From Leucoraja erinacea (taxonomy: Eukaryota): DNA of 64,000 nucleotides. Below are positions 1 through 64,000 of this stretch, piece by piece. The notes beneath the pieces were generated by a model. It had not been told where the DNA came from. It saw only the letters and a list, made by a program, of their open reading frames with translations, and did not search any database. Positions within the stretch are counted from its first letter, which is position 1. Every line of letters starts with the position of its first letter. The translations under genes were made by a program, and so were the position numbers. The DNA lies in NCBI RefSeq assembly GCF_028641065.1, contig NW_026576267.1:62001-126000 (forward strand). The letters run 5' to 3'.

Positions 1-727
1 AATCCCGTCCACGGCACGCGCGCGCATCCGTGGAAGACCAGAGCATGTCGAGGCGAGAACGCACCCCGCCCGAAGATTAGTGTCACTCACACCGTGTCTC
101 CACCCACAGGCTGATAGAAACATAGATAGAAACATAGAAAATAGGTGCAGGAGGAGGCCATTCAGCCCTTCGAGCCAGCACCGCCATTCAATGTGATCAT
201 GGCTGATCGTCCCCTATCAATAACCCGTGCCTGCCTTCTCCCCATATCCCTTGACTCCACTAGCCCCTAGAGCTCTATCTAACTCTCTCTTAAATCCATC
301 CAGTGATTTAGCCTCCACTGCCCTCTGTGGCAGGAATTCCACAAATTCACAACTCTCTGGTTAAAATGTTTTTCTCACCTCAGTCTTAAATGGCCTCCCC
401 TTTATTCTAAGACTGTGTGTGGCCCCTGGTTTTGGACTCGCCCAACATTGGAAACATTTTTCCTGCATCAAGCTTGTCCAGTCCTTTAATAATTTTATAT
501 GTTTCTATATGATCCCCCCTCATCCTTCTAAACTCCAGTGAATACAAGCCCAGTCTTTTCAATCTTTCCTCATATGACAGTCCCGCCATCCCAGGGATCA
601 ATCTCATGAACCTACGCTGCACTGCCTCAATCACAACGATGTCCTTCCTCAAATTAGGAGACCAAAATCAGAGAGCTCCCTCTCTCTCGCGCTCTTTGAC
701 CAGTTGTGCATGCTGGGATGAAGTTAC

Positions 728-887
728 CTCTGCAGAGTTCTCCTGTGCTTTTGTCCTCGCTGGTGGGCGGGCGTCCATCGCAGAATTTGACCTCTCCCAG
801 CGCTCTCCTGAACTCTGGCTGGTTCACGCACGTTTCGAACCAGCGGTTGGCGTTTACGAACGGCTTTCTGAACTCAGGATTGAAGAC
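728..887 (-). CDS. VARS1: VARS1 third coding exon; the gene continues beyond the left edge
   Basis: VFNPEFRKPFVNANRWFETCVNQPEFRRALGEVKFCDGRP (human: [21 protein letters not shown]). Acceptor ttgcAG at 889-888, donor G|GTAACT after 728. Confidence 0.9.
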
Positions 888-1614
888 CTGCAAGGGGGGG
901 GGAAGGAGACGCAAAGAGGCGTCAACTCCAAAGATGGTTGAACGCGATAATCGTGCGATTCAATCCCATTTACAAGTTCGCCAGCTGAGACAAGAGACAT
1001 GAATGAATGAATGAATGAATGGATGAATAAATGGCCAAGTATTCACATACAAGGAATTTTCCTTGGTGCTCCACCCGCAAGTTACAACATGATATACAGT
1101 AATAGTTAAGTATGAATAGTTAGGACAAGGTGCAGGAGTAGGCCATTCGGCCCTTAGAGCCAGCACCGCCATTCAATATGATCTTCTTCTGAGGCACTGC
1201 CTCAATCCCAAGGATGTCCTTCCTCAAACTAGGAGACCAAAACTGCACACAATGCTGCAGATGCAGTCTCGCCAGAGCTCTATACAACTGCAGAAGGGCC
1301 TCTTTGCTCCTGTACTCAATTCCTCTTGTTATGAAGGCCAACATGATATTCGCTTTCCTTGCTGCACTGGTTCCCAACATCGGGAACATGTTTCCTGCCT
1401 CCAGCGTGTCCAAACCCTTAATAATCTTATATGTTTCAATGAGATCCCCTCTCATCCTTCTAAACTCCAGAGTGTACAAGCCCAGCCGCTCCATTCTCTC
1501 AGCATATGACAGTCCTGCCATCCCGGGAATTAACCTTGTAAAACCTACGCTGCACTCCCTCAATAGCAAGAACGTCCCGCAGTAACCTCGGGCCAACCGC
1601 CACTGCCGACTTAC

Positions 1615-1758
1615 GTGTTGGTATGGGAGCAGCAGGGCACAGCTCACGGCAACGTCCGCCAAGGTGATCTTCTCCCCCACCAGGTACGTTCTCAACCTGA
1701 GGTGATCATCGAGGAACCTCAGCGTCTTCCGCAGCTCCACCTGTGCCCGGTCCACAGC
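1615..1758 (-). CDS. VARS1: VARS1 second coding exon (GST-C-like domain)
   Basis: AVDRAQVELRKTLRFLDDHLRLRTYLVGEKITLADVAVSCALLLPYQH. Pyrimidine tract plus AG at 1760-1759, donor GTAAGT after 1615. 144 nt, phase 0/0. Confidence 0.92.
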
Positions 1759-4700
1759 CTGGGGGGGGGGAAGAGCAGACACACTAAACCAACAAGAGTC
1801 AAGTCATGAGTCAAGTGAGTTTATTGTCATGTGTCCCAGATAGGACAATGAAATTCTTGCTTTGCTTCAGCACAACAGAACATAGTAGGCATTGACTACA
1901 GAACAGATCAGTGTGTCCATATACCATTATAACCAAATAACCAAGCTGACCTCATCTATTGCATCCGCTGCTCTAGATGTCAGCAGATCTATATCGGTGA
2001 GACCAAGCGGAGGTTGGGCGATCGTTTCGCCGAACACCTCCGCTCGGTCCGCATTAACCAAGCTGACCTCCCGGTGGCTCAGCACTTCAACTCCCCCTCC
2101 CACTCCGTCTCCGACCTCTCTGTCCTGGGTCTCCTCCATGGCCACAGCGAGCAACACCGGAAATTGGAGGAACAGCACCTCATATTCCGTTTGGGGAGTC
2201 TGCATCCTGGGGGCATGAACATCGAATTCTCCCAATTTTGTTAGTCCTTGCTGTCTCCTCCCCTTCCTCAGTCCCCCTGCTGTCTCCTCCCATCCCCCAG
2301 CCTTTGGGCTCCTCCTCCTTTTTCCTTTCTTGTCCCCGCCCCCGATCAGTCTGAAGAAGGGTTTCGGCCCGAAACGTTGCCTATTTCCTTCGCTCCATAG
2401 ACGCTGCTGCACCCGCTGAGTTTCTCCAGCTTTTTTGTGTACCTACCATTATATAAATATATACACACATGAATAAATAAACTGATAAAGTGCAAATAAA
2501 AGAAAATGGGTTATTAAAATTCAGAGATTTGTCTGAGCCAAGTTTAATAGCCTGATGGCTGTGGGGAAGTAGCTATTCCTGAACCTGGTTGTTGCAGTCT
2601 TCAGGTTCCTGTACCTTCTACCTGAAGGTAGTGAGGAGATGAGTAGACGAGATGGTATATATACACCATAGACCATATATGTACACACATAAATAAACAG
2701 ATAATGTTCCAGGAGCCACACAGTCTTAGAATAAAAGGGAGGCCATTTCAGACTGAGGTGAGAAAAAAAAATTTCACCCAGAGTTGTGAATTTATAGAAT
2801 TCCCTGCCACAGAGGGCAATGGAGGCCAAGTCACTGGATGGATTTACGAGAGAGTTAGATGGAGCTCTAGGGGTTAGTGGAATCAAGGGATATGGGGAGA
2901 AGGCAGGCACGGGTTACTGATTGGGGCTGATCAGCCATGATCACAATGAATGGCGGTGCTGGCTCGAAGTTGCCGAATGGCCTCCTCCTGCACCTATTTT
3001 CTATGTTTCTATGTTTTCTCCAGGATGTTCCACAATTTAAAGCCATAGAGTGATACAGCGTGAAAACAGGCCCTTCGGCCCAACTTGCGCACACTGGTCC
3101 CACTTGCCTGCGTTTGGTCCGTATCTCTCCAAACCTGTCCTATCCATGTACCTGTCCAACTGTTTCTTTAAACGTTGGGATAGTCCCAGCCTCAACTACC
3201 TCTTCTGGCAGCTTGTTCCATACACCCACCTGTGTTGAAAAGTTACCCCTCAAATTCCTATTAGATCTTTTTCCCTTCACCTTCAACCTATGTCCTCTGG
3301 TCCTCGATTCCCCTACTCTGGGCAAGAGACTCTGTGCGTCTTCCCGATGTTTTCCTCTTATGATTTTGTACACCTCAATAAGATCCCACCTCATCCTCCT
3401 GCGCTCCATGGAATAGAGACCCAGCCTACTCAACCTCTCCCGATAGAGGGGGTTGCCGGTCAGTGTGGATTCGATGGACCGAAGGGCCTGTATCCACGCT
3501 GTAGCTCGATACCAAACTCAACCAACATTTGTGTGGTAAGGAATTGCAGGTGCTGGTTTAAACTGAAGATGGACACAAAGTGCTGGAGTAACTCAGCGGG
3601 ACAGGCAGCATCTCTGGAGAGAAGGAATGGGTGACGTTTCGGGTCTGAAGAAGGGTCTGGACTTGGAATGTCATCCTGGATCTAGGTCTGGATGTCGAAC
3701 GCAGAAAAACTCTTCGTGGAGCTTCACTCAGCAATGGACAATTTTATACTGGACAATGTTTACATTTACACCAAGACAATTAACCTACAAACCTGTACGT
3801 CTTTGGAGTGTGGGAGGAAACCGAAGATCTCGGAGAAAACCCACGCAGGTCACGGGGAGAATGTACACATTCTGCACAGAGGTCCTTCTGCAGTGGCACA
3901 GGGCCCTAGTGAGACCACACCAGGAGTATTGTGTGCAGTTTTAATTTGAGGAAGGACATTCTTGCTATTGAGGGAGCGCAGTGTAGATTCACCAGGTTAA
4001 TTCCCGGGATGGCGGGACTGTCATATGCTGAGAGAATGGAGCGGCTGGGCTTGTACACTCTGGAGTTTAGGAGGATGAGAGGGAATCTTATTGAAACATG
4101 TAATATTATTAAGCGTTTGGACACGCTAGAGGCAGGAAACATGTTCCCGATGTTGTGGGAGTCCAGAACCAGGGGCCACACAGTTTAAGAATAAGGGGTA
4201 AGCCATTTAGAATGGTGACGAGGAAACACTTTTTCTCACAGGGAGTTGAGGGTCTGTGGAATTCTCTGCCTCAGAGGGCGGTGGAGGCCGGTTCTCTGGA
4301 TACTTTCAAGAGAGAGCTAGATGGGGCTCTTAAAGATAGCGGAGTCAGGGGATATGGGGAGAAGGCAGGAATGGGGTACTGGTTGGGGATGATCAGCCAT
4401 GATTATATTGAATGGCGGTGCTGGCTCGAAGGGCCGAATGGCCTACTCCTGCACCTATTGTCTATTGACAACACACCCATAGTCGGGATTGAACCCGGGT
4501 GTCCGGCGCTGCATTCGCTGTAAGGCAGAAACTCTACCGCTGCGCCACCGTGTCTGTCCAAAGATGTCCTCTCCAGAGATGCTGGTTGTCCCACTTTCAC
4601 AACTTAATTCAAAACCATTGCCGAGTTTAAAGGAGCTAAAAAAAAAAATCAAGATCGTAATAATCTATGAATTCCTACGACTGTGTTCACGAACTCCTAT

Positions 4701-5393
4701 GAATATGTCTACGAATTCCCACGACTATTTCAATGCCCTCCTTAAGGGCCAGTCCTACTTTCCCGAGTTATTCACGAATTCTCCCGAGTCCGTAGGTGTC
4801 CGTGGATATATCGCAGTGGCTCGTTGTGCCAGTCGTAGGTACTCGGGGCTATTTTGTTACTCGTGGACATTTTTTATCAGGCTGCGTAAACGTCCTGACT
4901 TACCTGATGGTCTGTGGAATTCTCTACCTCAGAGGGCGGTGGAGGCCGGTTCTCTGGATGCTTTCAAGAGAGAGCTAGATAGGGCTCTTAAAGATAGCGG
5001 AGTCAGGGGATATGTGGAGAAGGCAGGAATGGGGTACTGATTGGGGATGATCAGCCATGATCACATTGAATGGCGGTGCTGAATGGCCTACTCCTGCACT
5101 TACTGTCTATTGTCTATTTCGATGCCCTCCTTACGAGTAAAAAGTTGTAATTTCTTTCGTCCCAACCATTTTTTAACTCGTGGACATTTTTTTATCGGGC
5201 AGAAAAAAACGACCCGACTTATCTGATGCCATGAGCACCTACGGCTGGCATAACGGGCCTCTACGATATATCTACAAAGTCCTACGATCTCCTACGGACT
5301 AGTTACGAACATTCTGCGAGTTTGAATCAAGGGGGAAACTCGTGAATTACCTGGTGTAAGTGGGACAGGCCAAGCCAGACAAAGTTCTCCTAC

Positions 5394-5741
5394 CTGTTTG
5401 TTGTGCTTCAAGAGGCCGATGGCGGGGAAGGTCGAGGCGCAGGCGATCGGCAGCAGCTCGATGTCGGCGTAGCTCGTCCACTGCCGCACCAGGGCAGCCT
5501 CCTCGCCGCAGGAGCCCCTCATCTCCGCCGGGGCCAGGAGGTGAGATACCGCCGCGCCGCCCCACACATGCCCTCCAGACTCTGCCTCTATCGCCGGCAG
5601 CCCGGCCACGTCGCCCGCAGACGCCCCCCTCCTCGTGTCCACCAACCTCGCCCTCTGTCCGCCGTACTCCAGGGCCACCAGCACCTGGGCGTTGTGGGCG
5701 CTGTGCGGGTGGGGGGAGAGGTAGAGTGCGGGCAGTGCCAT
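5394..5741 (-). CDS. VARS1: Valyl-tRNA synthetase 1, first coding exon (GST-like N-terminal domain)
   Basis: MALPALYLSPHPHSAH...GHVWGGAAVSHLL...LVRQWTSYADIELLPIACASTFPAIGL matches the vertebrate VARS1 N-terminus (MSTLYVSPHP...VWGATAVAQLL...VQQWVSYADTELIPAAC). ATG at 5741, acceptor ttgcAG before 5768, phase-0 donor CAG|GTAGGA after 5394. Confidence 0.92.
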
Positions 5742-5779
5742 CGTTCGTGAGAAGGGTCCTGCCTCCGGCTGCAACGGTG

Positions 5780-6125
5780 GGGAGAGAGGAGGGAGGGAAG
5801 GAGGGAGGGGAGAGGTGGAGGGAGGGAGGGGAGAGGTGAGGTGGAGGGAGGGAGATAGTGACAGAGGTACGGAAGGGGTGGGAAAGAAAGAGAATGAATT
5901 AATGAATACTTTATGTACATCTGTATTTTATGATGTTTTTTATATGTAACGTATTTTATGTAATGTTGCGAGGGGGAGGAGGGGGGAGAGGAGAGGAATG
6001 GGGGGAGAGGAGAGGAATGGGGGAGAGGAGAGGAATGGGGGGAGAGGAGAGGAATGGGGGGGGGAGGAAGCAATGTGGGGAGAGGGGAGGAATGGGGGGG
6101 GGGGGCAATGTGCGGGGGTGAGGAG
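5780..6125. repeat. Polypurine / G-rich low-complexity tract with GGGGGAGAGGAGAGGAAT-type repeats
   Basis: Directly visible repeated G-runs upstream of the VARS1 ATG exon. Confidence 0.8.
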
Positions 6126-6299
6126 TGTCGAGGAGAGGGATATTCTCACATCACTGCACCACTCCAATTCAAAGCAACACACTTTCAGGGGAAAAGCTGA
6201 AGTTTCCAAAACAAAACTTGGAAGATCAGAAAAAGCAAACGAAGCCTCCTCAATACGGTGCCAGATTAAATGAGAGGAGAGAGGGGAGGGACCTGCAAA

Positions 6300-6960
6300 G
6301 TCGCTGGGTTTATCGCAGGTGACAAGGCGGGTTAACCGGTGGCTGCATGCAGCCTGACAGCCGATTGCATCAGCTGCTCATGTCGCCCCGGCCCGCGGAA
6401 GTGCTACAGGTTGATCGCTGGGGCGGTGGTTGTGGGCGAGACGGCGGCGGGGATGGGGCTGGGACATGGGGCGCCGCGACACCGTCTCGGTGTTCGGAAA
6501 TGGAACGCCGATACATTGTCTCGGTGTTCGGAATGGAACGTGTATACATTGTCCTCCCGGGGTTCCAATGGAACGCGGCGACATGGCCTCGGTGTTCGGA
6601 ATGGAACGCGGCCTGACCAAACGTTCCATGTTACAGCCCTCCTCCTCGTCTAACCCTTGGTCACCAGCTCTCTCTATCCCTCTCCCTCTCTGTCTCCCCC
6701 ACTTCTCACCGGCTACGCCGTCCACACTGACTGTCAACCGCGTGGAACAAGTCTAACTAGGACCCTCCAACCTCAACCCGGTCACCGCCACCTCCCCCGA
6801 ATTACCCGCCAGCAGCAAGGAACTCCAAACGCCTTTACACCATTGTCTTATACTTCTATTTATCTCAAGTTAAGGGGGGCAAGATGTACAAACCTTCTGC
6901 AAGTTACTGCTGCGAAAAATACGTCGCTTCCTGTCTAGTCCCCTCCAGGCACTGGAAAAG
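6300..6960 (-). promoter_or_regulatory. Probable VARS1 promoter / non-coding first exon (CpG-rich)
   Basis: CpG-rich unique sequence upstream of the spliced ATG exon. Candidate donor GCGG|GTAATT near 6806 and an ETS-like cttcctgt near 6927. TSS not determined. Confidence 0.4.
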
Positions 6961-9801
6961 ACACATAAAAATAAGGGCAGCGAGATTTTTTTCCGTTGCA
7001 ATCACTGACACCTAGTGGCTGGAAGACTTGGTACGTTCGCAGCAGTAAACTAGATGTCAGGACCAGAGATTCTGGTCAAGACTCACCCAGTTACAGTAAA
7101 TGGAAAATGAAAGAGTCAAGAGTGTTTTATTGTCATATGTCCCGGACGGTACAATTAAATTCTTACTTGCTGCAACACAAAAGAGTATGTGAATATGTAA
7201 ACATTGTACATAACGGGGGAAAAAAAAAGTTAAATAAATAACAAACATAATGAAAATAACAAATAATAATATAGTCTTTGGCAGTTCAGAGCTCAGAGCT
7301 TATTCGTTGTCGGTTTTTAATGGCCTGATGAATGTGGGGAAGCAGCTGTTCCTGAACCTGGACGTTACTGTTTTCAGGCTCCTCTACCTTCTTCCTGATG
7401 GCAGTGGTGAGATGAGTGTGTGGCCAGGATGGTGTGGGTCCTTGATGATTTGGCTGCCTTTTTGAGGCAGCGACTACGATAGATCTCTTCGATGGGGTGG
7501 TCAAAGCCGGTGATGGATTGGGCAGAGGACACCACTTTTTGTAGTCTTTTTAGCTCCTGGACGTTCAAGTTGCTGATGCAACCAGTCAGAATGGTCTCTA
7601 CTGTACACCTGTAGCAGTTTAGGAGAATCCTCTTCGACATGAGACGTGTTTACATCGTGTGTTTACATCAAATGCGGTTGACTAACCCTTATTTTGGAAT
7701 CGCATCTCCTTGAAGTTGAAGAGTCATACAACACATTCGCGTGTTGAAACAAGGAACTGCAGATGCTGGGTTACAACAACAAAAAGTGCTGGAGTAATTA
7801 GGCCGAGTCAGGCAGCAAATCTGGAGAAGAAAAAGAAATAAGGAATTTCCGCCACCTCCAACGGGATCCCACCACTGGCCACATCTTCCCATCTCCTCCA
7901 CTTTCTGCTTTCCGCAGAGACCACTCCCTCTGTAACTCCCTGGTCAATTCGTACCTTCCCACCCAAACCACCCCCTCCTCTAGTACTTTCCCCTGCAATC
8001 GCAGTAAATGCTACACTTGTCGCTTTACCTCCCCCCTCAACTCCATTCAAGGACCCAAGCAGTCGTTCCAGGTGCGGCAGAGGTTCACCTGCACCTTCTC
8101 CAACTTCATCTATTGCATCCGCTGTTCCAGGTGTCGGCTGCTCTACATTGGTGAGACCAAGCGCAGGCTCGGCGATCGTTTTGCTGAACACTTCCACTCA
8201 GTCCGCCTTAACCTGCCCGGTCTCCCAGTGGCTCAGCACTTCAACTCCCCCTCCCTTTTCCAATCTGACCTTTCTGTCCTGGGCCTCCTCCATGGCCAGA
8301 GTGAGGCCCAGCGCAAATTCGAGGAGCAGCACCTCATATTTCGCTTGGGTCCCAGCGGAATGAACATTGACTTCTCCAATTTCAGGTAGTCCCTGCGTTC
8401 TCTCTGCATCCCCTCCCCTTCCCAGCTCTCCCACAGCCCACCGTCTCCGCCTCTTCCTTTCTTCTTCCCACCCCACCCCCCCCACATCAGTCTGAAGAAG
8501 GGTCTCGACCGGAAACATCGCCAATTCCTTTGCTCCATAGATGTTGCCTCACCCGCTGAGTTGTCAAACGTACCCGGAACTACCCAAGCTGTTCCTCCAA
8601 TTTGCGGTGGGCCTCACTCTGGCCATGGAGGAGGCCCAGGACAGAAAGGTCGGATTGGGAATGGGAGGGGAAGTTGAAGTGCTGAACCACCGTGAAATCG
8701 GGTTGGTTATTGCGAACCGCGGAGGTATTGGGTGAAGCGATCGCCGAGCCTGCGCTTGGTCTCACCGATTAAGAGCAGCTGACACCTAGAGCAGCGGATG
8801 CAACAGATGACTATAGGGGGCGCCGTCCTGTGTGGTATGGCTGCCCAGCCTGCAGCTGTTCGTTTTTCACTCTTTTAATTTATTTTTAGTGAGTTTTAGT
8901 GTTTTGTTTTTGGAGCTCTAGTCTTTTTTATGTGGTGGGGGGGGGACTATTTTTCAGGGTCCCTACCTGGTCGGAGAGGCAGCTTTTCGACCCGTCCTCG
9001 CGGCCGACCAGTAGGGCCTGGAGCCGAGATCACCAGTGGTGGAGCTCCATCCAGTGCGGCCTGTCAGCTTCGGAAGCCGCGGTCTCCGGTAAGGAAGCGG
9101 CCGTTCCAGATGTCCCAAGCCGCTGAGAGGATTCTCCCAACGCCGGAGCACCATCACCCGGTGAGAACGGCCTGGAAACTCGGGCCTCCGTGGAGGCGAC
9201 TGCGGAGGTCTCAATAGGCCCGACTGTGGGTGAACATGGGATGGGGACTGGACTTTGTGCCTTCCCTCATAATGGGAACCATTGTGGGGGGATGTTTTTA
9301 TGTTTTAAATTTCTTTATTATTGTTGTGTCTGTATTCTTTCTTTATGTGCTGCATTGGCAAGAAACATTTCACTACACCTAGGTGTATGTGACCAATAAA
9401 AATAACCTAACCTTTGAAGGTTGTCCATTGTCTATTGATTGACTATTTGGCGCCAGTTATATACATTCTGATTCCCGCCAAGACCTGTCTTCATTTTAGT
9501 CTGACCCCCATCCTTCACGGATCCCCAACTTGTGCAGGGTTTTCACTTTGTTTTCCCTTCTCTGATTTCTACCTACAGTCTGATCTTGGACGACCAGTCC
9601 TCACCCTTGACTCCCCTTCATTTCTCCCTGTGGTTTATGGTGAGCTCTCCTTTGCCTCGGCTATTGAATGGCCAGATCTCAGGAACCTTGCACCTCCCAT
9701 TGGACTCTGACCTTTGTGAATGGCCATTGCCATGCGAGATACAGACCTGATGACCCCACAGTCTTCCCTCCACAGTCTCCAGCCTTAATATGAATATGAA
9801 T

Positions 9802-9843
<42 letters not shown>

Positions 9844-11801
9844 TATAATATATAATAATACACTGTAATTCCACTGTAAATACGTACACTGAAATTTCAG
9901 GCGCACTGCCCAAGTGGAGCTCCAACATATCAGATAAATAATAACACAATGGAAGCAGCAAAAGGCAAGAAAAACGTCGTCAGAATGTACTATATTTAAG
10001 TAAGTAAGTAAGTTTATTGGCCAAGTATTCACATACAAGGAATTAGCCTTGGTGCTCCGCCCACAAGTAACAACATGACATACAGTGACAGTTACGAATG
10101 ACTCAGAAAACACTAAACATTAATAATAATAATAAGACATTAATGATAAAACACCATTGATCAAGCATGTGAACCAACAAAATACCAGATCAAAGGGAGG
10201 CTACAGATTTTTGGCTGTTGAGTAGAGCCACTACTCGTGGATAAAAACTGTTTTTATGTCTGGCTGTGGCGGCTTTGACAGTCCGGAATCGCCTTCCAGA
10301 GGGAAGTGAGTCAAAGAGTTTGTGGCCAGGGTGAGAGGGGTCAGAGATGATCTTGCCCGCTCGCTTCCTGGCCCTTGCAGTGTACAGTTCATCAATGGAG
10401 GGAAGGTTGCAGCCAATAACCTTCTCTGATGATCGGACGATTCGCTGCAGACTCCAGGTGTCGTGCTTGGTGGCTGAGCCAAACCAGACCATGATGGAGA
10501 AGGTGAGAATAGATTCTACGATGGCCGTGTAAAATTGGACCATCATTGCCTGTGGCAGATTGTGCTTCCTCAGCTGCCGCATGAAGTACATCCTCTGTTG
10601 TGCCTATTCACAGTCAAATAGGCACAACAGAGGATGTACTTCATGCGGTACTCCACAGAGTCGATGGTAGCCCCCCACTTAAGGTCCTTGGAGATGATGG
10701 TTCCCAGGAACTTAAAAGACTCCACAGATGTGACTGTGGTGTTGTTGATGGTGAGTGGGGTGAGCTCTCCTAAAGTCTACAATCAATTCCACTATCTTAA
10801 GAGCATTGAGCTCTAACTCAGCAGGACAGGCAGCATCTCTGGAGAGAAGGGATGGGTGACGTTTCGGGTCAAGACCCTTCTTCAGATTTAAGGTGAACGG
10901 GAAAAGATTGAATAGGAAACTGAGGGGTAACATTTTCCACACAAAGGGTTGTGGGTGTCTGGAACGAGCTGCCAGAAGAGATAGTTGAGGCTGGGTCAAT
11001 CCCTACGTTTGCGGAACAGTTAAACAGGGTAGGTTTGGAGGGATATGGAGCAAAGGTGGGGAGGTGGGGCTGGTGTAACTGGGACATATGAGGTGAGAAG
11101 GTGCCTGATAGTGTAATCACTGTAATCACTATATGACGGGGTCGACAACCTACGGCCCACAGGCTTGTACACTCTGGAATTTAGAAGGATGAGAGAGGGC
11201 ATCTTATTGAACCATGTAAGATTATTAAGGGTGTTCAAGAAGGAACCGCAGATGCTGGAAAATCGAAGGTAGACAAAATTGCTGGAGAAACTCAGCGGGT
11301 ACGGCAGCATCTATGGAGCATAGATCCATAGATGCTGACTCACCCTCCAAGATTATTAAGGGTTTGGACACACCAGAGGCAGGAAACATGTTCCTGACAT
11401 TGGGGGGAGTCCAGAACCGGGGGGCCACACAGTTTAAGAATAAGGGGTGAGCCGTTTTGAATGGAGACGAGGAAACAATTTTTTCACACAGAGTTGTGAG
11501 TGTGGAATCTTCTGCCTCAGATGGCAGTGGAGGCCGGTTCGATGGATACTTTAAAGGTCGAGGAATCAGTGGATATGGGGGGTATGTTTAATGTTAAATT
11601 CCTTGATAATGTTATGTTGTATTCTTATTAATGTGCTGCAATGGCAACTCAAATTTCACTACCCCAATTGATGTATGTGACAATAAATGAACCTTTGAAC
11701 CGTTGAACCTTTTGAACCTTTGAGAAGGCAGGAACGGGGTACTGATTGTGGATGATCCTCCATGATCATATTGAATGGCGGTGCTGGCTCGAAGGGCCGA
11801 A

Positions 11802-11850
<49 letters not shown>

Positions 11851-12410
11851 TTATTGGCCAAGTATTCACATACAAGGAATTCTCCAGAACAAGGGGTCAC
11901 AGTTTAAGGATAAGGGGGAAATCTTTTAGGACCGAGATGAGGAAAACTTTTTTCGCGCAGAGAGTGGTGAATCTCTGGAATTCTCTGCCGCAGAAGGTAG
12001 TTGAGGCCAGTTCATTGGCTATATTTAAGAGGGAGTTAGATGTGGCCCTTGTGGCTAAAGGGAACAGGGGGTATGGAGAGAAGGCAGGAACAGGATACTG
12101 AGTTGGATGATTAGCCCTGATCATATTGAATGGCGGTGCAGGCTCGAAGGGCCGAATGGCCTACTCCTGCACCTAATTTCTATGTTTCTATGTTTCTATG
12201 TGCTCCGCCCGCAAGTAACAACATGACATACAGTGACAGTTACGAATGAATCGGAAAACACTAAACATTAATAATAATAAAACATTAATGATAAAACACC
12301 ATTGATCAAGCATGTGAACCAACAAAATGCCAGATCAAAGTGAGGCTACAGATTTTTGGCTGTTGAGTAGAGTAAAAAATGTTTTTATGTCTGGCTATGG
12401 CAGCTTTATC

Positions 12411-12800
12411 CAAAGATCTGATAGCGAGGAAGATAGTCCACTCGACGAAAAAAACGTAGTACGGGCATGGGCAGTTTCATGGGTCATTTTCGGCCCCATT
12501 TCCGTAACAGGCTTCCGTCTCCCCACCAAAGATCCCATAGGCTACTAGTGCGGAGACGGAAGCTGGTTACGGAAACATCCTCATAAAAATAAAAGTAATT
12601 TGGTAATAATCTTCTCCTCATTTTCAGAATTTTAATTTATTAACACAAACTGTTCCCCTGCAACATTGATTACACTGCGAGTCGGGTCGGGTTATTGAAA
12701 TGGATGAAAAAAAGGCCCACGTTCCGCTCCGTTGCGTACTACACGTCAGCCCATTGCATTTAGAAGGAGTGGTCTATCTTGCTCTGCTACAGGATCTTTG
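12411..12800. mobile_element. Non-autonomous DNA transposon (hAT-like, CAAAGAT termini), 390 bp
   Basis: Ends CAAAGATC...GATCTTTG, flanked by gctttatc / gctttgac. Inverted homolog of 25499-25984. Confidence 0.75.
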
Positions 12801-12829
12801 GCTTTGACAATCCGGAGTCACCTCCTGAA

Positions 12830-13637
12830 ACTATTGTCTATTGTCTATTGTCTGTAGTCTGTAGTCTATAGTCTATAGTCTATTATCTATTGTCTATAGT
12901 CTATAGTCTATTGTCTATAGTCTATATGTAGTCTATAGTCTATAGTCTATAGTCTATTGTCTGTAGTCTATTGTATATAGTCTGTAGTCTATAGTCTATA
13001 GTCTATAGTCTGTAGTCTATAGTCTATTGACTGTAGTCTATAGTCTATTGTCTATTATCTATAGTCTGTAGTCTATAGTCTATAGTCTATAGTCTATTGT
13101 CTGTAGTCTATTGTATATAGTCTGTAGTCTATAGTCTATAGTCTATAGTCTGTAGTCTATAGTCTATTGACTGTAGTCTATTGTCTATAGCCTATTGTCT
13201 GTAGTCTATAGTCTATTGTCTATAGTCTATTGTCTGTAGTCTAGTCTATTGTCTATAGTCTATAGTCTGGAGTCTATTGTCTATAATCTATTAACTGTAG
13301 TCTATAGTCTATAGTCTATAGTCTATTAACTGTAGTCTATAGTCTGTAGTCTATTGTCTATAGTCTGTAGTCTATTGTCTATAGTCTGTAGTCTGCAGTC
13401 TATAGTCTGTAGTCTATAGTCTATAATCTATAGTCTATAGTCTATAGTCTGTAGTCTATAGTCTATAATCTATTAACTGTAGTCTGTAGTCTATAGTCTG
13501 TAGTCTATTGTCTATAGTCTATAGTCTGTAGTCTATAGTCTGTAGTCTATAGTCTATAGTCTATAGTCTATAGTCTATAGTCTATAGTCTATTAATAGTC
13601 TGTAGTCTATAGTCTATAATCTATTGTCCATTGTCTA
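12830..13637. repeat. About 800-bp 7-mer tandem array (TAGTCTA / TAGTCTG / TTGTCTA)
   Basis: Continuous 7-bp periodicity, beginning as (TATTGTC)n. Confidence 0.97.
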
Positions 13638-13659
13638 CTGGGTCCATGAAGTGGTCTTT

Positions 13660-13805
13660 GGACCAACGGCCACGTGGAAGCGGGATCTCATTTGCATGGG
13701 GCCCACGAGCCACCAATCGTCTGCGGCGGAATGTCCGGGGCGGGAGCCAATGGGAATGGCGGCGCTGTGCTATCCCTCATTTGCATGCGGCCACCTATGA
13801 AAGGG
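13660..13805 (+). promoter_or_regulatory. H2B-type promoter with two octamers, two CCAAT boxes and a TATA-like box
   Basis: ATTTGCAT at 13690-13697 and 13779-13786; CCAAT at 13713 and 13747; TATGAAA at 13796. Confidence 0.8.
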
Positions 13806-13850
13806 GGTGGCCCGGCGCGCCCGGGGCACAGTCGGCGGCGGCCACGGACG

Positions 13851-14267
13851 ATGCCGCAGCGGGCAGCCAGGGGCAGAGCGCCGCGCCGGGGGTGTGGGAG
13901 GCCGAAGAAAGCGCCCGTCAAGAAGCGCCTCAAGCCGGGCGAGAAGAAGAAGAAGAAGCAGAAGCAGAAGCAGCGGCGCAAGGGCGGCCAGCTCAACTAC
14001 GGCATCTACATCTACAAGGTGCTGAGGCAGGTCCACCCCAACGTGCGCATCGCCTCGTCGGCCATGAGTGTGATCAACTCCTTCGTGCACGACGTCTTCG
14101 AGCGCATCGCCTCCGAGGCGGCCAACCTGATCCGCACCAGCAAGAGGAAGACCATGTCGTCCCGGGAGATCCAGACGGCCGTGCGCCTCCTGCTGCCCGG
14201 GGAACTGGCCAAGCACGCCGTGTCCGAGGGGACCAAAGCGGTCAGCAAATACACCAGCTGCAAATAG
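13851..14267 (+). CDS. Divergent histone H2B variant, 138 aa, with long Arg/Lys-rich N-terminal tail
   Basis: [14 protein letters not shown]...[14 protein letters not shown]...[36 protein letters not shown] is an H2B fold. Intronless; ATG 13851 is the first ATG after the octamer/TATA. Confidence 0.95.
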
Positions 14268-14328
14268 CAACGCGAAACTCCAGTACTCTCCCCTCCTTCT
14301 CTCTCAATCCACACAACTCCGACCCAAA

Positions 14329-14344
14329 GGCTCTTTTCAGAGCC
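14329..14344 (+). terminator. Histone mRNA 3' stem-loop
   Basis: ccaaaGGCTCTTTTCAGAGCCa matches the SLBP-binding consensus; a purine-rich segment lies about 20 nt downstream; AATAAA at 14499. Confidence 0.92.
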
Positions 14345-14554
14345 ATTTACCATCACAATAACCAAAGGACTAGCAGCCCCCTTGTCTTTCATTTTTCAAA
14401 GTTACTCGATGATAGGATTTAATGAAACGAAACTCAACTGTACCGGTGTCAAGACACGGAGCAGACAGTGTATTAATTCAGAATTTATGGATCTTTGCAA
14501 TAAAATATAATTTGAGTTTTAAACTTGTCTGCATTACTGATTAGAACAAAGGTC

Positions 14555-14706
14555 TATCATGGTATATGGACTCTTATCATGGTATATGGACACTCATGGT
14601 ATATGGACACTATCATGGTATATGGACACTATCATGGTATATGGACACTATCATGCTATATGGACTCTATCATGGTATATGGACACTATCATGGTATATG
14701 GACACA
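14555..14706. repeat. Minisatellite of about 20 bp (TATCATGGTATATGGACAC) x7
   Basis: Tandem copies of a motif that occurs singly in Rex/Babar 3' ends elsewhere in the window (e.g. 29022, 33358). Confidence 0.9.
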
Positions 14707-16414
14707 TTTATCTGTTTTATAGTAAATGCCTACTATTTTCTGTGTGCTTAAGCAAAGCAAGAATTTCATTGTCCTATACAGGGAAACATGACAATAAACT
14801 AACTTGGCGTCTGATACAACTCTGGGACAAAGAAAATTGCCTGCAGAATTCATTCTTACTCGGGTATCCATTGATTTTTAATGAAGCACTCACTGTTGAA
14901 TTATCAGCAATTTGTTTGCATTACTGATTATCACATGCACCGATTATGGTGGAGTGAAATTCGATTTACGATGTCCTTGGGACATCAGGAGAAGAATGGA
15001 GAGCAGGGTGAGAGAGCGACGAGACTTTGCCTTCCATCACATTGAGGAGGAGATTCACTGTGGTGGATGTTTGTGTGAACTGTGTTGGTTGTGTGGCTTG
15101 TTAATTGTTTCTCTGCACCTGGAGTATTGTATGCAGTTTTGGCCTGTTGGCCTTCATAACAAGAGGAGTTGAGTATAGGAGCAAAGAGGTCCTTCTGCAG
15201 TTGTACAGGGCCCTAATGAGACCATACCTGGAGTATTGTGTGCAGTTTTGGCCCGTTGGCCTTCATAACAAGAGGAGTTGAGTATAGGAGCAAAGAGGTC
15301 CTTCTGCAGTTGTACAGAGCCCTAGTGAGACCCCACCTGGAGTGTTGTGTGCAGTTTTGGTCCCCTAATTTGAGGAAGGACATTCTTGCCATTGAGGGAG
15401 TGCAGCAGTTATGGTCCCCTAATTTGAAGGATATTTTTGCTATTGAGGGAGTGCAGCAGTTTTGTTCACCTAATTTGAAGAAGGATATTCTTGCTATTGA
15501 GGTAGTGCAGCGTAGGTTCACCAAGTTAATTCCCGGGATGGCGGGAACCCAAACCAATTAGAAGCAGACGAGGGCATTCGATCCAATTCGTGATCCCAGC
15601 TACAAAGACAGATGTGTACAGCAATTCGTTCTTCCCCCGCACAATTAAAGCATGGAATAATCTCCACCCAACTATAGTTACCCAACCAGATGCTACTAAA
15701 TTTAAAGTAGCTCTTTCTTCCCAATAACCCTTTCTGGCTTAAGCCCTCCCTTCACCACCTCCAGTTTAAATTCCATTTGGAATATTTTGGAGGACCAAGA
15801 AACCAAGAACCAAGACTGTCATATGCTGAGAGAATGGAACGGCTGGGTTTGTATACTCTGGAGTTTAGAAAAGGATGAGAGGTGATCTTATTGAAACATA
15901 TAAGATTGTTAAGGGTTTGGACACGCTAGAGGCAGGAAACATGTTCCCGATGTTGGGGGAGTCCAGAACCAGAGGCCAGACAGTTTAAGAATTAGGGGTG
16001 AGCCATTTAGAATGGAGATGAGGAAACACTTTTTCTCAGAGAGTTGTGAGTCTGTGGAATTCTCTGCCTCACAGGGCGGTGGAGGCCGGTTCTCTGGATA
16101 CTTTCAAGAGAGAACTAGATAGGGCTCTTAAAGATAGAGGAGTCAGGGGATATGGGAAGAAGGCAGGAACGGGGTACTGATTGGGGATGATCAGCCATGA
16201 TCACATTGAATGGCGGTGCTGGCTCGAAGGGCCGAATGGCCTCTACTCCTGCACCTATTGTCTATTTGTTGTCTGACTGCAGAAACCAAATTAAATAATA
16301 ATACAATTACAATTTACTGTAGGCAAGTTGGGCTAAAGCAAAGATACAAGAAGAATTTCTCTGGTATCTTTGGGTTGAAGGACCTTGTTCTCTCCACATT
16401 TTAAATAAAATACA

Positions 16415-16700
16415 ACAAACTAAATTGTAATTGTAATTTTTAGTTCATTTTAAAGTAATTCAAATCTTGGCGCGGTTCTGACAGTTTAATTTGTCCCCAC
16501 CCCCCGTGGGCGGGTGTTTGAAAGTTTAAAGCGGCCAACGTCCAACGGTGAACTATTTATAACGGAAACCGGGCAACTCATTTGCATAGAGGGATTAGAG
16601 ATGGACCCCAAAAATCAGGGGCAACGGCCAATCAGAAAGCAGGACACCATGCCCGGTTTTCACCAATGAGCGGAGATGATCTTTATGACGTCTTCAAGCC
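16415..16700. promoter_or_regulatory. Orphan histone-type promoter module, copy 1
   Basis: TTCAAA 16459, TTGGCGCG 16467, TATTTATAA near 16554, octamer 16580-16587, CCAAT at 16628 and 16663, TGACGTC at 16686. No CDS adjacent. Confidence 0.55.
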
Positions 16701-17219
16701 CCCCCTCCCCCTCCCCAGCGACCCTCACATGACCAGAGTCCATAATGTCACAGAGTCATAGAATAATACAGTGTGGAGAGAACAAGGCCCTTCAACCCAA
16801 AGATACCAGAGGAGTTCCTCTTGTATCTTTGCTTCAGCCCAACTTGCCTAGACAATACAATTTATTTGTCATTTGAACCCCATTGAGGTTCAAACGAAAT
16901 GTTGTTTCTGCAGTCATACACACAAGAAGAAGAACCAAGACACAACACAATTTACACAAACATCCATCACAGCGCATCTCCTCCTCACTGTGATGGAAAG
17001 CAAAGACTTATCCCTCCCCTGCACTCCCCATTCCCCTCCCGATGTCAGAGTCAAAGTCAAAGCCCCCGGCGGGCGATGGCAATTGTCCCGCGGCCATTAA
17101 CGCCGCGCCGGGTGATGCAAGGCCACGCTCCGTGACTAAATTGTAATTGTAATTTTGAGTTCATTTTAAAGTAATTCAAATCTTGGCGCGGTTTTGACGG
17201 TTTAATTCCCCCTCCCCCG

Positions 17220-17760
17220 CCTGCAACTGGTCCAAAACGCCGCAGCGAGACTCCTGACGGGCACCCGAAAAAGGGACCACATCACCCCGATCCTGGCCTC
17301 TCTCCACTGGCTCCCTGTGCGGTTCCGAATAAATTTTAAGATCCTTCTTTATGTTTACAAAGCCCTTAACGGGCTTGCCCCCACGCTACATCAAAAGTCT
17401 GTTCACCCACCACACCACCTCCAGGCCCCTCAGATCGGCCGACTTGGGGCTACTGAACATCCCGTGGTCTGGGCATAAGCTCAGGGGCGACCGTGCCTTT
17501 GCGGTTGCAGCTCCTAGACTGTGGAACAGCATCCCTCTTCCCATCAGAACTGCCCCCTCCATCGACTCCTTTAAGTCGAGACTTAAAACTCATCTTTACT
17601 CTCAAGCCTTTCTTGGCGTCCTCTGAGGGAGGGCTATATGTATGTATTTATATATGTACTTAATCTATGAACCACTGTTGTGTAACGTTAGTACCTCCAC
17701 CAATGTAAAGCACTTTGGTCAACGAAAGTTGTTTTTTAAATGTGCTATAGAAATAAAATA
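17220..17760 (+). mobile_element. L2-clade LINE 3' fragment
   Basis: LQLVQNAAARLLTG...DHITPILASLHWLPVRFRINFKILL and GDRAFAVAAPRLWNSIP motifs; frameshifted. Confidence 0.85.
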
Positions 17761-17761
17761 G

Positions 17762-18565
17762 TTGGCCTACAGGGAGGAGGTCCAGCACTTAGCAGCATGG
17801 TGCGCTGACAACAACCTGGCCCTTAACTCCAAGAAGACCAAGGAGCTCATTGTAGACTTCAGGAAGTCCAGAGGCGGCACGCACACCCCCATCCACATTA
17901 ACGGGACGGAGGTGGAACGTGTTTCTAGCTTCAGGTTCTTGGGAGTCAACATCTCCGATGACCTCTCTTGGACCCACAATACCTCAACTCTGATCAAGAA
18001 GGCTCACCAGCGTCTCTTCTTCCTGAGGAGACTGAAGAAGGTCCATCTGTCTCATCAGATCCTGGTGAACTTCTACCGCTGCACCATCGAGAGCATCCTT
18101 ACCAACTGCATCACAGTATGGTATGGCAACTGCTCTGTCTCCGACCGGAAGGCATTGCAGAGGGTGGTGAAAATTGCCCAATGCCTCACCGGATCCTCGC
18201 TCCCCTCCATTGAGTCTGTCCAAAGCAAGCGTTGTCTGCGGAGGGCGCTCAGCATCGCCATGGACTGCTCTCACCCCAACCATGGACTGTTTACCCTCCT
18301 ACCATCTGGGAGGCGCTACAGGTCTCTCCGTTGCCGAACCAGCAGGTCGAGGAACAGCTTCTTCCCGGCGGCTGTCACTCTACTCAACAACGTACCTCGG
18401 TGACTGCCAATCACCAACCCCCCCGGACACTTATTATTATTTATTCAAATCATTTGCTATGTCGCTCTTCCAGGGAGATGCTAAATGCATTTCGTTGTCT
18501 CTGTACTGTACACTGACAATGACAATTAAAATTGAATCTGAATCTGAATCTGAATCTGAATCTGA
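17762..18565 (+). mobile_element. Rex1/Babar LINE 3' fragment with (GAATCT)n tail
   Basis: YREEVQHLAAWCADNNLALNSKKTKELIVDFRK...KKAHQRLFFLRRL...FYRCTIESILT...LLPSGRRYR. Related fragments at about 7105-7640(-), 10030-10700(-), 28560-29150(+), 32630-33245(-), 40700-41350(-), 43990-44640(+), 50815-51385(-), 58200-58555(-). Confidence 0.88.
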
Positions 18566-20111
18566 AAAGTGACTTGACTTGACACCTGCCAACATGTCCC
18601 AGCCACACTAGCCCCACCTGCCTGCGCTTGGCCCATATCCCTCCAAACCCACCCTATCCGTCAAGAGTTTTTTCATGTCGTGTGCCCCAGATAGAACGAT
18701 GAAATTCTTACTTGCTGCAGCACGACGGAATATGTAAACAGAGTACGCTGTAAACAATATGATGAAAGAGAGAAAAAAAGTTCTGTGTGGACAAAAGTGC
18801 TGGAGAAACTCAGCATCTATGGAGCGAAGGAAATAGGCAATGTTTCGGGCCGAAACCCTTCTTCAGACTCAACTGTTCAGTGTGTATATATACACACACA
18901 CACATACGCACAAGTACACACATATATGTATATATACATACACATACGCTCATACTCAAAAAACAAACTATAGACGAGTTTTATCGTCATGTGTCCCAGA
19001 TAGGACAATGAAATTCTTGCTTGCTGCAGCACAACACAATATGTAAACATAATACAGAACAGGAGATAAAAGATCAGTGTGTCTATATACCATAGACCAT
19101 ATATATACACAATAAATAACCAGATAAAGTGCAATAGGCTGTTGTTGTTCAGAGCTTGTTTGATGTCGTATTTAGTAGCCTGGTGGCTGTGGGGAAGAAG
19201 CTGTTCTTGAACAGTAGTGCAATGATAATAATAATAATAGTCTATTGTAGCATGTACCTGTTTAACTGTTTTGCAAATGTTGGGATAGTCCCAGCCTCAA
19301 CTACCTCCTCAGGCAGCTCATTTCATACACCCACCGCCCTTTGTGTGGAAAATGTTACCCCTCAGTTTCCTATTAAATCTTTTTCCTGTTCATCTTAAAT
19401 CTGAAGAAGGGTCTCGACCTGAAACGTCACCCATTCCCTCTCTCCAGAGATGCTGCCTGTTCCAATGAGTTACTCCAGCATTTTGTGTCTACCTTCACCT
19501 TGAACCTATGTTCTCTGGTCCTCGACTACCCAACTCTGGACAAGAGACTCTGTGCATCTATCCGATCTATGATTTTGTACACCTCAATAAGATCACCCCT
19601 CATCCTCCTGCTCTCCAAGGAATAAGAGTCCCAGCCTGCTCAATCTCTCCCGCTAGCTCAGATCCTCTAATCCTGGCAACATCTTCATAAATCTTCCCTG
19701 TACCCCTTAAGTCAAAGGAGCAGAATTAAGCCATTCAGCCCAGCAAATCTGTTACATCATTCAATCACGACTGATCTATCTTTCCCTCTTCAGCCCCATT
19801 CTCCTGCCTTTCCCCATTAACCTTTGATGGCACTACTAATCAAGAGTAACTGTCATTTGGACTGTATTAAGACGGGAAGATGGCTTAAAGTTAACAACAC
19901 AAAGAAATAACGTAAGCAAGAATGAATGCTTCATGTCACATTTTTTTTTAGATACTGCGTTGAAACAGGCCCTTCGGCCCATTGAGACCATGTCGATCAT
20001 CGATCACCCATTCACGCTAAAGACAGACATAAATGGCCAGAGAAACTCAACGGGACAGGCAGCATCTCTGGAGACAGTCTGTCAGTTCAGGAGTCTCAAC
20101 CCAAACTGTCT

Positions 20112-20472
20112 TAAGGGCCTGTCCCACTGTACGAGGTAATTCAAGAGTTCTCCCGAGTTTTCCCCTGATTCGAACTCGGAGAATGTCTGTGGCCGGTCCG
20201 TGGGAGTTTGTGGATGTCTCGTAGTGGCTCGTAATGCTAACAGTAGGTACTCGGGAAATCCAGTAAACTCGTGACGTTTTTTCAACACTGTGCAAAATGT
20301 CCACAAGTACAAAAACACTCGTGAAAAAATGGTTACTCTTTACTCGTACGAGCCGCTACGAGACATCCACAAACTCCTACGGACCCGCTACGGACATTCT
20401 CCGAGTTCGAATCAGGGGAAAACTATGGGGGAACTCTTGAATTACCTCGTAGAGTGGGACAGGGCCCTTTAA
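20112..20472. mobile_element. MITE with long terminal inverted repeats, probably PIF/Harbinger
   Basis: AAGGGCCTGTCCCACT...AGTGGGACAGGGCCCTT TIRs extending over more than 60 bp, TTA/TAA context. Related copies at about 4585-5372 and 62232-62796, both interrupted by CR1. Confidence 0.7.
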
Positions 20473-20669
20473 TGAGAGGGCAATTAACCCAGATGGAAAT
20501 CTTGCCAGAAAAATTCCAAGTGCAAAACTTTCTTCAAGACCCCCCCCCCCCCGGGAGAATATCAGCAGCGAGCAGAGATTACAGGGTATTTCTGGACATC
20601 CTGTTATATTCCTGGAGTCTGTACACTCTGCCGAATAAACGCTGAGAAGTCTTTCTGTTTGTTAATAAT

Positions 20670-22305
20670 ATTTTTATTAGAAGCATGTACGTATCATAAT
20701 CAAAACACATTTAATATATCAATTACATATTGTTAATAGATGGGATTCCAGCTATCAAAGTAAGAGGGGTCCTCATTTATTAATTATATATTAACCCAGC
20801 TTCTATTTGTTTATTTTTTTATATAGATAGTGAGAAAGAAGAGAATAAAAAACGATTAAAAATGAATAGAATAAATGACCAATAATACAACTTTGGAGAT
20901 AGGTCCGTAGATTATATAACATAACTATTCATCTAATCCTGGATTCAAGTTTCAGTCAGGCTTCCGTGCTGGTCCAACTTACCCTTTCAAAAAGTCAATA
21001 AATGGAGACCATATTCTAGCAAATAATTCTGGTTTGTCAATTAAGACAAGTCTAGTTCTGTCCAAATGTAAGGTCTCCGACATCTCCATAATCCACATTT
21101 TAATTGTGGGGGTTGTTGGATTTTTCCAAAATTTTAATATTAGTTTTTCCCCAGTTATTATACTGTAGTCAATAAACTTTCTTTGGCTTGTTGTGAGTTT
21201 TAGGCTTTGTTCTGATATTCCTAATATTATTAGTTTTGAATCGGGATCCAATTGGATATTAACAACTTCAGAAATTATTCTAAAAATATCCGTCCAGAAT
21301 TTTATGATTTTTATACAATTTACAAAAGTATGAGTTAAATTAGCCACTGAGTATTGACATTTATCACAGATAGGGGAGATATGTGGAAAAAATCTATTTA
21401 ATTTTGTTTTGAATAATGCAGTCTATGTAATACTTTAAATTGTATTAAAGAATGTCTGTCATTTAAGAAACATTGATGTATATGTTGTAGACTTTTGTCC
21501 CAAATATCTTTCATTATAGGTTGGTCTAATTCATTCTCCAATGCTTGTCTATATAATTCCATCGACGGGACCTCACTATCTAAAAGAGTATTATAAATAT
21601 GAGATTAACTTATCTGTATTAGGATGTTTATTCAAACATTCATCAAGAGTTTCCAGCTCTCTAGTTCTATAATCTTGTGTATGTGATTTAACATAATCTC
21701 TAAGTTGTAAATATCTGAAAAAGGTATTTGAGTGTAGTCCATTATTCTGTTGTAACTCCTGAAATGAAAGACATCTTTCCTATAAAGATGTCCCACCTTT
21801 TTAATTCCATATTGTTTCCATTGTGTAAAACCTTTATCCAACACAGAGGGTTTAAATGAAGGGTTATTTACAATTGGAAGAAAGAGTGATAAATTATCCA
21901 ATTTATTTTTTAATTGTTTCCAAATTCGTATACCACTATATATTATAGGGTTTTCACTATAGGTTTTTTTTAATTCAGTTTTGTGGGAGCTAACAGAATC
22001 AAGCCAATTTCAAAAGGCAAACAATCTTCCTTTTCAATCTTTAACCAGTCAGATTGCTGATCCATATCTTCCAACCAGAAGTTCATATTTTTAATATTAA
22101 CTGCCCAGAAGTAAAACAAAAAATTTGGTAAAGCTAATCCTCCATTCGTCTTGGATTTACATAAATGTTTTTTACTTATTCTATGTTTCTTATAATCCCA
22201 AATAAAACTTGTGACAAAGGAATCAACTTTAAGGAAGATATATCGGGATTGGTTGAAAGAGGTACAATAATTGCGGGAGAAAGATCATTTTTTATAGCAT
22301 TAATT
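20670..22305 (-). mobile_element. Decayed L1-clade LINE ORF2 3' region
   Basis: AT-rich fragments including GGLALPNFLFYFWA and a Cys-rich C-terminal part (ANLTHTFVNCIKIIKFW...ILKFWKNPTTPTIKMW); multiple frameshifts. Confidence 0.75.
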
Positions 22306-23867
22306 CTACCAAACATTGAGAGACGAAGTGTTTCTTTCTAATTGATTGAAAGATACAGCATGAACACAGGCTTTTAGACCACTGTGTCCCTGTCGATCAT
22401 CGATTACCCGTTTACAAAAGTCTTCTTCCCGCTGCCCCCCCGCACCCCCCCCCCCCCCCCCCCCCCCCCCATCAGTCTGAAGAAGGGTCTCGACCCAAAA
22501 CGTCACCTATTCCTTCGCTCCATAGAGGCTGCCTCAACCGTTGAGTTTCTCCAGCATTTTTGTCTACACCTGTTCACACTAGTTCTGTGTTATCCCACTT
22601 TCCCATCCACTCTTTAGACTTTAGACTTTGGAGATACAGCGTGGAAACAGGCCCTTCGGCCCACCAAGTCCACATTGACAATGATCACCCCACACAAATA
22701 GCACTTTCCTACAGTGGGGGCTAATTTACACGTTACAGAAGCCAATTAACCTATAAACACGTACGTCTTTGTGAAGTGTGGGAGGAAACCAGAGCACCCG
22801 GAGAAAACCCATGCAGTCACAGGGAGAACGTACAAACTCCGTACAGACAGCATCCGTAGTCAGGGACGAACCCGGGGATCTAGCGCTTTGATCTTGGGCT
22901 TGTACACTCTGGAGTTTAGAAGGATGAGAGGGATTCTTATTGAAACATATAAGATTATTAAGGGTTTGGACACGCTAGAGGCAGGAAACATGTTCCCGGT
23001 GTTGGGGGAGTCCAGAACCAGGGGCCACACACAGTTTAAGAATAAGGAGTAAGCCATTTAGATCGGAGACGAGGAAACACTTTTTCTCACAGAGAGTTGT
23101 GAGTCTGTGGAATTCTCTGCCTCAGGTGGAGGCCGGTTCTCTGGATACTTTCAAGAGAGAGCTAGATAGGGCTCTTAAAGATAGCAGAGCCAGGGGATAT
23201 GGGGAGAAGGCAGGAACGGGGTACTGGTTGGGGATGATCAGCCATGATCACATTGAATGGCTGTGCTGGCTCGAAGGGCCGAACGGTCTCCTCCTGCACC
23301 TGTTGTCTATTGTCCATTGTCTATTGTGAGGCAGCAACTCAGCCACTGCGCCGCCCAGATTTTTTAATTTTATTACAATTATGATGCTTCTAAATCAATA
23401 CCAAAGATACCAATACATCATTCAAAATCTCTGGGTATATTTTTTTATTGGGTAGGGCTTATTTTAAGTGTTGCAAAAGCAATACCAAGACAAAATTCCA
23501 AATATCTGGGTATATTTTTTTATTGGGTAGGGTTTATTTCAATAGTCCATTTACATTCAGATTTTGAATTTAAATTGAAATTCAATCAATTTGAATTTGA
23601 TTCAATCCCGTCTCCACCATTTTGCAATGTTAAATATTTTGGTTTTCATTTGTATCATATAATACAATAGTCCTTTTAAATACAGATTTTGAATTTAGAT
23701 TGAAATTCATGCAATTTGAATTTGATTCAATCCTGTCTCCACCATTTTGCAATGTTAAATATTTTGGTTTTCATTTGTATCATGTATCCAATGGATAAAA
23801 GTATCACATGTATCCAATTCGATTGACGGCTGCAAATCTATTATAGCCCAGTCTAAAAAGTTTAAGT

Positions 23868-23883
23868 GGCTCTTAAAAGAGCC
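23868..23883 (-). terminator. Histone mRNA 3' stem-loop
   Basis: Minus strand reads caaacGGCTCTTTTAAGAGCCactta, 46 nt after the H2B stop codon. Confidence 0.93.
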
Positions 23884-23929
23884 GTTTGACGGTCTCGTCG
23901 CAGCTTTTGATGGAGAGGGGAGAACGGAT

Positions 23930-24352
23930 CTACTTGGAGGAGTTGGTGTATTTGGTGACCGCTTTCGTCCCCTCCGAGACGGCGTGTTTGGCCAGTTCTC
24001 CGGGCAGCAGCAGGCGGACGGCGCTCTGGATCTCCCGGGAGGAGATGGTCTGGCGGCGGGTGTAGTGCACCAGGCGGGAGGCCTCGGAGGCGATGCGCTC
24101 GAAGATGTCGTTGACGAAGGAGTTGCTGACGCTCATGGCCTTGGAGGAGATGCCCGTGTCCGGGTGCACCTGCTTCAGCACCTTGTAGATGTAGGCGCTG
24201 TAGCTCTCCTTCCTGGCCTTCCTGTGCTTCTTGTCGCCCTTGCGGCTCATCTTCATGGCCGTCTTCTTCGAGCCCTTCTTGGAGATGGCGCCTTTGGCGC
24301 TCGCCGCCGAGGCACCACCAGTGGCGGCGGCGGCGGCAACGACGGTCGGCAT
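23930..24352 (-). CDS. Histone H2B variant, 140 aa, with Ala-rich N-terminal extension
   Basis: [27 protein letters not shown]...[16 protein letters not shown]...[37 protein letters not shown]. Intronless and followed by a stem-loop. Confidence 0.96.
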
Positions 24353-24429
24353 CGCGAAGCCTCCAAGCGCGGTACCAAGAGCAAGAGGAGGCAGCCACCT
24401 GACGAGTGCCCCACCCGCCCCCCGCGGCC

Positions 24430-24520
24430 TCTCTGATATAGGCAGCGGTATGCAAATGAAGGATCAGAGAACGCCGATTCCTATTGACTGACTCCTTGCA
24501 CGGATGCACCAATCGCAGCA
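24430..24520 (-). promoter_or_regulatory. H2B promoter (octamer, TATA-like box, CCAAT)
   Basis: Minus strand ATTTGCAT (24457-24450) followed by TATATC (24440-24435); CCAAT at 24509. Confidence 0.8.
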
Positions 24521-24589
24521 GTCGATGGCTTCGGTATCCCCCTCCCCCATCCACTCCCACCCCCGGCGCTGACCAAAGTCACAGAGGCG

Positions 24590-25434
24590 TGAACTTTACG
24601 CTATTTTGATGGCAGTTCGGTGGATAGAACAGGTGCAACCATGCAAAATATTAATTTGTAGCGTCTCATTGTCTGCTATCCAGAGTATTGGGTCTGGTGC
24701 GTCCCATAGGCGGCCTGACCTAGTGTATGAAATTCTACTACTATTAAGCCAAGTAACAAGGAAGGGTAGTGACGTGACTTTGTTGTGGGTCCCAGCACAC
24801 ATTGGTGTGCTAGGAAATGACAAAGTGGACAAATTAGCAAAAGAGGCCGTTAAAAAAGAGAACATAGAGGTAAACCTACAAATATCCAAATCTGAAGGAA
24901 GACACATTGTGTGCAAGAAAATAAATCAGGAATGGCAACAATACTGGGAACAGGAGACAAAGGGGAGACACCTCTATTCGCTACAAAACAGAGTGGGCAT
25001 CACAGCAAGAAGAGGGGGAAACAGGAGAGAACAGGTAGTATTAGCAAGATTGAGGATAGGCCACACCCACCTGAACAGCACATTAAAAATGTTGGGAAAA
25101 CACCCTACTGGGATGTGTGAGGAATGCCATCAGCCGGAAACAGTTCAGCATGCTCTAGTTGCATGTAGAAGATATGCAACAGAAAGAAGAGTTTTGATCA
25201 ATGAAATGAAGAAAATTGGAATGACAGATATATCAGAAAAGAACATTCTAGAGTATGGAGGGGAAGGAAAAGGAGTAAATTTGTTGTTTAATTTCTTGAG
25301 GGCCTCTGGCCTTATAAAAATGATATAAAGTAAAGACATGAGGACTGTGGAGTGAAGCCAGAAGGTGGCAGCAATGCAACATTGTGGATGCCGGCTGCCG
25401 TAAAACTCCAAAGAAGAAGAAGAAGAAGAAGAAG
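24590..25434 (+). mobile_element. 5'-truncated RNase H-bearing LINE (I group, Nimb-like) with (GAA)n tail and 14-bp TSD
   Basis: ELYAI...ILICS[V]SLSA...LLWVPAHIGVLGNDKVDKLAKEA RNase H, RLRIGHTHLN and a CxxC...H...C knuckle. TSD AAGTCACAGAGGCG at 24576-24589 and 25435-25448. Confidence 0.88.
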
Positions 25435-25498
25435 AAGTCACAGAGGCGGCAAGTTTGAATTTTATTTATTGCCACGTGCATCGAGGTACAGTGAAAAG

Positions 25499-25984
25499 CA
25501 GAGATCCTATAGCGGAGCAAGATAGACCACTCCTGCTAAATGCAATGGGCTTTAGACACAAGTGCTGGAGAAACTCAACGGGTGCAGTAGCATCTATGGA
25601 GCGAAGGAAATAGGCAACGTTTCTGGCCGAACCCCTTCTTGAGACGTGTAGTATGCAACGGAGCGGAACGTGGGCCTTTTTTACATCCATTTCAGTAACC
25701 CGACCTGACTCGCAGTGTAATCAACGTTGCAGGTGAACAGTTTGTGTTAATAGATTATAACTCTGAAAATGAGAAGAAGATTTTTACCAAAGAACTTATA
25801 TTTTTACGAGGATGTTTCCTTAACCGGCTTCCATCTCCGCACTAGTATCTTTGCTCCACTACGGGATCTTCGGTGCGGAGACGGAAACCGGTTATGGAAA
25901 TGGGGCCGAAAATTATCCATGAATCTGCCCATGACCGTACTACGTCTTTTTCGTCGAGTGGACTATCTTGCTATAGGATCTTTG
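25499..25984. mobile_element. Non-autonomous DNA transposon (hAT-like), same family, with an internal Penelope-derived insertion
   Basis: CAGAGATCCTATAGC...GCTATAGGATCTTTG TIRs and a perfect 8-bp TSD GTGAAAAG. Confidence 0.82.
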
Positions 25985-27800
25985 GTGAAAAGCCTATTAA
26001 ACACGACATCAAACAAACTCTGAACTATAACAGCCTATTGCGCTTTATCTGTTTATTTAAGTGTATATATATGGTCTATGGTATATAGACACACTGAAAT
26101 GTTCTGTATCAATGCTTACAATACTCTGTTGTGTTGCACCAAGCAAGAATTTCATTGTCTTATCTGGAACACATGACAATAAAACTCTCTTGACTTGAAT
26201 GCAATCCACAGTGTACAGGTACATGTGTAGGAAAACACTGCAGATGCTGGCTTAAATCGAAGGTAGACACAGAATGTTGGAGTAACTCAGCGGATCAGGC
26301 AGCATCTCTGGAGAGAAGGAATGGATCGAAACCCTTCTCTCACCCTAACTTCAAGAAGGATCTTGACCTGAAACGTCACCCTTTCTCTCCAGAGATGCTG
26401 CCTGACCTGCTGAGTTACTCCAGCATTCTGTGTGCACAGTTAAATGATAGCTCAAAGTGTTTTATTGTCGTATGTCCCAATGAAATGCTTTCTTGCAGCA
26501 GCACAACAGAATATGTAAACATTGTTCTCTGCAAACAATATAATAATCGAGGAAAAAAGTCCAGTGTGTGTTTATATATATATATAAATATGAACCATAT
26601 ATATACACACACACATATATTAAAAAAAAACATGGATAACGTTAAGTGCAGGATAAAGTCCTGTAAAGTCTGATCAAAGATAGGCTGCAGGTCTCCAATG
26701 AGATGGGTAGTAGGTCCGGACTGCTCTCTGGTTGTTGCTTGGATAGTTCAGTTGCCTGATTCTTGGTTCTTGTTTTTCTGGTCCTCCAAAAATATTTCAA
26801 ATGGAATATAAACTGGAGGTGGTGGAGGGTGGACTTAAGCAAAAAGGGGTTCTTGGGAAGAAATAGCTATCTTAAATTTAGTTGCGGCTGGTTGAGTAAC
26901 TATGGTAGGGTGGAGATTATTCCATGCTTTAATTGTGCGGGGGGACAATGAATTGCTGTACACATCTGTCTTGGTAGCTGGTATCACAAATTGGATCGAA
27001 TGCCCTCGTCTGCTCCTAATAGGTTTGATAATCTATAGGTCGACAAAAGTGCTGGAGAAACTCGAGGCAGCATCTATGGAGCGAAGGAAATAGGCAACGT
27101 TTCGGGCCGAAACCCTTCTTCAGGGTTAGTCTATGATAATCTATGTCGAGCTGACCATTTAACATTTTGTAAAAAAAAGGTCAAACGGTGAGCTTTACGT
27201 ATGTCTTGGAAAGGGTTCCACCCCGACCAGTGAATTCAGAAGTTTAGTAACACTCGCTTCATTCTCATCGGTATTAGTAACACATCGAGCTGCCTGTCTT
27301 CCGACATGTTCAAATGGAAGAAATGTTTTTATTTGTCTACGGGTCCACCGCTGCAACTGCGAGTCCAAACTGATGGGAATAATCTGTCCCTGAATCTGGA
27401 GGTGTGCGTTTTCACACTTCCATGCCTCTTGCCCGACGGGGGAAATAGGCAACTCATCCTTGATTATGCCGCTGGCCTTGCCAAGGCAGTGTGAAGCGTA
27501 GATGTAGTCAATGGAAGGGAGGTTGGTTTGTGTGGTGGACTAGGCCGTGTCCACAATTCTCTGCGTCTTGAATGGAGCTGTTCCCAAACTATGCTGTGAT
27601 GCATTCCGATAAAATATATCCTCCGGCACATCCGTAGTTGGTGGGAGTTGTTGGGGACATGCCTAACATCCTAAGCCTGTAAGGAGCGTGGAGTGCTGGA
27701 GTACCTCAGTGGGCCTGGCAGCATCCGTGGAGAACATTCATAGTGCTCGTTTCGGGTTGTTATCTTACTCTGAAGAAGTGTCCTGACCCTAAACGTTGCT

Positions 27801-27838
<38 letters not shown>

Positions 27839-29159
27839 GAAGAAGAATACTACATTTTATTTATCAGGCGTCTTTCAGGGCTCTCAAGGACACCTTACAA
27901 TTAAAACAAGCATGACACCATATAACTAACACAAGCATGAAACAAAAACAACATTATACAGCAACAATACACAATTCGGAGAGAGATTATTCAAGCCTTC
28001 ACACTGCAGACCCTGACCTGCTGAGTTACTTCAGCATTTCGTGTCTTTACTGGACTTTAGTATTTTGGAGATGGTGCGGAAACATGCCCTTCGGCCCACC
28101 AGTCGGCACCGACTATCTTTGGCGTCGACCAGTGATCACCCCCGTCCACATACACTATCGTTACACACTAGGGACAATCTGACCGAAGTACATTGACCTA
28201 CAATCCTGCACGTCCTTGGAGTGTGGGAGGAAACCGGAGCTCCCGGAGAAAACCCACATGGTGACAGGGATTGCGTACAAATTCCACACAGACAGCGCCC
28301 GCAGTCAGGATCGAACCCGCGTCTCCGCTGTAAGGCAGCAGCTGTGCAGCAAGACAACTGTGCCACATTGACCGTGGTCGATGTTGCTTTATCGACACGG
28401 GTGCAAACGCACAGCGAGATTCTTTTTTTGTTGTTGCATACAGTCCAGTAAAGTATTGCCTAAGCACACCACCCGATAATCAAAATGTACAAAAATAGCT
28501 CACTGAGACCGTATGCAATAGGCGCTATTTTCAACATTTACGATTACGAAAGAGATCAACTATGTCGGCATGTCGAGAAGGACTCTCTCGAACTTCTACA
28601 GGTGCACAATAGAGAGCATGCTGACCGGCTGCATCGTGGCTTGGTTCGGCAACTCGAGCGTCCAGGAGCGGAAAAGACTGCAAAAAGTTGTGAACACTTC
28701 CCAGTCCATCATCGACTCTGACCTCCCTTCCATCGAGGGGATCTATCGCAGTCGCTGCCTCAAAAAGGCTGCCAGCATCATCAAGGACCCACACCATCCT
28801 GGCCAAAAGCTCCTCTAATATCTTTGATCCTGGCCACACACTCATCTCCCCGCTGCCTTCAGGTAGAAGGTACAGGAGCTTGAAATCTGCAACATCCAGG
28901 TTCAGGAATAGCTACTTCCCCACAGCCATCAGGCCATTAAATTCAACTCAAATAAAAATCTGAACTTTAATAGCCTATTGCACTTTATTTGCTTATTTAT
29001 GTGTGTGTATATATATATTCGATGGTATATGGACACACTGATCTGTTCTGTATTTATTTATGCCTACAATATTCTGTTGTGCTGAAGCAAAGCAAGAATT
29101 TCATTGTCCTATCTGTGACACTTGACAATAAACTCTCTTGAACTTGAATCTTGAAGTAG

Positions 29160-29250
29160 AGACAGCATCGACAAGCCTGCCAAACGGCTCTTTTAAAAGC
29201 CACTCATACATTTAAAATGAGACTACAATTGGTCAATAGAATGGTAGATA
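29160..29250 (+). pseudogene. Orphan histone 3' UTR and stem-loop with no CDS
   Basis: caaacGGCTCTTTTAAAAGCCactca at 29186-29201 (one stem mismatch). Flanks align with the 3' UTR of the 23930-24352 H2B. Upstream sequence is a Rex/Babar fragment. Confidence 0.7.
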
Positions 29251-31894
29251 TAGATACAAGGAACGGCAGACGCTGGCTTATAAAAAACTCAAGGTGCGGG
29301 TCTAATTCCGAGGGTCAGGCAGCATCTCTGGAGAACATGGATAGGTGACGTTTGGGATCGGGTCTGTCCTTCACACTGCAATAGAATGCTAGGCATCGAA
29401 TTGGTGATATATTACATATATAGGAACGAAAATTAAAACATTGGAAATCTCGGGAGTGCTGGAAAGTCTGGCCAGGCAGCGCCCGGGAAGAAACAGTTGA
29501 TGTTTCAGATCGAAACCCCTTCCTCAGATTGTCAATTTAGTTTATCACCATAAATTATACAGAAAACGAACCTTTGTCTCTTGTAACAACAAATGTGTAA
29601 TTGCACTCTGAATACCTTGAGATACTTGCAACGCCTAGAGGCATTCAGTTGCGATGTTCCATTGCCATTTTGTGCTTAGTCGTTTAAATTCTATTCGCCT
29701 TCGACTGAAATTATATTTCCCACGTCTCATAGTTTATTTCGAATAGGCTAACGAAGGATGTTTGTTATGAAAATAAATCGAAGTTTAAAAAGGCAATGTC
29801 TGGGATCACAAAATATGATCTCCAAAATAGTTTCTCAATTCATAACGCCGATGACCCCAAAGTAGGAAGAAGGGTTTCGGCCCGAAACGTTGCCTTTTTC
29901 CTTCGCTCCATAGATGCTGCTGCACCCGCTGAGTTTCTCCAGCTTTTTTTGTGTCTCCCCAAAGTAGGATATGACTTGCAAAGTATATGTAACATTTCTC
30001 GGGAATTTCACCCACAACCCGTCGTCACCAGTTGCTAATGTGCAAATTCAGAGGATATTCAATTAGATCAATATCCATTTGTTGCAGATATTTCTGTTTG
30101 GGTTGTCAACACTTGGGTTTAATAATTAAAGACAAGGTGACGCAGCAGGCACGTTGCATGAACAGCTGCCTGTCCCGCTGAGTTGCTCCAGCATTTTGTG
30201 TCTATCTTCGGTTTAAACCAAAGATATTAGTGGAGATCCTCTAGTATCTTTGGTTTAAACCAGCATCTGCAGTTCCTTCCTTCGACCTTGCATTGTCGGG
30301 CAGCTTGACAGACATCCGCTGTTCATCTGATCAAATGACTCCGAGCCGATGCACCCATCGTTTGTGCTTCATCCTTCATTTCAGAAGTCGTTGACCATAT
30401 CTCCCGCTTGCAGTCCGCTTTCTGCCCAATGTATGCCAAAACCCAGAGATTGTATCCCTGTTCCCTCAAATACCAAATCCATCAACTGATAATGTTGCTA
30501 TATCCTCCCACTGAAAACAGAAAGGATTATCTTGTTCAACGAATAACGAAACGCTTCCAAAAGTACGTTAAGACCTAGTATCTTTGTTTAAGATGTCCTT
30601 TATCAAAGATCGCCAGGCATCAAGGGGACCCAGCCCAAAAAAAGTCGCGAATGTGATTGTTTCACGCGTTACCTGGAGAGCAGCCCAGTGAAAGGCAGGG
30701 AAAATGCTGCTTATTTCATCGTAATTTCCAAAGGGCAATGAAAAATGGTAACTTCCCCAAAGAGGCAATGTTCATTTAAAATCTCACACTGCGTCAAGTT
30801 TTGTTGAATGTTGTTATGAAGGGATGTGGACAAAAGCGTGTATATGGAGTTTGGGCACGTCGCCATTTCATTAGCTGGGGAAAGTCGGGCCTTAACATAC
30901 AGCAAGGAAAATTACGGCACAGGAACAGGTCCTTCTGTTCATAAATGCAAATGTCGAACATAATAAACTAATCTCATATGCCTACAAATGATCCATATTC
31001 ATGTGCCTAATAAAAGCTGATTGGAATCTACTATAGTACGTCTTTGAAGATGAGAAACAAATTGTTGGCGCAACTGTGGGTCAATGGAGCATAGGTGCAG
31101 GAGGCCATTGGAGCCAGCACCGCCATTCTCGGTTTCCTAGTCCTCCAAAATATTCCAAATGGGATTGATACTGGAGGCGGTAGAGGGTTCTTGGGAATCA
31201 GCCTTGATTCAAGGTGATCATCCCCAATCAGTACCCGTTCCTGCCTTCTCCCCATATCCCGACTCCGCTATCTTTAAGAGCTCTCTCTTGAAAGCATCCA
31301 GAGAACCGGCCTCCGCCGCCCTCTGAGGCAGATAATTCCAGACTCACAACTCTGTGTGAAAAAGTGTTTCCTCGTCTCCCTTCTAAATGGCTTACCCCTT
31401 ATTCTTAAATAAACGCAGACGATGAAACACTTTTTCTTATATAAGGGGCCAGGCAGCATCGCTGGAGAAAGAGAATAAATAGGCATCCACCAGTGGCCGA
31501 AATTTGAGGAGCTATGAGAGCGCCAGGAGCCATTTTTAGCAATCTGGGGCAGGCGAGGAAGAGCAAATCGATATTCTTCCTTTCCCACGTCTAATTGCTG
31601 CTGCTAATTCTGATTTTCTCCGTATTACGGCTCTCCATTCCCATTATTCCCGCCCCGTCAGGAAGACCCGCCATTTATTACACTGGCCGTCGAAGCTCAT
31701 GAGAAACCCGCTCGGCCTCGTTGCGTTTCCAAAACGCGGGCAGCTTTCGGAAAGGGAAGGATTCCCTCCAACGTGGTGGAGCCGTCGAAGTTTAAAATAA
31801 AAGAGAAATAAAGAATTATTGACTGTATTTCGTTTAAATTGTGGTGAATCTGGCTGCGATGGCGCAGGGCCATTCAGCAGCACAGAAACGTCCT

Positions 31895-32392
31895 TTAACA
31901 GCACTTGGCTCCCACCGGGTTGCAACATTTCGCCTCCTTTTTCCTGCGGTTGAGCTCTTTTTTCGGCGGCGCTCGCTTCTCGGGCGGAGCCCGGCGTTGT
32001 TCCTGTTCTTGCTCCTGCTGCTGCTGCAGCTTCTTCTCGGCCTTCTGCTCGCGGTCGAGGCGGAGGCAGGCGGTGGTGGCCGCCGCCACCTTCCTGCGGC
32101 CGCGGGGGGGAGGCGGGGGCTGCTCCTCCTCCTGCGAGCTGTCCGGCGTCAGCCCCGACACGGCCTTGCGCATGTTCCGGCGGTTCTCCTCCTCGTCGTA
32201 GCCGTTGGAGCGCACGAACTCCCGCAGCGCCAGCAGCGAGCGGCGGCTGAGTCGCCGGTGCGCCGACACCGCCTGCCTCATCAGCTGCACGATCAGTTGC
32301 TGCGTCCGCCGGCTCCGCCGGTAAGGCCGCCCTCGGCGTCGTGGGGCGGGCGCGGCGCCGGGCACGGTCTTGGGTCTGGGTCTGGCAACCAT
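31895..32392 (-). CDS. Arg-rich, highly divergent linker-histone H1-derived protein, 165 aa (protamine-like candidate)
   Basis: IVQLMRQAVSAHRRLSRRSLLALREFVRSNGYDEEENRRNMRKAVSGL aligns to H1 globular helices ([48 protein letters not shown]). Intronless GC-rich ORF with upstream TATA and minus-strand AATAAA near 31674-31679. Confidence 0.72.
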   Translation of the reverse strand: MVARPRPKTVPGAAPAPRRRGRPYRRSRRTQQLIVQLMRQAVSAHRRLSRRSLLALREFVRSNGYDEEENRRNMRKAVSGLTPDSSQEEEQPPPPPRGRRKVAAATTACLRLDREQKAEKKLQQQQEQEQEQRRAPPEKRAPPKKELNRRKKEAKCCNPVGAKCC

Positions 32393-32494
32393 CTGAAGCT
32401 GCGCGTAGTTATAGCTCGGACACAAGCGGCTTCTCCCTCCAACCCTCAGCGTCGCCGCTCGACTCGCAGCTGCAGCTCAGCGCCGCCCTCACCC

Positions 32495-32580
32495 CCCTTT
32501 ATAACCGCGCCCCCCAACAATCCCACCAATCACAGAACGCCCCTCCCACAACACGTCACAGGAGGGCCGGTGACGTCAAC
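32495..32580 (-). promoter_or_regulatory. Promoter with TATAAA, CCAAT and perfect CRE
   Basis: TATAAA on minus at 32503-32498, CCAAT at 32526, ACGTCA half site at 32553, TGACGTCA at 32571-32578. Confidence 0.75.
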
Positions 32581-33434
32581 CAGGATCAGGGACAACCCCC
32601 CCCCCCCTCGGATATCTAATGATAATCAAGTTAGATATAGATATGCCATTTATTGTCACTATACATGTACAGTGAAACTGAAAGCTGCTCGTACTCAGTG
32701 CATACATACAATTTTACACAAAAAACAAGAAACAGAAAAACAAAACAGAAGGGAGATGGGGGGGGGAATAGGTGCACAACTTCTACGGCGCTACATACAT
32801 ATATACATATATACAGATGGAAGTCCGTGTTGGGCGGTGTAGTCAGTGCATGTGTGGATTTGAATTTATGGTAGATATAATTCTCGGGAAGCAGCTATTC
32901 CTGAGTCTGTTTGTCCTGGATTTGATGCACCTATAGCGCCTTCCAGAGGGCAGCAGGTCGAACAGTCCAAACGCAGGATGGGAGCTGTCTTTGGTGATCT
33001 TCTTTGCCCTGCTAAGGCAGCGGGAGGTGTAGATGTCCATCAGGGAGGGGAGAGGGCAACCAATGATCCTCTGCGCTGTCCTGGTTACCCTCTGAAGCCT
33101 CTCCCTGTCTGCCATGGTGCAGCTGCCATACCATGCTGTAATGCAGTATGTCAGTAGGCTCTCGATGGACGAGCGGTAGTAGGTCAGCAGCAGGTTAGAG
33201 TCCAGGTTGTGCTTCCTGAGGACCCTCAGGAAGTGCAGCCGCTTCCTGAGTTCAAGTGAGTTTATTGTCATGTGTCCCTGTATAGGACAATTAAATTCTT
33301 GCTTTGCTTAAGCACACAGAACATAGTAGGCATTTACTACAAAACAGATAAATGTGTCCATATACCATGATATAAATATATACACACATGAATAAATATA
33401 CTGGTAAAGTGCAAATAACAGAAAGTGGTTATTA

Positions 33435-34052
33435 ATTGAGTATAGGAGCAGGGAGGTTCTACTGCAGTTGTACAGGGTCTTAGTGAGACCACACCTGGAG
33501 TATTGCGTACAGTTTTGGTCTCCAAATCTGAGGAAGGACATTATTGCCATAGAGGGAGTGCAGAGAAGGCTCACCAGACTGATTCCTGGGATGGCAGGAC
33601 TGTCTTATGAAGAAAGACTGGATAGACTTGGTTTATACTCTCTAGAATTTAGGAGATTGAGAGGGGATCTTATAGAAACTTATACAATTCTTAAGGGGTT
33701 AGACAGGCTAGATGCAGGAAGATTGTTCCCGATGTTGGGGAAGTCCAGGACAAAGGGTCACATAAGGGGGAAATCCTTTAAAACCGAGATGAGAAGAACT
33801 TTTTTCACACAGAGAGTGGTGAATCTCTGGAACTCTCTGCCACAGAGGGTAGTCGAGGCCAGTTCATTGGCTATATTTAAGAGGGTGTTAGATGTGGCCC
33901 TTGTGGCTAAGGGGATCAGAGGGTATGGAGAGAAGGCAGGTACGGGATACTGAGTTGGATGATCAGCCATGATCATGTTGAATGGCGGTGCAGGCTCGAA
34001 GGGTCGAATGGCCTACTCCTGCGCCTAATTTCTATGTTTCTATGTTTCTATT
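33435..34052 (+). mobile_element. CR1-clade (HER1-like) LINE 3' fragment, representative of many copies
   Basis: YRVLVRPHLEYCVQFWSP...GLSYEERLDRLGLYSLEFRRLRGDLIETY...FFTQRVVNLWNSLP with a (TTTCTATG)n tail. Other copies at about 115-668(-), 1130-1570(-), 2715-3015, 3880-4470, 11160-12200, 15105-16265, 22895-23325, 34625-35360(-), 52560-52950, 53230-54240, 55950-56465(-), 57460-58200(-), 61783-62230, 62345-62685(-), 63603-64000. Confidence 0.92.
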
Positions 34053-34354
34053 AATAATCAGAATTTTGTCCGAGCCAGGATTAATAGCCTGATGGCTGTG
34101 GGGAAGTAGCTATTCCTGAACCTGGTTGTTGCAGTCTTCAGGCTCCTATACCTTCTACCTGAAGGTAGAAGGGAGACAAGTGTGTGGCCAGGATGGCGTG
34201 GGTCTTTGATGATACTGCCAGCCTTTTTGAGGCAACGACTGCGATAAATCCCCTCGATGGAAGGAAGGTCATCATACTTATAATCAAAGATCATAGAGCG
34301 GAGCTATGATCTCTGATTATAATCAAATCGCTCTATCATCTTTGATTATAATCA

Positions 34355-34530
34355 NNNNNNNNNNNNNNNNNNNNNNNNNNNNNNNNNNNNNNNNNNNNNN
34401 NNNNNNNNNNNNNNNNNNNNNNNNNNNNNNNNNNNNNNNNNNNNNNNNNNNNNNNNNNNNNNNNNNNNNNNNNNNNNNNNNNNNNNNNNNNNNNNNNNNN
34501 NNNNNNNNNNNNNNNNNNNNNNNNNNNNNN
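34355..34530. other. Assembly gap (N run)
   Basis: Run of N. Confidence 1.
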
Positions 34531-35657
34531 CTTGACTTGAATAATAATAATAATATTATAATAATAATAACATCAAATCGTCCGATCAGCAGAGAAGATT
34601 ATTGGCTGCAACGTTTCCTCCATTGATAGAAACATGGAAACATAGAAAATAGGTGCAGGAGTAAGCCATTCGGCCCTTTGAGCCTGCACCGCCATTCAAT
34701 ATGATCATGGCTGATCATCCAACTCAGTATCCCGTACCTGCCTTCTCTCCATACCTCCTGATCCCTTTAGCCACAAGGGCCACATCTAACTCCCTCATAA
34801 ATATAGCCAATGAACTGGCCTCAGCTACCCTCTGTGGCAGAGTGTTCCAGAGATTCACCACTCTCTGTGTGAAAAATGTTTTTCTCATCTCGGTCTTAAA
34901 AGGATTTCCCCTTATCCTTAAGCTGTGACCCCTTGTCCTGGACTTCCCCAACATCGGGAACAATCTTCCTTCATCTAGCCTGTCCAACCCCTTAAGAATT
35001 TTGTAAGTTTCTATAAGATTCCCCCCTCAATCTCCTAAATTCTAGCGAGTATAAGCCAAGCCTATCCTGTCTTTCTTCATATGAAAGTCCTGACATCCCA
35101 GGAATCAGTCTGGTGAACCTTCTCTGCACTCCCTCTATGGCAATAAAGTTCTTCCTCAGATTTGGAGACCAAAACTGTACCCAATACTCCAGGTGTGGTC
35201 TCACCAAGACCTTGTACAACTGCAGTAGAACCTCCCTGCTCCTATACTCAAATCCTTTTGCTATGAATGCTAACATACCATTCGCTTTCTTCACTGCCTG
35301 CTGCGCCTGCGTGCCTACTTTCAATGACTGGTGTACCATGACACCCAGGTCTCGTTGCATCCTCTCACCCTGGCCACAAACTCTTTGAATCACTTCCCTC
35401 TGGAAGGCGACTCCAGGCTGTCAAAGCTGCCACAGCCAGATATAAAAACAGTTTTTATCCACGAGTAGTTGCTCTACTCAACAGCCAAAAATCTGTAGCC
35501 TCCCCTTGATCTGGTATTTTGTTGGTTCACATGCTTGATCAATGGTGTTTTATCATTATGATTAATGTTTAGTGTTTTCTGAGTCATTCGTAACTGTCAC
35601 TGTATGTCATGTTGTTACTTGTGGGCGGAGCATCAAGGCAAATTCCTTGTATGTGAA

Positions 35658-36056
35658 NNNNNNNNNNNNNNNNNNNNNNNNNNNNNNNNNNNNNNNNNNN
35701 NNNNNNNNNNNNNNNNNNNNNNNNNNNNNNNNNNNNNNNNNNNNNNNNNNNNNNNNNNNNNNNNNNNNNNNNNNNNNNNNNNNNNNNNNNNNNNNNNNNN
35801 NNNNNNNNNNNNNNNNNNNNNNNNNNNNNNNNNNNNNNNNNNNNNNNNNNNNNNNNNNNNNNNNNNNNNNNNNNNNNNNNNNNNNNNNNNNNNNNNNNNN
35901 NNNNNNNNNNNNNNNNNNNNNNNNNNNNNNNNNNNNNNNNNNNNNNNNNNNNNNNNNNNNNNNNNNNNNNNNNNNNNNNNNNNNNNNNNNNNNNNNNNNN
36001 NNNNNNNNNNNNNNNNNNNNNNNNNNNNNNNNNNNNNNNNNNNNNNNNNNNNNNNN
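35658..36056. other. Assembly gap (N run)
   Basis: Run of N. Confidence 1.
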
Positions 36057-36108
36057 ACAACAATAATGATAATATAATAATAACAACAGAAATAATAATA
36101 CTAATATT

Positions 36109-37515
36109 TGTAGATTGGCTATTGCATGCTAGCCAATCATAGTATTTGTTAGTAGTAGCTCCGCCTAGTATGTGCTTTATAATATCAAGAGCTCGCCTAC
36201 GCCAGCCAGTAGATGTAGCAGCTCGGAGCTGTAACATACTGCAGATCCTATGCTGTAAGTGATTTAATAAATATGTGTTGTATCTTAATGTGTGTTCGGG
36301 TCACATCATTACGTGGTTTCAGAAGTGGGATTCAAACCCACGCCTCCAATTGGAGACCAGAACAGCAACTCCTCTCTCAATACAAAGACCTGTTTAATGA
36401 TGAACTTGGCAAGTTGCCTGTCAAATATCGCATTACTGTTGATCCTAAAGTCACACCCGTGGTCCGAGCGCCACATCGCGTCCCACATGCCATGCGCGAC
36501 AGAATACACGCTGAACTCAAACGCATGGTCTCAATGGGTGTTATTGCTGAGGTATCTGACCCGTCCGACTGGGTTTCCACCATGATTGTTGCAACTAAGA
36601 AAAACAAGGAGGAGATCCGTATCTGCATCAACCCCAGAGATCTTAACACTGCCGTCAAGCGCGCACATTACCCAATGCGAAGCACTGAAGATGTCGCTGA
36701 ACAGGTTGGCAATGCAGCAGTATTCTCGGTCCTGGATCTCCTTTTGGCTGATTCCACTAGACCCAGACCCGTCCAACCTCACTACATTCGTCACACCCTG
36801 TGGCCGCTTCAAATTTCTAAGAATGCCTTTCGGCATCAACTCCGCCTATGAAGCCTTCCAGCGCACTATGGAATAATTGTTTGCAGAGTAACCGTGTGTC
36901 ATTATTGTTGATGATATTCTCGTCTACGGTCGCGACTTGGCTGAACATGATGCCAATCTGAAGAGAGTACTTGACCGTGCCAAAGGCATTCAGCTTAAAC
37001 TCAATCCACTAAAGTGCAGGTTTCGAGTTCCTGAGATCACATCAGACATGTTTTTACCAGCGATGGTCACAGACCAGATCCGCTGAAAACTTCAGTTATC
37101 AACGAACTGCCGGTTCCTACTGATGTTGTGAGTTTACAACGATTCCTTGGTATGGTTAACTGCCTGGGAAAATGTATTCCCAACCTCAGCAACATATCGG
37201 CCCTCCTGTGAGAACTGACACACAAGGACACGACATGGTCCTGGTACCCGCAGCACCAAAGGGCTTTCGACACTCTCAAACTGCAGCTGGCTAGCGCACC
37301 TACACTCTCCTATTTCGATTTGGAGTTACCGCTAACGCTCACTTGCGTTGCATCCCAGTACGGGCTAGGCGTAGCGTGCTTGCAGGCCACTTCTGACGGC
37401 GATTTCAAGCCTGTGTCATATGCATCCCGTACACTTACTGACACTGAACAGTGCTACGCCCAGATCGAAAAGGAACTGCTCGCAGTGGTTTTCGCCTGCA
37501 TTAAATTCAAGTAGT
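36109..37515 (+). mobile_element. Internally deleted Gypsy LTR retrotransposon: putative short LTR, tRNA-Leu PBS, decayed RT-RNase H
   Basis: IRICINPRDLN, TTFVTPCGRFKFLRMPFGINSA, IIVDDILVYG and VSYASRTLTDTEQCYAQIEKELLAVVF motifs. TG start at 36109 and AATAAA near 36266. PBS TGGTTTCAGAAGTGGGAT at 36314. Confidence 0.88.
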
Positions 37516-37883
37516 TCATCGGTCAGAATAGTTCAGCACAGGAACCTGACTAGCACTCGGGCTAAAGATTGGATGAAATGCTACACTCTGAAATGTACGA
37601 ACATATCTCGAACGATGTTTTTTATTTTAATAAATTTTTCCATTCTTCTTTAACTATCTCTTTCCCCTTTTTTTTTTTTTTTTTTTTCTTTTTTTTTTTT
37701 TTTTTCTTCCTTTACTTCATCTTTACTTCTATCTCTTTAGTTCTATCTAGTTTAAAAAAATGAAGAAAAAGGCAAAAAGTATTGGAGACAATGTAATAAT
37801 AACTGACAATATTATCAATTAAAAAATGTAAGACAGTAATGATGTAATTGGTTATGTACCTATCTCCAATAAAAAATATTTTC

Positions 37884-37926
<43 letters not shown>

Positions 37927-37944
37927 GTACTTCATCTTTGGTAA

Positions 37945-38725
37945 AACTGTGACACCCGTGCCTCGGTAAGCGGGGCCCAGTCCTCACGGTTGTCAACCGC
38001 AGTACTATCCGCACCTACGGCACGAGGATCCTATCCCTCTCTTTTGACTCCCGACCGTATGTTTGGACATTTATCATTGCAGCGGTGGCCCAGCGCCGAC
38101 TTCCTGCTGGCCGTTTCCCTCATGGTGGACCTACGGGGCGGGCGCCTCATTCAACTGGCGGAACTCGGCCCCACGACCCTCGACTGCATTCTACCCGCAG
38201 CTCTACGCGGTGGCTGAAGTAGAGGGCCCATATGCTTCCATCCTCGGGGAGTTCCCGGCGCTACTCACCCCCCATTTCAACACGCGCGGCTCCCAAGCAT
38301 TGGGTGGCGCACCATATTCCCACCACTGTACTGCCATTACACGCCCGGGCACGCAGGCTTGTGCCTGACAAGCTGCGGGGATTACAGGCGCCTGAACGCC
38401 ATTACAACCACGGAACGCTACCCTGTCCCACATATACAGGATTTTTCGGCCCATCTGGAGGGCGCCACCTTTTTCTCCAAGGTGGACCCGGTCCGTGGTT
38501 ATCCCCAGGTCCTTGTGCGCCCGGAAAATGTGCCCAAAACTGCCACCATCGGTCTGTTTGAGTGGCTCCACATGCCCTTCGGTTTGAAGAACGCTGTTCC
38601 AGCGCCTAATGGACATGGTCGGTCGGGGATTGAACTTTGCCTACATTTACCTCGATGACATCCTGGTCGCGAGCCGCTCCCAACAGGAGCACCTCACACA
38701 CACACACCTGCGGACGCTATTGAAC
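37945..38725 (+). mobile_element. Second decayed Gypsy pol fragment from a different family
   Basis: CGDYRRLNAITTTERYPVPHIQDF...FSKVD...YPQV...PKTA...GLFEWLHMPFGLKNA and YLDDILVAS. Confidence 0.85.
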
Positions 38726-39249
38726 TAAGCGATACGACAGCGTGTGTTCAGATCAGACGAGAGCTGACTTGTGAAGAGAAGACACAGTTTTTACCAGTTC
38801 GGATAGTAAGAACGATCAATTGAGATAGTAAGAATGGACAGCTAGGATAGTATGACCAGAAAGCTACAATCTGCACTAGACTAAGTAGGACCCGTTGGGA
38901 CCCAGCATCACACGGGAGGGCTGGTCCCCAATGCAATATTACACCTCTCCACCAATTCCAATGTTGGTGGCCAGTGGGGGAGGGCTTTCTGGAGCACTAG
39001 TATAGGCGGTGTGCGCTGAATGGACTGGTTTCCAGAGGGCTAGTATGGACATTGAGGGCCAAATGGATTCTTGGGCTGGCGGCTCAGTCACTCAAGTCTG
39101 TTGTGCTGGCAGCTCACTCACTCACGGCTGGTGGGCTGGCAGTTGACTCGCGGTTATTCCTTGAAATTCCATTTCAAGCAGGGTGCAAGGCCACCAAATT
39201 CAAATGCAGTTTCATACCATTTCTAGCAGGGTGCAAGGCCACTAAAGAC

Positions 39250-40010
39250 AGCGAGTCGTGACCTCTCCCTCCCCCATCTTGCAGAGACTGAGCCACGCCC
39301 ACACTTCCAGGTTTTATAGTCCCTTCCCCCCTCCCACCAGAAGGGGCTTGGCCTTCATGGCATGATTGACAGGAGAGAGAATCTCAACATTTTTTAAACA
39401 CTAATAACTCTTTTATTTTTCATTGATGGGAAAAATCCTTGGCACCTGATGAGCGGAGGGGACTCTGAGTAAGATGGCCAAAATCCACAGCCGTACATAG
39501 TAGCGTTTTTTTCTAAAATCAATACAAAGCGCAAACAGGAGGTGGTCTAGATTAGACTTTTAATTATATAGAAGGCAAGGCAACTTTAATTAGGCAAGGC
39601 AACTTTAAAAACCACAGCTTTAGCATTTTCAAACCACATGAAGGGCACTGACAGGTCAGTAAAACCACTCACAGTTTAGTGGACATGTGCTCAGTGTTAT
39701 TCACAGCTCAGACTGAGAGATGTGACCCTCTCGCTCCCCCATTTTGCAGAAACAGACTGAGGCACTCAACACATCCAGGTTTTATCGTCCCTCAGGAAGG
39801 GGCGTGGCCTTCAGTTGAGAGAATCTCAACATTTTTTAAACACTCATAACTCTTTTATTTTTAATCAATGAGAAAAATCCTCTTGTCCTGTGCAGCGGAC
39901 GGGGTACGGAGTAAGATGGCCAAAAATCACCGTAAGTGGCAGCGTTTTTTTCTAAAATCAATATACAGAACAACAGGAAGTGGTCAAGATCAGACTTTTA
40001 CTAATATAGA
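39250..40010. repeat. Diverged direct duplication of about 300 bp (39250-39570 and 39720-40010), probably transposon-derived
   Basis: Shared blocks such as GAGAGAATCTCAACATTTTTTAAACACT and GAGTAAGATGGCCAAAA. Confidence 0.7.
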
Positions 40011-40159
40011 TGAGATACTTCTTTGTATTTATATCAATAAAGAATCAATTAAACTGGAAATAACGACTGGAAGATTTGTTTTTGTTATTGTACTGCGTAA
40101 ATTCGATCCATTCCTCCATGTTAGCTTAGTAATGACAATGAAAAACGTTTGAAATTGCC

Positions 40160-40700
40160 ATTACATTAAATATAATAATCATAATAATAATAGCAACAAT
40201 AACAACAACAACAACAACAACAACAACAATAGCAATAATAATAATAATAACAATCCAAATCAGGATAATAGCAACAATAATAACAATAATAATAGCAACA
40301 ATAATAACAATAATAATAATAGAAACACTAATAATAATAGAAACTAATAATGATAATAACAACAATAATAATAACAATAATAATAATAATAACAACACTA
40401 ATAATGATGATAACAACAATAATAATAGAAACACTAGTAATGAGAATAAAGACAATAATAATAATAATAATAGAAACACTAATAATAATAACAACAATAA
40501 AAATGATAATGATAATAATAATAATAACAACAATAATCATCATCATAATAACAACAATAATTATAAAAATAATAATAGTAATATTAATAACAACAATAAT
40601 AGTAATGCCAATAATAATAATAGCAACAATAACAACAATAATAATAATAATAATAATCATAATAGCATCAACAACAATAATAACAGAAATAACAATAATC
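40160..40700. repeat. Degenerate (AAT/AAC)n microsatellite
   Basis: Trinucleotide periodicity. Confidence 0.97.
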
Positions 40701-42419
40701 AAGAGTTCAAGAGTTCAAGAGAATTTATTGTCATGTGTCCCTGATAGGACTAATGAAATTCTTGCTTTGCTTTAGCACACCAGAACATAGTCGGCATGAA
40801 TACAGAACAGATCAGTGTGTCCATATACCATTGAATAAATATATATACACATGAATAAATAAACTGATAAAGTGCAAATAAACAGATTATGGGCTATTAA
40901 TGTTGAGAGTTTTGTCCGAGCCGAGTTTAATAGCCTGATAGCTGTGGGGAAGCAGCTATTCCTGAACCTGGTCTTTGTAGTCTTCAGGCTCCTGTACCTT
41001 CTATCTGAAAGTAGTGGGGAGATGAGTGTATGGCCCGGATTGTGTGGGTCCTTGATGATGCTGGCAGCCTTTTTGAGGCAGCCACTGTGATAGAGCCCCT
41101 CGATGGTGGGGAGGTCAGAGCCGTTGATGGACTGGGCAGTGTTTACTACATTTTGTAGTCTTTTCCGCTCCTGGGCGCTCAAGTTTCCGAACCAAGCCAT
41201 GATGCAACCGGTTAGCATGCTCTCCACTGTGCACCTGTAGAAGTTCGAGGGAGTCCTCCTTGACAAACCGACTCTCCGTAATCTTCTCAGGAAGTAGAAG
41301 CGCTGATGTGCTTTCTTTATGATACCATCAGTGTTCTCGGACCAGGAAAGATACAATAACAATAATAATAATAACAATAATATCAACAACAACAACAATA
41401 ATCACAATAATAATAAAGGAGTCCAGAACCAGGGGTAACAGTTTAAGAATAATGGGGAGGCCATTTAGGACTGAGATGAGGAAAAACTTTTTCACCCAGA
41501 GAGTTGTGGATCTCTCACATTTCACTGCACCTTATCTGTGCTGTTACTTGGGGTAATGTTGGTGACTTCCTCTCCAGAGTAACCACAATGCTTCGGTGTG
41601 AATCAATGTTTTAAATTTTAGTTTAGTTTATTATTGTCACGTGCACTGAGATACAGTGAAAAGCTTGTGTTTGCGGACTATCCAGTTAAAGGAAAGGCCA
41701 TGCAGTCTTTTGCAACGGTCTCCAATGAATTAGATGGGAGGTCAGGACCAGACTCTGGATGATTTCAAACAAAAAGCTTCTCACTGTACCTCAGTACACG
41801 TGACAATAAATAAAGTTAAAATTGAGACTCAAACTGGAGCTAAGACTAAAACTAAAAAAACTAGAATTCCAACTGCAAACTGCAACCACAACTAATCTAA
41901 ACTAAAGTAAACTCAACTATTATGCAGTGATAATAGACAATAGACAATAGACAATAGGTGCAGGAGTTGGCCATTCAGCCCATCGAGCCAGCACGGCCAT
42001 GCAATGTCTGATCATCCCCAGTCAGTACCCCGTTCCTGCCTTCTCCCCATATATCCCTGACTCCGCTATTTTTAAGAGCCCTATCTAGCTCTCTCCTGAA
42101 AGCAAAGATACTGGAGTATCTCCTCTAGTATCTTTGTTTGAAAGTATCCAGAGAACCGGCCTCCACTCTCTGAGGCAGAGAATTCCACAGACTCTGTGAG
42201 AAAAAGTGTTTCCTGTTGTTTGGATGTTGAATTTTCAAGATTTGGTGAGAGAAAGGAAAGCAGAAATAAATTAAGTAAAACTTTAAAGCGAGAAATTGTA
42301 TTATTCTCAGTTGTACAAAGATACAATTTTATATTTAGCTCTGGAGGGTGGCCAGAAAAAATAAATCCTAAAGTCAAACAAATGACTTGAGGTGTGAGCT
42401 GTGCTTAGGATATTTTAAG

Positions 42420-42652
42420 GCCATTTAAGGTAATTCAAATGTTTAAAAAGCCTTTGACGGTTTAATTTGGCCTCGTGGGCTGTATTTGAATGTTTAAAGC
42501 AGCCAACAGCCAACATTGAACCGTTTGTAACGTAACTGGGCATCTCATTTGCATAGAGGGATTAGAAATGTAACCCCCAAAACAGCCAATCAGAAAGCAG
42601 TATTCCGTGCCGGCTTTGAACCAATGAGTTTAGGGGATGTCGATGACGTCCG
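42420..42652. promoter_or_regulatory. Orphan histone-type promoter module, copy 2
   Basis: Colinear homolog of 16445-16692: octamer 42547-42554, CCAAT at 42586 and 42621, TGACGTC at 42644. Confidence 0.55.
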
Positions 42653-42776
42653 TTTTTGTTGCTTCAACCTGCAGATGATCAGAAGATGGATACAAAATGC
42701 TGGAGACAACACAGTGGGTCTGGCAACATCTCTGGAGAAAAGCCATAGGTGAGGTTTGGGGTCCAAGGATTCCGAC

Positions 42777-42810
42777 CAAAGATACTAGAGGAGCTCCTCT
42801 AGTATCTTTG
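42777..42810. mobile_element. 34-bp perfect palindromic micro-insertion with 8-bp TSD
   Basis: CAAAGATACTAGAGGAGCTCCTCTAGTATCTTTG is its own reverse complement; flanks are attccgac / gttccgac. Other copies at 16339-16372, 16798-16831, 30219-30252, 42103-42136, and a 31-bp relative at 34285-34315. Confidence 0.85.
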
Positions 42811-43835
42811 GTTCCGACCCAAAACAATCCCCCATTCCTTCTCTCCAGAGATGTTTGCCAGTCCCGCTGAGTTACTCCAGCATTTAAAGTCTCTTTCTTC
42901 GGTGGAAGCCAGCAGGGCCTTCCTACACACACATTTTGTCTGCTCCACTGCGAAATCTCATCAAGGCAGCTGTCTGAAGCAAAGGCTTTGGTCTGAAGTA
43001 GGGTCTCGACCCGAAATGTCACCCATTCCTTTTCTCCATTGATGCTGCCTGTCCTGCTGAGTTTCTCCAGCTTTTTGTGTCTATCTACAGGTTATATTTG
43101 GACTGTATTGAAACATGATTGGTCAGAGACAAGACACAATAAGGAGTAAGAGTAGAATTAGGCCATTTGGCCCATCACGTCTACTCTGCCATTCAATCAT
43201 GGCTCATCTATCTCTCCCTCCTAACCCCATTCTCCTTCCTTCCCCCCATAACTGACGCCTGCACTAATCAAGAATCTATTAATCTCTTCCTGCAAAATAT
43301 CCACTTGGCCTCCGCAGCCTTCTGCGGCAAAGAATTCCACAGATTCACCACCCTCTGACTAAAGAAATTTCTCCTCATCTCTTTCCTAAAATAACGTCTT
43401 TTCATTCTGAGGCTATGACCACAATAGTGAAGTGTCAAGTGTGTTTTATTGTCATATGTCCCAGAATGGAACAATATGTCTGAGGAAGGGGTCCCGACCC
43501 GAAACGTTACCCATCCTTTTCCTCCAGAGATGTTGCCTGACCCGCTCAGTTACTCCAGCACTTTGTGTCTATCTTTGCTATAAACCAGCATCTTCAGTTC
43601 CTTATTTCTAACGTTTTCTTCTAACGGAGATCTTACATGCGGCAGCACAACAGGCAAGTAAACATAGTACTCTGTAAACACCAACATAAGCACCTCAAAT
43701 TTTGCTTGGGTAGTTTACACCCAGGCGGTGTGAACATTTGCTTCTCCAATTTCAGGTAGTCCTTGCTTTCTCCCTCCATACACTCCCCTTCCCAGCTCTC
43801 CCACAGCCCACTGTCTCTGCATCTTCCTTTCTTCA

Positions 43836-43870
<35 letters not shown>

Positions 43871-46800
43871 TGCACTTTAGACCGAAGAAGGGTCTCGACC
43901 CGATACGTCACCTATTCTTTCGCTACATAGATGCTATCTCACCTGCTGAGTTTCTCCAGCATTTTTGTCTACCTACCATAAAAACCATAACCATGGCAGA
44001 CAGGGAGAGGCTTCAGAGGGTAACTAGGACAGCACAGAAGATCATTGGTTGCCCTCTCCCCTCCCTGATGGATATTTACACCTCCCGCTGCCTTAGCAGG
44101 GCAAAGAATATCATCAAGGGCAGCTCCCATCCTGCGTTTGGACTGTTCGACCTGCTGCCCTCTGGAAGGCGCTATAGGTGCATCAAAACTAGGACAAATA
44201 GACTCAGGAATAGTTGTTTTCCGAAAGTCATAACTACTCTTAATTCACACATGCACTGACTTCACAGCCCAACACCCGGACTTCCATCTATTCTATCCAC
44301 GTACTGAAATTTGGAACTGTAATGTGTATTGTAACTGTAATTTTTAATATTTTTTAAAACATTTTTTAATATTTAATATAATCTTTAAACATCTGCCTAA
44401 GAATACTACCTACTCATCCTTCACCATTTTGCCTTTATAGATATTTATATAGCGCCGCAGAATTGTGCACCTATCCGCCCCCTCCCCCTTTTGTTTTGTT
44501 TTCTGTTTCTTGTTTTTTGTACTAAATTATATGTATGCACTGAGTACGAGCTGCTTTTAATCTCATTGTTCATGTATAGTGACAATAAATGGCATATCTA
44601 TCTATCTATCTATCTATATATCTATCTATATCTATCTATCATATATATATATATCCATCGATAACGTCACAAAATGATGGAGTGACATAATAACTACATA
44701 CATAATAACAAAAATAAGTGATGTATAAATTCTAAACACAAACAATCAAGAATGGTGCAAAGACAGATACAATTCCCCCTGACTCATTGTCGTTCGGAGC
44801 TTAGTTGAAGTTTGTAGTGTTTAATAGCCTGATGGTTGTAGGGAAGAAGCTGCTCTTGATCCCCTCGATAGTAGGGAGGTCAGAGCTGATGATGGACTGG
44901 GCAGTGTTTACTACTTTTTGTAGTCTTTTCCGCTCCTGGGCACTCACGTTGCCGGACCAAGCCACGATGCAACCGGTCCAGTGCTGCCAATGTGGAATGC
45001 TCCCTGCATTGTTTTCCAAATACAAGTTCAAGTTCAAGATACATTTATTGTCACATGCACCAATTGGTACAGTGAGATTTGAGTTACCATACAGTCATAC
45101 AAATAAAAAAGAACACAATACACAATAGAGTTTAACATAAACATCCCCACACAGCGGAATCAATGTTTCCCAATGTGAGGGAAGGCAATAAAGTTCAGTC
45201 CACTTCCTCTTTGTTCACCCGTGGTCGGGGCCTATTGATGCCTCCGCAGTCGCCGCTACGGGGGCCCGATGTTCTATCCTGGGAATATCCATCAAAGGAA
45301 AGATTAGAACTACAAGGAACTGCAGATGCTAGTTTACAAGTAAAGACACAGAGTGCCGGAGTAACTCAGCTGTTCAGGCAGCATCTCTGGAGAAGAGTCC
45401 CGCCCGGTCCATGTTCTGAGCTGACTCACTGAGTTAATCAGCATTTTGTGTCTATCTTCAGTATAAACCAGCATCTGCAGCTCCTTTCCACTCAAGTCAA
45501 GACAAGTCAAGTCAAGTTTATTTGTCACATACGCATACGAGATGTGCAGTGAAATGGAAAGTGGCCATGTTTGCGGATTGTGCAAAAAAAACTACAAAAC
45601 AGAATAGAACTGAATCAGTAATTACATATTGGTGAGAAAAAAACAGCAATTTTAAAAAGACACAACACAACAGTAGTTTGGTACAGTAAGTTAGTTCCTG
45701 GTGAGATTAGAGTTTACAGTCCTAATGGCCTCTGGGAAGAAACTCCTTCTCATCCTCTCCGTTTTCACAGCATGGCAACGGAGGCGTTTGCTTGGCCGTA
45801 GCAGCTGGAACAGTCCGTTGCTGGGGTAGAAGGGATCCCCCATAATGTTGCTGGCTCTGGATCTGCAACCTCTGATGTATTGGTCTTGCAGAGGGGCGAA
45901 TGTAGTACTCCAATTGACTGCTGAGATTCTAAAGCGGTCCTATAGTTAAAAGACAATTGGCCTGGTTTACTGGAGAAAATAGATGAGGTGCACATGAACT
46001 TATAATACAAACTTTAAAATTAATATGATGGAAATGTAGTTTGCAATTCCAAACTGAGAAATGATGTCCTCTCCATCTTAGCCAGTACTAAAACACTGTG
46101 GATACCAGGTTAAATTAGAGTAGGCAATAATCTTTGACTTTATTTCCAATCTCGGGCTGCTAGTCATATGTCATATAATACAGGGCTTGGACACGCTAGA
46201 TGCAGGAAACATGTTCCCGATGTTGGGGGAGTCTAGAACAAGGGGCCACAGTTTAAGATTAAGGAGTAAGCCATTTAAACAAAAGACCCGAAACTTCATC
46301 TATTCCATCGCTCCATAGATGCTGCCTCACCCACTGAGTTTCTCCAGCATTTTTGTCTACCTTCGATTTTTTCCAGCTTCTGCAGTTATTTCTTAAACAC
46401 TGAACCTGGAGGTGTGCACTTTCAAACTTCTATACCTCGTGCCCGATGGGAGATGGGAGAAGAGGGAGTGACGGGGATGAGACTGATCCTTGATTATGCT
46501 GCTGACCTTACTGAGGCAGCGTGAGGTGTAGATGGAGTCAATGGAAGGGAGGTTGGTTTCTGTGATGGTCTAGGCTCTGTTTACAACTGTCTGCATGAGA
46601 TTATGCATTAACTCTTCTGCCCATTGTGCTTTACTGTAGATCCCGGCATCCGCAGTCTCTTGGTGTCTCCAGGAGTTTAATTATCAGGGGACCAAGTATG
46701 TACAGGGCCCACCACTGTTTTTCCAGCAACTGGTGATCCGGCCCTTCCTTTAATCCGGACATGAATCCCATCCCAGAAGTACCCCCGTAACTAGGCGCCG

Positions 46801-48807
46801 AGGTGCCTAGGCCGGGTGAGGTGGCCATTCTTGATCAATCGAGACCAAGGACACGCTAGAGGCAGGAAACATGTTCCCAATGTTGATAGATCGGCGGGTC
46901 AGATTTGGCCCCTGAAGCCAAGGCTCTCGAACTATTGGCCAGACAGATCCCTTCCCATGGCCGACTTCCAGTCCCCCTCCCATGGCCGTGACCTCTGTTA
47001 GGGTGGAAAAATGGATAACACGGCAAGGCTCTGGAACCAATCCTGCCAGAAAATCTGTGTTGGACCTGTAATATAAGAATTCAAATGAAACTAGAATAGT
47101 CATAGACCTCGTCCACCCGTTGCATAATTAAAGTTATGATGGTATGTCGAAGATGTAGGAACAAGTATTTAAATATTCTATATTTTTTATTTTTACTTTT
47201 AAATTCTTTACAATTCTGATAACATTTACTGAAGACCTTCCCAGAGATGTTCACATCTCAGATATAATTGGTTCTAATGCGGTTGAAGGGTTATGTAATG
47301 AAACTACCCAAGTTTTCAAAAGTGGCAACTCTGCTTTCTTTTTAAAACTTCTTTTCATGAAAAGTGTTGAGAAGATGGAACCAGTTATGAAAATTAACCT
47401 TCCAGAACCTGGTTCTGAGGCCAGGAAATTGCCATTAACCTTGTTACGGGGAGACCTATGTTCCCCTTACAATGATAAGTTTAGTGTTAAGTGCATTTAT
47501 TCTCTTAAGAGTGTTCGTAAACCTAAAGGACATTTGGGGGTAGTTTTTAAAAATGAGGAAACTGCCCCCAAATTGTATTACTAATTGTTGGAGAGAAGAT
47601 AAACTTGGATGAAAATGAACCACAATTTTTTTTTTTTTCCTTGGAATTCTAAAGATCATTCCAAACCGATTGAGGCGCTGGATTCACTTTAAAAATGTAA
47701 GTGTTTTTCGTTGATGACGAACCGGAATAAAGAATAAAGCTGTCCGTTTCTGTCTCGAGTTATTCTGGGAGTTCAATAAAATATAAGGGCAAAGCAACTT
47801 GTTATGGTTTGTTGAACCGCAGATGTTCAATCGTCCATCTCAAAGTATCCATTGACACTACCTCTCTCGCATACTTCAACCAGGTCCGCAAGAGCGGTAT
47901 TAAAAGGTGGGGGTGGTTGCTTGGTAAGATAGCACAGTGTCTTTCGTTACCACATAACTTGTTTCTATTTTTGTCGTGATGTGTGTGTGGTAGCGGGAAG
48001 GGTGTCAGGTGTTTTGCAATGGTAGTACACAAACAGTTTTCAACCTCAGTGAATCTTGAATTGAACACTCGGTTAAAATCAGAATTGGCGTTTGTAGCCT
48101 GCGGTGCAGAACTATCCCAATGAAAATAAACACAATAACACCAATTGAGAAATGACCCAATTCTCAGGCCAGCTTGGGAGACCAATTCTATAATGTGTTG
48201 GGCGTGCATGTGGTAGTTGCTGGGTCCCGCAATAAAATTGCCAAATGTCTTTGGTTGCTGCAAGTTCCTCCAAGTTGCGCCAGCGCTGGCAATCAGCAAA
48301 CTTGGTGTGTTAATGAGACGGGGCTTAGAAAGGTCTTTCCCGGTTGCGTTCGACGTTGGAGCAAAGAGCCCCTCTGGAATATGAGCATCAACTATTCCCC
48401 CGCAAGACGGAAACTTGACATTTGCCCAGGTGTCGAGCCGATGCGATGTTCTAAGCGGGAAAGTGGGGAATTTTCTTTCCAGGCGGGCGAGGCAACCCGG
48501 TGGCGAGGCGTTAGGGAGAACGCAGGGGTGTTTCCGAACCGGGGCGTCGCTCGGGGTGTGAAATGCACGGGGTTTGGGGTCGGATGGCGCGGGGGTTTGG
48601 TGGCGGGAGCTCGATTTCGGGGCGGCGAGGGTGATGTTTGTGCGGGGAGAAAGCACAAGTTGTGGCGGCGGGGGAGGGCGGTTGAGTCTACCGCGTCCGC
48701 GCCGCCGCTTTAACAGGCGGGGAGGCGGCGCGGCGCCGTCAATGCAGCCGCGGCTGCGGAGCGGAGAGGAGGGGAGGTGAGGTGAGGCGACGCGGACACA
48801 CTTGGCT

Positions 48808-49593
48808 ATGACCGACATGGAATCGCCGGGCGTGGACTTTTCCACCGCGGCCACCTCGCTGCTGCTGCAGTCGCCGATGCCGCCGCCGGCGGTGCCGCCG
48901 CCGCTGCTGCTGCCCGAGGAGACGGACTCGCTGGACATCGCGGTGGCCGTGAAGAAGAAGCGCCGGCCGTACCGCCACAGGAAGTTCGGCTGCACCGTGG
49001 CCGAGCAGATCATGAGGGCGGTGGCGGCCACCAAGGAGCGGCGGGGGCTGTCGGTGGCCGCCGTCAAGAAGCTGCTGTCGGCCAGCGGCTACGACCTGGC
49101 TCGCCACAACACGCGGGTCAACCGCGCCGTCCGCACCCTGGTCAGCAAAGGCTCGCTGGTGCAGACGACGGGCAGCGGCGCCTCGGGCTCGGTCCGGCTC
49201 GGCAGGTGCCCGCAGGACTTGGTGGCGGCGGCGGCGACGTTCAAGTTGCCGCTGGGGGCGGCTGCTCGCCGGACGGTGTTATCCAGGAGGACGGCGGCCA
49301 AGAAGTCCAAGAGGCTGATGGCGAGGGGCGGTGGTGGAGGCAAGAAGAGGCGGCGGCGCAGTCAGTTGAAGAAGGCTGGCCGGCACCACAAGAAGGCGGG
49401 AGGCGGCGGCTTGAAGAAGGTGACCGCCCGCTGGAAAACGGTCCGGGCGAGGAGGGCGCTGGCCAAGGGCCGCATCTTCAGGCGAAGGGTCAAGAAGGTG
49501 GAAACGAAGATTGTTCGGGACAGCGTCAAGCCCACGGACTTGGTGGATGAGAAAGCGACTCTTACGCAAAACACTGAACCGAACAAGTGCTGA
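48808..49593 (+). CDS. Linker histone H1-like protein, 261 aa, Arg-rich variant (protamine-like candidate)
   Basis: TVAEQIMRAVAATKERRGLSVAAVKKLLSASGYDLARHNTRVNRAVRTLVSKGSLVQTTGSGASGSVRLG is a complete H1/H5 winged helix followed by a basic tail. Intronless, in a CpG island; AATAAA at about 49667 and 49679; no stem-loop seen. Confidence 0.92.
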   Translation: MTDMESPGVDFSTAATSLLLQSPMPPPAVPPPLLLPEETDSLDIAVAVKKKRRPYRHRKFGCTVAEQIMRAVAATKERRGLSVAAVKKLLSASGYDLARHNTRVNRAVRTLVSKGSLVQTTGSGASGSVRLGRCPQDLVAAAATFKLPLGAAARRTVLSRRTAAKKSKRLMARGGGGGKKRRRRSQLKKAGRHHKKAGGGGLKKVTARWKTVRARRALAKGRIFRRRVKKVETKIVRDSVKPTDLVDEKATLTQNTEPNKC

Positions 49594-51589
49594 ACGGTTT
49601 AGACTTAAGTTAACCTCAAAATGTGTAACAGACATATGTGTGCTAAATGATTTTTTTTGTGGATCTAATAAAGGAAAAAATAAAATCGTGCATCATTGTG
49701 CATATACTTGTGTTTGAAAAAAAATTTCAATTGCAAACGGGATTCTTGCGTCTCTGTCTCTGCCCCTTTCCTAGGCCTGCACCACCCGCCTTACCCAAGG
49801 AGTAAACCACCTCACAAGGGACCAAGGAGTAACACCTCACTGAGACCAAGGAGTAACCACTTCACTGAGACTACTGTCTATGGCATGTTTAAGAGAACTG
49901 CGTTGCAGATGCTGGAAAAATTTACGGTAGACAAAAATGCTGGAGAAACTCATGAGACCAAGAAGTGAACCCACCTCACAGACTTACTGTCTAATGAAAT
50001 GACATGTTGAAGAAAGAACTGCAGATGCTGGGAAAATATTGCCATTAAATCTTTCCCCTCACCTTAAAACTATTTTCTGGTCTCTGATTCCCCTACTCAG
50101 TTAAAAAAAAAACTCCACTCTAGTTATTCCCCCTCATTATCTTATACACCTCTTCTCCTGTAGCTTAGACTCAAGTACTGGCAACATCCTCGTACATATC
50201 CGCGCTCCGTCCAGTTTAGCAACTGGCAGGGTATCCAAAAGTGAACACATCTCCAAATGCAGTCTCGCCAAGGTCTTCCACAACTGACATAAATCCCAAC
50301 CTCTATATTCAATTCCCTGACTGATGAAGGCCAATGTGCCGTACACTTTCTTGACTACCCTATCTTCTTCCGTCTGCAGAAGGGTCTCGACCCGAAAGGT
50401 CACCTATTCTTTCGCTCCACAGATGCTGCCTCACCCGCTGAGTTTCTCCAGCATTGCGGTCTACCGTCCATTTTTACAGCATCTGCAGTTCCTTCTCAAA
50501 CCTATCTTCTTGTGATGCTACTTTCAGGGAACTTTGTATCTGCCTCGTTAGATCCCTCTGCTTCATAGCATTCCCCAAACCTCCGCCGTTCACAGTGAAT
50601 CCGAAAGAGGAAGATATAATTGTTAGCTGTAGATTTCGGAAAGCGTCGGTCTAACTATGACTTTTGATGGGCAAAATTCTTACCACCTCCTTCCCAATAC
50701 AGAATATGAGACACGAGACATTAGATGTGATTTTAACGCATTATAGTCATAGAGTGATAGAATGTGAAAACAGGCCCTTCGGCCCAACTTGCCCAAACCA
50801 GCCAACATGTATTGTGTTGTATATCTTTATTGTCATTTCCCGAGTATTCACATACCCAGAGGAAACAAAAAAACGTTGCTCAACCAGTGTCCATTCAGTG
50901 TGCATAAAAAATAAATAGAAATAAGAATACATATATCATGAACAAATTAACACTATACTAAACATCAACAGGCGTTCCGATTGGCAGCGGCACGACAGTG
51001 GCTCTGCTGCAGTGTGTCCAGGTTGGTGGTTGGTGCGCGATACTTTGGCAGGGGGCAAAGTCCGCTTAGCAGTCTTATAGCCTGCGAGTAGAAGCTGAGG
51101 AGCATCCTGCTGGTTTTGCAGCTAATGCTCCTGTACCTCTTCCCAGATGGCAGGATGGAGAATATGTGATGCGATGGGTGGTAGGGATCTTTGATGATGG
51201 AGATGGCTCTGCTGATACACCTCTTCCTGTATATGTCCAGCAGGAAAGGGGGTGGAGCACCAATAATTCTGCTGGCGGTCTTCACAATCCTGTCTAGTTG
51301 GTGCCGTTGGTACGCCTTGCAGCTCTCGAACCAGGAAGTGATGCCGTAGGTTAATGTGCTCTCGATTGTCCCCCTATAAAAAGTCCCAGCTACACTAGCC
51401 CCACCTGCCCGTGTTTGGTCCATATCCCTGCAAACCTGTCCTATCCTTGCAGCTATCTAACTGTTTCTTAAATTAGACAGAGATTCGCATGAAAAATTAT
51501 CAGTTACTTTAGCTGTCGAATAACATCAGTAGATCTTAATGGACACTGAGGCACACACATATAGATCACAACATCAATATTATTTAAAC

Positions 51590-52300
51590 ACTGGCCACAT
51601 TTTCCCATCCCTTCCCCTAACAGCTTTCCGCAGAGACCGCTCCCACCGTAATTCCCTGGTCAATTCGTCCCTTCCCACCCAAACCATCCCCTCCCCTGGT
51701 ACCTTCCATTGCAACCGCAGGAAACGCTACACTTGTCGCTTTACCTCCCCCCTCGACTCCATCCAAGGACCCAAGCAGTCTTTCCAGGTGAGGCAGAGGT
51801 TCACCTGCACCTCCTCCAACCTCATCTATTGCATCCGCTGCTCTAGGTGTCATCTGCTCTACATCGGTGAGACCAAGCGTAGGCTTGGGGATCGCTTCGC
51901 CCAACACCTCCGCACAGTTCACAATATCCAACCCGATCTCCCGGTGGCCCAGCACTTCAACTCCCCCTCCCATTCCGAATCCGACCTTTCTGTCCTGGGC
52001 CTCCTCCATGGCCAGAGTGAGTCCCATCGCAAATTGGAGGAGCAGCACCTCATATTTCACTTGGGTAGTTTACACCCCAGCGGTATGAACATTGACTTCT
52101 CCAATTTCAGGTAGTCCCTGCTTTCTCCCTCCTTCCCCTCCCCTTCACAGCTCTCCCACTGTCTCCGCCCCTTCCTTTCTTCTTCCCACCCCACACCCCC
52201 ACATCAGTCTGGAGAAGGGTCTCGACCCGAAACGTCACCTATTCCTTCACTCCATAGACGCTGCCTCACCCGCTGAGTTTCTCCAGCATTTTTGTGTACC
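51590..52300 (+). mobile_element. Penelope-like element 3' fragment (GIY-YIG endonuclease) with hammerhead-type motif
   Basis: FTCTSSNLIYCIRCSRCHLLYIGETKRRLGDRFAQHL...VAQHFN...RKLEEQHLIF...GMN. Similar fragments at about 1946-2440, 7840-8560, 8580-8810(-), 43690-43975, 59235-59632, 62950-63210(-). Confidence 0.88.
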
Positions 52301-53899
52301 ATCAACATTCTTTAAATAACTTCTGCTTTGCACTCGCCGGCCCCATTTACTTATTTGTTCTTCATCGCGATGTCCCACCCCTTATTCTCGCTGATTGCAA
52401 CCTTAATCGATATTCGAAGTTCAATTAAGAAAGTCACCAGTTTGGAGAATTAGTTCATTTTATTTATTGTTTCTCGTGAAAACAGCTATTTAAACAAAAG
52501 TCGTTTGCACCTTTTCAGAAATCGGGCAAACAGTCCCCGCGGCAACCATACAGTTAAACTAGGAGATTAATTTAGGAGATTGAGAGGGGATCGTATAGAA
52601 ACTTACAACATTCTTAAGGGATTGGACAGGCTAGATGCAGGAAGATTGTTCCCGATGTTGGGGAAGTCCAGGACTAGGGGTCACAGCTTAAGGATAAGGG
52701 GGAAATCCTTTAAAACCGAGATGAGGAGAACTTTTTTCACACAGAGAGTGGTGAATCTCTGGAACTCCGCCAAAGAGGGTAGTTGAGGCGTTCATTGGCT
52801 ATATTTAAGAGGGAGTTTTGTGGCCAAGGGATCAGAGGGTTCGCTCCAGGTACGGGATACTGAGTTGGATGCCCATGATCATATTGAATGGCGGTGCAGG
52901 CTCGAAGGGCCGAATGGCCTACTCCTGCACCTAATTTCTATTTTCTATGTTAAACATAAACCACTGCTACTGAAAAGACATAACAATTCTATCAGTCTGA
53001 GGAAGGTTCTCGACCCGAAACGTCGCCTATTTCCTTCGCTCCATAGATGCTGCCTCATCCGCTGAGTTTCTCCAGCATTTTTGTCTACTAACATTTCTAT
53101 CAGTCCCGTTGTACATTTAGCTGCTGGATATATTTTTTTAATTTACCAGGAGTTTGAGAGTTTGAACTAATTTGTTGATATGAAATTTAAAAAAAGATTG
53201 ACTTTGGTTTCATTATTTTGTGCGGTTTAGATGGAGAGTGCGATACCATTGAAACCTATCAAGGTCTAGATAGCGTGGAAGAGGATGTTTCCACTAGTGG
53301 GAGAGTCTAGGACCAGAGGGCACAGACTCGGGATAAAATGATCCACCTTTCGAGTGGAGATGAGGGGGAATTTCTTTCGTCAGAGGGTGGGGAATCTGTG
53401 GAATACATTGTCACAGACGGCGGTGGAGGCCAAGTCATTGGGTATTTTTAAAGCGGAGATTGACCGAGTCTTGATTAGGGTGGATGCCAAGGGTTACGGG
53501 GAGAAGACAGGAGAATGGGATTAGGAAGGAAAGATAGACGAGCCATGATCAAATAGCCGGAGGAGATTCGATGGACCGAATGGCCTAATTCTACCCCTAT
53601 GCCTTACGATCTAACCGCAAACCTTCACGGATGAAATTGGCTAATGAGAAGATAAGCTTCCTCATGCCGGTCCCTTCTCATGTTATTTTACAGGGAATCG
53701 TCCGAATAGACCCTTCACTGGAACACAGCTACTTATAGGAATGCTATTGAAAATAAAGAATGGGTCGACTGGGCTTGTATTTACTGGAATTTAGAAGGAT
53801 GAGAGGGTATGTTATAGAAACATATAAAATTCTTAAAGGATTGGACAGGCTAGATGCAGGGAAAAATGTTCCCGATGTTGGGGGAGTCCAGAACCAGGT

Positions 53900-53960
<61 letters not shown>

Positions 53961-55173
53961 TAAGAATGAGGGGCAGGCCTTTTAGGAATGTGATGAGGAA
54001 AACATTTTCACCCAGAGAGTTGTGAATCTGTGGAATACTCTGCCGCAGAAGGCAGTGGAGGCCAATTCACTGGAGGTTTTCAAGGGAGAGTTAGATTTAG
54101 CTCTTAGGACTAAAGAAATCACGAGATGTGGGGACAAAGCAAGAACGTGGTACTGATTTTAGATGATCAGCCATGGAATAGCGGTGCTGGCTGGAAGGGC
54201 CGAATGCCCAAATCCTGCACCTGTTTTTCTATATATTTTTTTCTAAATATCTGTGTAATACCACAATTTAATACCCCCCCCCCCCCCCCCCCCCCCCTCT
54301 GAAAATTATTAGAGGGCGAAGATGCCAATACGGCATTGATATTTTGAAAGTTTCAGAGCTTTGTGTAGGAAAGAATTGCAGATGCTGGTTTAAATAGAAG
54401 ACAGACACAAAATGCTGGAGTAACTCGGCGGGACAAGAGACAATAGGTGCAGGAGGAGGTCATTCGGCCCTTCGAGCCGGCACCGCCATTCAATGTGATC
54501 ATGGCTGATCATCCCCAATCAGTACCCTGTTCCTGCCTTCTCTCTATATCCCATGACTCCGCTATTTTTAAGAGCCCTATCTAGCTCTCTCTTGAACGTA
54601 TCCAGAGAACCGGTCTCCACCGCCCCTTTTAAACAGTGATATTTAGAAAAAGATATAGAAAAACAGGTGCAGGATTTGGGCATTCGGCCCTTCCAGCCAG
54701 CACCGCTATTCCATGGCTGATCATCCAAAATCAGTACCACGTTCTTGCTTTGTCCCCACATCTCGTGATTTATTTAGTCCTAAGAGCTAAATCTAACTCT
54801 CCCTTGAAAACCTCCAGTGAATTGGCCTCCACTGCCCTCTGCGGCAGAGAATTCCACAGACTCACAACTCTATGTGAGAAAAGGTGTTTCCTGTCTCTCG
54901 GGGGGTGTTAGAAACATAGAAAATAGGTGCAGGAGGAGGCCATTCGGCCCTTCCAGCCAGCACCACCATTCATTGTGATCATGGCTGATCATCCCCAATC
55001 AATAACCGGTGCCTGCCTTCTTCCCATATCCCTTGATTCCACTAGCCCCTTTCTCACCTCAGTCTTAAATAGCCTCCCCTTTATTCTAAGACTGTGTGTG
55101 GCCCCTGGTTCTGGACTCGCCCAGCATTGGGAACATTTTTCCTGCATCTAGCTTGACAATGGTTAGTGGCCAA

Positions 55174-55791
55174 TTATTTCCTGGAACCCGATTCCTTGCC
55201 TTTGCCCTTCTTGGTGCCTTGAGATTTCTTTAAAACCCGCCTCGCCGCCCTCCTCAGATGTTTCCTGACCCCGCCGAAGGCACCACGCAGTCTGCTCTTC
55301 CATCCCGGTTTCCCCGAGTCTTCGGCCCCCGGTTGACTATTTGGACAGAGTGCGCTTTCCCCGCTCTCTGTTGTCTCGTCTGGTCGCAACCTGGAGACCA
55401 GACCCTGCTCCTCCGGCGTGGAGCAATCGCCCCTCTGCTCCACCAGCGCTGTGACCGCCGACTCGCCGTCTGGCCGGGGACATGGATCATCTTCACCGGG
55501 GGCGACTCTGAAATCCTCCGGGTATTCGATTTTTGCAAAACCACCCGAAGAAAGGTGCTCCCATACAGCACCAGGAAAAAGGGCGCTGGTGGTCTCACTC
55601 TTGTAGTTGCGTTCTGCTTTCTGGCTGGCGCTCTCCCTCAGGCTGCTCAGGACGACCCTCTCGGTCTCTTCCAGGTACATTTGCTGGTATTCCCACCAGT
55701 AGTAAGGCTTCCCCCAGCAGCGAGACACGTGGCAGCAACTGATGCAGACCGCGATTGCCACAAGGACAAGCAGGAGGATCAGTCCAGCCAT
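55174..55791 (-). CDS. CALHM family channel, coding exon 2 (TM4, cytoplasmic helix, long tail); spliced protein 383 aa
   Basis: Acceptor ctctctccctgcAG|ATG, then MAGLILLLVLVAIAVCISCC..SRC..YWWEYQQMYLEETERVV..RESASQKAERN. The intron falls just before TM4 as in CALHM genes. Stop TAA at 55174-55176. Confidence 0.82.
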   Translation of the reverse strand: MAGLILLLVLVAIAVCISCCHVSRCWGKPYYWWEYQQMYLEETERVVLSSLRESASQKAERNYKSETTSALFPGAVWEHLSSGGFAKIEYPEDFRVAPGEDDPCPRPDGESAVTALVEQRGDCSTPEEQGLVSRLRPDETTESGESALCPNSQPGAEDSGKPGWKSRLRGAFGGVRKHLRRAARRVLKKSQGTKKGKGKESGSRK

Positions 55792-56547
55792 CTGCAGGGA
55801 GAGGGGGAGGTGCAGATAAAGTGGATATGAAAAAGGGTCTCGACCCGAAACATCACCCATCTCTTCTCTCCAGAGATGCTGCCTGTCCCGCTGAGTTAGT
55901 ACAGTTTTTTGTGTCTATCATCAGCCGTGATTGAATGGCGGAGTGGGCTCGACAATAGACAATATGTGCAGGAGTAGGCCATTCGGCCCTTCGAGCCAGC
56001 ACCACCATTCAATGTGATAATGGCTGATCATCCCCAATCAGTACCCCGTTCCTGCCTTCTCCCCATATCCCCTGACTCCGCTATCTTTAAGAGACCTATC
56101 GAGATCTCTCTTGAAAGTATCCAGAGAACCTGCCCCCACCGCCCTCTGAGGCAGGGAATTCCACAGACTCACAATTCCCTCTGTGTGAAAAAGTGTTTCC
56201 TCGCCTCCCTTCTAAATGGCTTACCCCTTATTCTTAAACTGTATGTGGCCCCTGGTTCTGGACTTCCCTAACATCGGGAACATGTTTCCTGCCTGTAGCG
56301 TGTCCAAACCCTTAACAATCTCATATGTTTCGTCAAGATATCCTCTCATCCTTCTAAACTCCAGAGTGTACAAGCCCAGCTGCTCCATTCTCTCAGCATA
56401 TGACAGTCCCGCCATCCCGGGAATTAACCTTGTAAACCTACATTGCACTCCCTCAATAGCAAGAATGCAAGCAAGAATTTCATTGTCCTATCTGGAACAC
56501 ACATGACAATAAACTCTCTTGATTCTTCAATCTTTGAATCTACTCAC

Positions 56548-57081
56548 TCGCGATTCAAACTTCAAAGTGCGGATTACTTCGGAGTCCTCCTTCGGCGGTT
56601 CTTGGGGCTGGGCTGTTAATGGAGTATCTTGTCCATGAGCAAGCCTAGAGAAGTATTGGATACAGCAGTAGCAGTCGCCATCCAGGAGAACCACCATAAT
56701 CCACATCCAGCCGTGGTAGAAGACTTTGAGAAAGGAGACGAGCTGCCAGGAGGCCGGGCGTTGGCGGCGGGGGTCCGAGATGGTCACCAGGTGGTCGCTG
56801 CGTTTTGCCACAGCCCTCTGTGGACAACGGCAGTAGACCAGGCATTCCCTGTGGACAAAGACACTGAGGAGGGTGAGGACGGTCGCCGGGACCAGGAGGA
56901 AGGAGATGCCGTAGACCTGGTTGTAGGCGACCAGCCAGGGGCACTGGCATCCTATCTCGGCCATCTCTTGCAAGCCCCAGAAGACGGTGGCCACCACCAG
57001 GGATCCGATCACCTTGAAGATGGGTGTCCCCACCAGGGCTAGCTTGTCGTGCTCAGACAGTTGCAGAAGGTTGAGAGGCAT
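56548..57081 (-). CDS. CALHM (FAM26) family large-pore channel, coding exon 1
   Basis: TM1, CQCP..YNQVYGISFLLVPATVLTLL, WMWIMVVLLDGDCYCC and LKFESR match CALHM motifs (FxCPC, NxxYGxxFLLxPA, WxxxxLLDGxxYxC, KxxSQ). gccATG at 57081; phase-0 donor GTGAGT after 56548. Confidence 0.85.
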
Positions 57082-59634
57082 GGCGACTCAGTCCCCCCCT
57101 CCTCCCCTCTGGCGGTGGAAACACTCCAGCGTTGGCCATTTCATCCAAGCTGCTGGGTGAGTGACAGCGTCCGTGTTTGCATTGCAACGCGTCCTTGCAT
57201 TGCAAGTTTCCGGCCTCGTCCTCCACGCTCTCCTGGTCCTGAGATCACCCCATGCCTCTTGAAGTTGATGCGAATCAAATTACGTTATAACTAGTTATAG
57301 TTTTAGAGATGGCGCTGCGTGGAAAAGGGGCCCCTTCGGCCCAATTTGCCCAATGCCGACCAAGATGTCCCATCTACACTTGAATGAATGAGTGAGTGAG
57401 TGAATGAATTAATGGTTTATTTCGGACATACATTAAAAAGAACAACTTAACACTCGTACACTTAAACTGTGGCCCCTGGTTCTGAATTCTCCCCAACATC
57501 GGGAACATCTTTCCTGCCTCTAGCGTGTCCAACCAGAGAAACATAGAAAATAGGTGCAGGAGGAGGCCATTGGAACCAACACCGCCATTCATTGTGATCA
57601 TGGCTGATCGTCCCCAGTCAATACCCCGTGCCTGCCTTCTCCCCATATCCCTCGACTCCACTAGCTCCTAGAGCTCTATCCAACTCTCTCTTAAATCCAT
57701 ACAGTACTAGGCCTACACTGCCCTCTGTGGCAGGAATTACATAAATTCACAACTCTCTGGGTGAAAAACTTTTTTCTCACCTTAGTCTTAAATGACTTCC
57801 CCTTTATTCTAAGACTGTGGCCCTTGGTTCTGGACCCGCCCAAATTTGGTAGCATTTTTCCTGCATCTAGCTTGTCCAGTCCTTTTATAAGTTTCTATAA
57901 GAACCCCCTCATCCTTCTAAACTCCAGTGAATACAAGCCTTGTCTTTTCAATCTTTCCTCATCTGACAGTCCCGCCATCCCAAGGATTAATCTCCTGAAC
58001 CTACGCTGCACTGCCTCAATCACAAGGATGGCCTTCCTCAAATTAGATGCCCGATCTACACTTGTACACTTAAATTGTGGCCCCTGGTTCTGGACTCCCC
58101 CAACATCAGGGACATGTTTCCTGCCTCTAGCGTGTCCAAACCCTTAATAATCTTATGTGTTTCTATAAGATTCCCTCTCATCCTTCTAAACTCCAGCTAA
58201 GTTATTTCGCCAAGCATTCACATACAAGGAATTTGCCTTAGTGCTCCGCCTGCAAGTGCCAATATGACATACAGTGACAGTTAGGAATAACACATAAAAC
58301 ATTAAACATTAATAATAAAACATTGTTGATTAAACATGTGAATTAAATAAAATACCAGAGCAAATGGAGGCTACAGATTTTCAGTCATTGAGTAGAGCAA
58401 CTACTCGTGGAGAAAAAGCTGTTTTTATGTCTGGCTGTGGAAGCTTTGACAGTTCGGAGTCGCCTTCCAGAGGGAAGTGATTTAAAGAGTTTGTGGCCAG
58501 GGTGAGAGGGGTCAGAGATGATCTTGCCCGCCCGCTTCCTGGCCCTTGCAGTGTAGTTCGTCAATTGTCCCAGTCGGAAAAGCAGGGGGCATGATCTTGT
58601 ATAACACCATTTCAATCAGTCTCGGAAAAAGGACCCAGAACATCACCTATCATATACCGCTTGGCCAGCTTACAACCCAGCTGTTTATTGATGTCTCTCA
58701 CTTCAAGTAGCCCTTCCATCCCCCCTCTCTCTCTCCATCCCTCCTCCTCCCTAGCCTGGGGGGGGGGGGGGGGGGGGGGGGGGTTCCCCCGGCCACGGGT
58801 ACCATGTAATCCCGTGTTACCTGATCCATGGTCCGATAGTCGGCGACTAAACTGTCTCCCCCATCTGGTTTGCCAGGTGAGGAGGGAGGGGACTGTGGAC
58901 ATCCAGCAGGACCAAAAACAAGAGCTGTCAAAAAGGGCGGATGAGCTTCTAGCGAGCCAACGGCCATCCACACTTCAGTAGAAGTTGCGATCACTGTCGT
59001 AGGTAGCATTGTAAGGAATGATGATAAAGCACACACACACCAAAATCCTAGACTTCCAGTGGCGGAAGTCCGCAGGAACTGGAGGACAGAGATGTGTGGT
59101 GCGTCCATCACTGTTCCCATCGGAAACCAGCACCACTGCGTCGCTAATGTTTTCAACGATGATCAATGAATGTACTACAGACAATTTTAATATTCATACC
59201 GAGGGAATTAACTGGTTAATTAACCAATTAACAATATAACCAACCTGATCTCCCGGTGGCCCAGCACTTCAACTCCCCCTCCCATTCCGAATCCTACCTT
59301 TCTGTCCTGGGCCTCCTCCATGGCCAGAGTGAGTCCCACCGTAAATTGGAGGAGCAACACCTCATATTTCGCTTGGGCAGTTTACACCCCAGCGGTATGA
59401 ACATTGACTTCTCCAATTTCAGGTAGTCCCTGCTTTCTCCCTCCTTCCCCTCCCCTCCCCAGCTCTCCCACAGCCCACTGTCTCCGCCTCTTCCTTTCTT
59501 CTTCCCGCCCCACCTCCAACACCCCCCCACACTCACATCAGTCTGAAGAAGGGCCTTGTCCCGAAACATCACCTATTCCTTCGCTCCATAGATGCTGCCT
59601 CACCCGCTGAGTTTCTCCAGCATTTTTGTCTACC

Positions 59635-59810
59635 TCAGCCAATTAACTTGTACGCCTTTGGAGTGTGGGAGAAAACCAAAGATCTCGGAGAAAACCCACG
59701 TAAGTCACGGGGAGAACGTACAAACTCCGTACAGGCAGCACCCGCAGTCAGGATCAAACCCGGGTCTCTGGCACTGTAAAGTAGCGACTCTACCATTGCG
59801 CCACTGTGTA
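59635..59810 (-). mobile_element. V-SINE (HE1-like) tRNA-derived SINE, representative copy
   Basis: tRNA-like head plus the central GTTTTCTCCG...TCCCACACTCCAAAG V-domain. Other copies at about 3775-3880 with 4470-4550, 22620-22890, 28060-28370. Confidence 0.7.
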
Positions 59811-61502
59811 TAACTCGTTATCCTAGCCCACAGCCAACAATAGGCCGTTCCCCTGAATGGGGTACTGATTGTGGATGAACAGCTATAATCACAGTGAATG
59901 GCTGTGCTGGCTCGAAGGGTTGAATGGCCTCTACTCCTGCACCTATTGTCCATTGTCTATCATCGTTACTGTTTTGCATATCTTTCATTCACTTGTTCTT
60001 ACATCTCATTATATCATCGTCTATATCTCTCGGCTCCCTTTCCCCTGATTCTCAGTCTGAAGAAGGGTCTCCACCCGAAATATCACCTGTTCCTTCTCCC
60101 CAGAGACGCTGCCTGTCCCGCTGAGTTACTCCAGCTTTTTTTGCGTCTATCTTCGGTTTAAACCAGTCTCTTGCCCTCCATGTTCTTCAGAGACGCCGCC
60201 TGACCCGCTGAGTCACTCCAGCACGTCATGTCTTTTTTTTATGTAAGCGTGCACCTGCTGTTTCTCGTGTTAACAAACTGTGCAAAATTTGTGTCGTGTT
60301 TCGACGAACATATTGCCCAATAAAGAGTACAGCGTGCTAGGTTGCAAACTTGATTTTAATCCCCGTGATGTTACATCACAACACACACACACACACTAGA
60401 GTCTACAGTAGAGAAACAAAGCTGTCCTAGCTTCAGTTGCAACAAAAAAATGCTTCCTTCAGCATTTTACAGTGTAAGGTCTGTATTGCAAGTGTGCACT
60501 GAGGACTTGTGTTTCAATCACTTCCGATACACTTTACAAAACATTTAGAAAAAAAAAAGTTAAAGACACTCTTCCCGCTGCATCCTCAATGGCATTATCA
60601 AAACAAAAAGCCGCACTGTTCCACAAGCGTGCCTGAGAGGTACAGCCCGATTTGAGTGGAGGTGAAGGCTTGTGAGACAGGCCACCCAACTTGGCTGCCC
60701 CAGTTTCAAGCCTGGAGCGGGTTTCTCCCAGAGCAGTGGCAGGCACCAGCAAGATAAATCTCCCCCCCCCCCCCCACCCCTCTCACGCACACACACACAC
60801 ACAAAATGCTCTTGCATATTCTTCTTAAAACTAAGTGGAACATACATGACCACGCTGTAAATGGTCCCCTTCGGTTATTTTGGGGCATGGTTTTGGTAAA
60901 CAAATCTAAAAAAAAAAAAAACTTATCCCAGAAGTCTAACTTTTGGAACTTTTGAAATCTAAAAAAGTTTCCAAAAGTCCAAAAAAAAAAAATCTTTTTT
61001 TTTTTTCTCTCATCCCAAACAAAGTTGCAAATAAATATTTCTTCCGAAGGACCGGAAGAAAGACAAAAGGGAGGATGGACAGGTCATTGTCTTTTTCCCT
61101 GGACCTATAAACCATTGCGGATTCAACACAAAATGGTGGGGATTTGTGGCATGCGATTTTGGGGAGGGATAGTGAGGGGAGAGAGAGAGAGAGGAAGGAG
61201 AGGGAGAGAGAGGAGGGGAAGAGGAGAGGGGAAGAGGAGAGGGAGAGAGAGAGAGGAGAAGAAGAGGAGGGGAAGACTGCAACAGAAACACGAAACATGA
61301 GATGGTCAATCCATCTTCATATGTTGCACAAGTCTTAGGGAGAACATTAAAAACAAAATGCCAGAATGTTTAAAAAAAACAAAAAGCAGATGAGAATTTG
61401 GATTTTCTTTTGGTGGTTGACAACGGTGAGTCAGTTTGTGTTGAGGACAGTTTGTGTAAATCCTCGGCTACCTCCGTTCCACACTAGTGCCCGTGGCGCT
61501 CC

Positions 61503-61628
61503 TCATTGCTTCTGCTGCATGGCCTCCTTCCTTGCGGCGTCTTGCAGTAACTGGGTGTCCACCTCATCGGCCGGCAGCTGGACGTAACGCACCACCGAGC
61601 CACGGATGAAGCAGTTCTTCACGGAGAG
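61503..61628 (-). CDS. LSM2: U6 snRNA-associated Sm-like protein LSm2, last coding exon (not in the ORF track)
   Basis: Manual translation after acceptor ttctttaccccgccAG gives LSVKNCFIRGSVVRYVQLPADEVDTQLLQDAARKEAMQQKQ*, nearly identical to the human LSM2 C-terminus (…KEALQQKQ). Upstream exons were not seen in the window. Confidence 0.97.
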   Translation of the reverse strand, partial: LSVKNCFIRGSVVRYVQLPADEVDTQLLQDAARKEAMQQKQ

Positions 61629-64000
61629 CTGGCGGGGTAAAGAACAGCGGTGAGCGCGCGGGGAGACGGGACGACGTCCGAGCTAGCGTAGGAAGGAACT
61701 GCAGATAGACCGAAAGGGACTCGACCCGAAAACCGTCGCCCTCTACTTCTCTCCACAGACAAGGCAAAAATAGCTGGAGTAACCAGACTGGATAGACTTG
61801 GTTTATACTCTCTAGAATTTAGAAGATTGAGAGGGGATCTTATAGAAACTTGCAAAATTCTTAAGGGGTTCGACAGGCTAGATGCAGGAAGATTGTTCCC
61901 GATGTTAGGGAAGTCCAGGACAAGGGGTCACAGCTTAAGGATAAAGGAGAAATCCTTTAAAACCGAGATGAGAAGAACTTTTTTCACGCAGAGAGTGGTG
62001 AATCTCTGGAACTCTCTGCCACAGAGGGTAGTTGAGGCCACTTCATTGGCTATATTTAAGAGGGAGTTAGATGTGGCCCTTGTGGCTAAGGGGATCAGGG
62101 GGTATGGAGAGAAGGCAGGTACGGGATACTGAGTTGGATGATCAGCCATGATCATATTGAATGGCGGTGCAGGCTCGAAGGGTCGAATGGCCTACTCCTG
62201 CACCTAATTTCTATGTTTCTATGTCTATGTTAAAGGGCCTGTCCCACCTTCACGACCCAATTCACGATCTCTGCCAAGTTTGTCCTTGACTCACACTCGC
62301 AGTATGGTCGTCACAAGGTCGTAGGCAGGATGTGATGCTAGTCATAGAAACATAGACATAGAAAATAGGTGCAGGAGGAGGCCATTCAGCCCTTCGAGCC
62401 AGCACTGCCATTCATTGTGATCATGGCTGATCGTCCCCAATCAATAACCCATGCCTGCCTTCTCCCAATATCCTTTGATTCCACTAGCCCCCAGAGCCAT
62501 ATCTAACTCTCTCTTAAATCCATCCAGTGACTTGGCCTCCGCTGCCCTCTGTGGCAGGGAATTCCACAAATTCACAACTCTCTGGGTGAAAACGTTTTTT
62601 TCTCACCTCAGTCTTAAATGACCTCCCCTTTATTCTAAGACTGTGTGGCCCCTGGTTCTGGACTCGCCCCACATTGGGAACATAGTCATAGGTATTCGTG
62701 GCATCAAGTAGGTCTGGGCGTTTTTCTAACCTGGTAAAAAATGCCCACGAGTAAATAAGGTCGTGAATTAGGTCGTGAAAGTGGGACGGGCCCATAACTC
62801 GGCGGGGACAGGCAGCATCTCTGGAGAGAAGGAATGGGTGATGTTTCGGGTCGAGGCCCTTCTTCAGACTGGTTAGGGATAAGGGGAACGAGAGATATAG
62901 ACGATATAGAGATATAGAACAATTAATAAAAGATATGCAAAAAAGTAACCATGATTAAGGAAACAGGCCATTGTTAGCTGTTTGTTGGGTAAAAATGAGA
63001 AGCTGGTGCAACTTGGGTGGGAGAGGGATAGAGAGAGAGGGAATGCCGGGGCTACCTGAAGTGAGAAAAATCAATATTCATACTACTGGGCTGTAAACTG
63101 CCCAAGCAAAATATGAGATGCTGCTCCTCCAATTTGCATTTAGCCTCACTCTGACAATGCAGGAGACCGAGGACAGAAAGGTCCGTGTGGGAATGGGAAG
63201 GAGAATTGTAGTGCACCTCTCCAGAGATACTGTCTGACCCGCTGAGTTACTCCAGCATTTTGTGTCTATCTATGGTTTAAACCAGCGTCTGCAGTTCCTT
63301 CTTGGTTTCTTGTTCCTCCAAAATATTCCAAATGGGATTTAAACTGAAGGTCGGAACTGGTCGTTGCCGGTTTAAACCGAAGCTAGACGCAAAAAAGCTG
63401 GAGTGACTCAGCGGGTAAGATCATGAGAGGGATTAGACACGGTAAACAAGTCTTTTACGCAGAGAAGGGGAATGAAGAACGAGATGACACAGGGACAGAA
63501 TAAGGTTCGGGTGGTCTAATTTTTATACTGTATCCTATGGACTTAGGAATCAGTCTGAAGAAAGGTCCCAGCCCGAAATGTTACTTGACCATACCGACCA
63601 TAGAGAATGGAGCGGCTGGGCTTGTACACTCTGGCGTTTAGAAGGATGAGAGGGCATCTCATTGAAACGTAAGATTGTTAAGGGTTTCAGCACGCCAGAG
63701 GCAGGAAACATGTTGCCGATTGGGGGAGTCCAGAACAGGGGCCACAGTTTAAGAATAAGGGGTAAGCCATTTAGAACAGAGACAAGGAAACACTTGTTCT
63801 CAGAGAGAGTTGTGAGTCTGTGGAATTCTCTGCCTCAGAGGGCGGTGGAGGCCGGTTCTCTGGATGCTTTCAAGAGAGAGCTAGATAGGGCTCTTAAAGA
63901 TAGCGTAGTCAGGGGATATGAGGAGAAGGCAGGAACGGGGTACTGATTGGGGATGATCAGCAATGATCACATTGAATGGCGGTGCTGGCTCGAAGGGCCA

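What the first reader, a model, noticed from the sequence alone, without database searches (positions are those of the whole stretch)
13660..49700. Candidate spermatogenic chromatin cassette (2 variant H2B + 2 Arg-rich H1-derived genes) between LSM2 and VARS1
Seen: four intact, intronless, mutually divergent histone-family ORFs survive among TE debris, each with its own promoter and 3' signal. No H2A, H3 or H4 and no canonical H2B or H1 were found, so this is not a normal replication-dependent histone cluster. Three of the four are Arg-enriched and have Cys at or near the C-terminus (TSCK, AKCC, NKC). Established: Lys-to-Arg shifts in H1 produce protamine-like sperm proteins, and extended basic H2B tails typify sperm H2B. 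Inference: a linked module for histone-to-protamine replacement in a cartilaginous fish, with stem-loop H2Bs acting early and polyadenylated H1-like genes acting late.
Basis: partly seen in the sequence, partly recalled or inferred. Interest (0 to 1): 0.85.

Follow-up and report, generated by a model that had tools for sequence, protein, structure and literature searches.

The report
Skate histone-variant cluster, two H2B, two H1-like
A skate genome carries a small cluster of four intact, unusual histone genes (two H2B variants, an arginine-rich linker histone and a shortened linker-histone relative) that look like germ-cell chromatin proteins, but when and where they are expressed is still untested.

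Summary
Four intact, intronless histone-family genes lie among repeats.

- **H2B-A** (13851-14267 +) and **H2B-B** (23930-24352 -) both have octamer/TATA promoters and histone 3' stem-loops.
- **"Wingless" H1** (31895-32392 -) is an Arg/Cys-rich gene derived from H1. It has a CRE/CCAAT/TATA promoter and an AATAAA signal.
- **H1-B** (48808-49593 +) is an Arg-rich true linker histone with AATAAA signals.

The two assembly gaps lie in repeats between the wingless gene and H1-B and touch no ORF. No H2A, H3, H4, canonical H2B or canonical H1 was found.

All four genes are conserved:
- H1-B has relatives in skates, rays, sawfish, sharks and chimaera.
- H2B-B is at least 90% identical in two other skates.
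- H2B-A has a fast-evolving Rhinoraja relative inside a chondrichthyan H2B clade that ends in "TSCK".
- The wingless gene is unannotated in this genome. Its single database relative is a Mobula protein at 42% identity.

The C-terminal cysteines are not conserved signatures. TSCK is clade-wide, and NKC and AKCC are lineage-specific.

The spermatogenic reading stays an inference from composition, promoter motifs and resemblance to H1fnt and HILS1. Two RNA runs of unknown tissue gave essentially no reads on the wingless gene.

Verdict: a real, conserved cluster of histone variants, and a new variant of a known kind. Germline function is plausible but unproven.

The parts
13690..13803 (+). H2B-A promoter. 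It holds two ATTTGCAT octamers (13690-13697 and 13779-13786). A TATA-like TATGAAAG (13796-13803) follows 9 nt after the second octamer.
   Evidence: The octamer-9 nt-TATA spacing matches H2B-B. These are consensus matches only.
13851..14267 (+). H2B-A coding sequence, 138 aa. It is a divergent H2B with an Arg-enriched tail and altered L1/L2 loop regions, and it ends in KYTSCK.
   Evidence: Pfam Histone 2e-22. The exact protein is in NCBI/UniRef. It groups with Rhinoraja P0059 (support 98/93) inside a chondrichthyan TSCK clade.
14324..14369 (+). H2B-A histone 3' stem-loop. The stem-loop GGCTCTTTTCAGAGCC lies at 14329-14344.
   Evidence: Rfam Histone3 30.9 bits, below the gathering score of 34. 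Exact pattern match.
23843..23888 (-). H2B-B histone 3' stem-loop. The stem-loop GGCTCTTTTAAGAGCC lies at 23868-23883.
   Evidence: Rfam Histone3 35.3 bits, above the gathering score of 34. Pattern match.
23930..24352 (-). H2B-B coding sequence, 140 aa. It has an Ala-rich N-terminus and a near-canonical histone fold, and it ends in NSSK.
   Evidence: Pfam Histone 5.6e-22. Its 90% identity cluster includes Rhinoraja XP_078272092.1 and Amblyraja XP_032903287.1. The skate clade has 100/99 support.
24433..24457 (-). H2B-B promoter core. It holds the octamer ATTTGCAT (24450-24457) and TATATCAG (24433-24440).
31674..31679 (-). AATAAA signal, about 215 nt downstream of the stop codon of the wingless H1 gene.
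   Evidence: Read. No reads were available to confirm the 3' end.
31895..32392 (-). Wingless H1-derived gene, 165 aa, with 30 Arg, 13 Lys and 5 Cys. An Arg-rich N-terminus is followed by three helices matching H1 helices 1-3. There is no beta-hairpin. An acidic/Pro linker, a long helix and a C-terminal KCC...KCC follow.
   Evidence: BLASTP against H1-B E 5e-5. phmmer finds one relative, Mobula XP_062903895.1, E 2.9e-11. hhalign against the H1-B family 92.2%. The profile hits 1GHC at E 1.7e-7. AF2 predicts helices 25-44, 52-62 and 71-79. The ORF is intact in two other DNA runs.
32498..32578 (-). Wingless H1 promoter. It holds a palindromic CRE TGACGTCA (32571-32578), a TGACGT half-site, ATTGG (32526-32530) and TATAAA (32498-32503).
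   Evidence: This is the only CRE in 64 kb, but one match is expected by chance in 45 of 100 shuffles.
48808..49593 (+). H1-B coding sequence, 261 aa. It has an acidic/Pro-rich leader, a KKKRRPYRHRK motif, a complete H1 globular domain and an Arg-rich C-terminal domain, and it ends in NKC.
   Evidence: Pfam Linker_histone 6.9e-17. 17 relatives at E<=0.001, from skates to Callorhinchus. It is closer to somatic-type H1 (1GHC 75.3 bits, H1.4 63.6) than to H5/H1.0 (27-29 bits).
49667..49684 (+). Two AATAAA signals (49667-49672 and 49679-49684) downstream of H1-B. There is no stem-loop here.
   Evidence: Rfam and the pattern scan find no stem-loop here.
29181..29225 (+). Orphan histone-type stem-loop with no histone ORF, directly after a LINE-like tail. 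It may be a relic of a lost cluster member.
   Evidence: Rfam Histone3 29.1 bits, below the gathering score. One mismatch to the pattern. No tblastn hit nearby.
34355..36056 (.). Stretch holding the two assembly gaps (34355-34530 and 35658-36056). It lies in repeat and microsatellite sequence between the wingless H1 gene and H1-B.
   Evidence: No ORF of the cluster is touched. Continuity across the gaps was not tested and the gaps were not filled.
61503..61625 (-). LSM2-like terminal exon, reading ...VKNCFIRGSVVRYVQLPADEVDTQLLQDAARKEAMQQKQ* (right flank).
   Evidence: Motif scan and translation. Pfam gave no hit on this 41-aa piece. The LSM2 identity is recalled, not shown by a database tool.
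654..5774 (-). 5' exons encoding an EF1-gamma-type GST domain, consistent with the N-terminus of VARS1 (left flank).
   Evidence: Pfam GST_C 5.1e-9. PDB 5dqs EF-1-gamma E 4.9e-13 and 2.6e-12. Atlas GST_N clusters. The catalytic domain lies outside the window, so VARS1 versus EEF1G is not decided.

Best explanation
The interval holds a chondrichthyan-specific cluster of four functional histone-variant genes.

Shown:
- Two H2B variants keep the replication-type gene design: octamer/TATA promoter, no intron, 3' stem-loop.
- An H1 gene of somatic-H1 ancestry (H1-B) has an Arg-rich C-terminal domain and is polyadenylated-type.
- A paralogue of the H1-B type (wingless H1) kept the pre-globular RRPYR-type motif and helices 1-3. 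It lost the beta-hairpin wing and became 26% Arg+Lys (70% of that Arg) with five cysteines.

Inferred:
- These are germline chromatin proteins, most likely of spermatogenesis.
- The H2B variants would be loaded into nucleosomes in replicating or meiotic germ cells and loosen them, as TH2B does in mammals.
- H1-B and the wingless protein would be made later from poly(A) mRNAs. They would bind linker or naked DNA through arginine-rich tails during spermatid condensation, as H1fnt and HILS1 do, before or alongside the true protamines.
- Timing, tissue and chromatin binding are all unproven.
For: Real genes:
- Pfam hits.
- Exact annotated products for three of the four genes.
- Stem-loops.

Conservation with fast tails:
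- H1-B has 17 relatives across Chondrichthyes. The globular domain is nearly invariant and the tails are variable.
- H2B-B is at least 90% identical in 3 skates.
- H2B-A pairs with its Rhinoraja relative at 98/93 support on long branches of 0.65 and 0.35.
- The wingless gene and its Mobula relative are 43% identical. They share the start MVAR and the motifs NGYD.EENR, PRGR..AAATT.CLR and PPKK.

Wingless ORF in other individuals:
- It is intact in two other DNA runs, with 4 substitution sites and 0 indels in 498 bp.
- The 752 bp of flanks show at least 11 substitution sites and 3 indels.

H1 derivation of the wingless gene.

- Rhinoraja H1-B, H2B-A and H2B-B relatives all sit on a contig of 41491963 bp.
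- Amblyraja H1-B and H2B-B sit on 33336678 bp.
- Mobula H1-B and the wingless relative sit on 199023498 bp.
- Callorhinchus H1-B-like and two TSCK H2Bs share one 64591-bp contig.

Germline hints:
- Arg enrichment is conserved in 12 of 12 H1-B relatives.
- The wingless gene has CRE plus TATA.
- The ESM Atlas places the wingless protein next to clusters named 'spermatid-specific linker histone H1 family' (0.89) and 'testis-specific H1 histone' (0.87). This is a lead only.
- NCBI named the Rhinoraja H2B-B relative 'H2B type 1-A-like'.
Against: - There is no expression evidence at all.
- RNA runs X9 and X13 (tissue unknown, about 5-6% of each run read) gave zero depth over 31469-32607, apart from 0.34 in one bin.
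- No listed holder of H1-B was an RNA run.
- One CRE is not above chance.
- C-terminal cysteines are not conserved within the families.
- The 4 substitutions seen in the wingless ORF are 3 nonsynonymous to 1 synonymous, as neutrality would give.
- Fold evidence for the wingless protein is weak. AF2 mean pLDDT is 61.6. Foldseek's first four rows are H1 chains, but 0 of 171 matches reach E<=0.001. VIA-align lists no linker histone among 50 rows, best Z 5.8.
- Adjacency in other species is not shown, except for the 64.6-kb Callorhinchus contig.
- Linkage of H1-B in this window crosses two gaps.
Confidence: 0.5

Rival explanations
1. The cluster is maternal. It would encode oocyte or cleavage-stage histone variants stored for early embryos, comparable to oocyte H1 and to H2B.K or cleavage-stage H2B, not sperm proteins.
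For: - Germline histone variants with divergent tails are also oocyte-expressed. Passages of PMC8857922 read report that H2B.K and H2B.N are predominantly oocyte-expressed and that H2B.K has a polyglutamine tail.
- The Rhinoraja H2B-A relative has a Q/H-rich tail.
- H1-B has a GC-rich promoter without a TATA box.
- Nothing here discriminates between the sexes.
Against: - H2B.K and H2B.N contain introns. These H2Bs are intronless stem-loop genes.
- From recalled knowledge, arginine-rich H1 tails are associated with sperm or terminally condensed chromatin, not with oocyte H1.
- The Atlas neighbours of the wingless protein are spermatid and testis H1 clusters.
Confidence: 0.2
2. They are somatic differentiation-linked variants. 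H1-B, for example, would act like H1.0/H5 in terminally condensed nuclei such as nucleated erythrocytes, and the H2Bs would simply be a second replication-dependent H2B class of cartilaginous fishes.
For: - TSCK-type H2Bs are multi-copy in sharks: clusters of 13 member sequences in Heptranchias and 7 in Pristiophorus. They form a clade with H2B-A.
- Both H2Bs have ordinary H2B promoter and stem-loop design.
Against: - H1-B is far from H5/H1.0 (27-29 bits against 75 for GH1).
- H2B-A and the wingless gene evolve fast, which is unusual for somatic core or linker histones.
- The two RNA runs laid (tissue unknown) had essentially no wingless reads.
Confidence: 0.12
3. The cluster is a decaying remnant of a histone cluster. 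Some or all of the four ORFs would be unexpressed relics kept open by GC-rich composition.
For: - An orphan stem-loop without an ORF lies at 29181-29225.
- The interval is full of repeats.
- GC-rich stretches give long spurious antisense ORFs of 333 aa and 421 aa.
- The wingless gene is unannotated here and had no RNA reads.
Against: - ORFs are intact with family-specific conservation across skates, rays, sharks and chimaera.
- No indels occur in the wingless ORF in other individuals, while the flanks carry indels.
- Promoter and 3' elements are preserved.
Confidence: 0.05

Closest known systems
Mammalian spermatid linker-histone variants H1fnt (H1T2, H1.7) and HILS1 (H1.9)
   Same: - They are H1-derived, intronless, polyadenylated-type genes with arginine-rich regions.
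- The Atlas puts the wingless protein next to clusters with these names.
- The abstract starts listed (PMC7788777, PMC6069787) describe both as spermatid-specific and tied to histone-to-protamine exchange.
   Different: - No orthology is shown.
- H1-B is closest to somatic-type H1 globular domains.
- The wingless protein lacks the wing entirely and fails Pfam Linker_histone.
- Expression is unknown.
- The gene-structure statements about the mammalian genes are recalled.
Testis H2B (H2B.1, also TH2B or H2B type 1-A)
   Same: - It is a stem-loop, intronless H2B with a changed N-terminal tail and few fold changes.
- NCBI named the Rhinoraja relative of H2B-B 'H2B type 1-A-like'.
   Different: - PMC8857922 (passages) states that H2B.1 arose in mammals, so this is at most an analogue.
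- PDB scores do not separate H2B type 1-A (189.1 bits) from ordinary H2B (184-194 bits).
- In the tree, H2B-B is its own skate clade.
Protamine-like (PL-I) sperm proteins of the H1 family, and the idea that protamines descend from H1
   Same: - There is a Lys-to-Arg shift in an H1 scaffold.
- The wingless protein reduces the globular domain and adds cysteines.
   Different: - Presence in sperm chromatin is the defining property and is untested.
- From recall, elasmobranch sperm carry small true protamines (scylliorhinines). These 165-aa and 261-aa proteins would be accessory or transitional at most.
Replication-dependent histone clusters
   Same: - H2B promoters carry octamer plus TATA.
- 3' stem-loops are present and the genes have no introns.
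   Different: - There is no H2A, H3 or H4 partner and no canonical H2B or H1 in 64 kb.
- The genes are 8-17 kb apart, separated by transposon debris.
- Two members carry poly(A) signals instead of stem-loops.

Membership tests
Core histone H2B | Histone fold matching the Pfam Histone model above its cut-off, plus the H2B C-terminal helix. | tested here: met
   H2B-A scores 80.1 bits and H2B-B 78.7 bits against a cut-off of 26.4. HAVSEGTKA is present in both. They are 60-80% identical to other H2Bs.
Replication-dependent (stem-loop) histone gene | A 3' UTR stem-loop that reaches Rfam Histone3's gathering score, with no intron. | tested here: met
   H2B-B scores 35.3 bits against a gathering score of 34. 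H2B-A scores 30.9 bits, below that score but with a perfect 6-bp stem and CCAAA flank. The downstream purine-rich element and cell-cycle regulation were not tested.
H2B.1 / TH2B (mammalian testis H2B) | Orthology to the mammalian H2B.1 clade. | tested here: not met
   PMC8857922 (passages) dates H2B.1 to mammals. H2B-B forms a separate skate clade. PDB scores do not favour H2B type 1-A.
Linker histone H1/H5 (PF00538) - H1-B | A complete winged-helix globular domain above the Pfam cut-off. | tested here: met
   61.9 bits against a cut-off of 22.4, covering profile positions 4-74 of 74. 1GHC scores 75.3 bits.
Linker histone H1/H5 (PF00538) - wingless gene | A complete winged-helix globular domain, with three helices and the beta-hairpin wing. 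| tested here: not met
   There is no Pfam hit for it or for its Mobula relative. The profile matches only positions 6-52 of the 75-residue GH1. AF2 gives three helices and then disorder. Homology to H1 is supported, so it is H1-derived but not a full member.
Sperm nuclear basic proteins (protamine-like, PL) | Presence in spermatid or sperm chromatin. | not testable with these tools
   No proteomic data were available. The RNA runs were of unknown tissue.
CREM/CRE-driven postmeiotic genes | A functional CRE near a TATA box and spermatid-specific transcription. | tested here: inconclusive
   One TGACGTCA lies about 70 bp upstream of TATAAA, with a chance expectation of 0.65 per window. Transcription was not observed.

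The most novel reading that the evidence does not exclude
The cluster is an ancient spermiogenic chromatin module, dating at least to the common ancestor of chimaeras and elasmobranchs. In it, an H1 gene duplicated in place. One copy then shed its wing and turned Arg/Cys-rich. That copy would be a living vertebrate intermediate on the H1-to-protamine-like path, in a lineage that also has true protamines. Its position next to MHC-class-III-type neighbours (LSM2 and VARS1-like) may echo the old linkage between the MHC and the major histone cluster that houses the mammalian testis histones.
Probability: 0.2. Interest if true: 0.8.

Novelty: new variant of a known kind. Interest (0 to 1): 0.55.

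Why it matters
Germline histone variants are well mapped only in mammals, insects and some invertebrates. If testis expression is confirmed, cartilaginous fishes would have their own linked set of testis-type H2B and arginine-rich H1 derivatives. One of these is a linker histone stripped of its DNA-binding wing. That would make the long-standing proposal that protamine-like proteins evolve from H1 directly testable in an early-branching vertebrate. The staged testis of skates separates germ-cell stages physically, which would help such a test. If the genes prove somatic or maternal, the finding still adds an undescribed H1 paralogue family and an H2B clade ending in Cys-Lys.

Tried and rejected
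**Synteny in other species.** These show the same scaffold, not adjacency.

**Expression.**
- The look-up of sequencing runs on H1-B returned no RNA holder.
- The holders X1-X3 behave as DNA. Their contigs span the promoter and 3' flank and break at repeats.
- RNA runs X9 and X13 had essentially no reads on the wingless gene. Their tissues are coded and unknown, and only 5-6% of each run was read, so this is uninformative about testis.

**Fold of the wingless protein.**
- Foldseek gave nothing significant.
- The VIA-align wide search gave generic three-helix matches only.
- I therefore rest the H1 derivation on sequence profiles.

**Word-index search for the wingless gene.** It gave no hit at E<=0.01 among 693 candidates.

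**Pfam on the LSM2-like exon.** No hit.

**A hidden protamine gene in the cluster.**
- A scan for ATG-to-stop reading frames of 25 aa or more with at least 20% Arg and at least 30% Arg+Lys gave 3 ORFs.
- The R8 ORF at 25388-25525 is an (AGA)n microsatellite. I rejected the other two, at 38031-38150 and 61133-61300, on their printed sequences alone, without a further test.

**TH2B orthology for H2B-B.** Rejected.

**H2B.K identity.** Rejected, because H2B.K has an intron.

**Literature.**
- Six searches found no paper on these chondrichthyan genes or on histone genes between LSM2 and VARS1. The library lacks most subscription journals.
- Only PMC8857922 was read, as passages.
- All other papers were seen as listings with abstract starts.
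Supplementary file S3 of PMC8857922 (TBlastN of elephant shark) may bear on chondrichthyan H2B variants, and I did not see it.

Full report
**What is there.** Of 67 ORFs of at least 90 aa in 13000-50500, four belong to histone families.
- H2B-A (ATG 13851 to stop 14267, +, 138 aa) matches Pfam Histone at 2e-22.
- H2B-B (24352 to 23930, -, 140 aa) matches Pfam Histone at 5.6e-22.
- H1-B (48808-49593, +, 261 aa) matches Linker_histone at 6.9e-17 over the whole 74-position model.
- The fourth ORF (32392-31895, -, 165 aa from its ATG) has no Pfam hit.

The two H2Bs share 68% identity over the fold. The 138-, 140- and 261-aa products are exact entries of public protein sets, all on a 131166-bp contig. 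The 165-aa product is not in those sets, so that gene is unannotated in its own genome.

**Gaps, tested first.** The N runs are at 34355-34530 and 35658-36056. Both abut transposon tails and AAT-type microsatellites. They lie between the fourth ORF and H1-B, inside no ORF. They do not affect any reading frame. They do mean that the physical link of H1-B to the other three genes depends on two scaffold joins that I could not test. I did not fill them.

**Gene signals.**
- Both H2Bs have the same promoter layout: ATTTGCAT, then 9 nt, then a TATA-like box. Three of the 7 octamers in the window lie there, against 3.4 expected per window.
- Rfam finds a Histone3 stem-loop after H2B-B at 35.3 bits, above the gathering score of 34.
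- The stem-loop after H2B-A scores 30.9 bits, below that score, but has a perfect stem.
- The fourth gene has TGACGTCA, a half CRE, ATTGG and TATAAA upstream, and AATAAA about 215 nt after the stop. It holds the only palindromic CRE in 64 kb, but one match is what chance gives (0.65 expected).
- H1-B has a GC-rich upstream region and two AATAAA signals.
- A third, orphan stem-loop (29181-29225, 29.1 bits) follows a LINE-like tail with no histone ORF.

**No ordinary histone cluster.**
- tblastn with H2B-A, H2B-B, a canonical-like shark H2B, an H2A-H2B fusion protein, H1-B, a chimaera H1 and the Mobula relative finds only these four loci. Nothing matches the H2A half of the fusion.
- Short H2A, H3 and H4 motifs give no six-frame hit.
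- The absence of H3 and H4 rests on those motifs and on the stem-loop count only.

**Repeats between the genes.** The intervening DNA is repeat-rich.
- ORFs there carry LINE-associated ALKBH8_N, RNase H and GIY-YIG signatures.
- The flanks of the fourth gene reach contig depths of 10^5 to 10^6 in genomic runs.

**The fourth gene is derived from H1 and lacks the wing.**
- BLASTP against H1-B gives 29% identity over 73 aa, E 5e-5.
- A full phmmer pass over 1.84 billion representatives gives a single hit, XP_062903895.1 of Mobula hypostoma ('histone H1.1-like', 171 aa, E 2.9e-11). The match begins at the ATG I propose.
- The two proteins are 43% identical and share their start, the helix motifs and several tail motifs.
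- Their profile aligns to the H1-B family at 92.2% probability (E 5.8e-7, 69 columns, including the RRPYR-type motif before the globular domain).
- It aligns slightly less well to a second shark H1 paralogue family (89.0%, 58 columns).
- Against solved structures it hits the chicken H1 globular domain at E 1.7e-7, over residues 6-52 of 75 only, which are helices 1-3.
- AlphaFold2 gives three helices (25-44, 52-62, 71-79), a disordered acidic/proline stretch and a long helix (104-133). Mean pLDDT is 61.6.
- Fold searches do not settle it. Foldseek's first four rows are H1 chains, but 0 of 171 matches reach E<=0.001. VIA-align lists no linker histone in 50 rows, best Z 5.8.
- The gene fails full membership of PF00538 but is an H1 derivative.

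**Conservation.**
- H1-B has 17 relatives at E<=0.001 among 8000 scored candidates. They are Amblyraja (88%), Rhinoraja (69%), Pristis (52%), several sharks, Mobula, Narcine and Callorhinchus.
- In the 12-sequence alignment, the KKKRRPYRHKKFGCTVAEQIM...KERRGLSVAA block is almost invariant, while the leader and tail vary.
- H1-B is much nearer to somatic-type H1 (75.3 and 63.6 bits) than to H5/H1.0 (27-29 bits).
- H2B-B sits in one 90% identity cluster with Rhinoraja and Amblyraja proteins.
- H2B-A pairs with a Rhinoraja protein at 98/93 support on long branches. The pair lies within a clade of shark, chimaera and skate H2Bs, at 88/84 support, apart from canonical-like H2Bs.

**Composition and cysteines.**
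- R/(R+K) is 0.44 for H2B-A, 0.33 for H2B-B, 0.70 for wingless and 0.54 for H1-B. Canonical-like H2Bs score 0.30-0.33.
- The H1-B family scores 0.45-0.73 in 12 of 12 members, so arginine richness is ancestral there.
- The cysteine argument does not hold as a signature. KYTSCK ends 10 of 15 aligned chondrichthyan H2Bs. A terminal NKC occurs in 2 of 12 H1-B relatives. The Mobula relative of the wingless gene does not end in CC.

**Linkage elsewhere.** Only contig lengths were available.
- The Rhinoraja relatives of H1-B, H2B-A and H2B-B share the length 41491963.
- Amblyraja H1-B and H2B-B share 33336678.
- Mobula H1-B and the wingless relative share 199023498.
- The Callorhinchus H1-B-like protein and two TSCK H2Bs share one 64591-bp contig.

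The last case is real short-range linkage. The others show only the same chromosome-scale scaffold.

**Expression.**
- No RNA run was on record as holding H1-B.
- Laying 31000-33000 on two holders showed contigs that span promoter, ORF and 3' flank and break at the repeats. They are DNA of another individual or a close species, with 14 differences in 1204 bases.
- In those contigs the ORF has 4 substitution sites and no indel. Three changes are nonsynonymous and one is synonymous.
- The 752 flanking bases show at least 11 substitution sites and 3 indels. The table was truncated, so these are lower bounds.
- Two RNA runs of unknown tissue, read to about 5-6%, had zero depth across 31469-32607, apart from 0.34 in one bin.
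- This neither supports nor refutes a testis-restricted gene.

**Flanks.**
- The right flank holds an exon ending ...CFIRGSVVRYVQLPADEVDTQLLQDAARKEAMQQKQ* at 61503-61625 (-). I recognise it from memory as the LSM2 C-terminus. Pfam was silent on the 41-aa piece.
- The left flank holds minus-strand exons of an EF1-gamma-type GST domain. That fits the N-terminal extension of VARS1 (recalled), but the catalytic part is outside the window.
- A CALHM-like exon (Pfam Ca_hom_mod, 3.4e-14) lies at 56527-57081 (-).

**Reading.**
- Shown: a conserved cluster of four histone-variant genes peculiar to cartilaginous fishes. One is a previously unannotated (here) H1 derivative without a wing.
- Inferred: a germline, most likely spermatogenic, role by analogy with TH2B, H1fnt and HILS1. 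The abstract starts listed describe the last two as spermatid-specific.
- The inference is helped by the arginine shift, by fast tails over conserved cores, by the CRE/TATA promoter and by the Atlas neighbours named 'spermatid-specific linker histone H1 family' and 'testis-specific H1 histone' (leads only).
- A maternal or embryonic role, a somatic role or partial decay remain possible.

**Literature.** Six literature searches found no description of these genes. The earlier notes of this scan on the same window describe the same three genes, and I checked them here.

Noticed in passing
window 29181-29225 (+): An orphan histone-type 3' stem-loop (Rfam Histone3 29.1 bits, below the gathering score) lies directly after a LINE-like tail, with no histone ORF upstream. 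It may be the relic of a lost cluster member.
   Followed up: partly
window 56527-57081 (-), perhaps also 55174-55860 (-): A CALHM-like exon (Pfam Ca_hom_mod, 3.4e-14) lies between the histone cluster and the LSM2-like exon. The neighbouring 228-aa ORF has a predicted membrane-like start but no Pfam hit.
   Followed up: partly
proteins P0013-P0017 (sharks), found: Sharks carry a second Arg-rich H1 paralogue family (277-312 aa, R/(R+K) 0.49-0.56). In Heterodontus and Chiloscyllium plagiosum its members lie on contigs of the same length as the H1-B relatives. Whether skates have it was not tested.
   Followed up: partly
alignment A2 and tree: A chondrichthyan H2B clade ends in KYTSCK, often with a second Cys in ERIACEA. 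It is multi-copy in Heptranchias and Pristiophorus and distinct from canonical-like TSSK H2Bs.
   Followed up: partly
window 25388-25525 (+): A 45-aa ORF with a run of eight arginines looks protamine-like but is encoded by an (AGA)n microsatellite next to a transposon.
   Followed up: yes
window 31841-32842 (+) and 47802-49067 (-): Long antisense ORFs (333 aa and 421 aa) overlap the GC-rich wingless and H1-B genes. The 421-aa ORF had no Pfam hit; the 333-aa ORF was not searched. I read both as composition artefacts.
   Followed up: partly
window 31201-31468 and 32608-33000: Very high-copy repeats flank the wingless gene, with summed contig depth up to about 3x10^6 in genomic runs. They are also transcribed in both RNA runs.
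   Followed up: no
protein P0059 (Rhinoraja): The Rhinoraja relative of H2B-A has a proline-, glutamine- and histidine-rich N-terminal tail quite unlike the Arg/Lys tail in this window. The tail is turning over fast.
   Followed up: no

What the first reader, a model, noticed from the sequence alone, without database searches (positions are those of the whole stretch)
48808..49690. Arg-rich H1 with acidic/Pro-rich leader, possibly a processed protamine-like precursor
Seen: a leader of about 48 aa that is acidic and Pro-rich precedes KKKRRPYRHRK and an intact winged helix. After the globular domain I count about 21 Arg and 20 Lys, with Gly runs and no S/TPKK motifs, whereas somatic H1 tails are Lys/Ala/Pro-rich. 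It has AATAAA rather than a stem-loop. It shares an RPYR motif just before helix I and a terminal KC (caagtgctg) with the 31895-32392 gene, which suggests a diverged paralog pair. Inference: a PL-type protein whose leader might be cleaved, as happens for mammalian protamine 2.
Basis: partly seen in the sequence, partly recalled or inferred. Interest (0 to 1): 0.7.

Follow-up and report, generated by a model that had tools for sequence, protein, structure and literature searches.

The report
Arginine-rich linker histone of cartilaginous fish
This skate gene encodes a DNA-packaging linker histone with an arginine-rich tail, one of several such variants shared by sharks, rays and chimaeras and probably used in developing sperm cells, though nothing here shows that it is a cleaved protamine precursor.

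Summary
In detail: a 261-aa intronless H1 (48808-49593) with a 48-aa acidic/Pro leader, intact winged helix, 21 Arg/20 Lys tail, no S/TPxK and AATAAA instead of a stem-loop. It has orthologues in skates, rays, sharks and a chimaera, and belongs among at least four Arg-rich H1 subfamilies whose named members are all chondrichthyan. Its globular domain is of the replication-dependent type (50-56% to H1.1-H1.4), not H5/H1.0 (30-37%), the lineage published for PL proteins. It is less basic than somatic H1 (23% versus 29-32% Lys+Arg), even without the leader. The leader looks like an enlarged ordinary H1 N-terminal subregion, although its junction (LDIAVAVKKKRRPYRH) is unusually conserved. No reads covered the ORF in 4 of 4 RNA runs of unknown tissue. 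Best reading: a tissue-restricted, probably spermatogenic, full-length H1t/HILS1-like variant (0.55); protamine-2-like leader cleavage 0.08; PL-like tail excision 0.13. The 31895-32392 gene is probably a wingless H1 derivative with a CRE/CCAAT/TATA promoter, but the shared 'KC' is chance-level. Testis expression and processing were not shown.

The parts
48808..49593 (+). Intronless ORF, 261-aa Arg-rich linker histone H1 variant (P0001; 'subfamily A')
   Evidence: 88% identical to Amblyraja radiata 'histone H1-like'
48808..48930 (+). Distal leader (residues 1-41), acidic and Pro-rich, net charge of residues 1-48 = -7; composition conserved, sequence not (residues 1-35: 28% mean identity to 8 distant orthologues)
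48931..48987 (+). Conserved junction LDIAVAV (42-48; 72% mean identity) plus basic N-terminal subregion KKKRRPYRHRKF (49-60; 84%); NLS-like basic run (inference)
48988..49203 (+). Globular winged-helix domain (residues 61-132), replication-dependent H1 type
49264..49497 (+). Basic tail core (153-230): 19 Arg, 15 Lys, 0 Asp/Glu, Gly runs, no S/TPxK; contains Trp209 (a tail Trp next to basic residues is in 11 of 12 orthologues)
49498..49593 (+). Neutral-to-acidic C-terminal cap (231-261), net -1, and stop codon
49667..49684 (+). Two AATAAA hexamers 73 and 85 nt after the stop; no histone stem-loop
48650..48741 (+). Upstream CpG-rich region with an AC-box-like AAAGCACA (-158), GC box (-132), weak TTTAAC (-99) and half-CRE (-71); weak, motifs recalled and short
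31895..32392 (-). P0002, 165 aa: probable wingless H1 derivative (basic stretch plus helices I-III, residues 14-82), Arg/Glu/Gln-rich tail, 5 Cys; AATAAA 215 nt after the stop
32498..32578 (-). Promoter of P0002: TATA (-111), CCAAT (-138), TGACG (-166) and the only full CRE palindrome TGACGTCA of the window (32571-32578)
13851..14344 (+). Divergent H2B with an Arg/Lys-rich N-tail, two octamer motifs upstream and a stem-loop at 14329; same histone-variant neighbourhood
23843..24352 (-). H2B gene with octamer and Rfam Histone3 stem-loop

Best explanation
A tissue-restricted linker-histone variant, most likely of spermatogenic cells, that arose from the replication-dependent H1 lineage before chimaeras and elasmobranchs split, lost the stem-loop for polyadenylation, and works full-length. 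Its intact winged helix binds the nucleosome like other H1s (fold shown by model; binding inferred). Its tail swapped Lys for Arg, lost the S/TPxK CDK motifs and is bracketed by an acidic leader and a neutral cap, so the protein is less basic than somatic H1. By analogy with H1t and HILS1 it would be a weaker, replication-uncoupled linker histone that replaces somatic H1 before true protamines are deposited (inferred). The conserved LDIAVAV-KKKRRPYRH junction is best read as an import or chaperone contact beside the NLS-like run (inferred). It is one of at least four such paralogous subfamilies, mostly on one chromosome; P0002 is probably a more eroded member.
For: Domain affinity: 77.6/71.5 bits to chicken GH1/H1.4 against 30.4 (H5), 29.7 (H1.0), 19.7 (H1x); identity 50-56% against 30-37%, 24-26% and 22% for H1.8. 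Orthologues in 10 other named species incl. Callorhinchus, clade support 94/92 and 95/82. Tail R/(R+K) 0.39-0.72, no S/TPxK/R in 12 of 12; HILS1 lacks these motifs, H1t has one or two, and both condense chromatin poorly (PMC6069787, passages). Net charge per residue 0.17 against 0.25-0.29 in 11 of 12 canonical-looking H1s (one at 0.16). ESM Atlas nearest cluster 'spermatid-specific linker histone H1 family protein', 0.93, and 'testis-specific H1 histone', 0.91 (automatic names; a lead). Depth 0 over the ORF and 3' UTR in 4 of 4 RNA runs from 4 studies while the flanking SINE had depth in the hundreds to thousands. Neighbours: an Arg-rich H2B variant and P0002 with a CRE/CCAAT/TATA promoter, a layout recalled from post-meiotic genes.
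Against: No testis or sperm expression was seen: tissues of the 4 runs are unknown, their organism is not shown to be the window's species, only 1-25% of each run was read, 64 letters at 48858-48921 were skipped as repeats and no unique-gene control lay in the stretch. Arg enrichment also marks erythrocyte H5 (recalled). H1t, HILS1 and PL-I sequences were not in my trees. The focal gene has only a half-CRE. The junction being as conserved as the globular domain is also what a processing site could look like. In Chiloscyllium, Mobula and Pristiophorus orthologues helix III and the wing are eroded (26-58% and 50-61%), so normal nucleosome binding may not be the conserved function.
Confidence: 0.55

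Rival explanations
1. PL-type sperm protein processed the documented way: the Arg/Lys-rich tail core (about residues 153-230) is cut out from the winged helix and the neutral cap and serves as a protamine-like peptide in late spermatids or sperm.
For: PL proteins are defined by a winged helix plus a 30-50-aa Arg/Lys-rich C-terminal stretch that is cleaved off in molluscs, tunicates and a liverwort (PMC13148410, passage). Here 78 residues hold 34 Arg+Lys and no acid, bounded by an uncharged linker and a neutral cap; best 40-aa window 42-58% basic in 10 of 10 orthologues checked. PL precursors can lack the wing (PMC11607694 section 10), as P0002 does.
Against: Domain is not H5-type. Longest Arg run is 3-6 and the densest window is no more basic than a somatic tail (median basic fraction 0.32 against 0.40). 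Chondrichthyan sperm are described as using small Cys/Arg-rich protamines (recalled; Saperas 1997 seen only as a reference title). No conserved cleavage motif flanks the core.
Confidence: 0.13
2. One reading: a precursor whose acidic/Pro leader is removed after DNA binding, as for mammalian pro-protamine 2, giving a mature protein that starts near KKKRR.
For: An acidic leader with at most 2 basic residues is kept in 12 of 12 orthologues (20-58 aa, 4-11 Asp/Glu; canonical H1s 15-21 aa, 1-3) and the junction is strongly conserved. Pro-P2 is processed once bound to DNA and its leader is needed for import (PMC9258737, passage).
Against: Every H1 N-terminal domain has a distal Ala/Pro-rich subregion and a proximal basic one (PMC7261198, passage), and VKKK aligns with H1.4 VKKK region. 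LDIAVAV is absent from the Narcine and chimaera orthologues. Removing the leader yields only 28.6% Lys+Arg, the level of somatic H1. No homology to protamine 2 was seen in any search.
Confidence: 0.08
3. A variant for another restricted cell type: oocyte/early embryo (B4/H1.8-like role) or nucleated erythrocytes or other terminally differentiated cells (H5-like role), reached convergently from the replication-dependent lineage.
For: Polyadenylation signal and Arg enrichment fit any replacement H1; reduced basicity and acidic ends resemble oocyte H1s (recalled). Tissue was not determined.
Against: 22% identity to H1.8, 30-37% to H1.0/H5. Zero reads in 4 of 4 runs, where blood or embryonic cells might be expected, argues weakly against erythroid use. 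Neighbour P0002 has a CRE-type promoter.
Confidence: 0.2
4. A broadly expressed minor somatic H1, or a dead copy.
For: RefSeq names the orthologues only 'histone H1-like'; CpG-rich promoter.
Against: Open frame and 79-86% identity of helices I-II across sharks, rays and chimaera exclude a dead copy; no reads in 4 of 4 runs.
Confidence: 0.04

Closest known systems
Mammalian H1t (H1.6)
   Same: Derived from the replication-dependent H1 lineage and sits among histone genes (recalled for H1t; for this gene); few or no S/TPxK motifs (PMC6069787).
   Different: This gene has AATAAA and no stem-loop, a long acidic leader, a tail with half its basic residues Arg, and several paralogues; orthology with H1t was not tested.
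Mammalian HILS1 (H1.9) and H1T2 (H1.7)
   Same: No S/TPxK motif (HILS1, PMC6069787); nearest ESM Atlas clusters carry these automatic names.
   Different: HILS1 domain is only 43-49% similar to H1d/H1t and its tail is 53 aa (PMC6069787); here the domain keeps 50-56% identity and the tail is 129 aa. No sequence hit to a named HILS1 among the proteins I could name.
PL-I protamine-like proteins (Spisula, Mytilus PL-II/IV, tunicates, Mullus)
   Same: Winged helix plus Arg/Lys-rich C-terminal stretch.
   Different: Published PLs derive from H5/H1.0 (PMC13148410, PMC11607694); this domain does not. Overall Lys+Arg 23% (PL range of about 35-50% recalled). Documented PL processing releases the C-terminal stretch (PMC13148410, PMC5550673).
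Mammalian pro-protamine 2
   Same: Non-basic N-terminal stretch before a basic region.
   Different: No sequence relation found; P2 has no winged helix and is far richer in Arg/Cys/His (recalled).
RefSeq 'histone H1-like' of Amblyraja, Pristis, Heptranchias, Heterodontus, Chiloscyllium, Mobula, Narcine, Callorhinchus
   Same: These are the orthologues.
   Different: Automatic names only; no functional description found in 10 paper searches.

Membership tests
Linker histone H1 family | H15 winged-helix domain with three helices and a wing | tested here: met
   Pfam PF00538 E 6.8e-17; model and Foldseek rmsd 0.8-1.3 A to H1.1/H1.4
Canonical replication-dependent somatic H1 | Globular domain of H1.1-H1.5 type | tested here: met
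   68-78 bits, 50-56% identity
Canonical replication-dependent somatic H1 | Lys/Ala/Pro tail with S/TPxK motifs | tested here: not met
   21 Arg/20 Lys, 0 motifs
Canonical replication-dependent somatic H1 | 3' histone stem-loop | tested here: not met
   none behind the gene; AATAAA twice
H1.0/H5, H1x, H1.8/B4 | Globular domain nearest to these subtypes | tested here: not met
   H5/H1.0 25-30 bits, 30-37%; H1x 17-20 bits, 24-26%; H1.8 22%. By pairwise score, not by tree
PL-type SNBP (PL-I) | Winged helix plus 30-50-aa Arg/Lys-rich C-terminal stretch | tested here: met
   residues 153-230, 44% basic; best 40-aa window 45%; definition from PMC13148410
PL-type SNBP (PL-I) | Descent from H5/H1.0 | tested here: not met
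PL-type SNBP (PL-I) | Lys+Arg clearly above somatic H1 (about 35-50%, recalled) | tested here: not met
   23.4% whole, 28.6% without leader; canonical-looking H1s 29-32% in 11 of 12
PL-type SNBP (PL-I) | Major protein of mature sperm chromatin; proteolytic processing | not testable with these tools
   needs sperm proteomics
Testis-specific H1 variants (H1t, HILS1, H1T2) | Expression limited to spermatocytes/spermatids | tested here: inconclusive
   0 depth in 4 of 4 runs of unknown tissue
Testis-specific H1 variants (H1t, HILS1, H1T2) | Orthology by tree and synteny | not tested
   no named H1t/HILS1/H1T2 sequence was returned by any search; no genome held
Protamine-2-type precursor | Cleaved N-terminal leader | not testable with these tools
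   only indirect: junction conserved, but leader matches the ordinary H1 N-terminal layout

The most novel reading that the evidence does not exclude
Cartilaginous fishes carry an old cluster of Arg-rich H1 paralogues, derived from replication-dependent H1 rather than H5, that spans the H1-to-protamine path in one genome: intact winged helix (this gene), eroding wing (bamboo shark, manta orthologues), wingless Cys-bearing form (P0002). One or more are proteolytically processed (tail excised or leader removed) into spermatid intermediate proteins or protamine-like peptides, giving vertebrates a second, independent route from H1 to sperm nuclear basic proteins.
Probability: 0.15. Interest if true: 0.78.

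Novelty: new variant of a known kind. Interest (0 to 1): 0.45.

Why it matters
Germline H1 variants and H1-derived sperm proteins are known kinds, so this is not a new mechanism. What appears undescribed (10 searches of the held paper library, none listing it; older subscription papers on dogfish sperm proteins were not readable) is that chondrichthyans have at least four conserved Arg-rich H1 subfamilies from the replication-dependent lineage, reaching back to the chimaera split, plus a wingless derivative. The published H1-to-protamine hypothesis rests on H5-type precursors, mostly in invertebrates. These genes give named, checkable candidates in a vertebrate whose testis is zoned by stage and for which a 31-tissue expression table already exists (PMC11979771).

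Tried and rejected
No genome is held for the window, so copy number and wider synteny were not read; co-location rests on identical 'longest contig' lengths. The look-up of sequencing runs: no RNA holder listed, not used as evidence. P0002: no hit among 805 candidates, no Pfam family at E<=1, pairwise BLAST to P0001 E 0.77, not in the protein collection; with the basic stretch left out its HMM score (7.9 bits) was equalled by 1 of 1000 shuffles, so the paralogy is probable, not certain; it was left out of all trees. Terminal KC/caagtgctg as paralogy evidence rejected. Full-length AlphaFold2 model low confidence (pLDDT 53), not used beyond helix positions. Monophyly of subfamilies A+B+C: 0.97 FastTree, 89/83 LG+G4, but unresolved under the mixture model (14% of bootstrap trees); not claimed as settled. 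Exact H1 AC box AAACACA absent from the proximal promoter. A SUMO-interaction-like reading of V-L-D-I holds in 5 of 12 orthologues only, not in the window's protein; rejected as a claim. Earlier findings: 3 look-ups, nothing. Paper searches listed no paper on these genes; searches returned none at all. Supplements of PMC13052469 and PMC11979771 could not be read; the latter's expression datasets bear directly on tissue. A PNAS paper on tunicate PL was not held. No complex prediction was run: no binding claim is made.

Full report
Observation. The ORF runs 48808-49593 on + and gives 261 aa. The 48 residues before KKKRR hold 7 Asp/Glu, no Lys/Arg and 19% Pro. The globular domain is residues 61-132. 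After it come 21 Arg, 20 Lys, 12 Gly and no [ST]Px[KR]. AATAAA lies at 49667 and 49679; a stem-loop pattern was found only behind the two H2B genes of the window, and Rfam found Histone3 only at 23843-23888. Pfam gives Linker_histone at E 6.8e-17. A model of residues 49-136 has three helices and a hairpin (pLDDT 80) and superposes on H1.1/H1.4 at 0.8-1.3 A; its alignment was made of H1s, so this confirms compatibility, not independence.

What it is related to. The whole-protein search returned 17 proteins of 8000 scored, all chondrichthyan where named; the best is Amblyraja radiata 'histone H1-like' at 88%, so the window is a skate. Eleven are orthologues from skates, sawfish, manta, electric ray, sharks and Callorhinchus; they form a clade with the window's protein at 94/92 (11 rows, LG+G4) and 95/82 (7 rows, mixture model), on only 76 columns. 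A search of 1.84 billion representatives with residues 36-135 gave 594 hits, 150 listed. In a FastTree of 156 domains a clade of 30 rows (0.97) holds the orthologues (subfamily A) and two more groups (B, C); all 29 rows other than the window's are named chondrichthyan. A fourth Arg-rich group (D; four sharks) is a separate well-supported clade (100/94). A single origin of A+B+C has 89/83 under LG+G4 but is unresolved under the mixture model. In 6 of 8 species with two or more of A-D and contig data, the paralogues list the same longest contig: four subfamilies on one 74.5-Mb contig in Heterodontus, A and C on a 64.6-kb contig in Callorhinchus; Rhinoraja and Chiloscyllium punctatum are the exceptions. 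Same contig means same chromosome, not a proven tight cluster. All four groups have tails with median R/(R+K) 0.53-0.62, against 0.01 in 16 canonical-looking H1s that I chose by eye.

Lineage of the domain. Against solved structures the domain scores 77.6 bits to chicken GH1 and 68-72 to H1.1-H1.4, but 25-30 to H5/H1.0 and 17-20 to H1x. Identities are 50-56%, 30-37%, 24-26%, and 22% to Xenopus H1.8. It is therefore a derivative of replication-dependent H1 that has lost the stem-loop. Published PL proteins are derived from H5/H1.0 (PMC13148410, passages; PMC11607694, section 10). No named H1t, HILS1 or PL-I sequence was returned, so those were not in any tree.

The leader. Canonical H1s begin with 15-21 residues, 14-35% Pro, 1-3 acids, before their first basic pair (15 of 15 rows), which is the known distal subregion of the H1 N-terminal domain (PMC7261198, passages). 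In subfamily A this stretch is 20-58 aa with 4-11 acids (12 of 12): longer and more acidic, same layout. Against 8 distant orthologues residues 1-35 keep 28% identity, LDIAVAV 72%, KKKRRPYRHRKF 84%, helix I 86%, helix II 79%, helix III 53%, wing 74%, tail 24%. The junction is thus under strong constraint in most elasmobranchs, but LDIAVAV is missing in Narcine and in the chimaera. That could be a processing site or a binding site; pro-protamine 2's leader itself is needed for import (PMC9258737, passage). Removing the leader gives 28.6% Lys+Arg and net 0.24 per residue, the level of somatic H1 (29-32%, 0.25-0.29 in 11 of 12 rows); the full protein has 23.4% and 0.17. So cleavage would not produce a protamine-like protein. 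Where PL processing is documented it frees the C-terminal Arg/Lys stretch. Residues 153-230 (19 Arg, 15 Lys, no acid) between an uncharged linker and a neutral cap would be the candidate, but Arg runs are short (3-6).

Expression. Four RNA runs from four studies gave depth 0 over 48812-49720, while the SINE 700 bases downstream had depth of hundreds to thousands. Tissue is unknown, the organism is not shown to be the window's species, 1-25% of each run was read, 64 letters of the leader were skipped as repeats, and there was no unique-gene control. This argues mildly against a housekeeping H1 and says nothing positive about testis. The ESM Atlas ranks clusters named 'spermatid-specific linker histone H1' (0.93) and 'testis-specific H1' (0.91) first and fourth; names are automatic. 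HILS1 has no S/TPxK motif, H1t one or two, and both condense chromatin poorly (PMC6069787, passages).

The 31895-32392 gene. Pairwise similarity is not significant (E 0.77), Pfam and the homologue search found nothing. Profile comparisons do: E 1.1e-4 over 68 columns with the 17-row alignment, E 1.1e-5, probability 82%, over 54 columns with 69 H1s; an HMM of subfamily A gives 14.9 bits against at most 9.0 in 1000 shuffles and ranks it second of 1272 six-frame segments; without the basic stretch 1 of 1000 shuffles ties it. The Atlas also returns H1 clusters first (0.89). The match covers RPYR and helices I-III and stops before the wing. Its promoter has TATA, CCAAT, a TGACG and the window's only full CRE, 180 bases upstream (0.65 such sites expected in the whole window), a layout I recall from CREM-driven spermatid genes. 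The shared KC 9-mer is noise (E 9.4); only the two skate sequences end in KC. The window also holds an Arg-rich H2B variant and a second H2B, both with stem-loops.

Mechanism, shown and inferred. Shown: intact H1 fold, replication-dependent ancestry, deep conservation, Arg-rich motif-free tail, reduced net charge, poly(A) signals, Arg-rich paralogues. Inferred: germline expression, full-length action as a weaker replacement H1 ahead of protamines, junction as import/chaperone contact (0.55). Rivals: other restricted tissue (0.20), PL-type tail excision (0.13), protamine-2-like leader removal (0.08), broad or dead (0.04).

Literature. Ten searches listed no paper describing these genes. Seen as passages: PMC11607694 (also section 10), PMC13148410, PMC7261198, PMC6069787, PMC9258737, PMC5550673, PMC12216123, PMC4257556, PMC13052469, PMC11979771, PMC11173109. 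Saperas 1997 on chondrichthyan sperm proteins was seen only as a reference title; what I say of dogfish protamines, the 35-50% PL range, H5 and CREM is recalled. Supplements of PMC11979771 and PMC13052469 were unreadable and may hold tissue data.

Verdict. A real, conserved, automatically annotated but apparently unstudied H1 variant family: a new variant of a known kind. The precursor idea as worded is unlikely; the more interesting point is the chondrichthyan set of Arg-rich H1 paralogues, including a wingless one, which makes the H1-to-protamine question checkable with existing data. Interest 0.45.

Noticed in passing
window 13851-14344 (+): Divergent H2B with an Arg/Lys-rich, Gln-containing N-tail, substitutions in the fold and a C-terminal Cys; two octamer motifs and a stem-loop. 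The real start is probably 13851, not the upstream ATG at 13731. Candidate germline H2B variant.
   Followed up: partly
window 23843-24352 (-): Second H2B with an Ala-rich N-tail extension, octamer and Rfam stem-loop; a six-frame and ORF look found no H2A, H3 or H4 ORF of 90 aa or more in the window, so the neighbourhood is H2B, H2B, H1-like, H1.
   Followed up: partly
window 31895-32578 (-): P0002: wingless H1-like ORF with 5 Cys, not in the protein collection, with full CRE, CCAAT and TATA; the best candidate here for a spermatid transition-type protein and worth its own follow-up.
   Followed up: partly
P0016, P0018, P0019, P0020, P0034, P0043, P0046 (subfamily B): Subfamily B paralogues carry a C-terminal GRPRK AT-hook-like motif (7 of 13 checked) and their own acidic leader ending in L[ST]V[DE]KAIARK in sharks.
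   Followed up: no
P0010, P0013, P0011, P0012: In bamboo sharks, sawshark and manta orthologues helix III and the wing are eroded while the leader junction and helices I-II stay conserved.
   Followed up: partly
window 49432-49434 (Trp209): A tail Trp beside basic residues is present in 11 of 12 orthologues, unusual for an H1 tail; lies in a low-confidence predicted helix 203-226.
   Followed up: no
window 55174-57081 (-): CALHM/FAM26-like gene in two pieces (Pfam Ca_hom_mod E 3.4e-14 and 0.016), probably two exons; a useful synteny marker.
   Followed up: no
P0132, P0172, P0173; P0136, P0161; P0145, P0026: Other Arg-rich H1s exist in alligators (multi-copy) and teleosts or unnamed sources; they did not group with subfamily A with support.
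   Followed up: partly
window 12900-13625, 40328-40775, 49822-50528: Simple-repeat tracts (TCTATAG-like, ATC-like) and SINE fragments that draw abundant RNA reads; N gaps near 34350-36050.
   Followed up: no
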